IMG/VR virus record: IMGVR_UViG_3300031857_023291
Length of the DNA stretch: 64,000 nucleotides
Strand: one strand, 5' to 3'
Source of the DNA: an uncultured virus (IMG/VR IMGVR_UViG_3300031857_023291)
Lineage: Duplodnaviria; Heunggongvirae; Uroviricota; Caudoviricetes
The notes under the pieces were generated by a model. That model was not told the DNA's origin. It made no database searches and was given only the letters and a program-made list of their open reading frames with translations. This document shows, in pieces, positions 1-64,000 of this stretch. Numbering within the stretch: position 1 is the stretch's first letter; each line of letters begins with the position of its first letter. The translations under genes were made by a program, and so were the position numbers.

Positions 1-2
1 AT

Positions 3-116
3 GATACTTACTATACTATTGATTGGAGAGGGGGATATGAGGCAAACCTATCTAAGTCTTACTTTAAAACCATAGATGAAATAAGAGAAGAAAAACTAAA
101 TGTATTATGCTTGTAG
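3..116 (+). CDS. 3' end of a truncated small protein carrying the C-terminal tag (..IDEIREEKLNVLCL*)
   Basis: Manual translation of frame starting at nt 3; open to TAG at 114-116; not in ORF track. Confidence 0.7.
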   Translation, partial: DTYYTIDWRGGYEANLSKSYFKTIDEIREEKLNVLCL

Positions 117-310
117 TTTGTAGAAATAATGAACCAAATGGTGGTGAAGTTTTAGAAATAGGGAAAACCTATTTCGTTGAAAGAGTTGAATGTGTTCATA
201 ATCAAATTTATTATAAGCTAAGTGGATTTGATAATACACTTTTTTGTTATTGGAATTTTAATATAGTAAGTCAATTAAGACAAGATAAATTAAATGAATT
301 AGGTATATGA
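107..310 (+). CDS. Small beta-rich hypothetical protein, C-terminal tag (LRQDKLNELGI)
   Basis: ORF track; VVC..LEIGKTY..YYKL pattern shared with 307, 15328, 16757, 50108. Confidence 0.75.
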   Translation: MLVVCRNNEPNGGEVLEIGKTYFVERVECVHNQIYYKLSGFDNTLFCYWNFNIVSQLRQDKLNELGI

Positions 311-522
311 TTGTTAAATTAAAATCGGATAGATGTTCTCGAATCTGTAAATTATATAATTTATCTGAAAATAAAGAATATGTAGCCGAATTGGTAAGTA
401 GAAAAACAGGTGACTGGTATAAAATTAAATGTGATGATAGTCATATAAGAGAGTTTTCAACAAATTATTTTATTACTATAGAAGAAATGAGAGATAAGAA
501 ATTAAATGATTTAGGACTATGA
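307..522 (+). CDS. Small beta-rich hypothetical protein, C-terminal tag (MRDKKLNDLGL)
   Basis: ORF track; ATGA overlap with upstream gene. Confidence 0.75.
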   Translation: MIVKLKSDRCSRICKLYNLSENKEYVAELVSRKTGDWYKIKCDDSHIREFSTNYFITIEEMRDKKLNDLGL

Positions 523-980
523 AGGATTTACATAAAAGATTAGTTGATACTATTAATTCACTTCCTGGAATCGATTTAAACGGTCATAACTTATCACATC
601 CATTTAATGAGATTACTTCAAACTGGGGTGGTGCTTGTCTTTTCTTTTATTCCGATGAAAAAGATACTGAAGGACTTTTCTTTATTATACGTTCTATGGA
701 TGCAAGGTATTGGGAATATGGACACCTTTGGAGAATTGAGATAACAGTTGGGGATCAAATACATCCAAATGGAGATAGACCTATCACTTATAATATTTAT
801 AGACCTTTTATTTCAAAAGAAACCGAAGAAGAATTAGATAAAGAAATAGAATCACTAATTGATAATATGAAATACCATTTCAATCATGATGCCTTTATGT
901 CAGGATTTAATATGAATAGAAAAAAATATGGTTTAAAAGATTGGTTAAGAGAAATGAAACTAAAAGATTTAGGTATATGA
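519..980 (+). CDS. Hypothetical protein, C-terminal tag (LREMKLKDLGI)
   Basis: ORF track; ATGA overlap. Confidence 0.8.
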   Translation: MKDLHKRLVDTINSLPGIDLNGHNLSHPFNEITSNWGGACLFFYSDEKDTEGLFFIIRSMDARYWEYGHLWRIEITVGDQIHPNGDRPITYNIYRPFISKETEEELDKEIESLIDNMKYHFNHDAFMSGFNMNRKKYGLKDWLREMKLKDLGI

Positions 981-1315
981 AAAAATTATGGGAAGACATA
1001 CAATTAATTTATGAAGGTCTTAACTTTAGTAAAAAAATGATAGTAGATGATTTAATGATTATATCTAAAGATAATTACTATCTAATTCATTATGAACCAG
1101 ATGGTTTGACTCCTGTTCAAATTAGAATTGAAAAGGATTATAATTTAGTTAGAATGTGGGGTGGTGATGTTCCTTATGATGTGACAAACTATAAGTTATT
1201 TGTTGAGGTTGGTGATCAAATATACACATCTGAAGACTCAATGATTGAATTAGCGTATAAAGTAATCAAACCCCATTTAAGAGAAGTTAAATTAAATCAA
1301 TTGGTAAAAATTTAA
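977..1315 (+). CDS. Hypothetical protein, C-terminal tag (LREVKLNQLVKI)
   Basis: ORF 941..1315; start moved to ATG 977 (ATGA coupling with upstream stop). Confidence 0.75.
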   Translation: MKKLWEDIQLIYEGLNFSKKMIVDDLMIISKDNYYLIHYEPDGLTPVQIRIEKDYNLVRMWGGDVPYDVTNYKLFVEVGDQIYTSEDSMIELAYKVIKPHLREVKLNQLVKI

Positions 1316-1350
1316 TACATTTTCATTACAATTTTTTGAATATATAAATT

Positions 1351-2349
1351 ATGATACCAAATGACTTTGATTGGAAGTATTATCTTTATTTACACGATGA
1401 TTTAACAAATGCTGGGTTATCAACAGAACAAGATGCGATTAATCACTACACAAAATACGGATATATTGAAGAACGTTGTTATAAAAAAATTGAACTACCT
1501 AAAGATTTTGATTACAGAAACTATTTACTATTAAATACCGACTTATTAATATTTGATTTATCAACAGAATACTTACTAAGTAAGCACTACTTATCAAACG
1601 GATTTAGAGAAAAAAGAAGCTATTTGAAAATAGAACATCATAAAATTGATGATGTAATTGTAGAAACACCAATTTACCTTTTTTACCACATTTGGGCAAA
1701 AAATGATTGGTATGATATTTTTCAAGAACAAATTGAACAAATAAAGTCAAGCGGTTTATGGGAAAATCTAAACAAAATATTTATAAACATATGTGGATTA
1801 GAAGAAGATAAACTAAAAATAGTAAATTATTTAAAATCAAAAAAAGTAATTATTAACATAGTTGAAAATAATTTCGAATTTCCCACACTAATACAAATGA
1901 GTGAAATAAGTCAGAATGAGAAATTTAAAGGAGTTTATATTCACGCTAAATCAACATCCTACTCGCCTAACCATAAAGATAAATGGAAATACGAAATATG
2001 TCGAAAAATATTAGACTATCAAATATTAAAAAACTGGAAAAGTTGCTATACTAAAATACTATCACATGATTTAGTTGGTACTTTATTTAGAATAGGAAAC
2101 ACTGAAATAGATGATTATTGGCAGAATTGGTCTGATGTAAATGATGGTAAATTTAGATTTACCGATCATTTTTCTGGAAATTTTTACTGGTTTGACTCTG
2201 AATATTTTTCAAAAATACCAAAACTTAACAATCAACAAAAAGAAAATAGATTTAATGCTGAATGGTATCCGTTCACAAATCATCCTATTTATTTTAATAT
2301 TTTCAATGATTTTGATTTATGGATAGAAGAATTAGAAAAAGTTTATTAG
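1351..2349 (+). CDS. Putative glycosyltransferase-like protein with two N-terminal FD(W/Y)xxYxxxxxDL..HY..G..E.R repeats
   Basis: Repeat also heads GT2 at 42525; YIHAKS and HFSGNFYW motifs resemble phage/giant-virus glycosylation proteins. Confidence 0.5.
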   Translation: MIPNDFDWKYYLYLHDDLTNAGLSTEQDAINHYTKYGYIEERCYKKIELPKDFDYRNYLLLNTDLLIFDLSTEYLLSKHYLSNGFREKRSYLKIEHHKIDDVIVETPIYLFYHIWAKNDWYDIFQEQIEQIKSSGLWENLNKIFINICGLEEDKLKIVNYLKSKKVIINIVENNFEFPTLIQMSEISQNEKFKGVYIHAKSTSYSPNHKDKWKYEICRKILDYQILKNWKSCYTKILSHDLVGTLFRIGNTEIDDYWQNWSDVNDGKFRFTDHFSGNFYWFDSEYFSKIPKLNNQQKENRFNAEWYPFTNHPIYFNIFNDFDLWIEELEKVY

Positions 2350-2456
2350 TGAACCTATACTTAATAATCAAAAACTACCATCAGAAAATGATTATCCTAA
2401 TAATTTTACAATAAATGATTACGATTTAAATTACGAACCATTTGTTTTTAACAATT

Positions 2457-2483
2457 AAAAAAACCCTCTTAAAAAGAGGGTTT
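2457..2483. terminator. Bidirectional intrinsic terminator
   Basis: AAACCCTCTT-AA-AAGAGGGTTT hairpin between convergent genes. Confidence 0.75.
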
Positions 2484-2486
2484 AAT

Positions 2487-4007
2487 TTAATATTGATATT
2501 TGTTTACTATCACATTCCAGCCTTTGTTATCTAATGATTGTTTATTTATATTTATTAAACCATCAGTTGGTGCAGAAGTTCTTGAAACTTCAGTAATTTC
2601 AAATCTAATATCGTGCGTTTTATCTTTTCCTTGAAAAACCTTTCTACCCATTTCATCATATTTGACAATATAACCACCATTGATATCTTCTTTATAACCT
2701 TCATAACAAAGAAAAAGATAACTATCAACTGTCAAAATCTCTGTTTTTGAAAATTCACCACCAGATATTTCAAAAAAGACAGAATCGTTTATCATATAAG
2801 TTCCATCGGGTAAAATTTCTTTACCGATAAAAGAAAAAGTAGCAGCTATCGGTTTTCCAGATAACTCAATAACCTCAGTTCCATTTGTCCAGTTATTTGG
2901 TGTATCGGAAGTTGCTATGAAAGTTTCACCACCTTTAACATACCCAACGTTTGAAAAGTCATCTCCAATATTCTGACTTTCAATTACATATTTATTTCCA
3001 ACTATCAAAGTGCCACTAGTAGAAGAAAGTTCATCCTCAATAAATGATATATGACAATCACTTTCACCACCATAACTATAACCGTAACCATAAGAACCAT
3101 CAAATACTGAGTTAGGACAAGCAGCATCTAAAGTTTGAAGAATATTATCAACAGCTGTTTGTGAAAGATTTCCATATGGAAAATCAAATCTAATAGTACT
3201 AAATTCATTTATCTCAGATAATACACCGATATTACTAAACGAAACACCTTTTAAATTAGCACTTTTTATGATACATTCAAATACAAATTCTTTATTATCA
3301 TTATCGTCTATACTTGAATACGTGAAAGAAGAAAAGTCTAATGTTAGATACTCAATCGTGTCACTGGATAAGTAATATCTATTACCTGCATTTGCTTTAA
3401 TAGTCACGTCAGATGGACATTTAATACCTGTTGAACTAGAAAATTGACCAAACCTCATTGATTTCAAATAAGGTAGATCCCAAACCTGATTAACTATCTC
3501 TAAAGTGTATGGTTTATTTCCAGATATACCTGATTTTGAATCGAATGGATCTGATAATTGTCTAGTAACACCTTTTCCTCCGATAAAATTTAAATTAGGA
3601 TAATTATTTAAATTAATTTTAGTAGTCTCTTTACTAAATGTAACAAATTCTAATAACATATTAGATAAGTATGTACCCCACTTTTCAGGTAGTTTAACAG
3701 ATGAAAACCCAGGTGCTATTTCCACGCTGTTTTTAATCAATATTAAATTATGACTTGAGTATCTCAGGTCTAAATCTATTTTAGAATAAGGTGATGTAGT
3801 TGATGTTTTACCCATTTCATCACCATTATTTATTACATCGAAGTAATCAGATCTATAAACAAACGGAGTAGGTGATACAGCACCACTGATATCATTTGAA
3901 GATGTTCCGACTACTGAAATCGCACCATCTGAAAATCCAAAAGCTTTGTAACCTTCAGGAGCAACTTGACCTTGTAAACCATCTTCTTTAAAGAATAATC
4001 TTCTCAT
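2487..4007 (-). CDS. Hypothetical, probably virion-associated (fibre/decoration-like) protein
   Basis: 506 aa, S/G/T-rich, TAATATATA upstream; N-terminus similar to 29092..29622. Confidence 0.45.
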   Translation of the reverse strand: MRRLFFKEDGLQGQVAPEGYKAFGFSDGAISVVGTSSNDISGAVSPTPFVYRSDYFDVINNGDEMGKTSTTSPYSKIDLDLRYSSHNLILIKNSVEIAPGFSSVKLPEKWGTYLSNMLLEFVTFSKETTKINLNNYPNLNFIGGKGVTRQLSDPFDSKSGISGNKPYTLEIVNQVWDLPYLKSMRFGQFSSSTGIKCPSDVTIKANAGNRYYLSSDTIEYLTLDFSSFTYSSIDDNDNKEFVFECIIKSANLKGVSFSNIGVLSEINEFSTIRFDFPYGNLSQTAVDNILQTLDAACPNSVFDGSYGYGYSYGGESDCHISFIEDELSSTSGTLIVGNKYVIESQNIGDDFSNVGYVKGGETFIATSDTPNNWTNGTEVIELSGKPIAATFSFIGKEILPDGTYMINDSVFFEISGGEFSKTEILTVDSYLFLCYEGYKEDINGGYIVKYDEMGRKVFQGKDKTHDIRFEITEVSRTSAPTDGLININKQSLDNKGWNVIVNKYQY

Positions 4008-4125
4008 TTTTTATTTTATTTTTATATATTAATTTTAAAAAGATTTTTTTTAAGAATTTGGTCACCAGATAAACCAAAAAAATGGAAATTTTGGGATATA
4101 GATTAATAATTTTGATATATAATCT

Positions 4126-4764
4126 ATGTTAACAACTTTACTAATTATCTTAAATATAGTCTTACTTGAAATTATTTTAAGTATTGATAATGCTGCTGTT
4201 TTAGCCACTATGGTAAAAACCCTACCAGAGAATCAACAAAAAAAAGCACTGACTTGGGGTATTATAGGAGCCTATCTTTTTAGAGGATTAGCACTTCTTT
4301 TTGCTAGTCTACTCATTTCTATAACTTGGTTAAAATTAGTAGGCGGACTTTATTTAATTTTCATATCAATAAAAAGTTTACTTAAAAAGTCAGAAGATTC
4401 AGATTTAAAAGTGACACCTGTGGGATTTTGGAGAACCGTAATATCAATTGAAATAATGGATTTAGTTTTTAGTATAGATAATGTACTTGCTGCGGTTTCT
4501 TTTACTGATAGTTTATCAATAATTATGTTAGGAGTAGGTATAGGTATATTAGCAATAAGATTTGCAACAACCAAATTTATTTCAATAATTAATAATAATC
4601 CTATAGTAGAAAAAATAGCTTATTATGTAATCGCTGGCTTAGGTCTAAAATTAGCACTTTCTTATTTCTTACCAGTATTAAATTTAGAATCAATAGATTT
4701 AGTTTTCTCACTACTTACATTAATTGCATTTATAGCACCTATCATTTTTAAAAAAATGAAATAA
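4126..4764 (+). CDS. terC: TerC/Alx (YkoY-like) integral membrane protein
   Basis: LEIILSIDNAAV, RAL.WG..GAY.FR, DLVFSIDNV motifs; multiple TM segments. Confidence 0.9.
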   Translation: MLTTLLIILNIVLLEIILSIDNAAVLATMVKTLPENQQKKALTWGIIGAYLFRGLALLFASLLISITWLKLVGGLYLIFISIKSLLKKSEDSDLKVTPVGFWRTVISIEIMDLVFSIDNVLAAVSFTDSLSIIMLGVGIGILAIRFATTKFISIINNNPIVEKIAYYVIAGLGLKLALSYFLPVLNLESIDLVFSLLTLIAFIAPIIFKKMK

Positions 4765-4895
4765 TCTTTCATAAGTGTTAGATATCTAAATTTAAATTAC
4801 TAATTTTGCCTAAATAATTTTAATATGAAAATGTTTATGTTTTTTGTTTGTGCTATAATACTATCAATTGCTAACGAATTTATAAGAGATAAGAA

Positions 4896-5243
4896 ATGAA
4901 TTATAATGAAATGAAAAATAAGACTCATAAGAAGTTTGAATCATTAGACTTTAAACCAGGTGACATCTTTTCAGAGATGTTATCTTATTGGGAAGTTATT
5001 ATTAAAAGAGAAAGAGATATACTAACCGTTATCCAAAGAAAATCTAATAAGTTTGAAATTAGAAAGTTCACTATAGAAGAATACGTTAGACATTGTAAGT
5101 ATAGTAGTGGATATCCAGGATATTGGATCGACTTTATGAAAAATGACCCAGATAAGATTATCTATTATATAGAAGCCTATATCGAACAAGAGGACATGAC
5201 TATAGATAAGATTAGAGAGCTTAAACTAGACTTAGTTCTATGA
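4896..5243 (+). CDS. Hypothetical protein, C-terminal tag (IRELKLDLVL)
   Basis: ORF track. Confidence 0.7.
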   Translation: MNYNEMKNKTHKKFESLDFKPGDIFSEMLSYWEVIIKRERDILTVIQRKSNKFEIRKFTIEEYVRHCKYSSGYPGYWIDFMKNDPDKIIYYIEAYIEQEDMTIDKIRELKLDLVL

Positions 5244-5310
5244 GACGATTAATACAAAAAATAATATTCTATTTTTATTTTAAGTATCAAAAGAAAAAGA
5301 GAAAATCAAT

Positions 5311-5721
5311 ATGGGAACTATAATTTTTACAGATATAGATGGTGTTTTAAATACAATCAAAAGAAATGATTGGAACACTATCTCTGTGCAATTATATGAT
5401 GACTTATGCCAAGAATTTAATTTAAAACCAGTCATTACTTCAACTTGGAGAGTTAAACACTCACTTAAAGATTTGCAAAGAATATTTCAACACTATGGTA
5501 TATTCACACCAATATATGACGTAACTCCTATAATCACATCAGAAGGAAGAGGAGGTGAAATAGAAAACTGGTTACAAAATAATCAAACCGATAACTATAT
5601 TATACTAGATGATAATATAAGAGATATAGAATCCTATGGCCTAAAAAATATTGTAAAGTGTAGAAGTTGGATAGGATTTTCAGAACAAGAATATAAACAA
5701 TGTAGAAATTTATTACTATGA
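5311..5721 (+). CDS. HAD-superfamily phosphatase (Swiss-Army-knife RNA-repair-like HAD type)
   Basis: DIDGVLN motif I, ITSTWR motif II, YIILDD motif IV. Confidence 0.85.
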   Translation: MGTIIFTDIDGVLNTIKRNDWNTISVQLYDDLCQEFNLKPVITSTWRVKHSLKDLQRIFQHYGIFTPIYDVTPIITSEGRGGEIENWLQNNQTDNYIILDDNIRDIESYGLKNIVKCRSWIGFSEQEYKQCRNLLL

Positions 5722-6038
5722 ATTTAGATGAATGGTGTCACTACTCAGATATGCCTTCTCCGAAAGCTTATCAAAAAACTATATATAATGATATGACTAA
5801 AAGCGAAATAATATCCAGAATAATTGAGTTAGAAACTCCAATAGTTGAAAGAATTATAAATGATAGAAACTTCAGAGCATCTGATAAAGATGAGTATCAA
5901 TCAAATCGAGAAGAATTAAAGATGCTAAGAGAATTAATAAAAGATGAAATCTATCCACCTTGTTATACAAAAGAAGGTCATACTCAAAGACCAGAAAATT
6001 TAGATAATTGGAAAAAACAAAATATTAAATTAAAATGA
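5718..6038 (+). CDS. Hypothetical protein
   Basis: ORF track; coupled to neighbours. Confidence 0.65.
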   Translation: MNLDEWCHYSDMPSPKAYQKTIYNDMTKSEIISRIIELETPIVERIINDRNFRASDKDEYQSNREELKMLRELIKDEIYPPCYTKEGHTQRPENLDNWKKQNIKLK

Positions 6039-6424
6039 AACTTATCACACTCATACTAGCACTCTTTGTGAGTATTAACCTAATAGCTCAACAAGAAGAT
6101 ACACCACAAATTAAAATGATAATGTCTGAAGAACAAAGACCTTTAGGTGAATGGTATGTTATTAGTGGCGAGAGATATGATGATACTTGGTATATTGACT
6201 ATGAAAATTATTTCGATGCTGAAGTAACTTTAAGAATACTAATCGATAACTATGGATATCAATTTGAAAAAGGTATAAAGAAAGATAAGTTTGCTAGTGT
6301 TGTTGAAACTATTTGGGAATTTGAATACATAGATGAATCAACTAGCGGAACTATGTTAATAACACTTAAAGATATTGGAGACGCTAAACTTTATCGTATC
6401 TCTATGAAATGGACCGAAAATTAA
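6035..6424 (+). CDS. Secreted hypothetical protein (signal peptide)
   Basis: MKLITLILALFVSINLIA-Q signal ending in Gln, typical of Bacteroidota exported proteins. Confidence 0.7.
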   Translation: MKLITLILALFVSINLIAQQEDTPQIKMIMSEEQRPLGEWYVISGERYDDTWYIDYENYFDAEVTLRILIDNYGYQFEKGIKKDKFASVVETIWEFEYIDESTSGTMLITLKDIGDAKLYRISMKWTEN

Positions 6425-7225
6425 TTATAGATTGTAGATATTATAAGCACACTCTATAACAAACTCTAATTTACTTAACTCTAACATATTATCACTATCT
6501 GACGGAGATTCTTTTGGATTCGGATGACATTCTATGAATAGAACATCACTTTTCATAACTGCCGCATATTTTACCATATCTAAAATGTATTTTGATTGTC
6601 CAGATGTTTTTCCCATTTGACCATTAGGTTTTTGTAAACTATGTGTGCAGTCCATTGCTATTAATGACCTTTGACATGATTCTTTTAATTTACTTATGGA
6701 AGTAACATCAACTATTAAGTCGGTATAACCAAACGAGTTTCCTCTTTCACATATAATTAACTTTTTACCACCTGATTTATAAAACTTATCTTCTATAAAT
6801 TTACATACTTCTGGGGATAAGAATTGACCTTTCTTAACTAATGTAGGTTTATTCGTTTTTGCACAGGCTTCTATTAAATCAGTTTGTCTTGAAAGAAATG
6901 CTGGCACTTGTAACAAATCAACCCATTTAACCACCTCATCAATCTGACTAGTCTCATGCACATCTGTAATTGTTAACATATCTAATTGATTTCCTACTTC
7001 ATTTATTATTTTAAGTGCTTCTAATTGACCAATACTTCTAAAGCCACTCTGTGATGTTCTGTTAGCTTTATCAAAACTAGCTTTAAAAACAGGAATAAAT
7101 CCAAATAATTGACTAACACGTTTTACCTCACTAGCTATTAATAGACAAGTTTCTAAATCTTGTACAACACAAGGACCAGCAATAAGTATTTTATTTTCGT
7201 GATTTATGTCCGAGATATCCGCCAT
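6425..7225 (-). CDS. kdsA: Kdo-8-phosphate synthase
   Basis: IAGPC, FKASFDKANRTS, TDVHE, QVPAFLSRQTDL, KKGQF, ERG, D.THSLQ, E.HP.P..S.SD motifs; start uncertain. Confidence 0.95.
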   Translation of the reverse strand: MADISDINHENKILIAGPCVVQDLETCLLIASEVKRVSQLFGFIPVFKASFDKANRTSQSGFRSIGQLEALKIINEVGNQLDMLTITDVHETSQIDEVVKWVDLLQVPAFLSRQTDLIEACAKTNKPTLVKKGQFLSPEVCKFIEDKFYKSGGKKLIICERGNSFGYTDLIVDVTSISKLKESCQRSLIAMDCTHSLQKPNGQMGKTSGQSKYILDMVKYAAVMKSDVLFIECHPNPKESPSDSDNMLELSKLEFVIECAYNIYNL

Positions 7226-7763
7226 GATGAAATTTTGAGTATTCTTTTTTTGTAAATCCCCCTTTATCAATTAATGAAACAACAATAAGGTCAGAGATTA
7301 CTGACATACAAGTAGTTGATGTAGTAGGTGTTAAACCTAAAGGACAAACTTCTTCAACTGGACCATACACTATGGATAGTTTGCAATTATCTTTTAAGAT
7401 TTCATCTAATTGACCTACTATTGCTAAAATAGGATTTTGATAATTTAATTGATTGACTAATTCAATAAGCTCTAAAACTTCACGAGTTTTTCCAGAATTA
7501 CTAAAAACAATCACAATATCTCCTGGTTGAATTATTCCTAAATCACCATGTTGAGCTTCTGATGGATGTAAAAAATATGCAGGGGTTCCTGTAGAAGTTA
7601 ACGTAGTAGCGAATGTGTGAGCAATATGTCCTGCTTTACCCATACCAGAGGTTATTACTTTACCACTACTATCGTGGATAAAATTAACTAAATCTTCTAT
7701 CTGTTGTAAAGGTAGATTTTGTAAGTATTCAATCTCTTTACTTATTATTTTTTTATAGTCCAT
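7191..7763 (-). CDS. kdsD: Arabinose-5-phosphate isomerase, SIS domain only (no CBS)
   Basis: GMGKAGHIA, LHPSEAQHGDLG, SNSGKTREV, CPLGLTPTTST, FHHGGYLG. Confidence 0.92.
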   Translation of the reverse strand: MDYKKIISKEIEYLQNLPLQQIEDLVNFIHDSSGKVITSGMGKAGHIAHTFATTLTSTGTPAYFLHPSEAQHGDLGIIQPGDIVIVFSNSGKTREVLELIELVNQLNYQNPILAIVGQLDEILKDNCKLSIVYGPVEEVCPLGLTPTTSTTCMSVISDLIVVSLIDKGGFTKKEYSKFHHGGYLGHKSRK

Positions 7764-8430
7764 TTTGTTTCATTAAATAGTATTCCCATAACCATTCTTT
7801 TGAAAAGTCACAATCTATATATTGTTTAAACCAAGGACCTCCCTCTGTAAAGTGTATAGCTTTTGGATTTTTGATATCATTATACCAACCTACTAAATAA
7901 TTCCAAGTGTGATTGATTTCTCCTATTTCAGAATCGTCTAACCAATTTAACCGATGTAGATATTGTGGGGTTTCATTATTAACTAAGTCTTTAGTCAATT
8001 TTTGGTTAGATGCATGGTCACAATTAAATACCATAAGTGATGACCAGTTTTTTCTTGGATAATGGTGTTGTAACTTACCATCCATTTTAGTAGACTCAGT
8101 TGGTTTATAATCATGTTTTACAACTGATATAGCTTTTGATAAATCTATTTCATCAATAAGTTTTTTGATATCTTCTAATACTAAAAAATCACAATCCATA
8201 AAAATAGATATGCCTTTGTAATCAGATAGATAGGGAACTAAAAATCGAGTTATTGAAAACTCAGTTGAAGCTAATTTATCTTCTGGTCTTAAATAAACAC
8301 CACTACTTCTTAATTCACTTTGTATAAGAGGCATTATTTGTATGTCTTTATTTCTAGTCTGTATAGAATATTTACATACATCATAAGCTATCTTTTCTCT
8401 ACTATCAAAACCTATGAATACCTTAATCAT
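7753..8430 (-). CDS. GT-A glycosyltransferase (GT8-like / CDI-like)
   Basis: STEFSITRFLVP, FMDCD (DxD), YPRKNWSS, WNYLVG, HFTEGGPW. Confidence 0.85.
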   Translation of the reverse strand: MIKVFIGFDSREKIAYDVCKYSIQTRNKDIQIMPLIQSELRSSGVYLRPEDKLASTEFSITRFLVPYLSDYKGISIFMDCDFLVLEDIKKLIDEIDLSKAISVVKHDYKPTESTKMDGKLQHHYPRKNWSSLMVFNCDHASNQKLTKDLVNNETPQYLHRLNWLDDSEIGEINHTWNYLVGWYNDIKNPKAIHFTEGGPWFKQYIDCDFSKEWLWEYYLMKQNGL

Positions 8431-9028
8431 ATATAATTGTTAAATTTTTATTAGATAGTAATTGAGATTTCAAGTATTGTTGCTCCCAATTTGGATTATG
8501 ACATTTAGCATCTGGATCAAATTCTCCAGAAAATCCTAACAATATAATATTATCATCTCCAGTAGCCAAGAATTTATTAACATAAAGATAAGCTATTAAA
8601 CCGGTACTTGGGACTTTGCCTGGTAAGTCTAATTCAGATATTTGAGAAACTTCTTTCGATATATCACATAGTTTACTATAATCAAAATCGATATCATTTA
8701 GGTAAGGTCTTAAATCATTTTCAGTGTTTTCTAAACTTCTTATATTATCTTTAGATGTACCATCACCTGTGATTAAATAAATTGATTTATATAAGTGTTG
8801 ATTTTTTTTAAAGATATCACCACGCGGACTTTCCGGTTTATTAAACCACCAAACTAAATTTCTAATAAATAAAACTTTGTTTTTATGATTTCTTATCTTA
8901 GGCCATTTTATGGGAGTTTGTCTACCAAAAACGATTACTATATCCTCAGGATTTAAATCTATAGAGAAATCAACAAATTTCTTTTTAGAAAAAAGTTTAT
9001 CATTATTAGCAATTAATATAAATTTCAT
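8423..9028 (-). CDS. GT29-like (sialyl/Kdo-transferase-like) glycosyltransferase
   Basis: PSTGLIA...LLGF...HxxxxE resembles sialylmotifs S and VS. Confidence 0.55.
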   Translation of the reverse strand: MKFILIANNDKLFSKKKFVDFSIDLNPEDIVIVFGRQTPIKWPKIRNHKNKVLFIRNLVWWFNKPESPRGDIFKKNQHLYKSIYLITGDGTSKDNIRSLENTENDLRPYLNDIDFDYSKLCDISKEVSQISELDLPGKVPSTGLIAYLYVNKFLATGDDNIILLGFSGEFDPDAKCHNPNWEQQYLKSQLLSNKNLTIIYD

Positions 9029-9039
9029 AGAGTTAAAAT

Positions 9040-9068
9040 TATATATTAACTTGTAAGTTTAATATATA
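9040..9068. promoter_or_regulatory. Back-to-back TAATATATA putative phage late promoters (minus 9040-9048, plus 9060-9068)
   Basis: Exact motif in both orientations before divergent genes. Confidence 0.7.
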
Positions 9069-9072
9069 ATCT

Positions 9073-10278
9073 ATGCAAATCAAAAAGTATAATCAATTTA
9101 TCTTAGAAAGATTGGGTGTTCCTGAAAATATCGTACAATCAGCACAATTACTTTATGACTCTATTGTTGATAAATTTAGCCAAATGGATACAAAATATCT
9201 ATTTTCTCACTTAGAGAAAGCAGGTAAAATTGAAATTAATGAAACTATAGCTATTAAAATACTAATATCTGAATTAACATTTAACACCGTAAATTTTAAT
9301 ATAGTTATACATCTTAATGAAAACTATACTGATATAGATGTTGCTTCTTGGGGAGTTGCTGTTGATGCATCAGATGAATCAAATTACAAACTATTATATG
9401 ATAAGCAAAATGATACAATTAACTTACAAGTTAATTTTATTTCAGCCAGTGATAATAATTTCTCTGATGTAATCAGTTATCTACAAAAAGAAAAGGCAAA
9501 AACAATTGGTATACTATCACACGAATTAAAACACGTATATGATAAATATATGATTGGTTATCAAATGCTGAGTGATATCATAGATTATCAATCGTGGTCA
9601 AGAACATCAACTGGGTTCAGTCAATTAGATAAGTTTTTTTATTATCTTTATTTAACATCTGAGTCTGAAAACTTAGTTAGACCATCTGAAATTGCTGGAT
9701 ATATTGTTGCAAGTGATATTACTAAATCAGAGTTTAAAGAATTCTTAGAAAAGACTAGAATCTATAAAGAGTTAATTGAAATTAAAAACTGGTCTTACGA
9801 AGGTCTTAAAAAAGACCTACTTAATAATATGAAAGATATCAGACAAAAATTTGATGGTATACCAGATGGAGAGTCAGATTTAGATGTATTACAAGTGTTA
9901 TTAGGAATTGCATACAAATCGGTATTTGATAAATCATCAGAGATATTAGAAGATATTTTAGGTCTTAATAATCCGATTAAAAAACTATTAGGTAAAATTA
10001 AAGAATCCGACATACAATTTTATAATGATTATTTTAGTAAACGAGTATTTAAAAATTATGATGAATTCTTTCTTTTCTGGCAGAAAAAGCTTAACTTTGT
10101 ATCCGAAGAAGTAATTAAGAAAATCTCTAAACTATACGATATGTGTAAAGATGAAGGAGTAAATCCACTTATGGCAAGAATAAATGACCGAGTAAAAGGT
10201 CAATGTATAGTTAATCCTAAAGCTTATAAAGAAATCGTATTAGGCACTAAAGTAGATAAAGTAAAATATACTAAATAA
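9073..10278 (+). CDS. Hypothetical protein with N-terminal tag and HExxH motif
   Basis: MQIKKYNQFILE; SHELKH possible zincin site. Confidence 0.6.
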   Translation: MQIKKYNQFILERLGVPENIVQSAQLLYDSIVDKFSQMDTKYLFSHLEKAGKIEINETIAIKILISELTFNTVNFNIVIHLNENYTDIDVASWGVAVDASDESNYKLLYDKQNDTINLQVNFISASDNNFSDVISYLQKEKAKTIGILSHELKHVYDKYMIGYQMLSDIIDYQSWSRTSTGFSQLDKFFYYLYLTSESENLVRPSEIAGYIVASDITKSEFKEFLEKTRIYKELIEIKNWSYEGLKKDLLNNMKDIRQKFDGIPDGESDLDVLQVLLGIAYKSVFDKSSEILEDILGLNNPIKKLLGKIKESDIQFYNDYFSKRVFKNYDEFFLFWQKKLNFVSEEVIKKISKLYDMCKDEGVNPLMARINDRVKGQCIVNPKAYKEIVLGTKVDKVKYTK

Positions 10279-10328
10279 TAATTTTAGATTTTAATTTTAA
10301 TATATAACTAAAATTAAAATTTTTTATT

Positions 10329-11126
10329 ATGAAGTATATTAAAACTTATGAATCATTCAACGTTAATGAGACATTAGATATGTTTACAATGCCAGTTGAT
10401 CCGATTGCTGGTGCTTACGATGTTTATGGTGACATTTGGAACTATCTAAAAGATAAAGCAAGTGATATTGCAAAAGCCTTAGGAAACAAATGGAATGAAT
10501 TTAAAGGAAAAGTAACTGACTTAGCTAATAAAGTAGCCGAACTTATCGGTGATAAATTATCAGAAGTTATTAAAAATATAGAATATGTATTTAAAAGTCC
10601 TATACAAGATTTAACATTTGAAGATATTAAAAGGGGATTACAAAACATGCCTCAAGTTCAAGAACTTACTAAGACTAATGAAGAGTTTGACTTTCACCCA
10701 AAAGCAGGAGTAGAAATCGATGGAAAAAATCCATTAAGTATATCTAAAGATGATCCACTAATACAAAAAATATTAGGTATATTTCAATTTATATTTAAAT
10801 TGAACTTTGTATCATGCTTTGTACCACTAGCAGCAGTGTTTGCATTCTATTTTGGATTCTTCACTGGAGTTCCAACATCAATACTAGTTACTTATATGGC
10901 TGTTGCAATCTTTGGAGTTATTAGAACTCTTATTTATAGAGCTATGGAAAAACCAAAAAAAGAAATGTCAGAAGAAGAAAAGAATGATTATAAAACTTGG
11001 CAAAAAATTAAATCAGAAATTGAAGGCAAAGGTGGCACCTGGGATGATTTTAATACAAGAATTGTACAAGCTAAAAAAGATTGGCTATCATCGGGTAAAA
11101 AATCCTATGAATGGCTTACAGCTTAG
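10329..11126 (+). CDS. N-tagged membrane protein, paralog 1 of tandem pair
   Basis: MKYIKTYESFNVNE; hydrophobic hairpin near C-terminus. Confidence 0.8.
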   Translation: MKYIKTYESFNVNETLDMFTMPVDPIAGAYDVYGDIWNYLKDKASDIAKALGNKWNEFKGKVTDLANKVAELIGDKLSEVIKNIEYVFKSPIQDLTFEDIKRGLQNMPQVQELTKTNEEFDFHPKAGVEIDGKNPLSISKDDPLIQKILGIFQFIFKLNFVSCFVPLAAVFAFYFGFFTGVPTSILVTYMAVAIFGVIRTLIYRAMEKPKKEMSEEEKNDYKTWQKIKSEIEGKGGTWDDFNTRIVQAKKDWLSSGKKSYEWLTA

Positions 11127-11130
11127 TTAT

Positions 11131-11163
11131 AAAAAACCTCATCAAATAAGATGAGGTTTTTTT
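11131..11163 (+). terminator. Repeated terminator hairpin CCTCATC-AAATAA-GATGAGG (copy 1)
   Basis: A-run/stem-loop/T-run; same hairpin at 11869, 20536, 23615. Confidence 0.85.
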
Positions 11164-11227
11164 ATTTCTACTGATAATAATTTTAGATTTTAATTTTAAT
11201 ATATAACTAAAATTAAATTTATTTATT

Positions 11228-11848
11228 ATGAAATATATTAAAACTTATGAGTCATTCAATGTTAATGAAACAATGGATATGATGTTTATGCCTGTTGATC
11301 CAATTGCAGGAGCAGCTGACGTTTATGGTGACATTTGGAATTATTTAAAAGATAAAGCTACTGATATCGCGAAAACATTAGGAAACAAATGGAATGAATT
11401 TAAAGGTAAAGTATCTGAATTGGTTAATAAAATAGTTGAAATTATAGGAGATAATTTATCAGAAGTTATCAAAAATATAGAATATGTATTTAAAAGTCCT
11501 ATACAAGATTTAACATTTGAAGATATTAAAAAGGGATTACAAAACATGCCTCAAGTTCAAGAACTTACTAAGACTAATGAAGAGTTTGACTTTCATAAAA
11601 AGTCAGGAATGGAAAACATGGGAGACCCTGGTATATCTAAAGATGATCCACTAATACAAAAAGTATTAGGAGTGTTTCAATTCATATTTAAAGTAAATAT
11701 GTTTGCGTGTTTCGTTCCATTAGCAGCAGTGTTTGCATTCTGCTTTGGATTCTATACTGGAATGATTCCATCAATAATTGTTACCTTTTTGGGTGTTGCA
11801 ATTTTTGGAGTTATTAGAACTCTACTTTATAAAGCTTCTGAAAGATAG
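11228..11848 (+). CDS. N-tagged membrane protein, paralog 2 of tandem pair
   Basis: Long near-identical stretches with 10329..11126 at DNA and protein level. Confidence 0.8.
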   Translation: MKYIKTYESFNVNETMDMMFMPVDPIAGAADVYGDIWNYLKDKATDIAKTLGNKWNEFKGKVSELVNKIVEIIGDNLSEVIKNIEYVFKSPIQDLTFEDIKKGLQNMPQVQELTKTNEEFDFHKKSGMENMGDPGISKDDPLIQKVLGVFQFIFKVNMFACFVPLAAVFAFCFGFYTGMIPSIIVTFLGVAIFGVIRTLLYKASER

Positions 11849-11868
11849 TTAGTTACTAAAAGTTATTT

Positions 11869-11899
11869 AAAACCTCATCAAATAAGATGAGGTTTTTTT
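11869..11899. terminator. Repeated terminator hairpin (copy 2), bidirectional
   Basis: AAAACCTCATCAAATAAGATGAGGTTTTTTT between convergent genes. Confidence 0.85.
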
Positions 11900-12716
11900 A
11901 TTTAGCCATCTTAGATAATGCCACTTTCTTAATTTGACGACATCTTTCTTGACCGAGACCAATAGTATCAGCAATCTCACCAATTGTAGATTCTGATTTA
12001 CCATTTAAACCAAATGACATTTCAATAACTAACTTTTCTTTAGTAGTTAGTTTTGAAAGTAGTTGATTTACTTCTATAGTATTTGATTCTGATATCAAAC
12101 CACTATCAGTATATGAATCAGAACTTAAAGTATCACCTAAGGTAAAGTCTTCGTCTAATTCAAAATCTAAAGATGAATGGTATTGACTTGAGCCTAAAGT
12201 TAATTGTAGTTTATCACTATCTATATTTAATGATTCAGCTAACTCTTCTATATCAGCGGGTCTTTCTAATTGTTGCTCTAATTCAGATTGTGTTGTTTTG
12301 ATTAGATTTAATTGTCTAATTTGGTTTTGTGGTAGTCTTACCATTCGACCATTATCACCAATTGATTGTAGAATAGATTGTCTAATCCACCAAACAGCAT
12401 AAGTGATGAATTTAGTATCTTTAGTGAAATCAAACTTCTGAGCCGCTTTGATTAAACCAAGATTTCCTTCACTAACTAAGTCAGATATTTCAAGACCTCT
12501 ACCGACATATTGTTTAGCAATACTTACTACAAATCTTAGATTAGATTCGATTAGTTTTTTTTCAGCTCGTTTATCACCAGCTTGTATTAATTTAGCCAGT
12601 TCTTTTTCCTCGATAGCATCAATCATTTCGATAGGTGAAATATCTTTAAGATATTTATCAAATGATGGTAATTGACGATCGGTAATTGTTTGTGTAATTT
12701 TTGTAGACTTTCTCAT
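11898..12716 (-). CDS. rpoD: RNA polymerase sigma-70 factor, Bacteroidota RpoD-like
   Basis: NLRFVVSIAKQY, DLVSEGNLGLIKAA.KFD, KF.TYAVWWIRQSI, ERCRQI; MRKSTKIT..IT.R..S.DKYL N-terminus lacking region 1.1; start moved to 12716. Confidence 0.92.
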   Translation of the reverse strand: MRKSTKITQTITDRQLPSFDKYLKDISPIEMIDAIEEKELAKLIQAGDKRAEKKLIESNLRFVVSIAKQYVGRGLEISDLVSEGNLGLIKAAQKFDFTKDTKFITYAVWWIRQSILQSIGDNGRMVRLPQNQIRQLNLIKTTQSELEQQLERPADIEELAESLNIDSDKLQLTLGSSQYHSSLDFELDEDFTLGDTLSSDSYTDSGLISESNTIEVNQLLSKLTTKEKLVIEMSFGLNGKSESTIGEIADTIGLGQERCRQIKKVALSKMAK

Positions 12717-12759
12717 ATAATATAAATATAGTGTATAGACGTGAAAAGTCAACAAAAGT

Positions 12760-12785
12760 TACAGAAAAATGCGTATTTTTTTGTA
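12760..12785. promoter_or_regulatory. Palindromic operator-like element TACAGAAA-N10-TTTTTGTA
   Basis: Same spacing as copies at 18232, 23722, 24887; between divergent genes. Confidence 0.55.
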
Positions 12786-12809
12786 TTTTTTTAATATATT
12801 TGTGAAATT

Positions 12810-13076
12810 ATGATAACACCAGAATTACTTAACGAAAACCTTAGTGACTTAGTAGATAAATATGAACTTACCATAGATATCAAATCTAAGATGAGGTTTA
12901 ATATTTATTCATTAGATGACTTACCATCCGAGATAAAAGTAGATATAAATGTGAGAATGAAGTCTATTTGTGAAGGGCTTGGTAGAAAACGTTTTGAAAT
13001 TGACCACCCACTTATGATTAGAAAGGGTGACAATGTTATTATAAAGAGTGGTATTTGGTCAATAAGAATATTCTAG
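12810..13076 (+). CDS. Hypothetical protein
   Basis: ORF track; TATATTTG just upstream. Confidence 0.65.
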   Translation: MITPELLNENLSDLVDKYELTIDIKSKMRFNIYSLDDLPSEIKVDINVRMKSICEGLGRKRFEIDHPLMIRKGDNVIIKSGIWSIRIF

Positions 13077-13162
13077 TTATTTAATCAGTATTTGAAATAT
13101 TTAGTATAAGCAATTGCTTATCTAATAAATTGTATTATCTTTGTAGAAATCCACTTCACCAT

Positions 13163-13594
13163 ATGTCAATTCAATTTATTCCAGCTAAAGACTCTATTAA
13201 AGGCTACCAAGAATCAAAGATTGCACAATCAGAATATAAAGATTGTGTTGTTAGGGCATTTGCTGCTGCCTTAGATTGGGATTATAACAAAGCTCACCGA
13301 TTCATTGCAACAGAGTTTCTAAGACAACCAAAAAAGGCAACTATGAAATTCATACCTACTATGAATAAAATGGTTTCAGAAGGTCGTAAATTAGGCCGTA
13401 AAAAGATTAAGTTTATTCAGGATGAAGGTATTAAAACGGTTGGTCAGTTCGTAAAATGGTATGATAAAGGAACTTATATTTTAGTTATATCAGGTCATGC
13501 ATTTACTATTAAAGATGGAGTAGTAGTTGGTGGTAATTGGAATGATGCTGAGAGAATGCGTTGTCGAATTAAAGGAGTTTGGAAAATTGGTTAG
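13163..13594 (+). CDS. Hypothetical protein with Cys/His pair (DCVVRA...GHA), possible papain-like fold
   Basis: Motif pattern only; TATCTTTG at 13136-13143; start moved to ATG 13163. Confidence 0.5.
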   Translation: MSIQFIPAKDSIKGYQESKIAQSEYKDCVVRAFAAALDWDYNKAHRFIATEFLRQPKKATMKFIPTMNKMVSEGRKLGRKKIKFIQDEGIKTVGQFVKWYDKGTYILVISGHAFTIKDGVVVGGNWNDAERMRCRIKGVWKIG

Positions 13595-13619
13595 TATTAA
13601 TTTTTTACGCAAATAATCT

Positions 13620-14093
13620 ATGATTTCACTAATGAAACTTATTGATTGGATAAAAAGTCTTTTCAGTAAAAAAACAAATGTTAATAAACCGGTTAGAGTA
13701 TTAACTAATAATGAGTTAAGGTTATTAAACAGATTAAAAAATGATGAAGTTTATCTCTCTAATAAAGGGAACAAGTGTTACTTAATTGATGGAGCTTATA
13801 TTGAAATCTTAGGTAGGTATTCTTATCCAGATGTTGATATGACTAAATCCGGTATAGTTTGTAAAAACATAAACACCGGTGAGATAATTGATTTAGGTAA
13901 ATGGACTCATGATTTTTATAGTTTCTTTAATAGAAAACCACACGAATGGGTTAAGTTATTGGAACGTGATATGCAATATCAATATAGAATAGACTCAGAT
14001 GATTTATCAGATGCTGAGTTATCTAATAAGTACTTTGATAAAATACCTAAAGATTATTTAAGAGAGATTAGATTGAAAGAACTGGGGCTATGA
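13620..14093 (+). CDS. Hypothetical protein, C-terminal tag (LREIRLKELGL)
   Basis: ORF track. Confidence 0.75.
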   Translation: MISLMKLIDWIKSLFSKKTNVNKPVRVLTNNELRLLNRLKNDEVYLSNKGNKCYLIDGAYIEILGRYSYPDVDMTKSGIVCKNINTGEIIDLGKWTHDFYSFFNRKPHEWVKLLERDMQYQYRIDSDDLSDAELSNKYFDKIPKDYLREIRLKELGL

Positions 14094-14518
14094 TTGAATT
14101 TTATTCAAATGGAACACAGATAGGTTTCTCACTGCATGGATGGGGTGGTATAATACTATTATCTTATTTTGTTTTAGATGTAGTAAGTCTTTTTGCTACA
14201 AAGTCACTTATAGCTCATAAGATACTTATTTGGTTTAGAGTTCGTAGAGAAGTTAAAAAAATGATACCTAATTGGTGGAGTATTGATAAAGTAGACATTG
14301 TTACAATTGAAAGATTGAATACCGGATATAAAGTATATGTTCAGATTAGGAGTAAGTTAATGAAGTCAGATTGGACTAACGACCATATTATTGTTGATTG
14401 GTTAGGTAGGATAAAAAATCAAAAGTTAATTGAAGGTATAAAATGGTACGACGATAGAAGTGAGGATAAAATAAAAAGATGGAAAAGAGATAACATATTA
14501 GAAAAAATAGGAATATGA
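14090..14518 (+). CDS. Membrane-anchored hypothetical protein, C-terminal tag (KRDNILEKIGI)
   Basis: N-terminal TM segment; ATGA overlaps. Confidence 0.75.
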   Translation: MIEFYSNGTQIGFSLHGWGGIILLSYFVLDVVSLFATKSLIAHKILIWFRVRREVKKMIPNWWSIDKVDIVTIERLNTGYKVYVQIRSKLMKSDWTNDHIIVDWLGRIKNQKLIEGIKWYDDRSEDKIKRWKRDNILEKIGI

Positions 14519-14892
14519 AAATAGCACTTATAGCACACGATGGTAAAAAGGCAGACATGGTAGCCTTTGTAATGAAAAGATTAGAATTCTTTAATAACAA
14601 AAAGGTTGAGATTGTAGCAACTGGAACAACAGGTGGTATGATACAAAGAGCAGGTGTTGATAAAGTTCAAACTATGTTATCTGGTCCACTTGGTGGTGAT
14701 GCTGAAATTGGTTCAATGGTTGCTAATGGGCAAATAGATGCTGTTATCTTTTTTAGAGATCCTTTAGATAAACACCCACACGATGTTGATATATCTATGC
14801 TTATGAGGTTATGTGATGTTCATAATTGTCCATTAGCGACCAATTATAGAAGTGGTGATATTATGATTAAATACTTTAAAACAAAAGTTTAA
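14515..14892 (+). CDS. mgsA: Methylglyoxal synthase
   Basis: IALIAHD.KK, ATGTTG, SGPLGGD, FF.DPL..HPHD.D, RLCDV.N.PLATN. Confidence 0.96.
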   Translation: MKIALIAHDGKKADMVAFVMKRLEFFNNKKVEIVATGTTGGMIQRAGVDKVQTMLSGPLGGDAEIGSMVANGQIDAVIFFRDPLDKHPHDVDISMLMRLCDVHNCPLATNYRSGDIMIKYFKTKV

Positions 14893-14893
14893 T

Positions 14894-15292
14894 ATGACAT
14901 TTAGAGAAAGATTAGAATCATATGATAAGATAAAAGATTATGATTTTGCACAGAAGATATACGCAAATCTTTGTAACTTGGTTTGGTATGATTATGTTAA
15001 TGATGAGGTTATAACATTCTCTTGGAGAAGTTCTGGTGGTTTTGTTGCAAGCATAAGACAATTAGGTGAGGATTATATGGACTTTTATTGTTCAGGTAAT
15101 GAAGGTGAGATAGATGATGAGATTGAAAAGTTATTTGAATCATGGAATATAGTCAATGTAAGGGGATACTATGATAATAAAACTAAAACTGAAGAAGAAC
15201 GTATAGAGGAGTTTAAAAAAACAAATCCTTTAGTTGTTGCTTATAATAGAGATAATAAAATTGACACATTAGTAAATAAAAAATATGAATAG
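14894..15292 (+). CDS. Hypothetical protein, C-terminal tag variant (NRDNKIDTLV)
   Basis: ORF track; YANLCN..W, SWRSSGG, YMDFYCSG motifs. Confidence 0.75.
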   Translation: MTFRERLESYDKIKDYDFAQKIYANLCNLVWYDYVNDEVITFSWRSSGGFVASIRQLGEDYMDFYCSGNEGEIDDEIEKLFESWNIVNVRGYYDNKTKTEEERIEEFKKTNPLVVAYNRDNKIDTLVNKKYE

Positions 15293-15331
15293 AGAAACTA
15301 AGATAGTAAGTTAAAAGAATTAGGATTATGA
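15291..15331 (+). pseudogene. Orphan remnant of the C-terminal tag (..DSKLKELGL*)
   Basis: gagaaactaagatagtaagttaaaagaattaggattatga aligns to gagaaactaagagataataaattaaaagaattaggaatatga at the end of 15585..15851 with a 2-nt deletion. Confidence 0.65.
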
Positions 15332-15585
15332 AAGTAGTTTGTATAGATGATCGAAAATTATCCCCTTTTTATCTTGGTAAAAAGATAGGGAGTCTTACTA
15401 CAGGTAAGATTTATGATGCTATTGATCAGGAAAAAACCAAAACTTCGGATGTTCCCTATTTGCCAAATGAATCCTCTACTTATAAAATAATCGATGATAA
15501 TGGACAACCTGATTGGTATAATGACGATGTTTTAATGCCACTTGAGAAATACAGAGAATTAAAGTTAAAAGAGTTAGGAATATAA
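15328..15585 (+). CDS. Small beta-rich hypothetical protein, C-terminal tag (YRELKLKELGI)
   Basis: KVVCID..LTTGKIY..YKIIDDNG..WY pattern. Confidence 0.8.
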   Translation: MKVVCIDDRKLSPFYLGKKIGSLTTGKIYDAIDQEKTKTSDVPYLPNESSTYKIIDDNGQPDWYNDDVLMPLEKYRELKLKELGI

Positions 15586-15851
15586 TGTATAGTTTAATAG
15601 TTAAACATAACGGAAAAATAATAATTCACAGAACTTTAACACCTGATGAGTTATCAACAGTGTATGGATCTGGTACTATACAATTAGTCATTAATGCTTT
15701 TATAAAATATATAGGATTAGATATTTCCAGTTATGGATTAAATGAATTTGAAAATCCTCTAACAAACAAAAATAGGAGTTTTACAATCTATATAAGAAAC
15801 GAAGATTTAGAGAAACTAAGAGATAATAAATTAAAAGAATTAGGAATATGA
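15585..15851 (+). CDS. Hypothetical protein, C-terminal tag (LRDNKLKELGI)
   Basis: ORF track. Confidence 0.75.
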   Translation: MYSLIVKHNGKIIIHRTLTPDELSTVYGSGTIQLVINAFIKYIGLDISSYGLNEFENPLTNKNRSFTIYIRNEDLEKLRDNKLKELGI

Positions 15852-16385
15852 TTAAGCTTTAGCAATAAATATTAACTGTGATAATTCAAAATCATTCATA
15901 ATAAATTCATTGAAGTCTAATTTATAACCAGCATTATATTTACCAATTTTTGCAACAAAATATACCATGATTGAGTTAAAACCTTCTGATTCTAAATAAT
16001 CTTTCATTCTGTTAAATTCTTCTTTAACCTCATCATCCATCTTTAATCCAACACAATTACGAACGACGTGGTCCATATATGGATTTACAAACAGAGGATT
16101 ACCATATTTAGAAAGTCTTATAGTTATATTATTTTCTTTACCAATATAATCCTTATCGATCCTTGTTGAAAGGCTTAAAATATCTGCCACTTTACTATTT
16201 GTGAGGGGGAGAGTTTTTGGCTGCATAAGTTCTTGTTCAGTAACACCAAATCGAGTATAATCTATTAAATAAACATCTACATCATAATCCATATCAGATA
16301 TAGGTAGGAGAATTTCTTTTAAAGTTTTCTTGATATCATCATAATTATCACTTTCAAATAACCTATATGTAGTTAAATATTTCAC
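15852..16385 (-). CDS. N-tagged protein of the 'D.LL..SD...YL.SEG' paralog family
   Basis: GTG start gives MKYLTTYRLFES; LKEILLPISDMDY...MKDYLESEGF. Confidence 0.75.
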   Translation of the reverse strand: MKYLTTYRLFESDNYDDIKKTLKEILLPISDMDYDVDVYLIDYTRFGVTEQELMQPKTLPLTNSKVADILSLSTRIDKDYIGKENNITIRLSKYGNPLFVNPYMDHVVRNCVGLKMDDEVKEEFNRMKDYLESEGFNSIMVYFVAKIGKYNAGYKLDFNEFIMNDFELSQLIFIAKA

Positions 16386-16436
16386 TATGTATATATAAAA
16401 TATATTATACAAAGAATTAAATGAATTAGGGCTATA

Positions 16437-16454
16437 ATCCTTATATTTGTATTA
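16437..16454 (+). promoter_or_regulatory. Bacteroidota-type -7 promoter (TATATTTG) in identical 18-mer ATCCTTATATTTGTATTA
   Basis: Identical 18-mer at 18271-18288 and 21140-21157; matches TAnnTTTG consensus. Confidence 0.75.
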
Positions 16455-16455
16455 G

Positions 16456-16770
16456 ATGGAAAAAGTTATTATTGAAAAAGACACAGTTCGTAAATGTGTA
16501 ATCCTTGAAAACGAGGGTGAATATGTATTTCGTTCGGGACCAGGAGAATTCCACGAAGACGTTGCAAACAGCTTTAGAGAAAAAGAATCTCTAAAAGATT
16601 GGAGAATACGTGGAGGCGGCCGTGTTCGTTGGTCCGATCTTGGAATAAGAGTTTATGGGTATTCCGTTGACTATGGAAAAATGGATAAAGACATTGTCGA
16701 AAAACTCGTTTCAGAGTTCGCAAAAGAGAATGGAGTTCAATTTATAAACGAAACAGGTGAAGGATATTGA
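16456..16770 (+). CDS. Janus/Ocnus (PHPT1)-like phosphohistidine phosphatase
   Basis: KCVI..VFRS...FHED...GGGRV...IRVYGYSVDYG parallels PHPT1 KYVL..IVRG...YHAD...GGGRI...IHVYGYSMAYG. Confidence 0.7.
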   Translation: MEKVIIEKDTVRKCVILENEGEYVFRSGPGEFHEDVANSFREKESLKDWRIRGGGRVRWSDLGIRVYGYSVDYGKMDKDIVEKLVSEFAKENGVQFINETGEGY

Positions 16771-16978
16771 CATAAAAAATTGGGTTTGTATAGATAATAG
16801 AGGGTATGAAAAACACCTAATAGTAGGTAAAGTATATACCGAAATTGAATCTAACTTTGTTGACCACCAGTGTATTTTAATAAAAGATGAAACCGGTATA
16901 CCACATGAGTATCATTACCCATCAAGATTTGTTTCAATAGATGAATGGAGAGAAATGCAATTAAATAAAATACTATAA
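16757..16978 (+). CDS. Small beta-rich hypothetical protein, C-terminal tag (WREMQLNKIL)
   Basis: VCID..LIVGKVY..IKDETG pattern. Confidence 0.75.
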   Translation: MKDIDIKNWVCIDNRGYEKHLIVGKVYTEIESNFVDHQCILIKDETGIPHEYHYPSRFVSIDEWREMQLNKIL

Positions 16979-17253
16979 TGTCACAGAGAGAACGAAGAAT
17001 TAATGATGCACTAAGATACTACGGGTTATCCGTTATAATTAGAACCGAAGACGAATTCAACCATATAAAGAACTTTCTAAGCGATGATGTTCTTTTCATC
17101 GACTTCGTTCCACAAATGGCCACAAAACTAACCTCAATAGTTATATGGTCAAGTCATAAAGACTATAGCACAGGTAGCGTAGGTTGTGCCCAATCCCAAA
17201 AAGAAAGCTTTATCAGAGTGGTTGAGTTTAATGATTTCTTTAAATTAAAATAA
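16978..17253 (+). CDS. Hypothetical protein
   Basis: ORF track. Confidence 0.65.
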   Translation: MSQRERRINDALRYYGLSVIIRTEDEFNHIKNFLSDDVLFIDFVPQMATKLTSIVIWSSHKDYSTGSVGCAQSQKESFIRVVEFNDFFKLK

Positions 17254-17254
17254 T

Positions 17255-17638
17255 ATGATATATTCTACACCATCTATTGAATCAAATTTCTACGAAAATC
17301 GTAATAAGATACAATCATATATTAGCCACGGTGTCGTAATGGCTGAATCCATAAATAATGACCTATTAGTAATGACTTGTGATGGTATTCAACGATCCTC
17401 AGATAGTCATAGCTTTGAAGGTATTGTTATAAAAACTGATACACCTAATTATACAGTCGGTCAAAAATACACATTCAATAATAACTACTTTAATGTAGTC
17501 GATTGTGAAATGATAATAAACCCAATAGAAAAAAGAAAGTCTGGATGGTCTATAAATGATTATAAAAATAAAACTCGTGTTAGAGCGAGAACGATACAAG
17601 ATATACGCAATGATAAATTAGAAAAGTTATTACAATAA
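17255..17638 (+). CDS. Hypothetical protein, C-terminal tag (IRNDKLEKLLQ)
   Basis: ORF track. Confidence 0.75.
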   Translation: MIYSTPSIESNFYENRNKIQSYISHGVVMAESINNDLLVMTCDGIQRSSDSHSFEGIVIKTDTPNYTVGQKYTFNNNYFNVVDCEMIINPIEKRKSGWSINDYKNKTRVRARTIQDIRNDKLEKLLQ

Positions 17639-17654
17639 GATATACAGAAAAACG
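17636..17654 (+). repeat. 19-bp direct repeat TAAGATATACAGAAAAACG (second copy 18225-18243)
   Basis: Exact match seen in sequence; brackets the 17700..18179 gene. Confidence 0.85.
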
Positions 17655-17699
17655 CCCCGGTCCGAAACCAGGTTTTCTTTTTAATATATACTAAAAACT

Positions 17700-18179
17700 A
17701 TGATATATTTAAAAACATTTGAATCTTATGATAACCAGGTAAATGGTTATGTATTGAATGGTATATTCTTTTTATCTGGATTCAATGAGGTTATGTTTTC
17801 TAAACCATCATTAGTTGAGATAGAAAAAATCTTTGATGAATTAAATAATAAATATGATTTTTTAGCTCCACTGACTGGTGTTTGGTTTCATGGTCCATTT
17901 GCTGCTAAGTATAATGTTTGGATACCTGGATATATATTTCAGGTTCCATGTAGAAGTTTAGAAGATGCTAAAGAATCAGCTAATGAAATTGTGAATAAAT
18001 TGAAAGTAATTTATAATAAACCTATTTGTATTGCTATATCAGAAGGTACGATAAAAGTTAATCAAAATGATCCACTAATGAGTGATGGGAGTGCTTATCA
18101 TAAAAGTGGACGTTATATTGATGATCCAAATAATTGCATGGATATGATAAAAAGTGATGAATCGATAAGAATGGTTTAA
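17700..18179 (+). CDS. N-tagged SatD-like (nucleotidyl-cyclase fold) protein, probably catalytically degenerate
   Basis: MIYLKTFESY; IAIS.G...SDGSAYHKSG..ID resembles SatD C-terminal motif; GYIFQ in place of GDxFQ. Confidence 0.5.
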   Translation: MIYLKTFESYDNQVNGYVLNGIFFLSGFNEVMFSKPSLVEIEKIFDELNNKYDFLAPLTGVWFHGPFAAKYNVWIPGYIFQVPCRSLEDAKESANEIVNKLKVIYNKPICIAISEGTIKVNQNDPLMSDGSAYHKSGRYIDDPNNCMDMIKSDESIRMV

Positions 18180-18231
18180 GTTCCTTTAGTATTCTTGAAG
18201 TTTTTCTCAGTTATAAATCCAAGTTAAGATA

Positions 18232-18257
18232 TACAGAAAAACGTGCAGATTTCTGTA
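18232..18257. promoter_or_regulatory. Palindromic element TACAGAAA-AACGTGCAGA-TTTCTGTA
   Basis: Perfect 8-bp arms; exact inverted copy at 24887-24912. Confidence 0.65.
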
Positions 18258-18287
18258 TTATTAGAAAATAATCCTTATATTTGTATT

Positions 18288-18830
18288 ATGAACACACAAC
18301 TAATCAACCATATAAAAGAGTTATTCAAAAACGTAACCCCTAAACCAGATGCTGCTGGTAACTTCTACGACTATCCACTACAATCCCTATTCACCATCAC
18401 ACACGGTGGTATTAATTGCGGACACGTAGACCTCATCACATCAAGCAAAGTTATTCTTACAAAAAACGATTTTAAAAGGGATAAAACATATCCTACAATG
18501 TCTATGACTAATAAAATCGGAAACCAATTCCGATATAAATTTGTCGTAACTATTAAAGAACCTAAAGACTTTAAGAAACTAACCGGATTAGATTTTAAAA
18601 TCACAAATAAAGAAAAAGCTCTTTACTCCGACTCCTATAAAGGAGAACACCTCTTTATGTTTAATTCATTTGCAGATGCTAATGAGTTCTACCTCGATAT
18701 GGCTAATAAATTGAACCTAACAGACGATACCTATAAAAATAGTAGATATATCCAATTGGTTAATGATAATGCACCAGAATTCACCAAAGAAGCTTATTTA
18801 GACTTAATATCTAACTTCGAATTATTTTAA
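18288..18830 (+). CDS. Hypothetical (early) protein
   Basis: ORF 18243..18830; start moved to ATG directly after TATATTTG box. Confidence 0.7.
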   Translation: MNTQLINHIKELFKNVTPKPDAAGNFYDYPLQSLFTITHGGINCGHVDLITSSKVILTKNDFKRDKTYPTMSMTNKIGNQFRYKFVVTIKEPKDFKKLTGLDFKITNKEKALYSDSYKGEHLFMFNSFADANEFYLDMANKLNLTDDTYKNSRYIQLVNDNAPEFTKEAYLDLISNFELF

Positions 18831-19005
18831 CTATGGAAAAATTAGTAAGTATAAAAATTCTAAGACCAATTACATTACCAATCATAGGTATGTTCCTCAT
18901 CACATATATTATTGTAGCTTATGTGTTTGACTTGGAAATGTAGTAAATATAAATTAATTTTAATCAACTTCAGCAACAAATGGTGAGTTGAAATACGTGT
19001 CTAAT

Positions 19006-19344
19006 TTATCTCAAATACCAATCACCTGATATTATCTGAGGACAATTTTTAACATCATCTACATATTGATATACCCAACATTCAATATCAGAAGCTGTTC
19101 TTACCTTTATTCTTTTATATTCACTGCCTTCATATTCATCCATTTCTGGAAGTAGACTGGTATCAAAAAGATAAACATCACCCCATACTTTACCCTCACC
19201 TGAAACAAATCCTGGATAAAACTCATTGACCTTATATAGCTTTCCAACAATAGTGGTTTTTCCACAATGTATAACTTCACCTAACATTCTTTTTGATTGG
19301 TCTCTGAATAAGCCATAGACAAAAATATAATCATTATTACTCAT
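19006..19344 (-). CDS. Gamma-glutamylcyclotransferase (AIG2/GGACT-like)
   Basis: IFVYG, YPG, V.GDVY, MDEYEG..YKR, WVY.Y, I.SGDW. Confidence 0.88.
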   Translation of the reverse strand: MSNNDYIFVYGLFRDQSKRMLGEVIHCGKTTIVGKLYKVNEFYPGFVSGEGKVWGDVYLFDTSLLPEMDEYEGSEYKRIKVRTASDIECWVYQYVDDVKNCPQIISGDWYLR

Positions 19345-19402
19345 TTCATTATATATAAAATTATATTATTATTTTTAATATATAAGAAAAATACTATCAC
19401 AA

Positions 19403-20530
19403 ATGAAGAAATTTGGACAATACTTAAAAGAAGCAGAAGAAGTAGAAAAAAAATTTACTGATGCTCTTGAAGATGAACAAGATCAACATACAGGTAAAAT
19501 TGATAAAGCTGAAGATTCTAGTGATGATAACGCTGACTTAAAAACAGGTGCTGATACAATAAAAGAAATTATTAATTTACCTTATGAGCAGTTTATTCAA
19601 AAACTAACTGGTAAAACACCACCAACTAAAGGTACAGAAGTAGCCAAAATAGACCCAAAAGTAACTAAAGTTCTTTCTTTAGGTAAGTCAGATTTGAAAT
19701 TACAAGATGAAAAAGTACCAACAAATGACAAAGCCAATCTACCTGTAAAGGGATTATTTCCAACACAAGCTCAAATAGGTTTACTTGATTCTATTGGTTT
19801 TTTAGCTTTCAAAATGCCAGAAAATGCCAAAAACACACTTTCAGGACAAGCTGAATTTCAAGGTGAAAGAATTTTAACTGCTAATGGAAAATATATCTTA
19901 GATGGTCATCATAGATGGTCACAAACTTATCTTATTAACCCAGATGCTAAAATTCCAGCTCTTGATTTAACTCTTAATGTTAAAAGTGAAAAAGAAATGT
20001 TAAAAGTTATACAAATGGCAATTGCCAGTACTTACGGAGCTATTGCTATGAAAGCAGCAAATGCAGCAACAGATATCTATAACGATGATGTAATTACAAA
20101 ATGGAATGCTGAATATAAAATTGAAGGTGATACTGCACTCGGTTTAGTCAAAGCTGTTCTTGATGGTAAATGTGGAACTTTACAAGATGCCGGAGGTGAT
20201 ATCAAAAATGTAGATAAATTTATTGAAATTATCAAAGAAACTAAAGGATTAGAAAACAGAGAAGATGTTGAAAAGTATTTAGCTAAGAATGCTGACCAAT
20301 TAAGAAGAACCACTAAATCTGCTGCTGAGGGAGCTCCAGTAAGATCCATAATGCCACAACCAGGTGATACTGCTAAAGCATTAGGTAAAGGAGGAGAACC
20401 TAAAATTGCTGGTATACCAGCTGATTTTGTAAATAAGTTAAAATCAGGTGAACTTAACTATAAACCTAACTTTTTAGCAAATGAAAAAATTAGATGGGTT
20501 AAAACATTCGAACAATTCAAAAAGAAATAA
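19403..20530 (+). CDS. N-tagged protein with ParB/Srx-like domain
   Basis: LFPTQ..I and YILDGHHRW motifs; MKKFGQYLKE start; WVKTFEQF near C-terminus. Confidence 0.7.
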   Translation: MKKFGQYLKEAEEVEKKFTDALEDEQDQHTGKIDKAEDSSDDNADLKTGADTIKEIINLPYEQFIQKLTGKTPPTKGTEVAKIDPKVTKVLSLGKSDLKLQDEKVPTNDKANLPVKGLFPTQAQIGLLDSIGFLAFKMPENAKNTLSGQAEFQGERILTANGKYILDGHHRWSQTYLINPDAKIPALDLTLNVKSEKEMLKVIQMAIASTYGAIAMKAANAATDIYNDDVITKWNAEYKIEGDTALGLVKAVLDGKCGTLQDAGGDIKNVDKFIEIIKETKGLENREDVEKYLAKNADQLRRTTKSAAEGAPVRSIMPQPGDTAKALGKGGEPKIAGIPADFVNKLKSGELNYKPNFLANEKIRWVKTFEQFKKK

Positions 20531-20535
20531 CAACG

Positions 20536-20566
20536 AAACCTCATCAGATAAGATGAGGTTTTTTTT
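20536..20566 (+). terminator. Repeated terminator hairpin (copy 3, loop AGATAA)
   Basis: AAACCTCATCAGATAAGATGAGGTTTTTTTT. Confidence 0.85.
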
Positions 20567-20610
20567 CAGAAAAAGTTTTTTAATATTAATTTATTCCTTA
20601 TCTTTGTCCA

Positions 20611-20754
20611 ATGAATCAAAATAAAATCAAACTAACTATCACCTTAATTATTGCCTCACTTATTGCCTGGCAATCATATCAAATCTACCAAATTGAAAAG
20701 AAAATAGATGAGGCAGAAAAATCCGGAAATCTTAAATGTTCTAAACCACAATAA
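20611..20754 (+). CDS. 47-aa single-TM hypothetical protein (not in ORF track)
   Basis: MNQNKIKLTITLIIASLIAWQSYQ...; TATCTTTG immediately upstream. Confidence 0.6.
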   Translation: MNQNKIKLTITLIIASLIAWQSYQIYQIEKKIDEAEKSGNLKCSKPQ

Positions 20755-20756
20755 AT

Positions 20757-21119
20757 ATGCTAGACCTGTTTATAACACTTAGTATTCCATTTCTACTTTA
20801 TGAAATAACTATTCTCTTTTTTACAAAAAGATATCAGATTTACACTAACAAACTAATTGATAAAGTCAAAACCCAAGGTTTAAGCAAAGAAGATAGACCA
20901 TTTGTGTTTTTTAACTTTTCTTATATGATGTGGACTATCATTGGTCTTTTTACAACATTCTGGTCAATCTTTTTAGGACTTCTAACACTTTCAATTATAA
21001 GTGCCTTAATACATAAAAAATTAGTAGATAAAGAGGTCAAAATAAAACAAAGAAAGGCAGATTCCTTATTAACAATAATTTTGATTATATTCTTACTAAT
21101 AAGATATTTTGGTAATTAA
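20757..21119 (+). CDS. Membrane hypothetical protein
   Basis: Several hydrophobic segments. Confidence 0.7.
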   Translation: MLDLFITLSIPFLLYEITILFFTKRYQIYTNKLIDKVKTQGLSKEDRPFVFFNFSYMMWTIIGLFTTFWSIFLGLLTLSIISALIHKKLVDKEVKIKQRKADSLLTIILIIFLLIRYFGN

Positions 21120-21172
21120 ATTCCATTATAATACAAATTATCCTTATATTTGTATTATAAATCACTACAAAA

Positions 21173-21859
21173 ATGTCAAAATTCCCTATTAACCAAAGAT
21201 TTCAATTACTATCCGACCTTACTTCTATGGTCGTTAACAACGTAACACCATCACTTATTGTGACTGGTGAAGGTGGTCTTGGAAAAACTCACTCAGTAAC
21301 AGAAACTATTAAAAGTGAAGGTTTGTTCACTGATGATTATGTGTTTTTCAAAGGTTACTCTACAGCTCGTGGTCTTTATAACACACTTTATGATAATAAC
21401 GGCAAACTTATCATATTTGATGATTGTGACTCAGTATTAGAAGATAAAGTAGCAATTAACATCCTAAAATCAGCACTTGACTCTTATGAGAAAAGAACTA
21501 TCACCTGGATGGCTAAAATGCATAAGAATGATGCTTACCCACAACAATTTGATTTCAAAGGTCGTATTATATTTATTTCTAATAAAAGTAAAACAGCAAT
21601 TGACGGAGCTATTCTTTCACGTTCACTAACGGTTGACTTGACAATGACCTCTGATGAAAAAGTAGAACGTATGAGTTCTATTATTGAAAATATCTTACCT
21701 GATTATGAACTAAGTGTAAAAACAGATGCTCTTAATTTTATATCAGAAAACAAAGATAAAGTGAATATAAACTTAAGAACGCTTATTATGATTTCTAAAA
21801 TGAGATATTCAAATCCCGATTCTTGGAAACATATGGCAGAGTATATGATTAATTCTTAA
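21173..21859 (+). CDS. AAA+ ATPase
   Basis: Walker A GEGGLGKT, Walker B IIFDDCD, IIFISN, AILSRS. Confidence 0.88.
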   Translation: MSKFPINQRFQLLSDLTSMVVNNVTPSLIVTGEGGLGKTHSVTETIKSEGLFTDDYVFFKGYSTARGLYNTLYDNNGKLIIFDDCDSVLEDKVAINILKSALDSYEKRTITWMAKMHKNDAYPQQFDFKGRIIFISNKSKTAIDGAILSRSLTVDLTMTSDEKVERMSSIIENILPDYELSVKTDALNFISENKDKVNINLRTLIMISKMRYSNPDSWKHMAEYMINS

Positions 21860-21869
21860 TAAAAATAAA

Positions 21870-22013
21870 ATGAATTTAGGTAAAATGACAATTACAGAAG
21901 CCTATCTATATTTAAAACCTATAGCAGATAGCCATGGTCTTAAATTAAATAGAGCTCGTGATTTAAAATTAGCAAGACTTATTTTTGCTAATTTGTGGTG
22001 CAATAATTTGTAA
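21870..22013 (+). CDS. 47-aa hypothetical protein (not in ORF track)
   Basis: MNLGKMTITEAYLYLKPIADSHGLKLNRARDLKLARL... Confidence 0.5.
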   Translation: MNLGKMTITEAYLYLKPIADSHGLKLNRARDLKLARLIFANLWCNNL

Positions 22014-22125
22014 TTGTGCCACAAATTAATTAACTTTGTATCAATCAAAGTAACTAACATTTCACAAGAATGAGAGCAAGTAGACTCCAACCTACAATCT
22101 ATTTTTTTAGATTAATATATATTTT

Positions 22126-22956
22126 ATGAAATGGATATTACCGATATTACTATTAGCTCTTATTTCCTGCAAAGGCCCTGAATTAGCTACTAATCAATTA
22201 GAATCAGATATTAAAATTGATTCAACCTTAATAACTAACTTAGATACTTTACAAATAGATACCACAACTACAAAAGAAGTTATCAACAATGAAATAGTTT
22301 CTGAAATGATAATTCTAAGAAGAAATGATGCCCGAGGTGCAGATATCATAACACAAACTAAGTTAATAACTGCTCATGAAAAAAAGACCAATTTAAGTGT
22401 AATAGATAAAACTACAAATCAATCACTTGACACTAATTGGGGTTGGATATCTTATTCAGTACCTCAACAAATGAAAGTTCAAAAAAGCTATTCAATTAAA
22501 GTTAGAATATCTAAAAAAACATCTGGTCAAAATAAAGCCATATTAATATTAGGTGAAAGTGATGCAATTAATAATTCAGAATATCCTACAACAGCAACAA
22601 TAGAAGATATTAGAGTTAGTGGTGAAATGTCAGCTGAATTAAGAGGTGATAGTGAATGGTTTAATATTGTAGCACTTTCTACTAATATCCAAGATATAGA
22701 TACACAAAGTTATACTGAATGGGAATGGATTGTGGTGCCAAAAAAAGGTGGGCAATCACCATTAAAACTGGTTATTAAAGTTAAAAATTTAAATAAAGAT
22801 ATAATAGTATTTAATAAAAATATAGGTATAAAATCTAATATACCGGTAAGTATTGAAGGTTTTTTTGATAAGTATTGGCAATGGTTAATGACAACTATAA
22901 TCATTCCAATTTTTCTTTACTTTTGGAATAGAAAGAAAAAAAAGGCTAAGAAATAA
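22126..22956 (+). CDS. Lipoprotein with C-terminal TM and basic tail; candidate unimolecular spanin
   Basis: Lipobox LALIS-C; C-terminal WQWLMTTIIIPIFLYFW-NRKKKKAKK; TAATATATA at 22113. Confidence 0.55.
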   Translation: MKWILPILLLALISCKGPELATNQLESDIKIDSTLITNLDTLQIDTTTTKEVINNEIVSEMIILRRNDARGADIITQTKLITAHEKKTNLSVIDKTTNQSLDTNWGWISYSVPQQMKVQKSYSIKVRISKKTSGQNKAILILGESDAINNSEYPTTATIEDIRVSGEMSAELRGDSEWFNIVALSTNIQDIDTQSYTEWEWIVVPKKGGQSPLKLVIKVKNLNKDIIVFNKNIGIKSNIPVSIEGFFDKYWQWLMTTIIIPIFLYFWNRKKKKAKK

Positions 22957-23001
22957 AATAATTGCTATTTTTTTATTATATTTGTTCTATAAAAAGGACC
23001 A

Positions 23002-23379
23002 ATGAACGCATTTCAAATTGATTTTTCACTACAATCTAAAAAAGATATTGAAATTATCTGCGATAGATACTCTATTAAATTTGACGAATTGATGGAAAAG
23101 CATAAAGTATGGGACTTCTATAAAATCTTTATTGATATTGAAAGCTTTAAAATGTTTGCTTATATTTTAAATTCTGATAGAAAAACACTTAAATTTACTG
23201 ATGCCATTGATGAAGTAATTCTTTCTATTAAGCCAGAAGTAGTAGAAGTTAAAGAAGAAACACCAACCTCTGAAATCATTTTAGATATCGATACAATTTT
23301 AGAGAAAATTACTAATTATGGAATAAACTCTTTGACCAACAAAGAGAAAGAATTCTTGGATAACTCCTCAAAATCGTAA
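23002..23379 (+). CDS. Hypothetical protein with C-terminal DUF6576-like motif
   Basis: IDTILEKI..YGINSLT.KEKEFL. Confidence 0.6.
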   Translation: MNAFQIDFSLQSKKDIEIICDRYSIKFDELMEKHKVWDFYKIFIDIESFKMFAYILNSDRKTLKFTDAIDEVILSIKPEVVEVKEETPTSEIILDIDTILEKITNYGINSLTNKEKEFLDNSSKS

Positions 23380-23439
23380 AAAACCCATATTCTTTTAGTA
23401 TGTGAATTTTATCACAATATATAAAAGAAAAAATAACTT

Positions 23440-23616
23440 ATGAAAATTTCTAAAGAAGAACTATTAGGTATCGTAAGACATGGATTAACATTCATAGGTG
23501 GTATTGTTATCACAGGTGGTCTTATTGATTCAGGTCTTTTCGCAGAACTTACTGGTGGTGTCTTAACACTTACTGGTGTTATCTGGTCTATCTTAGATAA
23601 AAGAAAAAAGGCTTAA
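23440..23616 (+). CDS. 58-aa two-TM putative holin (not in ORF track)
   Basis: G.VRH.LT..GG....G......GV.WS..K pattern of small phage holin-like proteins; AATATATA upstream. Confidence 0.65.
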   Translation: MKISKEELLGIVRHGLTFIGGIVITGGLIDSGLFAELTGGVLTLTGVIWSILDKRKKA

Positions 23617-23650
23617 AAAAAAACCTCATCAAATAAGATGAGGTTTTTTT
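23615..23650 (+). terminator. Repeated terminator hairpin (copy 4)
   Basis: A-run CCTCATCAAATAAGATGAGG T-run. Confidence 0.85.
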
Positions 23651-23721
23651 ATACTTAACTTAAGACCACGAAGTAAATCAGAAGTAGGCTGCCTTTTTTA
23701 CACCACCAAATTTTTCATATA

Positions 23722-23747
23722 TACAAAATTCCTCGCAGATTTTTGTA
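23722..23747. promoter_or_regulatory. Degenerate palindrome TACAAAAT-N10-TTTTTGTA
   Basis: Same spacing and GCAGA spacer end as 18232 copy. Confidence 0.45.
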
Positions 23748-23760
23748 TTTCTAAAAATGA

Positions 23761-24714
23761 CTAAAAGATACCTAACTGAGTTAGTAATAAATCTCTATCT
23801 ATCGACTTGTCCTCAAAATTACTATAATCATACCAATTCCTTAAACCAGTGTCATCCATGACACAAACTCTTAAAAAACCGGAATTAATAGTAGTGTTCT
23901 CTACACTATAATCATTACCAGGTGTTAAATAAACCATGCCATTAGAATTCTTAATCTCTTTACGACATCTAATAGAAACTCCCTCTGGTATTGACATTAA
24001 ACTACGTATCTTATTCTGAAACGTATCTATAATAAAATCACTATTTAACTTCCTAAAATCAATCTGCTTACTGACTACAAAATCTAATATAGACTCTAAT
24101 AAATTACTAGTAACCTCTATTTCTTTATATGGTATTGCATCTATGTCTAATTGAATACCTAAATACCACTTTAAACGAGCACTATACTTACTCTGTGAAC
24201 TAAAACTCGAAAATACATCACCACCAGAAATAGTACTTACATCTATATCATTCGATATTATCCAATTTATCAAAGGTATAAAAGCAATATCTAAACCCTC
24301 ACAATACTCAACACTACGTCTACCCCACGACCTTCTGCCTCTATATGTATATCCAGGTTTTGAAATCCATCTACCATTTAGCAACCTATCAAAGGTCTGA
24401 GGATCTTGTTCTAAAAGATGTTTAAATTGCTTTTGACTACGATTTTTTAACCAGGTTTTAAACCTAGAGTTTCTAGTATGGTCAATTAAATAAGATTTTA
24501 ATTCAGTATAGTTAATTGCCATCTGAGCCTCGAATCCATATTGCTGTAAACTTTTTAAGAAGTTAAAAAATTGTGCAAACTGGTCAAGTCCAATTTTTTG
24601 CATTGATTGATACGTTACTTCACCCCTTTCATATTGACCTATAATAGGTAACTTTGATTTGGCAACTTCGTAAATTCTAAGATTCTCTTTGATAAATTGA
24701 TACTGAAATTTCAT
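23761..24714 (-). CDS. Hypothetical protein ending in the small beta domain plus C-terminal tag (DRDLLLTQLGIF)
   Basis: LTPGNDY..VMDDTG..WY..F pattern like 15328. Confidence 0.75.
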   Translation of the reverse strand: MKFQYQFIKENLRIYEVAKSKLPIIGQYERGEVTYQSMQKIGLDQFAQFFNFLKSLQQYGFEAQMAINYTELKSYLIDHTRNSRFKTWLKNRSQKQFKHLLEQDPQTFDRLLNGRWISKPGYTYRGRRSWGRRSVEYCEGLDIAFIPLINWIISNDIDVSTISGGDVFSSFSSQSKYSARLKWYLGIQLDIDAIPYKEIEVTSNLLESILDFVVSKQIDFRKLNSDFIIDTFQNKIRSLMSIPEGVSIRCRKEIKNSNGMVYLTPGNDYSVENTTINSGFLRVCVMDDTGLRNWYDYSNFEDKSIDRDLLLTQLGIF

Positions 24715-24886
24715 AAAAGTAAAGATACAAAATAATAACTAATCTAACAAATTTAGTGTCTAAAAAAACGACCTCCTGAAACCCTTTGTGGGTACGGCTT
24801 ATAGAGTGTGCTGTATATACACGTAAGTGCGGAATCGAAGTCCCAAACAAGAATTTCAAAATACAAATAGAGTTGTCTCAAAATTC

Positions 24887-24912
24887 TACAGAAATCTGCA
24901 CGTTTTTCTGTA
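24887..24912. promoter_or_regulatory. Palindromic element, exact reverse complement of 18232-18257
   Basis: TACAGAAATCTGCACGTTTTTCTGTA. Confidence 0.65.
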
Positions 24913-24928
24913 TGTTTTTAAAAATAGT

Positions 24929-25240
24929 TTAAATTCCTAATTCTTTTATTTTTATTTGTCTTAAAACAAATTTTGCCCAATCGTTGTAATTAGCGGTATA
25001 TTCTACTTGCCAGTTCTGTTTAAAATATTTACAAATTAGTTTATTAATTTCCAGATAAGATTTGTCTTTGGTATCTATGTTATAAATTTCTTTGACTATG
25101 TTTTTTTCGGTATCTCTTTCTAAGTCTCTTAGTGTAGCTGCTCGGTCCCAATTTTGTGAATAAACGGCATAAGACTTTTGTTTTTTTGTAAAGATTAGTA
25201 TTTGTAGTAACGATATAATTTTTTGTGATTTTGTTTTCAT
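24929..25240 (-). CDS. Hypothetical protein with UVR-like helix pair, C-terminal tag (LRQIKIKELGI)
   Basis: K..AV..QNWDRAATLRD resembles UvrB/C motif. Confidence 0.7.
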   Translation of the reverse strand: MKTKSQKIISLLQILIFTKKQKSYAVYSQNWDRAATLRDLERDTEKNIVKEIYNIDTKDKSYLEINKLICKYFKQNWQVEYTANYNDWAKFVLRQIKIKELGI

Positions 25241-25474
25241 TCAGTTAATTAGTTTATTAATTTTATCATTTCGTTTACTAGTGATTTTGTTATTGAGTAA
25301 TTGTTCTATGATAAATTCAGGGTCAGCTGTAAGTGAATCTATTTTTATTGTAAAAATTTCACCATCAAATGTATCCTTTATGGTATAGGATGGCATAAAT
25401 GTTGAGCTATTATATGTTGTTGGTAGGTGATTTTTGAATCTACCGCCAAACTTTTCAAATATATCTTTAATCAT
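25241..25474 (-). CDS. Hypothetical protein, C-terminal tag (KRNDKINKLIN)
   Basis: Similar to 35041..35268 (KF.GRFK..YTI.D.DGE.F). Confidence 0.7.
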   Translation of the reverse strand: MIKDIFEKFGGRFKNHLPTTYNSSTFMPSYTIKDTFDGEIFTIKIDSLTADPEFIIEQLLNNKITSKRNDKINKLIN

Positions 25475-25859
25475 TTATAATAGTTTCTATTTTCGTATCT
25501 CTTAATTCTGCTTGTGATTTTATCTCTTCAATTAAGAAGTGATATGGTATTGAAATAGTATTAATTGAGAATTGTATATTACCAGTGCCATAAGAACTAT
25601 TAATCAATTCTGTTTTAGTTATAATTTGAGTATCAAAGTACATGTAAATTGCATCTTCGGTAAGTAATGGAGATGATTGGACTTTCAAGTTTATTAGCTT
25701 ACTACTATCTAACTTATATTCTTTTGGGTAATTGATAACCATATAGATGTTATTATCGAGTAGATATATCTTTTTAATTTCTGAAAAAGAAGGAACATTG
25801 AATGAGTAAATGTGATTTGATTCACCTGGGTAATATTGTTTAATTTCTGTTTTTGTCAT
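25467..25859 (-). CDS. Hypothetical protein, C-terminal tag (LRDTKIETIIND)
   Basis: ORF track. Confidence 0.7.
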   Translation of the reverse strand: MTKTEIKQYYPGESNHIYSFNVPSFSEIKKIYLLDNNIYMVINYPKEYKLDSSKLINLKVQSSPLLTEDAIYMYFDTQIITKTELINSSYGTGNIQFSINTISIPYHFLIEEIKSQAELRDTKIETIIND

Positions 25860-26067
25860 TTAATAAATCTTTTAATAATTTTTCTCTGTGAATTCTAAGA
25901 CATCTTTTATATGAATTTGAGATTATTGTTTCAATCTCTTCTTCTGTTATAGAACCATGGTGCATATCTTGTATTATTTCAGGTGAGAGGTCAAGTTTTA
26001 CTCCTTTGTAGTGAGCTTGGGTTCTACCATCTTGTTTAATCCACTTTATTTTGTTTTTGTCTATCAT
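25840..26067 (-). CDS. Hypothetical protein, C-terminal tag variant (HREKLLKDLL)
   Basis: ORF track. Confidence 0.7.
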   Translation of the reverse strand: MIDKNKIKWIKQDGRTQAHYKGVKLDLSPEIIQDMHHGSITEEEIETIISNSYKRCLRIHREKLLKDLLNDKNRN

Positions 26068-26561
26068 TTAGTAAGGAGGCTTTCAAGGTTATTATCACGT
26101 AGTATGCCAGATTCTTTGATAACTTTATCTATGATAGATTTAAAGTTTTCTTTATTTGTTTCGATAACTCTTTTAGATATGGTATCAATTAATTGTTTAA
26201 ACATTTCTTTATCTGAGTAGTTAGTTCTTTTTTGGTAGGCTAGATTGATACTAAAGCCTTCATCTTTGATTACGTGTATGTCTAGATAGTTATCGTCATT
26301 ATAAACGGTATTTTTAGAGGCTTTATTTTTTATGTTAGTGATATCTGGGGTTGAAATGCTAAAGGATTCTTCAGAGAGGTGTATGTTAACATTTTCATTA
26401 TGTTGAATTAGTTTTAGTATAAGGTTTTTAGTTTTCTCGGATACTTCTTTATCGTATGGCACGTAGTCGATTCTTTCTCTGGTTGGTGTATTCATTTTTT
26501 GTAAAGAATCTACTTCGTGGTATATTATTTTTGCTATTTTTTTGAGTTTCTTTTTTTTCAT
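26064..26561 (-). CDS. Hypothetical protein, C-terminal tag (LRDNNLESLL)
   Basis: ORF track. Confidence 0.7.
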   Translation of the reverse strand: MKKKKLKKIAKIIYHEVDSLQKMNTPTRERIDYVPYDKEVSEKTKNLILKLIQHNENVNIHLSEESFSISTPDITNIKNKASKNTVYNDDNYLDIHVIKDEGFSINLAYQKRTNYSDKEMFKQLIDTISKRVIETNKENFKSIIDKVIKESGILRDNNLESLLTK

Positions 26562-26673
26562 AGTTATTTTATTTCGGGGGGTGGTGGTTGTTTAGAAATT
26601 CTTGGTGGAAATTTTCTAGCCGTGTCAAAAATTTTTTTAACGACTCCGTCAGAGTTTTGTTATATAAATGTAA

Positions 26674-26913
26674 ATGATAAAAATAATTAAGAAGTTATTA
26701 AGTAATGTAATATGGTGTAAGTTAGGTCATAGATGGATTTATTATTCAAATGTGACTGAGTTAAAGATAGTAGGTCATATATCACGTAGGCGGCGTAGGT
26801 GTCAAAGATGTGATAGGTTAGAATCAAATAGTTTGATAGATGATAGTTGGTTAAAGGCGGTGCCTACTAAAGAGGAATTGAGAGAGATTAATTTAAAGAA
26901 GTTAGGTTTGTAA
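26674..26913 (+). CDS. Small Cys/His protein, C-terminal tag (LREINLKKLGL)
   Basis: C..GH.W...C.RC motif. Confidence 0.7.
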   Translation: MIKIIKKLLSNVIWCKLGHRWIYYSNVTELKIVGHISRRRRRCQRCDRLESNSLIDDSWLKAVPTKEELREINLKKLGL

Positions 26914-27046
26914 TCTTATGTGTTAGTGGTGGTTGTGGTGAGCATAAACTCCTGGAAATTTTTTTTAAAACTGGCCAAAAAATTTTTAAGGGGGTAAATC
27001 ATAATTAGTCAGATAATTATGAATCTCTTTTTTATATATAGTTTAT

Positions 27047-27247
27047 ATGAAAAGGATTAAATCTTGGATGTTATTTGAATCAGTTGAAATACTTCCTATA
27101 GGAACTAAGATTAAATTTTGTGGAAAAGATTGCCAGATAGTTTCACATAAGGCTACACATCACAATGATATTTATTATTTGATAAGGTATCTTAATGGTC
27201 AAGAAGAATTTATAGTTCCTGCAGATAAAAGAATTGAGATTGTTTAA
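27047..27247 (+). CDS. Small N-tagged protein
   Basis: MKRIKSWMLFES. Confidence 0.7.
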   Translation: MKRIKSWMLFESVEILPIGTKIKFCGKDCQIVSHKATHHNDIYYLIRYLNGQEEFIVPADKRIEIV

Positions 27248-27248
27248 G

Positions 27249-27761
27249 ATGAGTAGGATTAAATCGTGGAGTTTATTTGAATCGGTGGTTAGCAGTGATA
27301 AATACTTAATTACTTTATCATCAGCTAATTGTATATTAGGAGCTAAGACTTGGATTGAAGGAACAAGTTCTAGAATAACAGATAGAGTTAGGGCAGATGC
27401 TGAAAAGAGTTGGTCACTTTATGCAATGTTAAATAAGATAACAGCACCTTCTCGCCTTGCAAAATTATCGAATGGGGAATTGGGTAAAGTAATTGCAGAA
27501 AGAGGAGTTAGACCATTAAGAATAAGAGAAGAATATGATGATGTTTGTAGAGGGTTGATTGGAGAGTTTCACCGTTTATTTTCTGGTTTTAAAAAGGGTT
27601 TAAAAATTGATGATAAGATAGAGTTTATGGTTTTATTAGAAGAGCATGATTGGATTTTTTCTGATAATGGTGATATAATCAAAGTTGTTGATGTAGAAGA
27701 GTTATCAAATGAAATAGGTATTATTTCGGATATGTTTGGATATTATTATTATCCTGCTTAA
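27249..27761 (+). CDS. N-tagged hypothetical protein
   Basis: Start moved to give MSRIKSWSLFES. Confidence 0.7.
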   Translation: MSRIKSWSLFESVVSSDKYLITLSSANCILGAKTWIEGTSSRITDRVRADAEKSWSLYAMLNKITAPSRLAKLSNGELGKVIAERGVRPLRIREEYDDVCRGLIGEFHRLFSGFKKGLKIDDKIEFMVLLEEHDWIFSDNGDIIKVVDVEELSNEIGIISDMFGYYYYPA

Positions 27762-27775
27762 TTATAAAGAGAAAT

Positions 27776-28168
27776 ATGATGAAAAGAATAAAGACATTTA
27801 ATTTGTTTGAATCATTTGATGATAGTTTAGATATTTTACCTATCGTAAAGGATATGTTATTAGAGTTAAGTGATTTAGATTATGTTACCAATTGTGTTAT
27901 TCGTAGATTGGATGGTAGGGAGTATATTCGAATAGGAATTGTTAAACCAGCCGTGATGAAGAGTAGATATGATGTTAAGGCGTCATTTGAGTGGATTGAT
28001 ATAAGGGAGATTATGAATACTATTATAGAGTATTTAAAATCTGAAGGATATCATTATCAAGGGGATAAGGGCACTCTATCTATGGGTGGTCAGCCTATTG
28101 TAGTTACATCTGGAAATGCTTATGAAGGTATTAAGTCAAGATGTGAAATGTGGTTTGAAAAAGGATGA
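27776..28168 (+). CDS. N-tagged paralog-family protein
   Basis: MKRIKTFNLFES; VKDMLLELSDLDY...IEYLKSEGY. Confidence 0.75.
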   Translation: MMKRIKTFNLFESFDDSLDILPIVKDMLLELSDLDYVTNCVIRRLDGREYIRIGIVKPAVMKSRYDVKASFEWIDIREIMNTIIEYLKSEGYHYQGDKGTLSMGGQPIVVTSGNAYEGIKSRCEMWFEKG

Positions 28169-29055
28169 AGATAAAAACATATAAGGGGTTTAATGAAGGT
28201 AAAGATTATAATTTATCTGTTATAAATGATATGTTATTAGATTTTACTGATAAGGATGTTGATGTTAGGGTAACGGATGGTTCTTGGATTTTAGATAATA
28301 AGTCAGTTGAATATGTTAAGATAAGTATTGGAAGACCTCAACATAGACCTTTCACTGTTGAATCTTGTATCTTTGATGTTATAGATTATTTAAAAGGCTG
28401 TGGTTTAGTTCTTATGGAAGAATCTTGGTTTTGGTATGGTGGGTGGCAGCATTATGTGGGTTGTCCTAATTGTTTATCAGATGATTTTGAGGATAATTAT
28501 GGTTTACGTGGAACTACTCGTTGTAATAAGTGTGAGTATATCGGACCTCCCGATAGGTTTTTATTAAGTCAGTGGCCAGTTACTCAAAAGAGGTTAGAGA
28601 TATCTATTAGTGAGGGTAAAAAGATAGAGCAGATAGAATTGTTATTTAGTGGTATTAAGAGTTTATATAAAGCGGGTATTAATGAGAGTTTTAGTCAGGG
28701 TGAAGTAGATGAGATTAAATCTACGGTTAGTGATATGTTACTTGAATTACAGTTTGATGACATCAGAGGATATGTTTGGGTTTTATCTGATAAGATGGTT
28801 CAGTTGGAATTAAGAAAGCGCGTTAAAGATAAATCATCTGCTGTTCTTTGGGGAGATAGTGATGAGAATAGGTCTTTTGAGTGGTCTGATGTTGAAGTGG
28901 TGGTAGATGGTATTTCAGAGTATTTAAGTGGTTGGGGATTTGTGCCTTACTCGGAGGTGCCTAAGTTTGAGGTTAGGGCAAACTGGGAAGGTTCTGATTC
29001 TACGGATTTAGCTGGATATGACACGTGTTTGTATTTGAGATGGAAAAAAAATTAG
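28165..29055 (+). CDS. N-tagged protein with two paralog-family domains and a Zn ribbon
   Basis: MKIKTYKGFNE; NDMLLDFTD..IDYLKGCG; CPNC..CNKC; SDMLLELQ..SEYLSGWG. Confidence 0.75.
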   Translation: MKIKTYKGFNEGKDYNLSVINDMLLDFTDKDVDVRVTDGSWILDNKSVEYVKISIGRPQHRPFTVESCIFDVIDYLKGCGLVLMEESWFWYGGWQHYVGCPNCLSDDFEDNYGLRGTTRCNKCEYIGPPDRFLLSQWPVTQKRLEISISEGKKIEQIELLFSGIKSLYKAGINESFSQGEVDEIKSTVSDMLLELQFDDIRGYVWVLSDKMVQLELRKRVKDKSSAVLWGDSDENRSFEWSDVEVVVDGISEYLSGWGFVPYSEVPKFEVRANWEGSDSTDLAGYDTCLYLRWKKN

Positions 29056-29091
29056 TTTAATTTTTAATATATATAAAAAATACTAATAAAA

Positions 29092-29622
29092 ATGGCTCGT
29101 AAGTTACTTTTCAAACAAAGCGGTTTAGATAATACAAATTCAACACCAATTGGTTATAAATTTTTAGGCGATAGTTCAGGGCAATTTTCTCAAAAGGAAG
29201 GTTCAACAATAACTCCGATAAGTGGTTCGTCATCAGCTAATGGATGGTCATTAATAAAGACAGTGACTTATACTGATATAAACTCACAGGAAGGTCAAAC
29301 TGAATTTATTGCTGGAACTTTTTCTTTTAGTTCTGGTTTAGTAGAAGCTGTTGCTATAAAATATACGCAATTATTAGATGTGGATTCCGGTGCTGCATTT
29401 CAGGTTGAAAATGTTGAAGGTCAAAGCTTAAGTCCAATTATAGCCACAAGATTAGAACAAATAGGCACATCTCATCTTCCTCTGACTGGATATCAAATAT
29501 CTGATTATAATGTGATTTTTAGAGCAGGTCAAGATGCTAATCCTCCTTTTTCGCCTCTTACATTTTCATCGACTAACACACAGGGTGAATTTGAAATCTG
29601 GTCCAAAATCTCTGTTTTGTAG
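29092..29622 (+). CDS. Hypothetical, probably virion-associated beta-rich protein
   Basis: N-terminus shared with 2487..4007; TAATATATA at 29065. Confidence 0.5.
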   Translation: MARKLLFKQSGLDNTNSTPIGYKFLGDSSGQFSQKEGSTITPISGSSSANGWSLIKTVTYTDINSQEGQTEFIAGTFSFSSGLVEAVAIKYTQLLDVDSGAAFQVENVEGQSLSPIIATRLEQIGTSHLPLTGYQISDYNVIFRAGQDANPPFSPLTFSSTNTQGEFEIWSKISVL

Positions 29623-29625
29623 TTT

Positions 29626-29787
29626 TCATTTTAATAGTTGTTCAAATTTCTTTTCTCTTAGACAAATTTTACAATAGTGGCCGTTACCTTTAAAATATGC
29701 TTCGCAATTGATACAAATCTTATCATACTGAATCATAACTTTTTGGATCTCTTCGAGTATTTTATCGAGTTTAAATTTGTTATTCAT
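29626..29787 (-). CDS. 53-aa Zn-finger protein with C-terminal tag (LREKKFEQLLK); not in ORF track
   Basis: Manual translation: MNNKFKLDKILEEIQKVMIQYDKICINCEAYFKGNGHYCKICLREKKFEQLLK. Confidence 0.7.
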   Translation of the reverse strand: MNNKFKLDKILEEIQKVMIQYDKICINCEAYFKGNGHYCKICLREKKFEQLLK

Positions 29788-30013
29788 TTATTATTTTATT
29801 TATTTTTTGATTTCTCAGTTCTATTTGAATTTCTTGCCAATCTTTTTCAAATATTGAAATTGATTGTCCACCATCTATATCTATGAATAGTATTTGACCA
29901 TCACAAGATTTATTTTTTCTAATACTATTTACTTTGATTCTTCTGAAGAAATCTATATTGAGTAGCATACCACCAACCGGTGTATTTATTGGCCATTCTT
30001 TATCTTTTTGCAT
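29780..30013 (-). CDS. Hypothetical protein, C-terminal tag (LRNQKINKIINE)
   Basis: ORF track. Confidence 0.7.
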   Translation of the reverse strand: MQKDKEWPINTPVGGMLLNIDFFRRIKVNSIRKNKSCDGQILFIDIDGGQSISIFEKDWQEIQIELRNQKINKIINE

Positions 30014-30066
30014 ATCTATTTTAGTATTGAATTAAAAATTAGTTTTAGTCAATTAATATATAATTA

Positions 30067-30516
30067 GTGAAAAGGATAAAGACATTTAGATTATTCGAAT
30101 CAGTTGAATTCGTAAAAGACATGGTAGAAGACCTTCTTAGAGATTTCTCTGATGATGATATTCCGGTTGATGTTGAAATATATCAACCAGATCCGAATTC
30201 TGAAGAAAGTAGAGTTTTAATTCTTATTGGAGATGAAGATAATATGGAACAATCTAAAGACCTACCACTTTACGAAAACTTAAATAGTTTTATATCACTT
30301 AATGAATATCTTATAGAAGAGGGTTACCAATTAGTTAGTATTGCTTGTTGCATAAAGACAGATAATGAGCCCGTAAGTGGGAAAAGACCGATTACTATTA
30401 CTGAGTTTGATAATTTTATTTCAAAAATAGAAGAGGTTGAAAGTTGGAATAGGAGATACCCTGCACTTTGGCACAAGACATTTAAGTTAATTGATATCTA
30501 TTATACAAAAAAATAA
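30067..30516 (+). CDS. N-tagged paralog-family protein
   Basis: MKRIKTFRLFES; close paralog of 31082. Confidence 0.78.
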   Translation: MKRIKTFRLFESVEFVKDMVEDLLRDFSDDDIPVDVEIYQPDPNSEESRVLILIGDEDNMEQSKDLPLYENLNSFISLNEYLIEEGYQLVSIACCIKTDNEPVSGKRPITITEFDNFISKIEEVESWNRRYPALWHKTFKLIDIYYTKK

Positions 30517-30539
30517 ACCATAAAAATAATATATAAGTT

Positions 30540-31076
30540 ATGAAATATTTAAAGACATTTGAGGAATTAAGTCCGGAAACTTATAAGAGTGCGGCAGATA
30601 AACTTTCAGCAATGGGTCAGGAATCCAGAGCTGAAAAATTAAAAGAATATGCAAATAGCAGATTCTACAAAGAATTTATCCATAGACAGGAAACTGATCC
30701 TCAGTTTAAGGCTACGGTTGAAAGGTTTAAGAAAACACCTGAGTATGAAGAGTTTTGTAAAGTAGCTCAGGAAAATCCTGATGATATAATTACTTTAGTT
30801 GAAAACTTTGATAAAGTAAAGGCTGAATTAGAGCACGAAGACCATGTCGTATTTGCTGAGTTTTCACCTGAAAAGAAAAAGAAAAAAATCTTAACAGCTT
30901 TAAAACACATTGGTATTGGAGTTGTTGCAGCAACTGCGGTAGCGGCTATTGGTGCAATTGAAAGTGGATTAGGAACTGGAGGTGCTTTACATGCGATGGT
31001 TGGTGCGTTTTTTGCTTCACTTTTAGGTTTCGGAACTATGCAAATATCTACGGCACTTGCACCTGAAAAGAAATAA
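30540..31076 (+). CDS. N-tagged protein with Gly/Ala-rich C-terminal TM hairpin
   Basis: MKYLKTFEE; IGIGVVAATAVAAIG... Confidence 0.75.
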   Translation: MKYLKTFEELSPETYKSAADKLSAMGQESRAEKLKEYANSRFYKEFIHRQETDPQFKATVERFKKTPEYEEFCKVAQENPDDIITLVENFDKVKAELEHEDHVVFAEFSPEKKKKKILTALKHIGIGVVAATAVAAIGAIESGLGTGGALHAMVGAFFASLLGFGTMQISTALAPEKK

Positions 31077-31081
31077 TATCT

Positions 31082-31555
31082 GTGAAACATTTAAAATCAT
31101 ATAAATTATTCGAATCTGTTGAAGTTAGTAAAACTATGATAGAAGATTTTCTTAGAGAGTTTTCTGACAATGATATCAGAGTTGATGTTGAACTTTATAT
31201 TAAACCAGGAGAAACCGATGTAAAGAAAATATTTATTGGCATTGGTGATGAAGAAGATATGGGTGATGATTTGGGAATTGGAAATTATCTTAAAGATATA
31301 CTTCCACTCTACGAAAACATTGATAATCTTATTTCAATGCATAATTATTTAATAGGAGAAGGATATAATTTTGATAGTGTTTCTTGTTGGGGAGATTTTA
31401 GTAAAAATAATGCAAGCCAAGTGAATATTGTCAGAATGCTATCACCACAGGAACAAGTCAAAGAATTTAGAGAATTTTCTGAATTTTTGGAAGATGTAGA
31501 GACTTCTGATAAGAAGAGTTACAAAATGGTTGAATTTTTCTACAAGAAATCTTAA
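31082..31555 (+). CDS. N-tagged paralog-family protein
   Basis: MKHLKSYKLFES; EDFLREFSDNDI..LPLYEN..NYLIGEGY. Confidence 0.78.
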   Translation: MKHLKSYKLFESVEVSKTMIEDFLREFSDNDIRVDVELYIKPGETDVKKIFIGIGDEEDMGDDLGIGNYLKDILPLYENIDNLISMHNYLIGEGYNFDSVSCWGDFSKNNASQVNIVRMLSPQEQVKEFREFSEFLEDVETSDKKSYKMVEFFYKKS

Positions 31556-31583
31556 ATTACACTTTTAATATATAACTCTTAAG

Positions 31584-32207
31584 ATGAGATATATTAAGAA
31601 GTTTAATGAATCAAAAGAGGAGATTAAAGACTTGGATTGGTCTTTTATCAAAGATTGCCTTCTTGATACTTTTGAATCAGTGAATACTAAAGCTATTTTC
31701 TATTTTTATTCGTGTAATTTCAATGGAGGTAGAAAAGATGATTGGTATTATAACAAGTATTCTGGTTCAAGTTTTGGTTACGGAAATTCAAGAATTACAG
31801 ATATTTTTACTTATGACCCTGAAGTAGATAAAAGAGAAAATCAACCGGAAGATGGTGATATCTTTTTAAGAAGTTACCCTAATGGTTCTGGTCTTTGGGG
31901 AGTAGAATTCAAGTTTGAGATATCTGATGTCAAAAGGGTTGAATCGATTAGTGAATTAAATGATATTAGTAAGTATTTTGAAAAGTGTAAAAATTTAACA
32001 GAAGATATTTCTTCTACAGTTGAAAGATTAGTAGAGAGATATGATTATAAGATTGGTTTTGAGAAGGATTTATTTACGGCATATACACGAACTTCGGATG
32101 CTGCTGAAAAACAATTTTACCATATTAAGTTTTCTATTTGGGATAGAGAAATAAGAGAGATTATGGAAAGGGAATACCGCTGGGAACAAACAAATTTTAT
32201 TAACTAA
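31584..32207 (+). CDS. N-tagged hypothetical protein
   Basis: MRYIKKFNES; IKDCLLD. Confidence 0.75.
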   Translation: MRYIKKFNESKEEIKDLDWSFIKDCLLDTFESVNTKAIFYFYSCNFNGGRKDDWYYNKYSGSSFGYGNSRITDIFTYDPEVDKRENQPEDGDIFLRSYPNGSGLWGVEFKFEISDVKRVESISELNDISKYFEKCKNLTEDISSTVERLVERYDYKIGFEKDLFTAYTRTSDAAEKQFYHIKFSIWDREIREIMEREYRWEQTNFIN

Positions 32208-32208
32208 A

Positions 32209-32238
32209 ATGAAGTGGATTAAGACGTATGAGATCTGA
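32209..32238 (+). pseudogene. Orphan N-terminal tag mini-ORF MKWIKTYEI*
   Basis: atg aag tgg att aag acg tat gag atc tga. Confidence 0.6.
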
Positions 32239-32276
32239 AGAAAAATCAGAGAAAACTGAGGAAACTGAAAAAAATA

Positions 32277-32744
32277 ATGAAATATTTAAAGACATACATA
32301 TTATTTGAGGATGTTAATGTAGATAGGGGTAATTTACAAAGACTAAAAGATCATTTTAGTCCTTTTTTAGATGATATGAAAATCAGAACTGGTAAAGATA
32401 TGTCACAAATTTTTGATGATAATTTTATTCAGACTATATCTGATATGTGTTTAGAATTAGATGATTTAGGTTATTCTGTCAGAATTTATTTTCCTCAATA
32501 TCATAAAGAAGGGTCCACTGAAATTTTTCCGAGCTGTTGTATTGATATTGATTCACAAACAGGACACTTTTTAGACAATGCGGCATTAGAAATGACTATT
32601 AAAGAGATTCAAAGTTATGTTTCTGATTTTAATTTAAGTGTAGATATAGAATTGGGAAGTGATGACCAATTTGTCACAGCGGATGAATTTATTAATCAAT
32701 ATAATGTTGAAGAGTTAGATGTTATATCAATTTTAATTTACTAA
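32277..32744 (+). CDS. N-tagged paralog-family protein
   Basis: MKYLKTYILFE; SDMCLELDDLGY. Confidence 0.75.
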   Translation: MKYLKTYILFEDVNVDRGNLQRLKDHFSPFLDDMKIRTGKDMSQIFDDNFIQTISDMCLELDDLGYSVRIYFPQYHKEGSTEIFPSCCIDIDSQTGHFLDNAALEMTIKEIQSYVSDFNLSVDIELGSDDQFVTADEFINQYNVEELDVISILIY

Positions 32745-32747
32745 GAG

Positions 32748-32774
32748 ATGAAATACTTAAAGAAGTTAGATTAG
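32748..32774 (+). pseudogene. Orphan N-terminal tag mini-ORF MKYLKKLD*
   Basis: atg aaa tac tta aag aag tta gat tag. Confidence 0.55.
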
Positions 32775-32823
32775 AATTTTTACCAATTTAATTTTTGATA
32801 TATAAAATAAAAATCAAAAATTT

Positions 32824-34242
32824 ATGTCTTATATACCATCTACTTGGCACTATGAATTCGATCAAAAAGGTGATAGAATTTATACTGATAAAATACTAAA
32901 TGTAGTTCAACAAAACTTACTAACACTTTCAACCTTAATTGATGATATTAGAACAGATGCTAATATTAATATTCTTTTTGTACAAGGTTGGGCAAATTGT
33001 AAAACGGTTAAAGATGCAACTGTTCAGACTATTGCGTTTTTTGCTTCTAAAATTATTGAAGGTTTAGGTGTTGTTTTTACGGCTGGAACCGCAGCTGCTA
33101 TTGTTGCAACTATTGTTTGTAAATTAGTAAGTGCTTTAATTACACATTTTGCAAATCCACAATCGAAAGATTCTTACAACCAACTTCAATCAGTTGCTTC
33201 TGATTTAAAATTATCAATAGATAAGCATTGTTTTTTAGTTCAGGAGAAAATTGCTTTTTGGTTAGATGATTTGCAAAAAGAATGGGATAATGAATTACAA
33301 TGTCCAGGTGCTAAGCATCAAGAATTTATGGGTCCTGTTAAGTTATCTGATTTAGCAACAGATAACTTCTTACCAAAGAAAGGATCAACTGACTATGTCC
33401 ATTGTAGAGAAAAGATGAATGAGTTTTCAACTTATGAAGCAGCGGCTTCGCTTCTGCCAGTTAGATGGAGAATCAGAAGACATAAGGCTTTCCCTGGTGA
33501 CGGTATTTCAAATTTCTTATCAGGATGGGAAGTGAGCTTTTATAAAGTTAGAGGTAGAGGAACATGGGATAGTTGGAGAAGCTCATCAGAGTTTCCAAAA
33601 ATTCCAGGTAATTTAAGTGGAGATATTGAAGGGCCTTTTGAGTATCAAGAAAAAGGAGATAATGCGCACGCTCAAAGATTTATGAGTTATTATGAAAGCT
33701 GGAGAGACTACTCTTGGTCTGATGGTTCTAAATTTGATGACTCAAGACAATGGTCTGGAACTCGTTGGATGGGTTTCTCTGGAAAACATGATTATATAAT
33801 TGATGATAATGACCACTCAAATTTATTACAAGGAACTTCTTTTTTAGACTTAATTGAAGATATATTAAATGGTGTTTATAATTCGTATGGTGATTGGTCT
33901 GTTAAGAATTCGCTTCCGAATGAACCATCTTACTATCTTTGGTATAAGACTAAAAGAGCAAATGAGCCTGAAATTATAAATGATAGAAGAGTTTGGACTC
34001 TGATGGGTAATGAAGCTTGTCAAGATTGGGCGTATGATTCTTATGATATTTTTCATTGGGGAAGAGCATACAGGGGTATTACTTTAAACCATTGGACAAT
34101 GGTTGATGAGAACGGAAATTATGCTCCAAAAGAGTTTTGTAATTGGTTGTTTAAAGATAATGGTCATGGTAAAATGAATCCCAATGGTGGTGTTGCTGAA
34201 ATCGGAGATGTTTATCACAATTGGGGATTATCATTCGAGTAA
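32824..34242 (+). CDS. Hypothetical 472-aa protein; hydrophobic hairpin then Trp-rich domain
   Basis: ORF track; GATATATA upstream. Confidence 0.75.
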   Translation: MSYIPSTWHYEFDQKGDRIYTDKILNVVQQNLLTLSTLIDDIRTDANINILFVQGWANCKTVKDATVQTIAFFASKIIEGLGVVFTAGTAAAIVATIVCKLVSALITHFANPQSKDSYNQLQSVASDLKLSIDKHCFLVQEKIAFWLDDLQKEWDNELQCPGAKHQEFMGPVKLSDLATDNFLPKKGSTDYVHCREKMNEFSTYEAAASLLPVRWRIRRHKAFPGDGISNFLSGWEVSFYKVRGRGTWDSWRSSSEFPKIPGNLSGDIEGPFEYQEKGDNAHAQRFMSYYESWRDYSWSDGSKFDDSRQWSGTRWMGFSGKHDYIIDDNDHSNLLQGTSFLDLIEDILNGVYNSYGDWSVKNSLPNEPSYYLWYKTKRANEPEIINDRRVWTLMGNEACQDWAYDSYDIFHWGRAYRGITLNHWTMVDENGNYAPKEFCNWLFKDNGHGKMNPNGGVAEIGDVYHNWGLSFE

Positions 34243-34271
34243 TCAATTAAACAATTCCAACGAAAAGTTTA

Positions 34272-34592
34272 TTAAAAAGCTGGTACAGAATCTCTGATTA
34301 TCTTATTGAATTTATGGTCAATCAACACATAAGGTGATGGAATGATTACTTCGCTGCTATCGGAGTTTACATATCTCAAATAGTTATCTCCGAATTCAAT
34401 TGTATCGGTATACCAAATAGCATCGTGTGGTTTACCATTATGTATGACGTAGCCATGAATTTCATATCTCCACTCGGTTTGTTTTTGTTTCGGAGGTCTA
34501 CATTGTGAAATAAGTACGATTGAGAATATTAAAAATAAACTCGCTAGTATTAGTGTCCAGTTGTTTTTAATTTTTTCCATAATTTTTGTCAT
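34272..34592 (-). CDS. Membrane-anchored hypothetical protein
   Basis: N-terminal TM segment. Confidence 0.65.
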   Translation of the reverse strand: MTKIMEKIKNNWTLILASLFLIFSIVLISQCRPPKQKQTEWRYEIHGYVIHNGKPHDAIWYTDTIEFGDNYLRYVNSDSSEVIIPSPYVLIDHKFNKIIRDSVPAF

Positions 34593-34630
34593 ATATTTGT
34601 ATATGTGATACCATTGTAAAAGTTTATTTT

Positions 34631-34855
34631 TTATATTTCGGTATCTGGTTTAAATGATTTGGGAATATATTCTGGATCAATATCATCAATATAAATTTCT
34701 AATTCTTCGAACCTTATCATTATTTTCTGCTCTTCTTTAAGTTTATCATACTTTTTCCAATTTCTGAACCTTCTGGCATGAATTATTTGTTCTATTGTAA
34801 GTTGCTCTTCAATGACTGCCAATTTATAATATGATAAAGTTAGGTTACTCTTCAT
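34631..34855 (-). CDS. Hypothetical protein
   Basis: ORF track, overlapping operon. Confidence 0.6.
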   Translation of the reverse strand: MKSNLTLSYYKLAVIEEQLTIEQIIHARRFRNWKKYDKLKEEQKIMIRFEELEIYIDDIDPEYIPKSFKPDTEI

Positions 34856-35048
34856 TATTTTCGTCTATTAGTGGTAATTCAATAGTCACATAAATAATCA
34901 TTTTACCTCTTTCTTTAATAAACTTCAAATCACCAAAATATCCACTCTGATTAGCTTTATCTCTATACCAATCAAAAACCTTATCAAAGTTTTTTTCGAA
35001 TACTTTTAATTTTTCACTTCCAAGTCTATGAAGTCTAATATCAGTCAA
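34845..35048 (-). CDS. Hypothetical protein
   Basis: ORF track, overlapping operon. Confidence 0.6.
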   Translation of the reverse strand: MTDIRLHRLGSEKLKVFEKNFDKVFDWYRDKANQSGYFGDLKFIKERGKMIIYVTIELPLIDENNEE

Positions 35049-35268
35049 TTATTGAATTTATTTTTTTTTCTCTTTTGTATTTAATCTTATAATTCAGTTC
35101 ATTTATTAATACAATATCATGCATTGCGGAATTTGATGAAATACAAAACTGGAATTGTTCACCATCAATATCTTCAATAGTATATATTGAAGAATCATTA
35201 TCATATTCAGTTTTGATAATTTTGAATCTACCTCTGAATTTATCTTTTATTTTATTTATTAGATACAT
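35041..35268 (-). CDS. Hypothetical protein, C-terminal tag (KREKKINSIID)
   Basis: Paralog of 25241..25474. Confidence 0.7.
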   Translation of the reverse strand: MYLINKIKDKFRGRFKIIKTEYDNDSSIYTIEDIDGEQFQFCISSNSAMHDIVLINELNYKIKYKREKKINSIID

Positions 35269-35321
35269 TTTAATAATTATAGGTAAAAAATATGAAAAGT
35301 CAAAATTAATATATAAAGAGT

Positions 35322-36524
35322 ATGAATATTATCAAGTTTAATCAATTCTTAAATGAAGATGTTATGATTTCTTCTCTCGATTGCGTTATAGATGAATTCG
35401 GTAACGTTTACAATGATTTTAACAAACAATTTCCATTAAGAAAGGGAAACATTGTTAAACAGAAGGTAGCTGGTAGAAATCAGATAGTTTCTATTTTAGG
35501 TTATGATAAAAAAGAATATATTGCTGGAATTGACAAAAACGGGACATTAGTTGTTCCAGAAAAATACAAACTTGATGGTTACTTAATTGATACATTAGGC
35601 AACAGAGTAAAAGTTCCGAGTTATGTTACAGGAACTAAAAGTAAATTTTGGAGAATTGGTGACGATTATTCGAAATTAATACCATATACACCTACTGGTT
35701 GGGTTAATACCAAAATTGACATGGAAGTAATAAAACGTGTTAGAAGATACTCAAAAGGTTTAGGAACAGGCAAAGGATTGAAGGGTCTTGTTAGTAAATT
35801 AGAAGATTTACAAAGATTGAGTTCAGGTGCGGTAAAAAGAAGACAAAGATCTCGAGAGACCGTTCAAAAAGAGATGTCGGTAATTATTCTATTACACTTC
35901 ATAAATGAAATTAAAGACTATTTTACACCTTCATCGTCTGGATTTTTATTTGAATCGTTTTTAGGTGGTCTGATTAAAAACTCAAAAGTAATAGAAGATA
36001 ACTCAAAAGCTGATATTTATGCCGATGGTGAAAGTTGGCAAATCAAATTATATGATAGTTTAGCATCAAGTGTTTCCGTGGCCTATATGCCTGATGGGAG
36101 TCCTATAAATCATTATGTGATTGCTCTTAAATATGCGGATAGAATTGATATCATTATTTTAGAAGGAACTGATGATAAAAGTAATCCAAATTCTTATTTA
36201 AACTATTTTACTAATAATACTGGTCTTACATTTTCGATAGCACAGGCTAAAAGAGCTCCAAACAAATATAGCATTGAGACACTCGGAATAGAAGAAAAGA
36301 TTGAATCAATTGCTGCCGGATTGAAAGAATCAATTGATGATATTTATACTGATTTAAGTAGATTTCAGTATAACATCGAGTCTATAATAACTGGTGTTGA
36401 TGAAAAAGGTAAACTATTGAATGACCAAAAATTTGAAGAAACTTATAATAACTCTATGGGTATTGTTCAAAACTTAGACAAAAAAGTCACCGCGCTCTAC
36501 AAAACAATAAAAAGAGAGTCTTAG
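35322..36524 (+). CDS. N-tagged protein, possible PD-(D/E)xK nuclease-like domain
   Basis: MNIIKFNQFLNE; GFLFE...ADI-x7-QIK. Confidence 0.5.
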   Translation: MNIIKFNQFLNEDVMISSLDCVIDEFGNVYNDFNKQFPLRKGNIVKQKVAGRNQIVSILGYDKKEYIAGIDKNGTLVVPEKYKLDGYLIDTLGNRVKVPSYVTGTKSKFWRIGDDYSKLIPYTPTGWVNTKIDMEVIKRVRRYSKGLGTGKGLKGLVSKLEDLQRLSSGAVKRRQRSRETVQKEMSVIILLHFINEIKDYFTPSSSGFLFESFLGGLIKNSKVIEDNSKADIYADGESWQIKLYDSLASSVSVAYMPDGSPINHYVIALKYADRIDIIILEGTDDKSNPNSYLNYFTNNTGLTFSIAQAKRAPNKYSIETLGIEEKIESIAAGLKESIDDIYTDLSRFQYNIESIITGVDEKGKLLNDQKFEETYNNSMGIVQNLDKKVTALYKTIKRES

Positions 36525-36572
36525 ATTTGCTAAAATAAATTATTATTATTATTTTTGTAGAAAATCATACAA

Positions 36573-37148
36573 ATGAATATTTACATTGTTGAACCCGTTG
36601 GTAAGTTTTTCCATACTGAAAAAGAACTATTGAAATTTCTTATTTCTGAAAAAAGTTCAAAAAAACTAAAAGTTAAAGTATTAAATTATACTATCGAATA
36701 TGATAACGATGCTGATGTTTTTTTAAATTCGGCTACTGAACAAATTGAGCTTGATACTAAACTAAATGGCGTACTAGGTGATGAATATTCAGAGAGTGTT
36801 CAGAAATTTATTCAAATGTTTAAAGATTTGGCTCCTAAATCTCCTTGGGATTCTTCAAAAATCAGATTGTCTGCCTTAAAAGTTTTAGAGCAATTACAAA
36901 TTACACCACCTACTAAAGAAGAGTTCTCAAAGGTTGTAAAAAGAAATTCTGAATATATCCTTTACAATGTATCTGACTCTGTGGAATGGTATAAAGCTGT
37001 ACTAAGCGTTTATCCTTTCAGAAAATTAACAGAAACTTGTAGAACAGAAAGAATTCACGCTGTTACTAAAGGAAGCACTTGGGATGGACACAGAACACCA
37101 ACTAATATGTTGAAGAATTTTGAAAAGGCTAAATTGAGTTCGAAATGA
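36573..37148 (+). CDS. Hypothetical protein, paralog of 37145
   Basis: Shared M.IV..K.F..E..L.K.L..EKS, TK.N..LGD, V.DSVEW. Confidence 0.75.
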   Translation: MNIYIVEPVGKFFHTEKELLKFLISEKSSKKLKVKVLNYTIEYDNDADVFLNSATEQIELDTKLNGVLGDEYSESVQKFIQMFKDLAPKSPWDSSKIRLSALKVLEQLQITPPTKEEFSKVVKRNSEYILYNVSDSVEWYKAVLSVYPFRKLTETCRTERIHAVTKGSTWDGHRTPTNMLKNFEKAKLSSK

Positions 37149-37726
37149 AAATGTATATAGTACATACCGATACTAAAAAACTATTTTATGATGAACAATC
37201 TCTAATTAAGTATTTAGGAACTGAAAAATCTAAACGTATTTATTATGGTGGAAAATATATTTCTAAATTAGACTGGGTTAAAATTGAAACAGTTGAGGTA
37301 GAAATACTAGAAGAATCAGTTGCATCATCTTACTTAGAATCTTATATTGAGTCTACTAATAGACAAACTAAAGTGAATAGCATTTTAGGTGATGATTTAT
37401 CACAAAAATTAGAGAAGTTCAAATCGATGTTTGAAGAGTTTGCAAAAGATGATGTTTTGAGAAAAAGATTTCTTAATCAGTTAGAAACTACTCCTGTTGA
37501 AAAGAAAACTTTATCAAAACTAATCTCAGTATGGACAGGATATCTTTTTTCAGTAAATGATTCAGTTGAGTGGTTTAGAGCGATATTAGATATACATAAC
37601 TTTAGAAAAATAGACGATTCTTATGTTAGAGAAATATTTTATTCTAATGGAACTTCAAGATATCAAAATGTAAAAGTCAGTGAATCAACTAAAGAGAACT
37701 TCTACAAAGCAAAGAAATTAGACTAA
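37145..37726 (+). CDS. Hypothetical protein, paralog of 36573
   Basis: As above; internal NRQTKVNSILG. Confidence 0.75.
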   Translation: MKMYIVHTDTKKLFYDEQSLIKYLGTEKSKRIYYGGKYISKLDWVKIETVEVEILEESVASSYLESYIESTNRQTKVNSILGDDLSQKLEKFKSMFEEFAKDDVLRKRFLNQLETTPVEKKTLSKLISVWTGYLFSVNDSVEWFRAILDIHNFRKIDDSYVREIFYSNGTSRYQNVKVSESTKENFYKAKKLD

Positions 37727-37935
37727 ACGTCTCTTCCGAAAATCTTTTTTTCGATATAGTCATCGATTTCACCTTTAGTTCCCTTTTTAAGTTCAGAATG
37801 AATCTTTTTAGTAATTTTCTTTAATTCGGAAATTGCTTTATTGAAATCTTTGAATGATGGACACTCTTCTAATGTTTCCGCTTTTTCGGATTTTGCCTCA
37901 GATAAGTAATTATTTACACTTTTTAAATGTTTCAT
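37723..37935 (-). CDS. Small N-tagged protein
   Basis: MKHLKSVNNYLSE. Confidence 0.65.
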   Translation of the reverse strand: MKHLKSVNNYLSEAKSEKAETLEECPSFKDFNKAISELKKITKKIHSELKKGTKGEIDDYIEKKIFGRDV

Positions 37936-39608
37936 AGTCTTGTTAATATTTTTTTGAAAGTTTCTAGTCCTCTTATTGTTTCTTCAAGATTATCACCTTT
38001 TAATCTCCATTCATCTGTTAAATAGTTATAACTTCTGGTATCCCTACCATTCAAAGCACTATCTAAGAAATATCTTAAATTTGATAATCCGTAAGTGTCT
38101 GAATTCATTAAGTTTCTAATGTTCAATACTTTTGCTTTAACAATTTCTAAATCTTCTATACAATCAAATGGTAGACTCATTATTTTTTGATTTACTTGTC
38201 TACTAACATCTTCTAAAGTGTTAAGTAAATCTAAATAAACTTTTTTCTCTGGGTCTTTTGAAAGTTGAGTTCCACAATAAGTTAAAACTTGTCTAATATC
38301 GGACACATCAGATGCTGTTGTTTCGTAATATCCTTTTATAGTTCTTTTCAAATCATTCAAAACATAATCCAATTCTTCTTTGTTAGAATTTTCTACTTGT
38401 TTGTATTTTATAATTTGTGCGTATTTATTTATTATTCTTGTAAAGTTATCTTCGAACCTTGAACGAGGACAGATTACAAAAAGAGCGTAAGGTCCACCAA
38501 TCATTCTGTTTGTTACTGATTTAACATTTTTAATATCCGAAACTAAATCACTTTTTTCAGCAATTTTATTCATATATCTTTCAATGTTTTCTTTTCTAAT
38601 CATATCATCGGTTACGGTAAGTTTACTTCCTGATTTTGCTTCCTCTCTTTCACTTCTAATTACCGGAACTTTTTTAACATCAGATTGTTTCAACATTTCA
38701 TAATCAAATACTAATGCAAAATGAGCATCTTTAATATATTCCTCAACACTTCTTCGTCTATCTAAACTCATTTCACCACGCCATCCAAATGATAACAAGT
38801 AATTATAAGTAAATGGGTCTATTTCAGTTTGTTTTTCTGTTTCTTCATCTGATTTACTTGGTTCTAATATCGAAATAGTGTAAAAGTCTCCACCGGAAAC
38901 ATTCCAAGAGTATCTGCCATATGAGTGCCATTCTCTACCACTTGGTGATCCACCTTCATATCTATTTTGAATACAAAAAAAATCACCTCGTCCTTTATAG
39001 AAGACGGCTTTTACCGTATCATCTCCACTATTTGGTCTTAGTAAAACTGGTGTAAGGTGTTCTAATGATTGCAATCTACTTGGCCAATCTGATTGGTTTG
39101 AATTTATAACGCTTTTAACTTTATATCCTTCAATCGAATCATTCATTGTTGGTGCTTTTTGAGTTCCATCACATCCTGTTGTTGATACCATCTTTCCATC
39201 TCTACTGAACCAAAATTTAATAATTTTTAATTCTTCTTTTGGTGGTTCAATTCCAGTTCCACCACAATTAGGACATTCAACTATTCTAACTCTAGAACCC
39301 CACATTCTTTTTATTTTACCACCTTCACATTTTTCACCTTCTATTCCGTGACCACCAAAAGATGATTTAGATGTCGATGGACAAGGTTTCTCTTCTAACT
39401 TAGCATTAACCTTAAGTGCTTTACTATAAGGTAAGTATTGAAACATATCATCGTTTAATTGAGATACTGGAAAACTTAGTTTATCGCATATTTTTTTCAA
39501 ACGAGAAACAAAACTTTCTCTTGATTCTTTATCAATATATCCCAATGTCTTAGTGAGCTTCACCGACTCGAAAGCCTCGAATAATTTTAAGTATTTTAAT
39601 TGTTTCAT
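37932..39608 (-). CDS. N-tagged 558-aa protein with CxxCxGxG Zn-finger
   Basis: MKQLKYLKLFEAFES; CPNCGGTG. Confidence 0.75.
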   Translation of the reverse strand: MKQLKYLKLFEAFESVKLTKTLGYIDKESRESFVSRLKKICDKLSFPVSQLNDDMFQYLPYSKALKVNAKLEEKPCPSTSKSSFGGHGIEGEKCEGGKIKRMWGSRVRIVECPNCGGTGIEPPKEELKIIKFWFSRDGKMVSTTGCDGTQKAPTMNDSIEGYKVKSVINSNQSDWPSRLQSLEHLTPVLLRPNSGDDTVKAVFYKGRGDFFCIQNRYEGGSPSGREWHSYGRYSWNVSGGDFYTISILEPSKSDEETEKQTEIDPFTYNYLLSFGWRGEMSLDRRRSVEEYIKDAHFALVFDYEMLKQSDVKKVPVIRSEREEAKSGSKLTVTDDMIRKENIERYMNKIAEKSDLVSDIKNVKSVTNRMIGGPYALFVICPRSRFEDNFTRIINKYAQIIKYKQVENSNKEELDYVLNDLKRTIKGYYETTASDVSDIRQVLTYCGTQLSKDPEKKVYLDLLNTLEDVSRQVNQKIMSLPFDCIEDLEIVKAKVLNIRNLMNSDTYGLSNLRYFLDSALNGRDTRSYNYLTDEWRLKGDNLEETIRGLETFKKILTRL

Positions 39609-41293
39609 ATTTGTGGTCCTACTATTTCAACTTTTGTTCCTTTTCTTCTAATATCAGAAATAAATTCTTTAGAATCTTTATCACTAACTAAATCACCAGA
39701 GATTACCAATTTATCTAAATGTAAGTTTAATAAAGATTCTTTCATATCCATTAAACTATCAAGTGTAAAGATTAATTGCAATTCTTTTAGATTTTTGAAT
39801 TGTGAGAAAGTAAAATCACCTGTCAAGTCACAACTTACTATCTGTAACTTTTCAATATTCGGATTAATTAAATTAATATCATCAAATACCGTAGAGTTGA
39901 ATTTACATTTATCAAAAGCAATTTGATTAGTTTTGATTTTATCGAAACCTGAAAGATTAGATATTTTTAAGAATTTGAACTTAACCCATTCTAAATCCAT
40001 TGGTATATCTAAGAAGTTTTCAGGAATATCTGTTGTTTCAATGATTACTTCTTTAATTCTTGCTTTAGGAGAAATTTTCACCTGTGACCAATCATGTAAT
40101 CTATTTAAATAAAGAGTTTTGGTATTAACTCCGATGAATTTACCTCTTGATAGTCTTAATCTATCCATATACGGATCTCTGATTTGGTCATCATCATCAC
40201 TAACATCTGGTGTGAAAAGGTATCTTAGACTTGATCTATCTTCTTGATCAACTGGTATGTTCCCACTATACTTTTTAACGATCTCTCCGAATACATCACC
40301 ATAACTACCATCTTTCATTCTATCAGGATAAGCTCTATCGAAGAATAAAGTTTTTTCTTTTTTATCATCGAATGATTCGAGGTTTCTAATCATCATTCTT
40401 GATAGAGGTAGTTTATCTGAAATCTTCTCACCATTCCAAAGTATTGGTGTATCAAATACTAAAAATGCTGGAATTGAATTCGGATCAAAAACATTTCCTA
40501 AAAGTTGTTCTCTGTATCCACCAGTATAAAGGTGTTGACAAGAAGCATAAAACTTAGAAATAGACATATTTAGTATGTCTTTTGGGTTGTGATTTATTTC
40601 TAAGTAAAGGTCTTTTCCGAAAATATTATATTCATATTTATAATCTCTATTGTGATTTTCTTTAGCTAAGTTTCTCAATTGTGAGATACCTCTTTTTTGA
40701 AAACCAGAAGTTTCTACTTTCTCATCTGTATAACATCTATTATAATCATCAATGAATGTGTTTATATTTACTAAATTGTTTGTGAAAATAGGATCTCCTT
40801 CATTCTTTTTGATACGAATCATGTTACCACCTTCATCTCTTAAAGGTCTACCATTTTCATCTTTTTGAATCATCTCATCAGCTTTTGTTTGATTAATATC
40901 TAACTTTCTGAATACCGGTTCATAAAGGAAAACAATTTGGTCAACCGTTGGTGATTGAATGTTGAACTCTGACATAACGGTAGCTGCTTCTTCAGTAAGT
41001 AATTTAGTATCAATTGATTCAGCAATTACTGAGTTTAATCTATCTGGAAGTGAGCTAAAGAATTGCATAATTTCACCCATATCACAATCAAAAAATGCAG
41101 AAAGAACTTTAATTCTATCTTCATCTTCTAGTTTCCACTTACCTTGGGTTATTTTATCTGTAGGTTGTATTTCTTCATAATCAAGAAACTTTTCACCCCA
41201 TCTACTAGTGACTTCTTTTGCTTGTTTAGCAAATATCACATCTCTAATTTTGGCTTCATTAAGCCATTGTTCTCTAGTTTTGATCCATTTCAT
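39605..41293 (-). CDS. N-tagged protein with SC..R..DR.Y..PYMD domain and C-terminal LRR-like region
   Basis: MKWIKTREQWLNE; ASCQH, FFDRAY, PYMD; LxxLxL repeats. Confidence 0.7.
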   Translation of the reverse strand: MKWIKTREQWLNEAKIRDVIFAKQAKEVTSRWGEKFLDYEEIQPTDKITQGKWKLEDEDRIKVLSAFFDCDMGEIMQFFSSLPDRLNSVIAESIDTKLLTEEAATVMSEFNIQSPTVDQIVFLYEPVFRKLDINQTKADEMIQKDENGRPLRDEGGNMIRIKKNEGDPIFTNNLVNINTFIDDYNRCYTDEKVETSGFQKRGISQLRNLAKENHNRDYKYEYNIFGKDLYLEINHNPKDILNMSISKFYASCQHLYTGGYREQLLGNVFDPNSIPAFLVFDTPILWNGEKISDKLPLSRMMIRNLESFDDKKEKTLFFDRAYPDRMKDGSYGDVFGEIVKKYSGNIPVDQEDRSSLRYLFTPDVSDDDDQIRDPYMDRLRLSRGKFIGVNTKTLYLNRLHDWSQVKISPKARIKEVIIETTDIPENFLDIPMDLEWVKFKFLKISNLSGFDKIKTNQIAFDKCKFNSTVFDDINLINPNIEKLQIVSCDLTGDFTFSQFKNLKELQLIFTLDSLMDMKESLLNLHLDKLVISGDLVSDKDSKEFISDIRRKGTKVEIVGPQI

Positions 41294-41346
41294 AGTCATA
41301 TATATTAAATCTGTTTTGTCAAAATCTCATCTTAATATATATTAAA

Positions 41347-42522
41347 GTGAAAAAGATTAAAAGATTTGGCGACTTTGATGACTTAGATTTTATATCTGAG
41401 TCAAGAGTTTATTTTATGAATGATCTAATTTTAAAACTACGTGAGATTAGAGATGAACAAAATAACGAGTGGGCTTCTAAACTACTTAAATCACAGGGAA
41501 AAGATATTGATTCAGACACAACATTCTTAGAGTTAGATGGTGATACTTTCTCATTTTCTAAAGAAGAAGATGTTAAAAAGTTTTTGACCAGATTGATTCA
41601 TAGAGAGGATATAGATGATTTTTTTGGTGATGATAGAGTAAATAGACCTAGTGTTAATAATTATGTTCATCATTTAGACCAACATTACTTACAAAGACAA
41701 CCAAATAGGGGTCAGGTTAAAATGGGTAGAATTATTAAAAAGTTAATACCTGAAATCCCAGACAAAGATTTAGAAAGTTTAGTTAATAATTTAAAATCTG
41801 AACAAACTGGATATGAAATGAAGTTAGTCAAAGGTGCTGAGATTGCAAAGTTTTACCAAAGTGAAAATTGTGACCAAAAGCTTTACAGATATGGAACACT
41901 TCAATCATCTTGTATGACGAATAAAGCTGAAATAAAACCTTACATATTTGATATCTATACAAAAAATCCAGATACCTGTCAGTTACTTGTTATGTTAAAT
42001 AGTAATGGTCAATTGATGGGTAGAGCTTTAGTTTGGACTATAGATGAGATAGGTAGATGGAGTGAGACTAAAAATGAAAAATTCTATTCAAATTTTGATG
42101 TTGATTGGCAAAAAGTCAAAGTTGAACCTTATCATAATCAATTAATTAAAGGAAAAACTAAAAACTTATTCTTTATGGATAGAGTTTATTACACAAAAGA
42201 CTGGATAAACAATGCTTTTCAGAAATGGGCTCGAGATAATAATTTTATGATGAAGATTGGAGAAGGTATAAGTTATAAAGGTGAAGTTGCATCACCAACA
42301 CTTTTTGTTAAAGTAAACAAAATAGCATATAGACATTTTCCATATATGGACACATTTAAAAACTATGATGTTCAATCAGGAACTTTATGTAATTACGAAG
42401 TGAATTATAGAGGATTTAATTTAGGTGATACTCAGGGTGGATACTCTCTAAGAGGAAGTGGTTTAGAAAAAACTATCGACAAAGCTACAAACTATGTTAG
42501 AAGATTTAAAGATTATTTTTAA
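41347..42522 (+). CDS. N-tagged protein with SCM..GRALVW..MDRVY..PYMD domain
   Basis: MKKIKRFGDF; motif series recurrent in phage proteins of unknown function. Confidence 0.7.
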   Translation: MKKIKRFGDFDDLDFISESRVYFMNDLILKLREIRDEQNNEWASKLLKSQGKDIDSDTTFLELDGDTFSFSKEEDVKKFLTRLIHREDIDDFFGDDRVNRPSVNNYVHHLDQHYLQRQPNRGQVKMGRIIKKLIPEIPDKDLESLVNNLKSEQTGYEMKLVKGAEIAKFYQSENCDQKLYRYGTLQSSCMTNKAEIKPYIFDIYTKNPDTCQLLVMLNSNGQLMGRALVWTIDEIGRWSETKNEKFYSNFDVDWQKVKVEPYHNQLIKGKTKNLFFMDRVYYTKDWINNAFQKWARDNNFMMKIGEGISYKGEVASPTLFVKVNKIAYRHFPYMDTFKNYDVQSGTLCNYEVNYRGFNLGDTQGGYSLRGSGLEKTIDKATNYVRRFKDYF

Positions 42523-42524
42523 TT

Positions 42525-43418
42525 ATGATGAATGATTTACCTGAGGAATTCGATTGGGTGTTTTATTTGAACAACTATGATGATTTAAAAAATGCTGGCC
42601 TTAGAACTGAAGATGATGCTATAGAACATTTTTTAAATTTTGGTCAGTTTGAAAATAGGATTTATAAAAGAAAATATTCAATTTTAAAAAATCATAATAT
42701 TGAAAAGTTTGACGTTTCTGTTATAATCTCACTTTTTAACTATTCAGATTACATCAAAACTGCAATAGATTCTGTTGTTTCTGATGAAACAAAACCACTA
42801 ACTGAAATAGTAATTGTAGATGATTGCTCAACAGATAACTCTTTGGATATTGTTAAATCATATTTAGACAGTGACTCAAATATAACAATCATTGCTAAAA
42901 GTGAAAACACTGGCTTAGTTGAAACTAGAAATTTAGGTATACTGAATTCAAGTGGTGATTGTGTTTTTATTTTAGACGCGGACAATCAAATAAATAAAGA
43001 TTGTCTTATTGAGCATTTTAATTTTTTAAAAGTCAATACGGAATTCATTGCTTGTTATGCAAAAATTGAGTGTTTTGATAAGTCGAATGTGTTTGTAAGA
43101 GAGATGTCAAATAATGAGTTTAGTTATGAAATGTTAAAGTATGGCAACTACATCGATGCGATGTCTATGTTTGATAAAAAAAAATTAATTGATATAGGAT
43201 TATATGACACAAACCTAAAAAATTTTGGAATAGGATGGGAAGACTATGAATTATGGTTAAGAATTGCTAATATAGGAGGAAAAGTTGGATTCATTGATAA
43301 ACCTCTTAGTAAGTATTTAGTCAAGAATGACTCAATGTTATCAATCACTAATCAAAAAAATAATAAAAATAATCTAATATATTATTTAAACAATAAGTAC
43401 AATGCCAATATTCAATAA
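42525..43418 (+). CDS. Glycosyltransferase family 2 with N-terminal FDW repeat
   Basis: VSVII..FN, IVDDCSTD, N.G...TRN.G, LDAD, EDYELWLR. Confidence 0.9.
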   Translation: MMNDLPEEFDWVFYLNNYDDLKNAGLRTEDDAIEHFLNFGQFENRIYKRKYSILKNHNIEKFDVSVIISLFNYSDYIKTAIDSVVSDETKPLTEIVIVDDCSTDNSLDIVKSYLDSDSNITIIAKSENTGLVETRNLGILNSSGDCVFILDADNQINKDCLIEHFNFLKVNTEFIACYAKIECFDKSNVFVREMSNNEFSYEMLKYGNYIDAMSMFDKKKLIDIGLYDTNLKNFGIGWEDYELWLRIANIGGKVGFIDKPLSKYLVKNDSMLSITNQKNNKNNLIYYLNNKYNANIQ

Positions 43419-43962
43419 CGAAATAACATTTATTCACATTCCTAAATGCGGTGGAACTACAATAGAAAGATTCTTGGAAAGTAAAGGATATAAAATGAGT
43501 CTATTTACTTCTACTGGTTCAATTTTTATAAATGGACATACGCCTCAACATTGCACTTATCGTGAGTTGGATGAGTTAAATTTGTTGACTGATAAAATAT
43601 TTACTATAGTCAGACCAGAGTGTGATAGAGTTTTATCAGAATACTTCTATATTTTAGAAAAAAGACCAGATTTAAAAGAGTTATTTACAGACTTCGATAG
43701 TTTTCTGGAATTGTTTTTAGATAAAAAAAACTCACTTTTATTTGATAATCATAATTTATCCAACAAAGATTTTCTAATAAACTCAAAAGGTGAAATAGAT
43801 TCAAAAATAAAAATATTTGATTTCTTCGATGTCAATGGAATAGAAGAATACCTTCAAATTAGTGGTTTAAATGAGTTTCATGAAATGAAAACAAACAAAA
43901 TCAATCTAATTACTGATGAGCATTCAAAAAAAATAAGTAATTTTTATAATGATAATCAATGA
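43402..43962 (+). CDS. Sulfotransferase family 2-like protein
   Basis: FIHIPKCGGT; FTIVRP..R.LSEY. Confidence 0.8.
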   Translation: MPIFNNEITFIHIPKCGGTTIERFLESKGYKMSLFTSTGSIFINGHTPQHCTYRELDELNLLTDKIFTIVRPECDRVLSEYFYILEKRPDLKELFTDFDSFLELFLDKKNSLLFDNHNLSNKDFLINSKGEIDSKIKIFDFFDVNGIEEYLQISGLNEFHEMKTNKINLITDEHSKKISNFYNDNQ

Positions 43963-44560
43963 TAGATACAAATTTATTTTTGTTCATATACAAAAAACAG
44001 CAGGTACTTCAATAACTAACAGTTTATTTGAATTACCAGAAACGAAACATCTTCATCACCCACATTCTAAGCTAAATACAATTGATTTAGATAATTACAA
44101 AGACTATATAAAATTTTGCTTTGTAAGAAATCCGTTTGATAGGTTAGTGTCTTGGTATAATATGATATTACAAAAAGGAATCCATAATGATTGGAGTAAA
44201 TACATTTTAGAAAACTCTAATAGCTTTTCAGAGTTTTTAGATTTGACCGAGGTTGTCAATGAAACTAATCCTATTGAATTGATTTCAGAGATTGAATATC
44301 CGAAATCTATATCTCACAATCAAATTGACTATATTACAGATAAATCAGGTAATATTCAATCTGATTTCATAGGAAGATTTGAAAATATAAACGAAGACTT
44401 TACTAAAATTTCAGATATGATAGGTTTCAAAGATTTATCTCTGCTGTATTTGAATAGTTTTAATCACAAACAGTATAGGAATTACTATAAAGATTCTGAT
44501 ATCGAAAAAGTTTTTAATTTATATAAAAAAGATATTGATTACTTTAACTATCATTTTTAG
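43949..44560 (+). CDS. Sulfotransferase family 2-like protein
   Basis: FVHIQKTAGTS; FVRNPFDRLVS; FIGRFE; Y..DI..F.Y.F. Confidence 0.88.
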   Translation: MIINDRYKFIFVHIQKTAGTSITNSLFELPETKHLHHPHSKLNTIDLDNYKDYIKFCFVRNPFDRLVSWYNMILQKGIHNDWSKYILENSNSFSEFLDLTEVVNETNPIELISEIEYPKSISHNQIDYITDKSGNIQSDFIGRFENINEDFTKISDMIGFKDLSLLYLNSFNHKQYRNYYKDSDIEKVFNLYKKDIDYFNYHF

Positions 44561-44605
44561 TGTAATTTTTATTTTATTTATTATATTTGTCTAAAATATA
44601 TCTAA

Positions 44606-45223
44606 ATGAAAACATCTTTTAAACTTTTTGATTTTGTCGGTGCTCCTGTTGAACTCAGTATTTGGTTCTTTATTCTTTTTCTTTTTGCTCCTGTAAGTTG
44701 GGTACTAGCAATTTTTATTTCAGTTTTAATACATGAATTAGCACATGCCTATATTGCTGATAGAAAAGGTTGGAGAGTTTATGGAATTCGTGTCGATTTA
44801 TTTACCGGTTCTGCTTCAGTTGATACAAACATTCCAGAAAAAGATTCAATACCAGTAGTCGCCGCAGGTCCGATTAGTAACTTATTGCTCATGTTGGTCT
44901 CTGTGCCATTGTATATGTTATTTCAACAAACTAGTCCATTGATTGGTAAGTTTTTACTTGACTTATCAGTAGTAAACTTATTTATGTTTTTATTCAATAT
45001 CTTACCAATTTATCCTATGGATGGTGGACGCTTACTAAAAGATTTTTTGTTTTTAAAAATGAGAAATAACAGGTCTTTAGCTAAAAAGATCTCAGGTTAT
45101 GTTTCTTTATTTTTTTCAACTGCGTTGTTACTATATTCTATATCTATCTCAGCAGTTGTTTTAACTGTGTTTTCAGCGCTATTCATATACACATCATTGC
45201 GAGAAGTTGATATTATCAAGTAA
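44606..45223 (+). CDS. Site-2 protease (M50 intramembrane metalloprotease)
   Basis: HELAH, AAGP.SN, FNILPIYPMDGG. Confidence 0.92.
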   Translation: MKTSFKLFDFVGAPVELSIWFFILFLFAPVSWVLAIFISVLIHELAHAYIADRKGWRVYGIRVDLFTGSASVDTNIPEKDSIPVVAAGPISNLLLMLVSVPLYMLFQQTSPLIGKFLLDLSVVNLFMFLFNILPIYPMDGGRLLKDFLFLKMRNNRSLAKKISGYVSLFFSTALLLYSISISAVVLTVFSALFIYTSLREVDIIK

Positions 45224-45242
45224 TCTAATTAATATATAACTA

Positions 45243-45428
45243 ATGTGTGATTGGAAAAGACTTAGGACTGATGAACTACTAGAAGGAATAGATTTTTACT
45301 GGGAAGAAAAAGATGGTCTTAAGTTAAGAGTCTTCACTGAAGAATATCTTCGAATGATTAGACCAAAGTGTTGTCAATCCGGTTGTAGAAATTGTCCTTG
45401 GAAATATGAAAAAAAGTCAAAGAAATGA
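45243..45428 (+). CDS. Small Cys-rich protein (DUF5522-like)
   Basis: VFTEEYL..R..CCQSGCRNCPW. Confidence 0.7.
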   Translation: MCDWKRLRTDELLEGIDFYWEEKDGLKLRVFTEEYLRMIRPKCCQSGCRNCPWKYEKKSKK

Positions 45429-45660
45429 ACATATCAATTGTCCGAGTTGTGGTGATGTTTGTATTTTAAAATCCAATTACAATGATGTTTATGTAGGTAA
45501 AATTAATTCTAAAATTTGGGTTAATTTTCTCAGCTATCAATGTGATTTTTGTGAAGAATCTTTTACTTCAACAGAGATTGATGAAGTCAATTTGGCTGAA
45601 ATTAATATTAAAATTCGTAATTTTAGAAGAATGTTTAAAATAAAAAAAATTATAAAATAA
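45406..45660 (+). CDS. Zn-ribbon protein (YgiT/MqsA-like ribbon)
   Basis: CPSCG...CDFCEESF. Confidence 0.6.
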   Translation: MKKSQRNEHINCPSCGDVCILKSNYNDVYVGKINSKIWVNFLSYQCDFCEESFTSTEIDEVNLAEINIKIRNFRRMFKIKKIIK

Positions 45661-45692
45661 AAAAACCCTACTTAATCAAGTAGGGTTTTTTT
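45657..45692. terminator. Bidirectional intrinsic terminator
   Basis: AAAAACCCTACTT-AATC-AAGTAGGGTTTTT between convergent genes. Confidence 0.85.
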
Positions 45693-45707
45693 AATAATTA
45701 CAAATTA

Positions 45708-45980
45708 TTAATTTACTGTGTTTGTCAATGACGAACCTGCTTTGAATTTTGCAACTCTTTTTGCAGGGATATCAATAACTTCACCGGTCTTAGGATTTCT
45801 ACCTTTACGAGCTTGTCTTTCAGTTGTTGTGAAAGTACCAAATCCTACAAGTGTCACTTTATCACCCTTAGAAAGGGCTTCAGTGATAATAGATGTCATA
45901 ACATCTAAAATTTGATTGGACTTAGTCTTAGTCAAGCCAGTTTGTTCGGAAATCGAATTTACTAAATCTGCCTTATTCAT
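45708..45980 (-). CDS. hup: HU DNA-binding protein
   Basis: MNKADLV, VTLVGFGTF, R.GRNPKTGE, KFKAG. Confidence 0.96.
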   Translation of the reverse strand: MNKADLVNSISEQTGLTKTKSNQILDVMTSIITEALSKGDKVTLVGFGTFTTTERQARKGRNPKTGEVIDIPAKRVAKFKAGSSLTNTVN

Positions 45981-46067
45981 ATGCCGTTTGCTTTTTTTTT
46001 CTTACGTTTCACGTATAACATGTATATTATTAGACCGGCTCTAAGTTTTAAAAAGTTGTGTAAAAAA

Positions 46068-46388
46068 TTAAATTTTTTTTTCTACATAAGTAACTTTTTC
46101 ACCTACTATGAATCCATTCTCTACCAAAAGAGGTAGACTATTATCTTTACACCAGGCATAAATAGTGTAATCTTTGAAGTTATCAGAGACGTAGTTCCAT
46201 CTTGTATTCCATAAATTTCTATAAATTCCTTTTCTTCTCCAATCAGGATGAACCCAAGCATCTAAGAATTTTATTTTATTATTAATTTCAACTTTCATAA
46301 AAATATGACCAACCACCTCATCATCAATGAGTGCTATCCAAGTTTCTAAGCCCTGTGAATTTGATTTTGTGTGTATTATTCTTTCCAA
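46068..46388 (-). CDS. GNAT acetyltransferase
   Basis: WVHPDWRRKGIY motif A; GF near C-terminus. Confidence 0.8.
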   Translation of the reverse strand: MERIIHTKSNSQGLETWIALIDDEVVGHIFMKVEINNKIKFLDAWVHPDWRRKGIYRNLWNTRWNYVSDNFKDYTIYAWCKDNSLPLLVENGFIVGEKVTYVEKKI

Positions 46389-46445
46389 AGTCTTTATTTA
46401 CCGATGTTTTAATTATATATTAATAAATAAAACAAAAAATTACAT

Positions 46446-46709
46446 TTATAATTGGTAATAAAGTTCAGAAAAAACTGGTGATCGTCTGATTATTTCTTTT
46501 ACTAAAACCTTATCTAAGTCAGTTAGCAAAACTTTTACCACCTCATCAGAAAACTCTTTGATTACAATTTGGTCATTATAAAGATCTATTATATCTTTTT
46601 TAGTTATATGTAAATCTATTGTTCCTAAAGTACTTATGTGTTTGATAAATCCAAATTTACATAAATTTGTAAAAGAAAATTCATCTAAGATTATTCTTCT
46701 TTCTTTCAT
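46446..46709 (-). CDS. Hypothetical protein
   Basis: ORF track. Confidence 0.65.
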   Translation of the reverse strand: MKERRIILDEFSFTNLCKFGFIKHISTLGTIDLHITKKDIIDLYNDQIVIKEFSDEVVKVLLTDLDKVLVKEIIRRSPVFSELYYQL

Positions 46710-46712
46710 TGT

Positions 46713-47153
46713 TTATATTATTTGATATACTTTGAATCTATTCGTATCGAAATAGAAAAGTTTATTTTTTTTATTTATTAATATTTTATCTTTCCCAGAT
46801 TGTATTATTAATTTATTAATATTTAAGTTTACTTTATTAATGTGCTCTAATTGATTAAGTATTTTATCATTAGCATAAATTATATCATATTCATTAAATA
46901 TTAAATTTTTTAGTTCGTTTTTTTTAAATAATCTCTGAAAAAAGTTTTTAGGAGCTTTGAGAGTTGTTGAAGATAGATTCAAAATTTTATCAAGTATATC
47001 TGAATCTAAATCATTATAAGGTTTAAGAATAAAGGTTTCAGTTCTTGATGTTCTTACTATTTCACCATCTTTCTTATAGACTTCTTCAATATCATATGAA
47101 AATTCATGCTGTTCTATTTCAACAACTTCTGAAAAAAATAAATCTAAATTCAT
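46713..47153 (-). CDS. Hypothetical protein
   Basis: ORF track. Confidence 0.65.
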   Translation of the reverse strand: MNLDLFFSEVVEIEQHEFSYDIEEVYKKDGEIVRTSRTETFILKPYNDLDSDILDKILNLSSTTLKAPKNFFQRLFKKNELKNLIFNEYDIIYANDKILNQLEHINKVNLNINKLIIQSGKDKILINKKNKLFYFDTNRFKVYQII

Positions 47154-47161
47154 ATAATATT

Positions 47162-47716
47162 TTATAAACAGGATTCAATTTGTTTAATTCTCTCTTTATA
47201 AATATTTAGTAATCTAAATTTTGTTGACTCTGATACTTTACTATCTGTTATTATTTGACTATACTCTTTTAAAGTGTCAATATTTTTGAACTTTTTTATA
47301 GTTGACTCTACAAACAAAATTAACGTATTATCATCATTTGAATATTTTTCTAAAAGTTTTGAAACTCTATTTATATTCTTTAAAGATGGTCTTTTTTTGT
47401 TGATTTTTTCTATTTCTAAATCAATAGCTTCCCAATCTCTAACATTATTTTTAAGACCTTCTAGTAACTTTGTTTTATCTTTAGAATCTCTTTCAGTTAG
47501 TAATGTTATGATTGCCTCTGCTAAAATTTCTTTACCAGCTATATCAATAGAACCATTCATAAAATTTTTATGTATTGCTCCAGTTGCTTTAATTTTCAAA
47601 AATGAATCCATCAATGATAACATTTCTAATTTCAGATTTTCAGATTCATCAACTTTTAATTCTGATTTTGGCTCTTCGTTTATTTTAATACCTGTGACTT
47701 TACTAAATTTTTTCAT
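47162..47716 (-). CDS. Hypothetical helical protein
   Basis: ORF track; TAATATATA upstream on minus strand. Confidence 0.7.
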   Translation of the reverse strand: MKKFSKVTGIKINEEPKSELKVDESENLKLEMLSLMDSFLKIKATGAIHKNFMNGSIDIAGKEILAEAIITLLTERDSKDKTKLLEGLKNNVRDWEAIDLEIEKINKKRPSLKNINRVSKLLEKYSNDDNTLILFVESTIKKFKNIDTLKEYSQIITDSKVSESTKFRLLNIYKERIKQIESCL

Positions 47717-47793
47717 AAATCTAACATATTTTTAATTGTATTATTATATATTAAAAAAGACAAACTTATTTTTATTTATCTAATATATAAATA

Positions 47794-48243
47794 ATGAGAA
47801 AATATTTTTTAACAATGTGTACGTTATTTGTACACACATTCACAAATAACTCAAAGTTATTTTCTTCTTTAGAAATTATCGAAAATACAAAAGAGGACAA
47901 CCCAAAATATGTGGTCAAAAATGAAAAAAATGAAGATTCTACAAAAATTTATTTTAAAAAAGGTGGAATACATTCAGCAACTTGGTATAATCCACACGGT
48001 GCTAAAACAGCATCAGGTGAGAGTTTTCATAAAGATTCATTGACAGCCGCTTATAATTTTTCGAAAATGAGTTCTTATCTTAGAGTGACCAACATATTAA
48101 CAAATGAATCGGTCATTGTTAGAGTAACAGATAGAATGGGTTATAAAGGTCAAAATCATATTGATTTGAGTAAATGTGCTTTTGATTCAATAGGTAATCC
48201 AAGAAGCGGTCGTATAAAAGTTATCGTTGAAGAGATTAAATAA
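47794..48243 (+). CDS. rlpA: RlpA-like double-psi beta-barrel lytic transglycosylase
   Basis: ATWY..HG.KTASGE, TAA, RVTN, SVIVRV.DR, IDLSK.AF..IG. Confidence 0.88.
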   Translation: MRKYFLTMCTLFVHTFTNNSKLFSSLEIIENTKEDNPKYVVKNEKNEDSTKIYFKKGGIHSATWYNPHGAKTASGESFHKDSLTAAYNFSKMSSYLRVTNILTNESVIVRVTDRMGYKGQNHIDLSKCAFDSIGNPRSGRIKVIVEEIK

Positions 48244-48966
48244 TCAGAAATTTTGTTTTTTCCAATCAGAGAAGCCATCAGGAGCCGTACCATTACATAT
48301 GTATGATGTGAGTCCACATACCAGAGCGCCTGAGAAAAAGTCTTTGATTGACAACATATTCGAGTTATCAGATAAAAGAGATTGATATATACAAAATGAT
48401 ATAATACATTCTAATTCATCTTTAGAACCTGACACGGAAGGAATATTATAAATTGTCTCAGTAAATAAAGTCGCAAAGTCTTTTGAGAAATCAACTATCA
48501 ATTGCTTTTTGGTAGATGGATTATAATTTGAAGAAGCCTTAAAAGCTAATTTTTCTTCTAACGATAAAGCTTTAGACGTTGTAATTACCTCACCAATTGC
48601 AATTGTTAATACACCACCTATTACTAAGTTACAACTTTGTTCAGATGAAAAGTCTTTGGTCTCTTCCCATCCATTATTCACAATTTCTTTTATATCATCT
48701 CCTAAACCTGCATGAATTTGATTTGCACCTGATACAAATGAATCACTAATATCAACTCCAACTTGTTTACCCTTTTCGTATATTTCTTTTGCCTGATCGG
48801 AATCCGTCCAGTCATATATTTTGATGTACGCAGGTTTTACTACAATATCAACTATTGGTTGAACTACGGTGTCATAAACAGGTATAACAACGTTATCGTA
48901 AACTGGTTTTGCAACATTATTAACTATTGTGTTACCAGCGTCTTTTATCCAATCAATCCAACTCAT
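48244..48966 (-). CDS. Hypothetical protein
   Basis: ORF track; V..PVYD repeats at N-terminus. Confidence 0.7.
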   Translation of the reverse strand: MSWIDWIKDAGNTIVNNVAKPVYDNVVIPVYDTVVQPIVDIVVKPAYIKIYDWTDSDQAKEIYEKGKQVGVDISDSFVSGANQIHAGLGDDIKEIVNNGWEETKDFSSEQSCNLVIGGVLTIAIGEVITTSKALSLEEKLAFKASSNYNPSTKKQLIVDFSKDFATLFTETIYNIPSVSGSKDELECIISFCIYQSLLSDNSNMLSIKDFFSGALVCGLTSYICNGTAPDGFSDWKKQNF

Positions 48967-48980
48967 AAACTATATATTAT

Positions 48981-49008
48981 AAAAAAAGACCGATTTAATC
49001 GGTCTTTT
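48981..49008 (-). terminator. Intrinsic terminator
   Basis: AAAAGACCGAT-TTA-ATCGGTCTTTT. Confidence 0.8.
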
Positions 49009-49010
49009 GT

Positions 49011-49226
49011 TTAGATTTTACTTTTGTAATCTTGAACATCGGCTCTTATCTCTTGAGAAATCTTTTTGAGTTCTTGCATCATTTTTCTGATACGTGTTCC
49101 GGCTGTCTTATTTGATCTAATAAAGAATTTTTCAAAATCTTCTTTTAGGTCATATTTCTTACCATCGATTTCGACTCCTTCAGTTACTAACTTTACTAAA
49201 GCATCATATTTGTCTAGATAATCCAT
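49011..49226 (-). CDS. Histone H1-like (Hc1-type) small DNA-binding protein
   Basis: KF...NKTAGTRIRK.MQELKK...EIR. Confidence 0.75.
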   Translation of the reverse strand: MDYLDKYDALVKLVTEGVEIDGKKYDLKEDFEKFFIRSNKTAGTRIRKMMQELKKISQEIRADVQDYKSKI

Positions 49227-49271
49227 AATTTTTATTATATTTTTTTATTATATATTAAAAATCTTCTCTTT

Positions 49272-50111
49272 TTAGTAATTTTTGATGATTATCTCTATAG
49301 TTTCTTTATCTCCTTTTCTCGAAACCTTGTTATAGTCAAAGTTTAATGTGATTTTACAAAAACCATCTTTAATTAATTTATCCAATATCCAACAAGTCAA
49401 TCCGTTGTGATAAAGAACACCCGACACCATAAATGATGAACCAACTTCATTTATTTTATGGATGAATTGATAAAGTTTTTTATCATCATCTTCTTTCCAA
49501 AAAGCATTGTAACCCGCCTCTGAAATTTGTTTTTTTCCTATTGAACCATCTTCATTTTTTATTCTACCATAAGGTGGGTCAATATAATACATTGTATCTT
49601 TTTGAATTTCCAATTCATGAAAAGATTTAGATGAGAAATTAATTTTGTTTGAATACTTTCTGATATGATTCTTGAATACTTCAACTTTTTTTTCTGTGTT
49701 AGCGTTCCAACTTCTTTTACCAAAAGTCTGATTAAACTTAAATTTTTGATTAAATCTCATCATATTTGATGTGCAAGATAACATAAGTGCCCAAAGCTTA
49801 TCCGCACTTGGTTCATTATTATAATTATCTCTTAGGTTAGTATAAGCAGTCTCATCTGTTTTTTCAGGACAAATTATTTTTGTTGAATCTATTATCTCAT
49901 CGTTAAGTAATATACCTTGATGTATACCGATTAAATCCGAAATTATGTCATTTACTAATACTTGGTCATACTTATCAAGTGTGTTGGTATAAATAGAACC
50001 ACCACCACAAAAAACATCTATAAATTTTCTCTTTGAATAATCTAGTTCTGGTAAAATTTGAGGTAATAATTTAAATTTGCTACCAGTGAAATTAAAAGGC
50101 GTTTCAATCAT
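49272..50111 (-). CDS. dam: Dam-family (D12) DNA adenine methyltransferase
   Basis: PF..TGSKFKL, DVFCGGGS, RFN...FN..FG, DPPY. Confidence 0.92.
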   Translation of the reverse strand: MIETPFNFTGSKFKLLPQILPELDYSKRKFIDVFCGGGSIYTNTLDKYDQVLVNDIISDLIGIHQGILLNDEIIDSTKIICPEKTDETAYTNLRDNYNNEPSADKLWALMLSCTSNMMRFNQKFKFNQTFGKRSWNANTEKKVEVFKNHIRKYSNKINFSSKSFHELEIQKDTMYYIDPPYGRIKNEDGSIGKKQISEAGYNAFWKEDDDKKLYQFIHKINEVGSSFMVSGVLYHNGLTCWILDKLIKDGFCKITLNFDYNKVSRKGDKETIEIIIKNY

Positions 50112-50356
50112 TTTAATATTTTTGATAATTGTATCTCTCTGAATTCGTCTGTAGTGACAAAATACTTTTCGAAATTATGAGAAAGGACACCATATTTGAA
50201 ATTATCAAATAGAATCGCATTGTGAGTACCATAAATATCACCATCTGGTAATGCGGTGATATCACTTATATGATATTCATTACCATAAGTAAAGTTTTTC
50301 AAATGCTCATCTTCAATTTCTAAGCCTATGAAAATAACATTGTCTCCTACTTTCAT
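50108..50356 (-). CDS. Small beta-rich hypothetical protein, C-terminal tag (FREIQLSKIL)
   Basis: KVGD.V, FTYGNEY, KYFVT.DEFRE. Confidence 0.75.
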   Translation of the reverse strand: MKVGDNVIFIGLEIEDEHLKNFTYGNEYHISDITALPDGDIYGTHNAILFDNFKYGVLSHNFEKYFVTTDEFREIQLSKILK

Positions 50357-51477
50357 TATTCTACGTTAAAATGTTTCTTAAGTATTTCAAATGATAGGTC
50401 TCTTTGTTTGTTTATATATTTTGAGCTACCACTAGCTTTGATTATTCCGAGATTATTCATAACTTTCATGAAATCTGTAACATCTTTATTTAAAACAATC
50501 ATTTCATTTACTTTACACATATCAATAATTGCTTTATTGGAAGGTAGTTTTTGATTCATTTTGGTGTCTTCCGGATATAAAACTTGGAGTATTTGTTCAT
50601 AAAGTAAATATTTTTGGTAGTTAGGGTCTTTTTCCAATTTGTCTCTGAATTCTCTATAAGATCTGAATTTGTAATACTCGTTAAAGTAAACACCAGCTAA
50701 TATGACTAGCTCAATTATTGTTGATATTATAACAAATAAGACAGTATTTTTTGAATTATCTTTTTTCTTTTCATCTGTTTTAGAGCCTAATTCATTTTCT
50801 TTAATTTTTATTTTATTTTGTGTTTCTTCTGTCAGAATTTTTTTATCTGTTTCTATTTTTTCAATATCAGTTCTTAAAGTAGATCTTTCGTTTTTGAGGT
50901 CAGCAACTCTTTGTCTTTGTTGACGATTCAATGGTTGTTGAGATTCGATGTCTGTCTGTTCTTTATCTTTTATATCTAATTTTGATTTAAGTGTAGAAAT
51001 CTCTGTATCTTTTATTTTAATTATACTATCATTAATTCTATTTAAAGAATCTGAGTATTGTTGAATTACCAATTCTTTATTTTCATCAAATTCTTTTTCT
51101 TTTGATGCAAATTCTCCAGCACCTGAGATAGAAGAATAAAAAGAAATACCAATAATCAAAAAACTAAGCAAGAATAATGGCAATACCTTCTGAATAGATT
51201 TAAGCTTAAGATATTGAATTGAAAATTTATCAAATATATCTCTTTTGAGTAACTCAACACCTGAAAGAATAATTATTGATGAGATAAAAACCGCAACAGG
51301 GTTGTCTGTCATTGCACCTGCTAAAACTTTAGATAACATAAAGTAAGCTAAGAACACAGAAGCAAAATGACCAAACCAAGAAAGCGCAAGTAAAACTAAG
51401 TTGATAGTTTTATAACCTTCATTGAAATTTTGATTGTTAATTCTTTTTTCTAATTGTTTAAATTCTTCAATTTTCAT
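50356..51477 (-). CDS. Membrane protein with long coiled coil
   Basis: Three N-terminal TM, coiled coil, fourth TM. Confidence 0.75.
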   Translation of the reverse strand: MKIEEFKQLEKRINNQNFNEGYKTINLVLLALSWFGHFASVFLAYFMLSKVLAGAMTDNPVAVFISSIIILSGVELLKRDIFDKFSIQYLKLKSIQKVLPLFLLSFLIIGISFYSSISGAGEFASKEKEFDENKELVIQQYSDSLNRINDSIIKIKDTEISTLKSKLDIKDKEQTDIESQQPLNRQQRQRVADLKNERSTLRTDIEKIETDKKILTEETQNKIKIKENELGSKTDEKKKDNSKNTVLFVIISTIIELVILAGVYFNEYYKFRSYREFRDKLEKDPNYQKYLLYEQILQVLYPEDTKMNQKLPSNKAIIDMCKVNEMIVLNKDVTDFMKVMNNLGIIKASGSSKYINKQRDLSFEILKKHFNVE

Positions 51478-51796
51478 TATTTAAATTAATTTTTCCTGAT
51501 ATTCTTTCTTTCAAAGTTAGTTTTCTATTTTTAATCGAATCAACTTCATCTCTCATTAGTTGAATTTGTGCCAAAAGTTTGTTTATTTCTTCAGTTTTTA
51601 TAGAAATTTTTTCTTCGTATAAAGATGAAATTGATTCATTATTATTACTAGACATTTCATATTTACCATGAATTAATCTATAAAAATATCTAAATTTTAC
51701 TAACAAATATTTAAGCTCATCAGGGCTAAAATCAGTTTCAAACTCCGATGTCATTAAAAATTCCAATATTTCTTCATCATTTAGTTCAGATATCAT
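51467..51796 (-). CDS. Coiled-coil hypothetical protein
   Basis: ORF track. Confidence 0.7.
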   Translation of the reverse strand: MISELNDEEILEFLMTSEFETDFSPDELKYLLVKFRYFYRLIHGKYEMSSNNNESISSLYEEKISIKTEEINKLLAQIQLMRDEVDSIKNRKLTLKERISGKINLNNEN

Positions 51797-51808
51797 ATCA
51801 ATTATATA

Positions 51809-52885
51809 TTAAAATCCAATTTTTTTATTATTCTGTAATGTATTCTTTTTGATTATATCTACTAATTTTGTTTTGTTTTTATATTTAGCCTTTTCTCCTA
51901 AGTGTATAGATAATTCGTTTGCTTCATCACTATTTAAAAATTCAAAATCAATTATATCAATTAAATTATTACACTCAATAAGATTTCTATCTATTTCGTT
52001 CTCATCTTCAACATTAAAGATTGCAATAAAGGTAACGTCTATGGTTTCACTTAAAAATCCATCTGATAGTTGCAACAAATTGTTTACTACCATATTCGAT
52101 TTAGTCAGATAATCATTGAAAATCATCTCACAGTCATCTATAACAATTATAGGCTTTGAATATCTTTTTAAGAACTTTCTGAAGTCTGGATTGTTTATAG
52201 TGTGTTCAATCATATTATTTGGTATAAAAATAACAATTCTATCTAATTTATTGGCAATTTGACTGATTGCTGATGTTTTACCAGTTCCTCTTTCTCCATA
52301 AATAATTGAAATTCCCTTATCGTTTTTTTTAACTTTTTTTATTAATTTATTTAATTTTTTTATAGTTGAGGCAGAATAATACATCTCGAATGTTTCTAAA
52401 TCTACACTTGGATCTACCGATTCTAAGTCTAAACCTGAAGAACTACTGAAGTTTATAGTGTTCAAATTATTAACCTCTTCATCAAAAAATTCTATGTAAC
52501 ACTGGTCTAATTTTTTTATTAAATCAATTATAAGTTTTTCATCTTCCTGTTCTTTGTAAAAAAAAGTTATGTCACTTATTGTAGATGTCTCATAATTTCT
52601 ATCAACCACAACATAAGATATAAAACATATGACTTCATTTATACAAAGAGTCATTATGATTTTATCATTAACTATATTCTCTTCATCAGATGGTATTATC
52701 TCAGAAAATTTGTTTATTTCTTTTTGATATTCTTTTAATATCTCTTCAAACTGATTTGATACATAAGTTTTATGTAATGTTATTTTATTCGGTCTGCTTT
52801 TAAAGTAGTCCCAAACATAAAGAAAATCGTTTATGTTTGAATCATCTTTGTTAATATTGAGGCTTAAATTACTTTTAACAGCCAT
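51809..52885 (-). CDS. AAA+ ATPase-like protein
   Basis: GERGTGKT, IIVIDDCE, LLQLSDGFL. Confidence 0.85.
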   Translation of the reverse strand: MAVKSNLSLNINKDDSNINDFLYVWDYFKSRPNKITLHKTYVSNQFEEILKEYQKEINKFSEIIPSDEENIVNDKIIMTLCINEVICFISYVVVDRNYETSTISDITFFYKEQEDEKLIIDLIKKLDQCYIEFFDEEVNNLNTINFSSSSGLDLESVDPSVDLETFEMYYSASTIKKLNKLIKKVKKNDKGISIIYGERGTGKTSAISQIANKLDRIVIFIPNNMIEHTINNPDFRKFLKRYSKPIIVIDDCEMIFNDYLTKSNMVVNNLLQLSDGFLSETIDVTFIAIFNVEDENEIDRNLIECNNLIDIIDFEFLNSDEANELSIHLGEKAKYKNKTKLVDIIKKNTLQNNKKIGF

Positions 52886-53099
52886 AATTTTTATTTTTAT
52901 TTTTTATATATACGTTAATAAAAATTGTTTCGTATATGAAATCTGAGGTAGAATCGATTTTATTAGCAAATTTGTATTTAGTCAAATGTAAATTTGATTG
53001 TAAAAAAAATGGCGAATCTGTTAATATCGCTAGAAACTTTCTAACCCAGAAAATCAAAAAGGTTTTACTTCAAAGAAATAAAACCTTAGATAAACAAGA

Positions 53100-53357
53100 T
53101 TAGACTGAAGGACCATCAATCACAGGACCATCAATCACCGGACCATCAATTACAGGACCATCAATCACCGGACCATTAATCACAGGACCATTAATTAATG
53201 GATTATTATCAAACAATCCCTTCTCCTGTTCTTGCTTGATTAGATTCATTATGAACTCACGTTGAAATTTATCATTTCTTGCCTTTTGCTCTTTTAATCT
53301 TTGATTTCTAGCGGCTACTTTTTGTTTATGATTCTTTCTGTTTTTTGATTTAGGCAT
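53100..53357 (-). CDS. Basic protein with C-terminal (GPVID/N) repeats
   Basis: MPKSKNRKNHKQK... Confidence 0.7.
   Translation of the reverse strand: MPKSKNRKNHKQKVAARNQRLKEQKARNDKFQREFIMNLIKQEQEKGLFDNNPLINGPVINGPVIDGPVIDGPVIDGPVIDGPSV
53110..53199. repeat. Six tandem 15-bp units (GGACCATYAATYAMN)
   Basis: Seen directly; in-frame coding repeat. Confidence 0.9.
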
Positions 53358-53391
53358 AATTACTAATTTTTAATTTTATATCTAAAATATT

Positions 53392-56300
53392 TTAAAAGTT
53401 GAAGTCATAGTTAAATTTCTCATTATTATCAATGAATGACTGAAGATCGTCTTGATTCAAAAACTTTTTAGTTTCACCATTTTCCAAAACAACTTCATAA
53501 TAGAAGCCATCTAATGATTCAGATTGAGTAGCTCCTGTATTATCTTTGATTTTTGCTGCCTCTTCAGGAGTTTTCTGGTCACATAATTTTACATGTGGTG
53601 GTGGTATTATTGCTTCAATACCTAATGTGGCCCAAACAAAATCGATTATCCCATTTATTATCTTTTCTATTAAACACAAAAAACCTCCGCCGCCTGGAGC
53701 AGAAAGAAGTGGACCAGGTAATTTTAAATTTTGTCTATATTGCATAGCTGAGTATGTTGGTAACTTTACATGAAAACCAACATTTAAAAATTCACTTAAA
53801 TCGGCCAATTTTTTATCATCTCCTGATAGATAGTCACCCATTTTTATAGACTTTTTATCAAAACCTTTTAATTTTATATCTTCTGGTAAATTTAAACTCT
53901 TTGGTAAATCAGGTATTTTAAATTTTGTCAAATTTAATTTACTTGCATCAGTTGGTAAACTACCAATACTAGGCACACTCGGCTTGCCAACATTTTGAAT
54001 ATCAGACATTGATGGTAAATTACCAGTCACGCTTTTAACATCAACTGATGGCACTTGACCTAATCCACTTTTTACATCGGAAGCAGATGGAACTTTACCC
54101 GTTCCGGTTTTTAAATCAGAAGGAACTTTTGAATTATTTGCTAAATCGGTAGCATTTTTTTTCAAATCATTTAATTTGTTATCACCATTACCTGGTTCGA
54201 ATTTTGGAATTTCAGTATTTGGTATATCAAATTTTCCAATTTCAGGTATTTCAGGTGTTTTTAAATTTGGTATTTCAGGTATAGGTACACCAGGTATGTT
54301 TGCTTGTACTGCCCACTCTACTTTTTTCTCTGGTTTAAATCTGATACCAGCAATTTCAAGTAATCCTTTAGGTGTGAAGAATTGCATAACCCATTTAAAA
54401 GAAACAAGTTCAATAATTTTTGTTGGTAAAGTAAGTGGATTTATAAGACTTTTGAAAAAATTAAAAATCCATTCTAAAATACCAGCTATAATTTTTACGG
54501 GTAATGTCACAATTCCCAAAATGAATTTCAACAACGGTTGTTCACCTGCTTGTAATTCCTCTAATTTACCTTTTAATAAATTTTCTTTATCTAACAATGA
54601 ATCATCAAGTGGATTTTCTTTTTTTGCCTTATCGAGTAAATCTTTAGCTCTTCTCAAATCTTCAGGCGTACCTTTTTGAATATACTCATCTATTTTCTGA
54701 TAAGTTTTACCGATATTTTCATCAAGATAAACAAAATTATATCTACTCTTATTATCCAATGTAAATTGATTAAATGAACCAGATTCAACAGTCCTTTCAG
54801 AACCATCCTCGAATCTTACTTGAAAATCACCTGTATCATTTGGATTAACTGGTTTAGAAGATTTGAGAGATGGGGGTTTCTTATCGATTTTTTTTAGGTT
54901 TAGTTCTTTCTGAAGATTTTTCATGTTTTTTAAATTTAAATCTTTTTCAAAAATTAACTTCAGTGGAACTTTTTTATCCAATAAACCACCTAAATTCATT
55001 TCCATTCCGAATGGTAAATTTAATCCGAAGACACCGAAAGGAACCAAAGAGGCTCCATCTAATATTGATACAGCTTTTCCATCATCTTTAACAAAGACAT
55101 AATTAGAAAGTGGTGAAGATTTATAAAACTTTTTCATATCTCTAACTTTCTTCTTTTTCTCATTGACATCTTTTTCCTCATCTAATTCAGCTTTTAATTT
55201 TGCACCGGTTTTAAATGTATCCAATGACTCTTTAGATAAAAATGATACACTGCCTTGAAGCTTTTCAGTTATGATATCGGTGATGAACCCCATTGGATTT
55301 TTAAATAAAGAAATTAATTTAATTATCTGTGGTAATAATTTTGCAAAAACATTTGCCAACATACTAAGAAAGACTTTTACAGCACCTATAGCATCTGGTA
55401 ATCTATAATAGTTATTTTCCTGACCAGCTGAAGCCGCAACATCTGGTACATTTATTTCAGTTTCCGGCGGTGGATTTCTTAGCGTACCCTCAACTATAAA
55501 ATAAGATTCAGTATCTAAGTCGGTAAGTCGATATCTGGAGATAGTTAGCAGTTCTTGTGGTTCCTCTTCAGAGCCGTGCCCATATTTACTCAACAATCCG
55601 TCTTTTCCATAGCCATATAGTTCTTTATTTGTAAGTTGTTGATTTGTTATTTTAGATGGATCAATTATTTTACCTTGGGGATCATTATCATTAACTTTTA
55701 TTTTATATAGAGTAAAGTCTTGATCACTATATGAAATGTCGTTGTCTTTTAATTCATTAGTTGTTTCTGTATTATAATCAATTACAAAATCTCTTACAAC
55801 TCCGAAGGTTGGTAAAACGATGTTTGATGATACTTCTCTGTCTATTTTTTCAACAACACCACTTGGTAACTTAGGCGACGGTCCAGTAAATCTTCGATTT
55901 TTTTCATAATACCATTTTGTTATTTTACCGTTACCATCAACTTCTACAAGTCTTCTGTATTTTTTGTCCCAAACACCATCACCTGTGGCCTCATTTGTCC
56001 AGAGAATAACATCACCTTTTGGAAAATCTGAATACTCTCTATATGGAAATATCTTGTCCAAATTTATAGTATAACTTAATTCAGATATAGTAAATGTATA
56101 TTCCAGTATTTCACCAGCAATATATTGTATCCATAGCGCAAGTAGTAAATTAGGCGCAACCCAACCGATAAAAGTTTGTATTACAATATCCTCTAAGTCA
56201 AATTTGAATTTAAATTTTCTATAATAGTAATCATCACCTACCTTTTTTAATTCATAAAATAAATTTTTATCATCTGGTGCGTTTTTTGCTTTATAAGTAT

Positions 56301-58662
56301 CGTTTGTATAAACTGGTGGTGGTGTTGAAGAATAAACTGTAAAATCAAATAAGTTATCATTGAATACCTTAGCCTGGCTGTAATTCCAGTTCTCAAGTTG
56401 ATAAGTCTTTACATTTCTATATACTTCTGGTTCAGAAAGCGCAAATGGATTGTTTGGTGTTGGATTCAATATGTTAGCATTCTTTCTAACTTCTATTGTG
56501 AATGGCATATTATTAGAAAATTTTATAGTAAATCTATTTTTAACAAAATCTCTAATTTCTGTATTTAATTCAGGCTCACCTTTTGTTTCAAAATATTTTA
56601 TTTTATCTACAGGATCAATTCTAATAACTTTCATATCATAATCAGCTTCCGGTTCTATCCAGATAAAACCTTGTTCTAAATTCTCGGCTATTGCAAAATC
56701 TCTTAATTCTTTGTCAACTGATGCTTTAGTAGAAAATAATTGATATGGTTTAAAAGATTTTCTGAGCAATGATGGAATCGGATCTTTTGCTGAAATTGGT
56801 TTGTAATAAGATGATTTAGCCTGACCATAGTTGAAAACATTTTGAACATGGCTTTGGACATTTAATCTATCCATTATATCTTTTCGACTTTTGACTTTAT
56901 CTTCCTTTGTTAGTGTTTCAGACTTGTGAAATTTGAACTTCAAAAAGTCATTAAAAAAATTTCTGTATTCATTTTCTTCACTTCTTTCAACACGTGCAAT
57001 TACTGGATTATCTGGTAAAGCATCATCACCACTAATCAAATCTTTGTCACCTTTTTTATATTTTTTTATTTTCCAAGCAGGATCAGCGGCTGTATCAGGA
57101 TTAGTCTTACTTTCACGTGTTTGAATACCCTTTTCCCAAACGTAGAAAGGTTCGCTATAAACTGGCCATTGATATACACCTGTTGGTAAATGCCACTTAG
57201 GACTTCGCAAAACCCAATCAGCTTTTTGGAAAGGCGTATTCACTTGAATTACATTTGTTCCATCTAATCCTATTGTCTTTACCAATTCAGTTGGATTTAA
57301 TGGACTACCATCAGATTTGTAAATTCCAAAAATTATCTTCTTTGGTTTGTATTTGTGATAAGGATCTATATTCTTTAAATCCAAATCTGACTTTTTTTCA
57401 TTGAACTCTGGGTCATCTGATGGTAAGTCAATATATTTAAATTGATATTCTACATCTGGTTTGAACTCACCCGTCGAATAAATCGTATTAATAACTTTCC
57501 AATTTCCATCTTTTGTTGCAGAGGAATTAGGATCTTCTGTTGATTCATCAGGTACCATCGAAAAAGGAACTTTCTCTCTATAGAACTTCAGAGCGTTTTC
57601 TTTGTAGATGTTAAAATATGTGATATTAGGAATGTTTTGATTATTTCTAAAGTTGTATTTATTCTCTGCTGATTTAATTATTTCAATTACATCATTATTA
57701 TTTAAATTTACTTTATCGACTGGTTGACTTGTTTGATATATTTTTAAGTCTTTGTAGGTATCACTAACCTCTGTCAAAAATTTCTGTATTTCAGACTTAT
57801 ATAGCGTCTCAGCGCCCTTAGCTTCTACAATTTTTTGATAAACAAAATCAAAAAAGTTTTCAGGCCTTTGGAATAAAGCAATCAACATAGTATATTTTGA
57901 CAAAAGTGTTCTTTCTGCCTGAGATGCTCTTTTTTGTTTCTCACCAGTCACAGCGGCTTTGAAATATTCATCAACGACCACCATGTCAAGTTTCAATTTC
58001 TGTTTAGGTTTTAAATCATTTACTAAAGTCTCAATTTTACTCAATTCCTTTTTTAAATCATCTCCATTGTTGAATCCCATAGCTTTAGGTCTTGTGTCTT
58101 TACCCGAATTTGTATTTGGCTTTTCAGATCTACAAGTAAATGGATTTAACGAAACTAAAGGCATTACTCTAGCTATTATATCTTCTATGTAAGCCAAATT
58201 CTCTAAAACTAATTTTGCTATCTCTATGTATGGTTTCTGTGTTTCAAAAATAGACTTCAGTGTTGTTTTTTCAATAGAACTTAAACCAATATTTTCCCAC
58301 TCAGGACTCAATTTAATCTCGGATGTTGGCATAACAAACTTACCGTCTTTTTTGTATTTGTTAATATCATCTATTTCTATTTTTGAAAGCTTTGCAAATT
58401 TTTTGAAAACTTCTTCATTCTCAGAAGCTACTGGAGAAGCAAAATTTTGCGCAAACATTCCTTTCATAACAGAATCACCTATGTCTAAATCTCCTTCAAC
58501 AAACTTTTTTAAGTAATCGGCTTGAGGAACTAGTAATAAAGAAGATGCTGTTACACCAGCAGATTTCAAAATTTCACTCTGTGGACCTGGAAATGCTAAA
58601 GAGACGTGATAAGGACCATTTAAGCCATCTGGAAATAATGGAAAAACTGGAGGTAAAGCCAT
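53392..58662 (-). CDS. 1756-aa hypothetical protein, probably structural
   Basis: Size, TAATATATA at 58682-58690, amphipathic and Pro-rich segments; no recognised domain. Confidence 0.6.
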   Translation of the reverse strand: MALPPVFPLFPDGLNGPYHVSLAFPGPQSEILKSAGVTASSLLLVPQADYLKKFVEGDLDIGDSVMKGMFAQNFASPVASENEEVFKKFAKLSKIEIDDINKYKKDGKFVMPTSEIKLSPEWENIGLSSIEKTTLKSIFETQKPYIEIAKLVLENLAYIEDIIARVMPLVSLNPFTCRSEKPNTNSGKDTRPKAMGFNNGDDLKKELSKIETLVNDLKPKQKLKLDMVVVDEYFKAAVTGEKQKRASQAERTLLSKYTMLIALFQRPENFFDFVYQKIVEAKGAETLYKSEIQKFLTEVSDTYKDLKIYQTSQPVDKVNLNNNDVIEIIKSAENKYNFRNNQNIPNITYFNIYKENALKFYREKVPFSMVPDESTEDPNSSATKDGNWKVINTIYSTGEFKPDVEYQFKYIDLPSDDPEFNEKKSDLDLKNIDPYHKYKPKKIIFGIYKSDGSPLNPTELVKTIGLDGTNVIQVNTPFQKADWVLRSPKWHLPTGVYQWPVYSEPFYVWEKGIQTRESKTNPDTAADPAWKIKKYKKGDKDLISGDDALPDNPVIARVERSEENEYRNFFNDFLKFKFHKSETLTKEDKVKSRKDIMDRLNVQSHVQNVFNYGQAKSSYYKPISAKDPIPSLLRKSFKPYQLFSTKASVDKELRDFAIAENLEQGFIWIEPEADYDMKVIRIDPVDKIKYFETKGEPELNTEIRDFVKNRFTIKFSNNMPFTIEVRKNANILNPTPNNPFALSEPEVYRNVKTYQLENWNYSQAKVFNDNLFDFTVYSSTPPPVYTNDTYKAKNAPDDKNLFYELKKVGDDYYYRKFKFKFDLEDIVIQTFIGWVAPNLLLALWIQYIAGEILEYTFTISELSYTINLDKIFPYREYSDFPKGDVILWTNEATGDGVWDKKYRRLVEVDGNGKITKWYYEKNRRFTGPSPKLPSGVVEKIDREVSSNIVLPTFGVVRDFVIDYNTETTNELKDNDISYSDQDFTLYKIKVNDNDPQGKIIDPSKITNQQLTNKELYGYGKDGLLSKYGHGSEEEPQELLTISRYRLTDLDTESYFIVEGTLRNPPPETEINVPDVAASAGQENNYYRLPDAIGAVKVFLSMLANVFAKLLPQIIKLISLFKNPMGFITDIITEKLQGSVSFLSKESLDTFKTGAKLKAELDEEKDVNEKKKKVRDMKKFYKSSPLSNYVFVKDDGKAVSILDGASLVPFGVFGLNLPFGMEMNLGGLLDKKVPLKLIFEKDLNLKNMKNLQKELNLKKIDKKPPSLKSSKPVNPNDTGDFQVRFEDGSERTVESGSFNQFTLDNKSRYNFVYLDENIGKTYQKIDEYIQKGTPEDLRRAKDLLDKAKKENPLDDSLLDKENLLKGKLEELQAGEQPLLKFILGIVTLPVKIIAGILEWIFNFFKSLINPLTLPTKIIELVSFKWVMQFFTPKGLLEIAGIRFKPEKKVEWAVQANIPGVPIPEIPNLKTPEIPEIGKFDIPNTEIPKFEPGNGDNKLNDLKKNATDLANNSKVPSDLKTGTGKVPSASDVKSGLGQVPSVDVKSVTGNLPSMSDIQNVGKPSVPSIGSLPTDASKLNLTKFKIPDLPKSLNLPEDIKLKGFDKKSIKMGDYLSGDDKKLADLSEFLNVGFHVKLPTYSAMQYRQNLKLPGPLLSAPGGGGFLCLIEKIINGIIDFVWATLGIEAIIPPPHVKLCDQKTPEEAAKIKDNTGATQSESLDGFYYEVVLENGETKKFLNQDDLQSFIDNNEKFNYDFNF

Positions 58663-58695
58663 TTAATTGTGAATTTTTAGGTATATATTACCGAA

Positions 58696-60078
58696 TTACT
58701 CCTCTACCCCTGATTCTGATGACTGCTTTTTAGAAATTAAATAATTAAAATTTGATGCTAATTCATATTTGTATTTAGCTGTCAATTTACCACTCATCTC
58801 ACCACCTGAGAATTTTACAATTATAAACATATTTATTAACTCTTGATCATCAAGATCTAATTTTAACTTTATGTTAAAATCATTCATATCTTCTTCATCT
58901 GAAACATCAAATTTAACATGATAGTCAAATTTTAGATTTAAATTATCATAATATTCTCTAAAAAACTCTCTTGATGGTATCAAATTAAAAGAATTTCCAT
59001 TATTTGATAAATAATAAATTGGTCTTTCTAAACAACCCATTTTATCAACTAATGTTTTGAATAGTTTCATTTTTACTGTACCTGATGACAATTTGAAACC
59101 ATCGTCTAATCTTTGTATATCTTCTGTAAAATTAGATTTTAAAGAGTTTGTAAAGATATTTTCTAATATTTTTGAATTCAAAATAACAATTTTCGTCTCT
59201 GTCCATTTTCTTTCCACCAATTCTGGATCAATGAAACAAGCCTCTTTGTTCTTCCAAATTTCATTTAGTAAGTCGGAAAACTTCAAAATGTTTTTATCAA
59301 ATTCTCTGAAAAACTCACCTAAATACTTGTATTTCGGATTTTGATGTCTGATGTCAAAATACTCAAAATAACCTATTGTCTCAATTCTTTTTGGATCTAT
59401 AAATCTCTCAATGTAACTTTGAATATTCTTATTCGAATTTTCATAAATAGTAGTTATCCATTCTTCAGTAAGTTTATTCCATCTATTCATGTATTCCTCA
59501 CTGAATAATCTTTCAAGATTATTTCCAATCAAATCCTCAGCAAAAGTGTTAAAAGATGAGCTTTTATTAGCCGATAAGTTTTTATTTAAGTAAAGTGAAA
59601 ATTGTCTGCCTTCATTTGTTTCTATAACTATATCTTCTTGGAAGTCTTCATTTTTATTAGGACCAATCCAATAAATCATTCTTATTCTCTCTGATTCTAA
59701 TTTTTCGTCTGGAATTAATTTATCTATAATGTTTCTTGCAGTAGTTCTGGCATTGACTAAATAGTTCCAATCATTTTCAATGTCAAATTTGAGATCATCG
59801 AAAAGACCATTTATTTTAGACAATTCGTCATCAACAACACATTTATTCTCTTCAAATTTTCCTAAACTCAATCTATTTTTTGCTAATAGTAAGTTTTTCA
59901 AATCAGTAAGAAATATTTGTGAATTCTCTGAATATCTTGCTTTTAACCCTCTATCTAATATATTATCAAGAAATTCATTATTCAATAAAACCATAGAGAT
60001 ACAAATCTCACTTATTAAGTTTTTATTAGAATAAGTCTTTGACTCTTTGAAGAGTTGATAACCTTTTAACCATTTCAT
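58696..60078 (-). CDS. N-tagged hypothetical protein
   Basis: MKWLKGYQLFKES. Confidence 0.75.
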   Translation of the reverse strand: MKWLKGYQLFKESKTYSNKNLISEICISMVLLNNEFLDNILDRGLKARYSENSQIFLTDLKNLLLAKNRLSLGKFEENKCVVDDELSKINGLFDDLKFDIENDWNYLVNARTTARNIIDKLIPDEKLESERIRMIYWIGPNKNEDFQEDIVIETNEGRQFSLYLNKNLSANKSSSFNTFAEDLIGNNLERLFSEEYMNRWNKLTEEWITTIYENSNKNIQSYIERFIDPKRIETIGYFEYFDIRHQNPKYKYLGEFFREFDKNILKFSDLLNEIWKNKEACFIDPELVERKWTETKIVILNSKILENIFTNSLKSNFTEDIQRLDDGFKLSSGTVKMKLFKTLVDKMGCLERPIYYLSNNGNSFNLIPSREFFREYYDNLNLKFDYHVKFDVSDEEDMNDFNIKLKLDLDDQELINMFIIVKFSGGEMSGKLTAKYKYELASNFNYLISKKQSSESGVEE

Positions 60079-60140
60079 ACTCTTTATATATTAAAATCGA
60101 ATTCCTTTTTTTAATATATAAATACGAGTGATATGAACAG

Positions 60141-60776
60141 ATGAGAAAACTAAAAACATATAATCAATTTAAAGAGTCATTAGTCATTGACTTAAATTTT
60201 CAGAGAGTCGAAGACCTATTGGAATCTTTGACTATTTGGCACGATGCTCTATTAAATGCCATCAGTGCAGAAGAGGTTGATATTTTTGACACTTTTAAAT
60301 TACCACAAGATTCTTTTTCTGATAAATTAGATTTAGACACACTTTGTGACAATATTGAATTTATCAATTCACTATCAAGTATTGCACTGAAAAAGTCAGA
60401 ATTAAAAAATAGTGATGACTATCAAACATTTTTAAATAAGCCTTGTAAATTTATGTTTATATTTGACATCAATTCAAATGAGTTAGAAAATCCAGTTTAT
60501 CTATTATTCCAAGTTTGGAATGATTCTTTGAATAAGTGGGAAGATGTAAAGTCTTATAAAATTAAAGATGATGTAAAAAAGTTTTATGATAAATTGACAT
60601 CACGAACAATAGAAATTGTTGATGGCGACCAAAACTATATTTACGAAACAAGCAATGGTAATGAATGGATTTTACAAAATATAGATAAAGAAAATGATAT
60701 TTATAAAAGAACATTTAGAAAAGAAGAACTTCAGAAACTATTAGACGATAGAAATGTCAAAATAAATGTTCTTTAA
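60141..60776 (+). CDS. N-tagged hypothetical protein
   Basis: MRKLKTYNQFKES. Confidence 0.75.
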   Translation: MRKLKTYNQFKESLVIDLNFQRVEDLLESLTIWHDALLNAISAEEVDIFDTFKLPQDSFSDKLDLDTLCDNIEFINSLSSIALKKSELKNSDDYQTFLNKPCKFMFIFDINSNELENPVYLLFQVWNDSLNKWEDVKSYKIKDDVKKFYDKLTSRTIEIVDGDQNYIYETSNGNEWILQNIDKENDIYKRTFRKEELQKLLDDRNVKINVL

Positions 60777-61429
60777 CTAACTATTCTCATCTTGATATAA
60801 TTCATTATTATTTGACTCTTCTCTTCATCACTTTTTGTATTAAACCATTTCCAAGTAAAAGTAGATTCTAAAAATCCAATTTTTTGTCTTAGCTCTCCAA
60901 TTCTTGTGTTTATGAATTCTTCATCATTATCTTCTAATTCAAACTCTATACCTATTTCATTACAAATTTTATAAAGTCCTATTTTATTACCATTTTCATA
61001 ATACTCGGTTGCTTTTATGTAAAGTTCATTGTAATGTTTTTTTTTGACTTTATCAGGATGAGTTAATTTAGCAATCTCTCTGTACAATTTTTTCAAAGTC
61101 GAAATATATTCTTTATCTTTAGTCTCCTCGATAGTCGTCTCAACGTCAACTTGTTCCTGATCTTCATTTTCAACCTGACTTGATTCGCTTGTTTCATCAG
61201 CTTGTTTTGAGATTTCTTGTGATTTTTTGATTGACTCATCAATAATTGCATTAATTTTCTCATCATATATTTTTTTTATATCAGGATGAGTTGTTAGAAA
61301 TTCGTTTATAGATTTTACAAATTCTGAGTCGGCCTCACTTATTATCTCACTTCTATACTCATAATCTGTCTCAATAAAATCTAATTCCTTCAGCAATTTT
61401 TTTAATTGCAGAATTTTCAACTTATCCAT
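60773..61429 (-). CDS. J-domain-containing protein
   Basis: LKKLYREIAKLTHPDK. Confidence 0.75.
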   Translation of the reverse strand: MDKLKILQLKKLLKELDFIETDYEYRSEIISEADSEFVKSINEFLTTHPDIKKIYDEKINAIIDESIKKSQEISKQADETSESSQVENEDQEQVDVETTIEETKDKEYISTLKKLYREIAKLTHPDKVKKKHYNELYIKATEYYENGNKIGLYKICNEIGIEFELEDNDEEFINTRIGELRQKIGFLESTFTWKWFNTKSDEEKSQIIMNYIKMRIVS

Positions 61430-61489
61430 TTAATTTTTCTGTATTATTTAATTTATATATATTGTATCTAAACGTTTGTTCGATAAATT

Positions 61490-61798
61490 ATGGATGAAGG
61501 CAGTAGGAAAATAAAAAGATTTGGAGAATTCATGTCAAGCAAAAGGTATGGTAGGTCTTTAAGTCATCTTATCGTAAAGGGTAAGACTAAATCTTCATTT
61601 TTTAGAAAATCTCAATATTTTGAAATACATTTTTATTATACCCCTGTAAAAAAAATCATTCTTGAAATAAAAACTGATGGTATTGAATTAAGTGACAAAA
61701 GACTATTGGTTAATTTCAAAATTGGTGATGATATCGAAAAAGTAAGAGATTGGTGTGAAAATAATGGACACGAGATAATTTTTGAATTAAATAGATAA
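61490..61798 (+). CDS. Hypothetical protein with tag-like KIKRFGEF
   Basis: ORF track. Confidence 0.65.
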   Translation: MDEGSRKIKRFGEFMSSKRYGRSLSHLIVKGKTKSSFFRKSQYFEIHFYYTPVKKIILEIKTDGIELSDKRLLVNFKIGDDIEKVRDWCENNGHEIIFELNR

Positions 61799-61808
61799 TA
61801 TATAGAAT

Positions 61809-62315
61809 ATGAAACATTTTGATTTACCAAGACTTTACCAAATAAGAAGAGATTTAATTGCTGAAAAAATAGAAGATGATGTTCTAATTGACTTAGTCAA
61901 TGAGGCTATTAAATATAAAGAATCTTTGATTTTAGAAACATCTGCTACTGGTGGATTAGCGGTTGGTGGAATGGGCGCAGTAGTATCTGCACAACCATCA
62001 GGATTAGCTGGTTCAACTATTGGTACAAATTGGGCATCTGGTGGTGGAACTACTGGTTCTGGTGATGTTTCTGTTCCTTATAATCCTTCAGGTTCAAATA
62101 GATTATTTCAAAAATTACCAACACCTATGGGTAAAGAACACGGACCAAGAACTGGTAAAAAATCTAGACAAAAAAGATTAGATGTCAAAGCATTAAAAGA
62201 TATTTTATCAAAAAGACAAGATTTTACAGATGGTCAAGGTGAAGTAAAAAAGGATAAAAGAGTTTTAGACTTTAATGACTTCCTTAAAAATGATTTTACC
62301 ACAATCAAGAAATGA
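61809..62315 (+). CDS. Gly-rich hypothetical protein
   Basis: TAATATATA at 61796; KRVLDFNDFL near C-terminus. Confidence 0.7.
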   Translation: MKHFDLPRLYQIRRDLIAEKIEDDVLIDLVNEAIKYKESLILETSATGGLAVGGMGAVVSAQPSGLAGSTIGTNWASGGGTTGSGDVSVPYNPSGSNRLFQKLPTPMGKEHGPRTGKKSRQKRLDVKALKDILSKRQDFTDGQGEVKKDKRVLDFNDFLKNDFTTIKK

Positions 62316-62563
62316 AGAACTTAAAGACATTTGAATCATTCGGAATGCAAAGAGATAACTGCGATAGATGTGGTGGTCCAACAAATAATACAACAACAAC
62401 GTCTATGTTTAATATGGATGTAATTTGTATGAATTGTAAAGAAGAAGAAAAGAAAGATCCAGAGTATGAGGCAGCATCTAAAGCCGAGTTAGAAGCAATA
62501 AGAAAAGGAGTCAAAAACTATCAAGGTGCTATGCCTGATTATGAGCCGTTAAAAAGAAGTTAA
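62312..62563 (+). CDS. N-tagged Zn-finger protein
   Basis: MKNLKTFESF; CDRC...CMNC. Confidence 0.75.
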   Translation: MKNLKTFESFGMQRDNCDRCGGPTNNTTTTSMFNMDVICMNCKEEEKKDPEYEAASKAELEAIRKGVKNYQGAMPDYEPLKRS

Positions 62564-62604
62564 ACTTTATTAACAATTTTCTATAAAATAGAAAAGTTCT
62601 TTTC

Positions 62605-63153
62605 ATGGACAAATCTAAACACGAAAAAGTTATAATTTTAGGTCAATCAGGTAGTGGGAAAGACTTCTTACTAAGAAAATTAGTAGAGAGGGGTTTAAAG
62701 CCTTGTTTGAAATGGACTACTAGACCAGCTCGTAAGTTTGAAAAACAAGGTGTTAATTATAATTTTGTTTCTGATTCTGAATTTATACAATCTATAAATG
62801 AAAATAAATTCTTAGCTTATCAAGAATTCCAAGTTACTCCAGAGGATAAGTCTCCGGAAAAATGGTACTATGGAATAACACAAGAAGAATTCGAAAAGTC
62901 ACAAGTTATGATTATGACACCTGGAGAATTCAAAAATATAACATCTGAGCAAAGAAAAGGTTGTTTTGTAGTTTACTTAGATATAGATAGAAGTATTAGA
63001 GAATCAAGATTATTAAAAAGAGAAGATAAAAACGACTCTATCAAAAGAAGACTAGATGCTGATGAAGAAGACTTTAAAGATTTAAATGATTATGATTTAA
63101 AAGTAAGAGATCCAGAATTTACAGCTGAAGATGTCTATGACCTTATGGATTAA
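62605..63153 (+). CDS. gmk: Guanylate kinase-like NMP kinase
   Basis: GQSGSGKD, TTRP.R..E..GV.Y.FVS, WYYG, RRL..D. Confidence 0.88.
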   Translation: MDKSKHEKVIILGQSGSGKDFLLRKLVERGLKPCLKWTTRPARKFEKQGVNYNFVSDSEFIQSINENKFLAYQEFQVTPEDKSPEKWYYGITQEEFEKSQVMIMTPGEFKNITSEQRKGCFVVYLDIDRSIRESRLLKREDKNDSIKRRLDADEEDFKDLNDYDLKVRDPEFTAEDVYDLMD

Positions 63154-63866
63154 GGTTCTTTTTTTCCATCAAAAGTTAATCCTTTTAATTGACCATTGAT
63201 TGAATTACACACATTTTCAGAATTACTGATTGTGTTTTCTAAAACAGACAAAAGAATATTTAAAATTGAATAAACTTTGAGTAAATTCTTTTCAGATTTA
63301 TAAAATTGAGATGAACATACTCCTTCAATTAAATCTAATGTGAGAGCTATAGTGTCATTATTTTTTACTTTCATTTTTTCAACAATGATTTTAGGTATAC
63401 CGACATCATCACATTCTTTTTCATAATCGTAAACTGTCAAATTAATCAGGTTTAATAAATTTGTATGTAGCTTAGCATCATCCATTTCTTGATAATCTTT
63501 AGATAATGTGAATTTAGAGATGTTCTTCTTATAATTTCTTAAATAAATTGTTAGATATTTTCTAAAAATTGCAGTCCTGTATTCAGTTGAAAATTGAAAA
63601 GTTGGAACTTTTGAATACATCCAAAAATCTATATAATTGAAAATATCGTGATTTGTAATATCAGAATCAGTTATATTTCTTACCACATCATCATTTTTTG
63701 CTTTATTTCTCATAAATCTTTCAACAAAACTTTCTGATATTTTTGAAAATAAATCACTAAACCACTTACCCTTTACTGCAGTGATAATTAGGAAAACCAA
63801 AATAATAAATATTGCTCCTCTGAATCCATAATTTTCAATAAGTGTTGTAATCTCAGTTATAGTCAT
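63150..63866 (-). CDS. Hypothetical protein with N-terminal TM
   Basis: ORF track; TAATATATA at 63892-63900 (minus). Confidence 0.7.
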   Translation of the reverse strand: MTITEITTLIENYGFRGAIFIILVFLIITAVKGKWFSDLFSKISESFVERFMRNKAKNDDVVRNITDSDITNHDIFNYIDFWMYSKVPTFQFSTEYRTAIFRKYLTIYLRNYKKNISKFTLSKDYQEMDDAKLHTNLLNLINLTVYDYEKECDDVGIPKIIVEKMKVKNNDTIALTLDLIEGVCSSQFYKSEKNLLKVYSILNILLSVLENTISNSENVCNSINGQLKGLTFDGKKEP

Positions 63867-64000
63867 TAGTATTAATTTTTTTTACTTAAAGTATATATTA
63901 AATAGTCTAAGGAATAAAAATTTAATTGTATCGTTTTTTTGAAAAAAACAAATGTAAATACTACTTATTAATATATAAAAAAAATAATTAAATCAAATGG

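Follow-up and report, generated by a model that had tools for sequence, protein, structure and literature searches.

A strictly C-terminal peptide tag on small proteins of AT-rich huge phages, possibly a docking signal for one shared proteostasis reader

The capsid-targeting signal of the T4 internal proteins is N-terminal and cleaved. In HK97-fold shells the cargo-loading peptides lie at the C-terminus, as do the coat-binding ends of scaffolding proteins, and the clamp-binding tails of T4 and RB69 are carried by replication and late-transcription proteins. The 64,000-nucleotide stretch of uncultured virus DNA analyzed here (the window) encodes a further C-terminal peptide, of about 11 residues. 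The original prediction knew of no described system that matches it; likewise, our full-text searches found no description of this tag in the portion of the literature they cover, including passages of PMC7824862.

The consensus of the tag is hydrophobic-R-[D/E/N]-x-K-[L/I]-x-x-[L/I]-[L/G/I] (the last position also given as [L/G]-x-stop); the stop comes 0-4 (mostly 2) residues later. A position matrix was trained only on the related 635-kb phage LR745206 and was independent of the window. It gave C-terminal scores of at least 11.7 for 23 of 103 window proteins (about one in five), while scores at 17,520 internal positions peaked at 7.9, below all of these 23. The regular expression R..[KRNQ][LI]..[LI], ending 0-4 residues before the stop, matched the C-terminus of 19/102 called window proteins and only 4 of 18,422 internal positions, giving an expectation of 0.11 at C-termini. 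The original prediction had called for a scan against shuffled C-termini; residue shuffling, repeated 1000 times, gave 0.145 matches on average and never more than 3. A strict back-translated DNA pattern (R..K[LI]..[LI]G[LI]stop) matched the window six times, compared with a mean of 0.04 in 100 shuffles. Thus, the tag is real, strictly C-terminal and far above chance.

A shared C-terminal tag had been proposed for 24 open reading frames, with coordinates and quoted tails that agree with the sequence. Matrix, regular expression or ortholog upheld 23 of these, and 22 passed the matrix. The frame at 24929-25240 scored only 2.6, yet it matched the regular expression and has a tagged ortholog. The frame at 25840-26067 was weak, its score being equalled by three internal positions. 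The regular expression added 45406-45660 and 60141-60776. Both are probably false members: the LR745206 homolog of the former is untagged, and the latter is a conserved core protein with a matrix score of 5.2. The window features are as follows (coordinates, strand, description, C-terminal tail, matrix score).

3..116, plus: gene truncated at the window start, 3' end only; IREEKLNVLCL; 13.0
107..310, plus: 67 aa, SH3-like body (profile member); LRQDKLNELGI; 14.8
307..522, plus: 71 aa, SH3-like body, LR745206 homolog tagged; MRDKKLNDLGL; 24.8
519..980, plus: 153 aa, alpha/beta body; LREMKLKDLGI; 20.4
977..1315, plus: 112 aa, tagged; LREVKLNQLVKI; 18.2
4896..5243, plus: 115 aa; relaxed tag IRELKLDLVL; 11.9
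13620..14093, plus: 157 aa; LREIRLKELGL, codons CTG GGG CTA; 21.2
14090..14518, plus: 142 aa, N-terminal hydrophobic segment; variant tag KRDNILEKIGI (LR745206 homolog, 40% identical, ends ..RNKTLEKLGIS); 14.4
14894..15292, plus: 132 aa; NRDNKIDTLV, more residues before the stop; 13.5 at offset 6
15328..15585, plus: 85 aa, SH3-like barrel and C-terminal helix; YRELKLKELGI; 20.6
15585..15851, plus: 88 aa, convergent gene next; LRDNKLKELGI; 22.4
16757..16978, plus: 73 aa, SH3-like body; WREMQLNKIL; 14.6
17255..17638, plus: 127 aa; IRNDKLEKLLQ, Arg codon CGC; 23.3
23761..24714, minus: 317 aa, residues 246-302 match the SH3-like profile; variant tag DRDLLLTQLGIF; 11.7
24929..25240, minus: 103 aa, UVR-type motif; LRQIKIKELGI; regular expression, tagged ortholog P0002 31% identical
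25241..25474, minus: 77 aa, paralog of 35041-35268; KRNDKINKLIN; 15.6
25467..25859, minus: 130 aa; LRDTKIETIIND; 15.8
25840..26067, minus: 75 aa; doubtful motif REKLLKDLL, more residues before the stop; 5.7
26064..26561, minus: 165 aa; LRDNNLESLLTK, codons CGT, CTT, CTC; 12.4
26674..26913, plus: 79 aa, LR745206 homolog tagged; LREINLKKLGL; 22.7
29626..29787, minus: 53 aa, contains Cys; variant tag LREKKFEQLLK; 14.6
29780..30013, minus: 77 aa; LRNQKINKIINE; 20.9
35041..35268, minus: 75 aa; KREKKINSIID; 18.7
45406..45660, plus: 84 aa, probably a chance look-alike; RRMFKIKKIIK; 13.4
50108..50356, minus: 82 aa, directly upstream of the Dam methylase gene; FREIQLSKILK; 20.1

Analysis of related genomes revealed the tag on 102 of 959 proteins in LR745206 (2.4 expected) and on 76 of 500 in the IMG/VR genome G015 (0.84 expected). 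In the control, the tag-less jumbo phage G025, 2 of 538 proteins matched (0.63 expected). The tag is therefore clade-wide among AT-rich huge phages and sits on 10-20% of their proteins, and its predicted genome-wide use is borne out by both relatives. Nearly all carriers were small ORFans whose genes form arrays away from the structural module; carrier lengths ran from 46 to 731 aa. All four tagged window proteins with a homolog in a tagged LR745206 family retained the tag, at a body identity of 23-38%.

Two AlphaFold models portray the tag, an amphipathic sequence, as a short terminal helix. The 85-aa protein at 15328..15585 (122 homologs; K74, R76 and L80 invariant) was modeled by AF2 as an SH3-like barrel with a helix at residues 72-82, placed directly after the last strand without a linker. 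The 153-aa protein at 519..980 (51 homologs, R144 invariant) was modeled as an alpha/beta body (pLDDT 89) with a tag helix at residues 144-150; pLDDT was 70-72 before the helix compared with 84-96 in the body. This second arrangement resembles an appended peptide and favours docking; the missing linker of the 85-aa protein counts against it. A terminal, amphipathic helix of about 10 residues could suggest membrane targeting of the MinD/FtsA type. However, 80 of 119 tags had an acidic residue at position +1, polar residues occupied +5 and +6, net charge was near zero and the hydrophobic face comprised only 3-4 aliphatic residues with the invariant Arg among them, and we regard a membrane role as very improbable. 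Still less credible is that the tag merely results from translation of a signal acting at the nucleotide level (a promoter, a recombination site or an element for translational coupling). Many tags end in ATATGA, overlapping the next start codon, and tags look alike at the DNA level because the AT-rich genome favours certain codons. Against this, tag positions with the same residue used an identical codon in 0.61 of pairs, near the 0.53 expected from codon usage. The DNA pattern without the stop matched the whole window 32 times; 13 matches were in-frame gene ends, and the remaining 19 were at background (12.8 in shuffles). Tags also close genes that precede convergent genes or long gaps, and the tag is retained with other codons in G015, which has 37% GC. 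L/I and G/L exchanges preserve residue class rather than bases, and within single families the Arg was invariant while LGI-type and IL-type endings interchanged. The tag is thus selected at the protein rather than the DNA level, as the original prediction had argued from synonymous codon variation.

Carrier bodies differed in size and fold, in line with the diversity first proposed, and the claim that they share no other similarity was mostly true. Among the tag-stripped bodies of 23 window carriers only one significant pair was found, the paralogs 25241 and 35041 (E 6e-7), and the 102 LR745206 bodies gave only two hits. The other exception was a group of five SH3-like (DUF6501-like) window carriers: 107, 307, 15328, 16757 and the C-terminal part of 23761. 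An iterated profile of this body, searched with tags removed from the database, recovered 10 of 1061 proteins from the window and LR745206, all bearing the tag or a close variant. At E 0.001 or better the family comprised 1916 representative clusters; of the best 146 hits, 137 were short proteins, and 126 of these bore the tag. Tagged genes had tagged neighbours in 45 of 102 cases, whereas 2000 shuffles gave 20 on average and at most 41. Part of the tag signal therefore comes from inheritance by duplication, in a diverged SH3-like paralog family and in tandem arrays. These observations fit an explanation with no reader, in which the helix is the best-conserved structural or self-association element of small proteins that were tandemly duplicated again and again and then diverged beyond recognition. 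This explanation is improbable, since only 10 of about 125 tagged proteins belong to the SH3-like family; other carriers have alpha/beta bodies, a helical UVR motif or hydrophobic segments (6/102) and reach 731 aa. Larger DUF6501 proteins contain the same SH3-like body in tandem repeats that lack the tag, indicating that body and tag are separable. To judge from the consensus, an invariant Arg on the hydrophobic face of a free-standing helix would suit a ligand better than part of a fold core. A strictly C-terminal, short conserved helix would suit a pocket-plugging peptide, and its destination might be the procapsid, for co-injection, or a hub of the host, for instance RNA polymerase or the ribosome. 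Huge capsids could hold many proteins, C-terminal cargo-loading and coat-binding peptides offer a precedent, and the block holding 49 of the 76 tagged G015 genes (final 64 kb of the record, loci L140-L143) resembles an early or host-takeover region, where binders of a host hub would be expected. However, the LR745206 structural interval at 100-250 kb (portal, major head protein, tail sheath) was nearly untagged (3/179 genes; 0/51 at 150-200 kb), and a putative scaffold, the acidic 219-aa protein encoded directly upstream of the major head gene, lacked the tag at its end. The sliding clamp is an unlikely target, as a DNA polymerase piece has a different hydrophobic tail (..VVMDIFGGFK). Overall, we consider such other destinations rather unlikely.

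We judge it slightly better than an even chance that the tag docks its carriers on one reader, whatever its kind, the single reader being our inference. Tentatively, that reader would be machinery of the Clp/Hsp70 type. The full proposal, that the tag joins its carriers to one shared proteostasis reader, is possible but doubtful. Such a tag would link a fast-evolving repertoire of small proteins to a common cytoplasmic reader, our leading guess being unfoldase or chaperone machinery: the phage ClpC-like AAA+ protein without an N-domain (with phage or host ClpP), phage Hsp70/GrpE, or host equivalents. It might serve as a tether, making each carrier an adaptor, or mark carriers for removal and so limit their lifetime. 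The evidence for the phage ClpC-like unfoldase, ClpP and Hsp70 as candidate readers is circumstantial. A tagged mini-protein with a ClpC-like UVR/M-domain motif is kept in both the window and LR745206, matching the phage ClpC-like protein at 15 of 21 residues in LR745206 and at 9 of 17 in the window (24929-25240). It was the only fragment-type carrier found; no capsid, protease or polymerase fragments were detected among the 102 bodies or 16 mini-ORFs of 28-70 aa. No Clp_N domain is present in the ClpC-like protein, which does have a GVGF loop. Its N-terminus in the tag-rich clade shows a conserved motif that closes with an acidic run; the versions of tag-less phages lack this motif. Hsp70 was the best-conserved of the proteins that LR745206 and G015 share and G025 lacks (82% identity). 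All reader-tag correlations are confounded by shared ancestry, and the presence of ClpC in tag-rich records is not independent evidence because every ClpC-bearing record was found through ClpC itself. ClpC-like genes (59-62% identity) also occurred in the tag-less G024, G025/G028, G026 and G029, and Hsp70 in the tag-less G026 and G029. ClpP (PF00574) was absent from the tag-rich G002, G003 and G004 (91-95% complete), Hsp70 was absent from the tag-rich G013 (95% complete), and the tagged gene adjoining ClpP in LR745206 had no homolog in 15 other records. The two putative AAA ATPases of the window that were put forward originally as candidate partners (37932-39608 and 39605-41299) had no Pfam hit at E 0.001 and no PDB sequence hit.

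Like the tag, T4 capsid-targeting sequences and encapsulin cargo peptides are short terminal peptides on unrelated proteins in a tailed phage or HK97-fold shell; here, however, tagged genes avoid the structural module, and the putative scaffold is untagged. The T4/RB69 clamp-binding tails are likewise C-terminal peptides common to several proteins that dock on one ring, but those proteins are few and belong to the replisome and transcription, whereas the carriers here are ORFans and the polymerase piece ends differently. F-box and poxviral ankyrin-PRANC libraries also combine varied target-binding bodies with one C-terminal docking element, in a large, fast-evolving repertoire within a virus-sized genome; their modules, however, which SKP1 reads, are whole domains spanning 40-50 residues, compared with about 11 residues in a bacterial setting. 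SspB-type adaptor tethers and ssrA-type Clp degrons share with the tag a short peptide at the extreme C-terminus and an interchangeable body, and the phage has a Clp-type unfoldase, with ClpP in some genomes and one carrier that mimics the unfoldase M-domain motif. The phage tag differs in its number of carriers, about 100 in each genome as opposed to a single adaptor or a single tmRNA-added tag, in being helical and charged rather than a non-polar tail, and in that the phage unfoldase is without the N-domain to which a tether would bind.

The regular expression R..[KRNQ][LI]..[LI], placed 0-4 residues before the stop codon, matched 19 of the 102 proteins called in the window. At internal positions it matched 4 of 18,422, which corresponds to 0.11 expected at C-termini, and residue shuffling (n = 1000) gave a mean of 0.145 C-terminal matches and a maximum of 3. 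A scoring matrix trained only on the related GenBank phage LR745206 assigned a C-terminal score of at least 11.7 to 23 of 103 window proteins, and the top score among 17,520 internal window positions was 7.9. The shared C-terminal peptide (hereafter the tag) is therefore real and lies far above background by regular expression and by independent matrix. Of the 24 ORFs named in the original prediction, 22 were recovered by the matrix and a further one (24929-25240) by the regular expression and by its tagged ortholog; the case for 25840-26067 was weak. Two additional regular-expression matches, at 45406-45660 and 60141-60776, are probably due to chance. Genes were called as greedy longest ORFs of at least 45 aa on 20-kb pieces, so that genes spanning piece borders were lost.

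The anatomy of the tag was defined from 119 sequences, with the anchoring Arg set as position 0. Position +1 was D, E or N in 100 tags, position +3 was K in 96, positions +4 and +7 were occupied by L or I, and position +8 was L, G or I in 102. One lineage has Q in place of K at +3. Beyond +7 the chain ended after two residues in 62 tags, three in 33 and one in 15; positions -4 to -1 displayed a weak bias (K/I/L, S/Q/E, E and L/I, respectively). The endings L-G-I and I-L-x were exchanged within single orthologous families, and the two types therefore belong to one system. AlphaFold2 models were built for two proteins ending in the tag (carriers). The 85-aa carrier at 15328-15585 (45-row alignment, pLDDT 78) was predicted to form an SH3-like barrel with the tag as a helix (residues 72-82) and no linker ahead of it. 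The 153-aa carrier at 519-980 (30 rows, pLDDT 89) was predicted to have an alpha/beta body with the tag as a short helix (residues 144-150), and its pLDDT dropped to 70-72 just before this helix compared with 84-96 elsewhere.

Codon use within the tags was examined to separate protein-level from nucleotide-level selection. Among 691 pairs of tags with the same residue, the codon was also the same in 0.61, compared with 0.53 expected from window codon usage, and the rare codons CGC, CGT, CTG, CTC and GGG were all present. The DNA version of the motif without its stop codon occurred 32 times in the window, and shuffles gave 12.8 in all; 13 occurrences were in frame at gene ends, 1 was in frame but internal, 16 were out of frame or antisense and 2 were intergenic. 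Relative to the shuffles, the excess is thus limited to in-frame sites at the ends of genes. Downstream of some tagged genes lies a convergent gene, downstream of others a long gap, and the peptide is kept with other codons in a relative of 37% G+C (IMG/VR record G015). We therefore rejected a nucleotide signal, and the predicted selection at the protein level was upheld by both the codon sharing and the position of the DNA-pattern excess.

The window (G+C 26-31%) looks like a segment of a very large tailed-phage genome. Its recognisable genes encode a sigma-70 factor, HU, an Hc1 histone-like protein, a Dam methylase, TerC, an M50 peptidase and KDO-pathway and glycosyltransferase proteins, all amid many small genes without a family. 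Cell-envelope sugar genes were clustered at 6425-8430 and 42525-44560 and included a KDO-8-P synthase-like gene, an arabinose-5-P isomerase-like SIS protein, GT8 and GT2 glycosyltransferases and a sulfotransferase. Megablast revealed no nucleotide match to the window in the phage collection, and an exact 46-base string did not occur in IMG/VR. The closest public relatives were the uncultured-phage assemblies LR745206.1 (634,780 bp) and LR756502.1 (642,428 bp); 36 of 102 window proteins had a match in LR745206, and the 45-64 kb part of the window shares synteny with 552-576 kb of that assembly (protein identity 37-79%). A 1756-aa protein at 53392-58662, without a Pfam or PHROG family, was partially conserved (its LR745206 counterpart was 39% identical over 593 residues) and is followed by an 85-aa protein with C-terminal PVIDG repeats. 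Adjoining large proteins of 558 and 564 aa at 37932-41299 were kept in both GenBank huge phages; the AAA ATPase label originally given to this pair gained no support, neither a family nor a PDB sequence match being found.

The spread of the tag was assessed by gene-level census and by scanning 34 whole records with a back-translated pattern, which catches only part of the tags, using the reversed pattern as a control. The census identified 102 tagged proteins among 959 in LR745206 (2.4 expected), 76 of 500 in G015 (0.84 expected) and 2 of 538 in G025, a complete tag-less jumbo phage (0.63 expected). The pattern scan gave the following counts.

Occurrences of the back-translated tag pattern and the reversed control in GenBank (LR) and IMG/VR (G) records
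LR745206: pattern 36, control 3
LR756502: pattern 50, control 4
G002: pattern 15, control 1
G003: pattern 18, control 3
G004: pattern 20, control 4
G005: pattern 8, control 0
G006: pattern 32, control 3
G009: pattern 20, control 3
G013: pattern 16, control 1
G014: pattern 8, control 1
G015: pattern 37, control 0

No enrichment was observed in G024, G025/G028, G026, G029 and others of the 34 records, and all cross-genome correlations are confounded by common ancestry. Two fragments found through a carrier family were very tag-rich (G034, 39 versus 2 in the control; G036, 22 versus 0). The densest array seen was located at 111-156 kb of G034, where upwards of 30 small tagged genes, most with the L-G-I ending, lie on one strand over approximately 45 kb.

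Carriers were short and largely without a family. In LR745206 their median length was 105 aa compared with 149, and 89 of 102 were below 160 aa; Pfam gave no family at E 0.001 for 100 of these 102 or for 74 of 76 in G015. Small proteins with and without the tag were indistinguishable in pI (P = 0.45) and hydropathy (P = 0.69), aromatic content was slightly higher in the tagged set, and a hydrophobic segment was present in 6 of the 102 LR745206 carriers. Among the 19 regular-expression carriers of the window, 6 had an LR745206 match and 4 of these matches were themselves tagged, with the tag kept at 23-38% identity of the remaining protein (the body). A second, candidate N-terminal motif, M-[K/R]-x-[I/L]-K-x-[F/Y]-[E/N]-x-[F/Y], starts otherwise different proteins. 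Raw counts with a loose expression were 8 among the 102 window proteins, 33 among 959 in LR745206, 25 among 500 in G015 and 9 among 538 in the tag-less G025; window genes starting with this motif are the following.

10329-11126, N-terminal motif
11228-11848, N-terminal motif
17700-18179, N-terminal motif
62312-62563, N-terminal motif
60141-60776, N-terminal motif
58696-60078, N-terminal motif
9073-10278, N-terminal motif

The genes at 10329-11126 and 11228-11848 are tandem paralogs, nearly identical over their first ~150 residues and hydrophobic in the C-terminal half, for which only a weak PHROG of unknown function was found.

If the carriers were diverged paralogs, the tag could be a conserved structural helix and no shared binding partner (reader) would be needed. 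With their last 14 residues removed, the 23 window carriers showed significant similarity in a single pair, 25241 with 35041 (E = 6e-7), and the 102 LR745206 carrier bodies gave two matches at E < 0.001 against all 959 proteins of that phage. An SH3-like body profile iterated on a tag-stripped database gathered 10 of 1061 proteins, all 10 with the tag or a variant; its window members were 107, 307, 15328, 16757 and residues 246-302 of the 317-aa carrier at 23761-24714. This family comprised 1916 representative metagenome clusters at E 0.001 or better, and its best 146 matches included 137 short proteins, of which 126 had the tag, partly by construction because the profile contained the tag. 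The same body was also seen as untagged tandem repeats: multi-repeat proteins retrieved by a window-carrier profile match Pfam DUF6501 (PF20111; for example E = 5e-23), the window carriers themselves gave no Pfam match, and the Atlas lead was weak. The claim that the carriers are unrelated thus stands for most bodies, which are distinct, but not for the SH3-like set of 10 proteins or the 25241/35041 pair.

Other searches for carrier relatives returned little. No Pfam family lay above the cut-off for the 12 window carriers scanned, and no carrier among the 103 window proteins had a PHROG. For the 85-aa carrier, tblastn over the phage collection gave no match and a fold search gave weak SH3-like rows only (best E = 0.087). 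Foldseek matched nothing to the 153-aa model at E 0.001 or better, and the best VIA score was Z 6.2, under the noise guide of that tool. An Atlas search with the 317-aa carrier gave no usable match, and both a homolog search with the carrier at 24929-25240 and jackhmmer seeded by a single SH3-like body returned the query only. Tagged genes adjoined one another in 45 of 102 cases in LR745206 (shuffle mean 20, maximum 41). Because of these arrays and the SH3-like family, the explanation without a reader retains real weight; however, duplication accounts for only part of the pattern and does not explain carriers of other folds and of sizes from 46 to 731 aa.

If a reader is assumed, proteostasis machinery is the leading candidate, solely because no other functional thread touches a carrier; its links are weak. 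LR745206 protein P0002 (99 aa, tagged) contains a UVR motif (Pfam E = 9e-5) identical at 15 of 21 residues to the M-domain of the 701-aa ClpC-like AAA+ protein of the same phage; the window carrier at 24929-25240 is its ortholog (E = 1e-8) and keeps the motif (9 of 17 residues identical). No further fragment mimic was found among 16 tagged mini-ORFs, and capsid, protease or polymerase fragments were not seen among the carriers. LR745206 also encodes Hsp70 (E = 3e-250), GrpE and two ClpP (228 and 184 bits).

Proteostasis genes of LR745206 (loci L023, L025, L008 and L005)
423224-425329, ClpC-like protein
473636-475510, Hsp70
462777-463475, GrpE
123556-124221, ClpP
75119-75859, ClpP

The ClpC-like protein has AAA, AAA_lid_9, UVR, AAA_2 and ClpB_D2-small domains and a GVGF loop; neither a Clp_N nor a zinc-binding domain was detected, and D1 begins near residue 60. 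Versions from the tag-rich clade have, at their short N-terminus, a conserved motif that closes in an acidic run; in tag-less phages this motif is missing or the N-terminus is different. PMC12583610 reports that partners activate ClpC via the N-domain and that M-domains hold the resting state, which makes the pairing of an N-domain-less ClpC with a tagged M-domain mimic suggestive. LR745206 525460-526068 (L028:5460-6068) encodes a bifunctional-nuclease domain fused to a UVR motif, the third UVR-bearing protein of this phage; the fusion is common to LR745206 and G015 and absent from G025.

The distribution of these candidates did not follow the tag. The ClpC-like protein occurs in tag-less phages too, and its presence in tag-rich records is not independent evidence, as ClpC-bearing records were retrieved through ClpC itself. 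A Clp-dependent reader would be expected wherever the tag is abundant, but three tag-rich records that are 91-95% complete, G002, G003 and G004, lack ClpP. Hsp70 was present in 9 of 10 tag-rich records, missing from tag-rich G013 (95% complete) and found in tag-less G026 and G029. A tether of the SspB XB type would consist of a folded substrate-binding body, a flexible linker and a short C-terminal peptide; of the two modelled carriers, the 153-aa one has a lower-confidence stretch ahead of the tag helix and the 85-aa one has no linker. Such a tether would dock on an unfoldase N-terminal domain that the phage ClpC-like protein does not have. The ClpP genes of LR745206 are located among replication genes, not head genes, and the adjacency of a tagged gene to ClpP was treated as incidental because no homolog of that gene was found in 15 records. 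Complex prediction for the ClpC-like protein (alignment of 32 rows) and the tagged 85-aa family (45 rows) scored 0.00 in both control-free runs and is no evidence either way. Genome subtraction left too many candidates to point to one reader, as 126 LR745206 proteins had a counterpart in G015 but none in G025. In G033 (465 kb, 98% complete) the ClpC-like protein is split into a D1 gene (169817-171091) and a D2 gene (120918-121709) ~48 kb apart. Hsp70 lies in two pieces within one long frame in G012 (63110-65179, 724 aa) and G026 (105898-109092, 1113 aa), an arrangement that suggests an insertion such as an intein.

Other functions for the tag fared less well. A cargo peptide for capsid loading is disfavoured, as only 3 of 179 genes were tagged in the 100-250 kb region of LR745206 that contains the portal, major head protein and sheath, and a putative scaffold lacks the tag. 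A sliding-clamp-binding tail is unlikely because a DNA polymerase piece has a different tail (VVMDIFGGFK), and the near absence of Pfam families among LR745206 carriers also stands against it. An amphipathic membrane-targeting helix of the MinD/FtsA type, which is positively charged overall and has a broad hydrophobic face that often includes aromatic residues, does not fit a peptide with an acidic +1, polar +5 and +6 and 3-4 aliphatic residues.

The tag places one label on 10-20% of proteins in a widespread huge-phage clade, and the labelled proteins are the 'dark' ORFans that form the bulk of such genomes. A reader, once found, would give hundreds of ORFans per genome a common pathway at once and would reveal the organisation, timing or delivery of the accessory proteome in a giant phage. 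In practical terms, the tag allows real genes to be picked out among tiny ORFs, sets apart a proteome class specific to the clade and has a length suited to reporter assays. Among the matches listed by full-text literature searches, nothing relevant emerged on shared C-terminal motifs or tags, degrons or targeting signals in phages, and the Clp passages of a jumbo-phage survey (PMC7824862) mention phage ClpP, ClpS, ClpA and ClpX and no tag. C-terminal addressing peptides are already known; a proteome-wide one in a phage would be new among them. One reading, which we regard as a long shot, is targeted delivery, in which ~100 small fast-evolving receptors per genome, each with a different host or phage target, would all be docked by the C-terminal helix on one phage-encoded machine, for example the N-domain-less ClpC-like unfoldase, with the tagged M-domain copy as its regulator or bait. 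Such a system would be the bacterial-virus counterpart of the F-box/PRANC receptor libraries.
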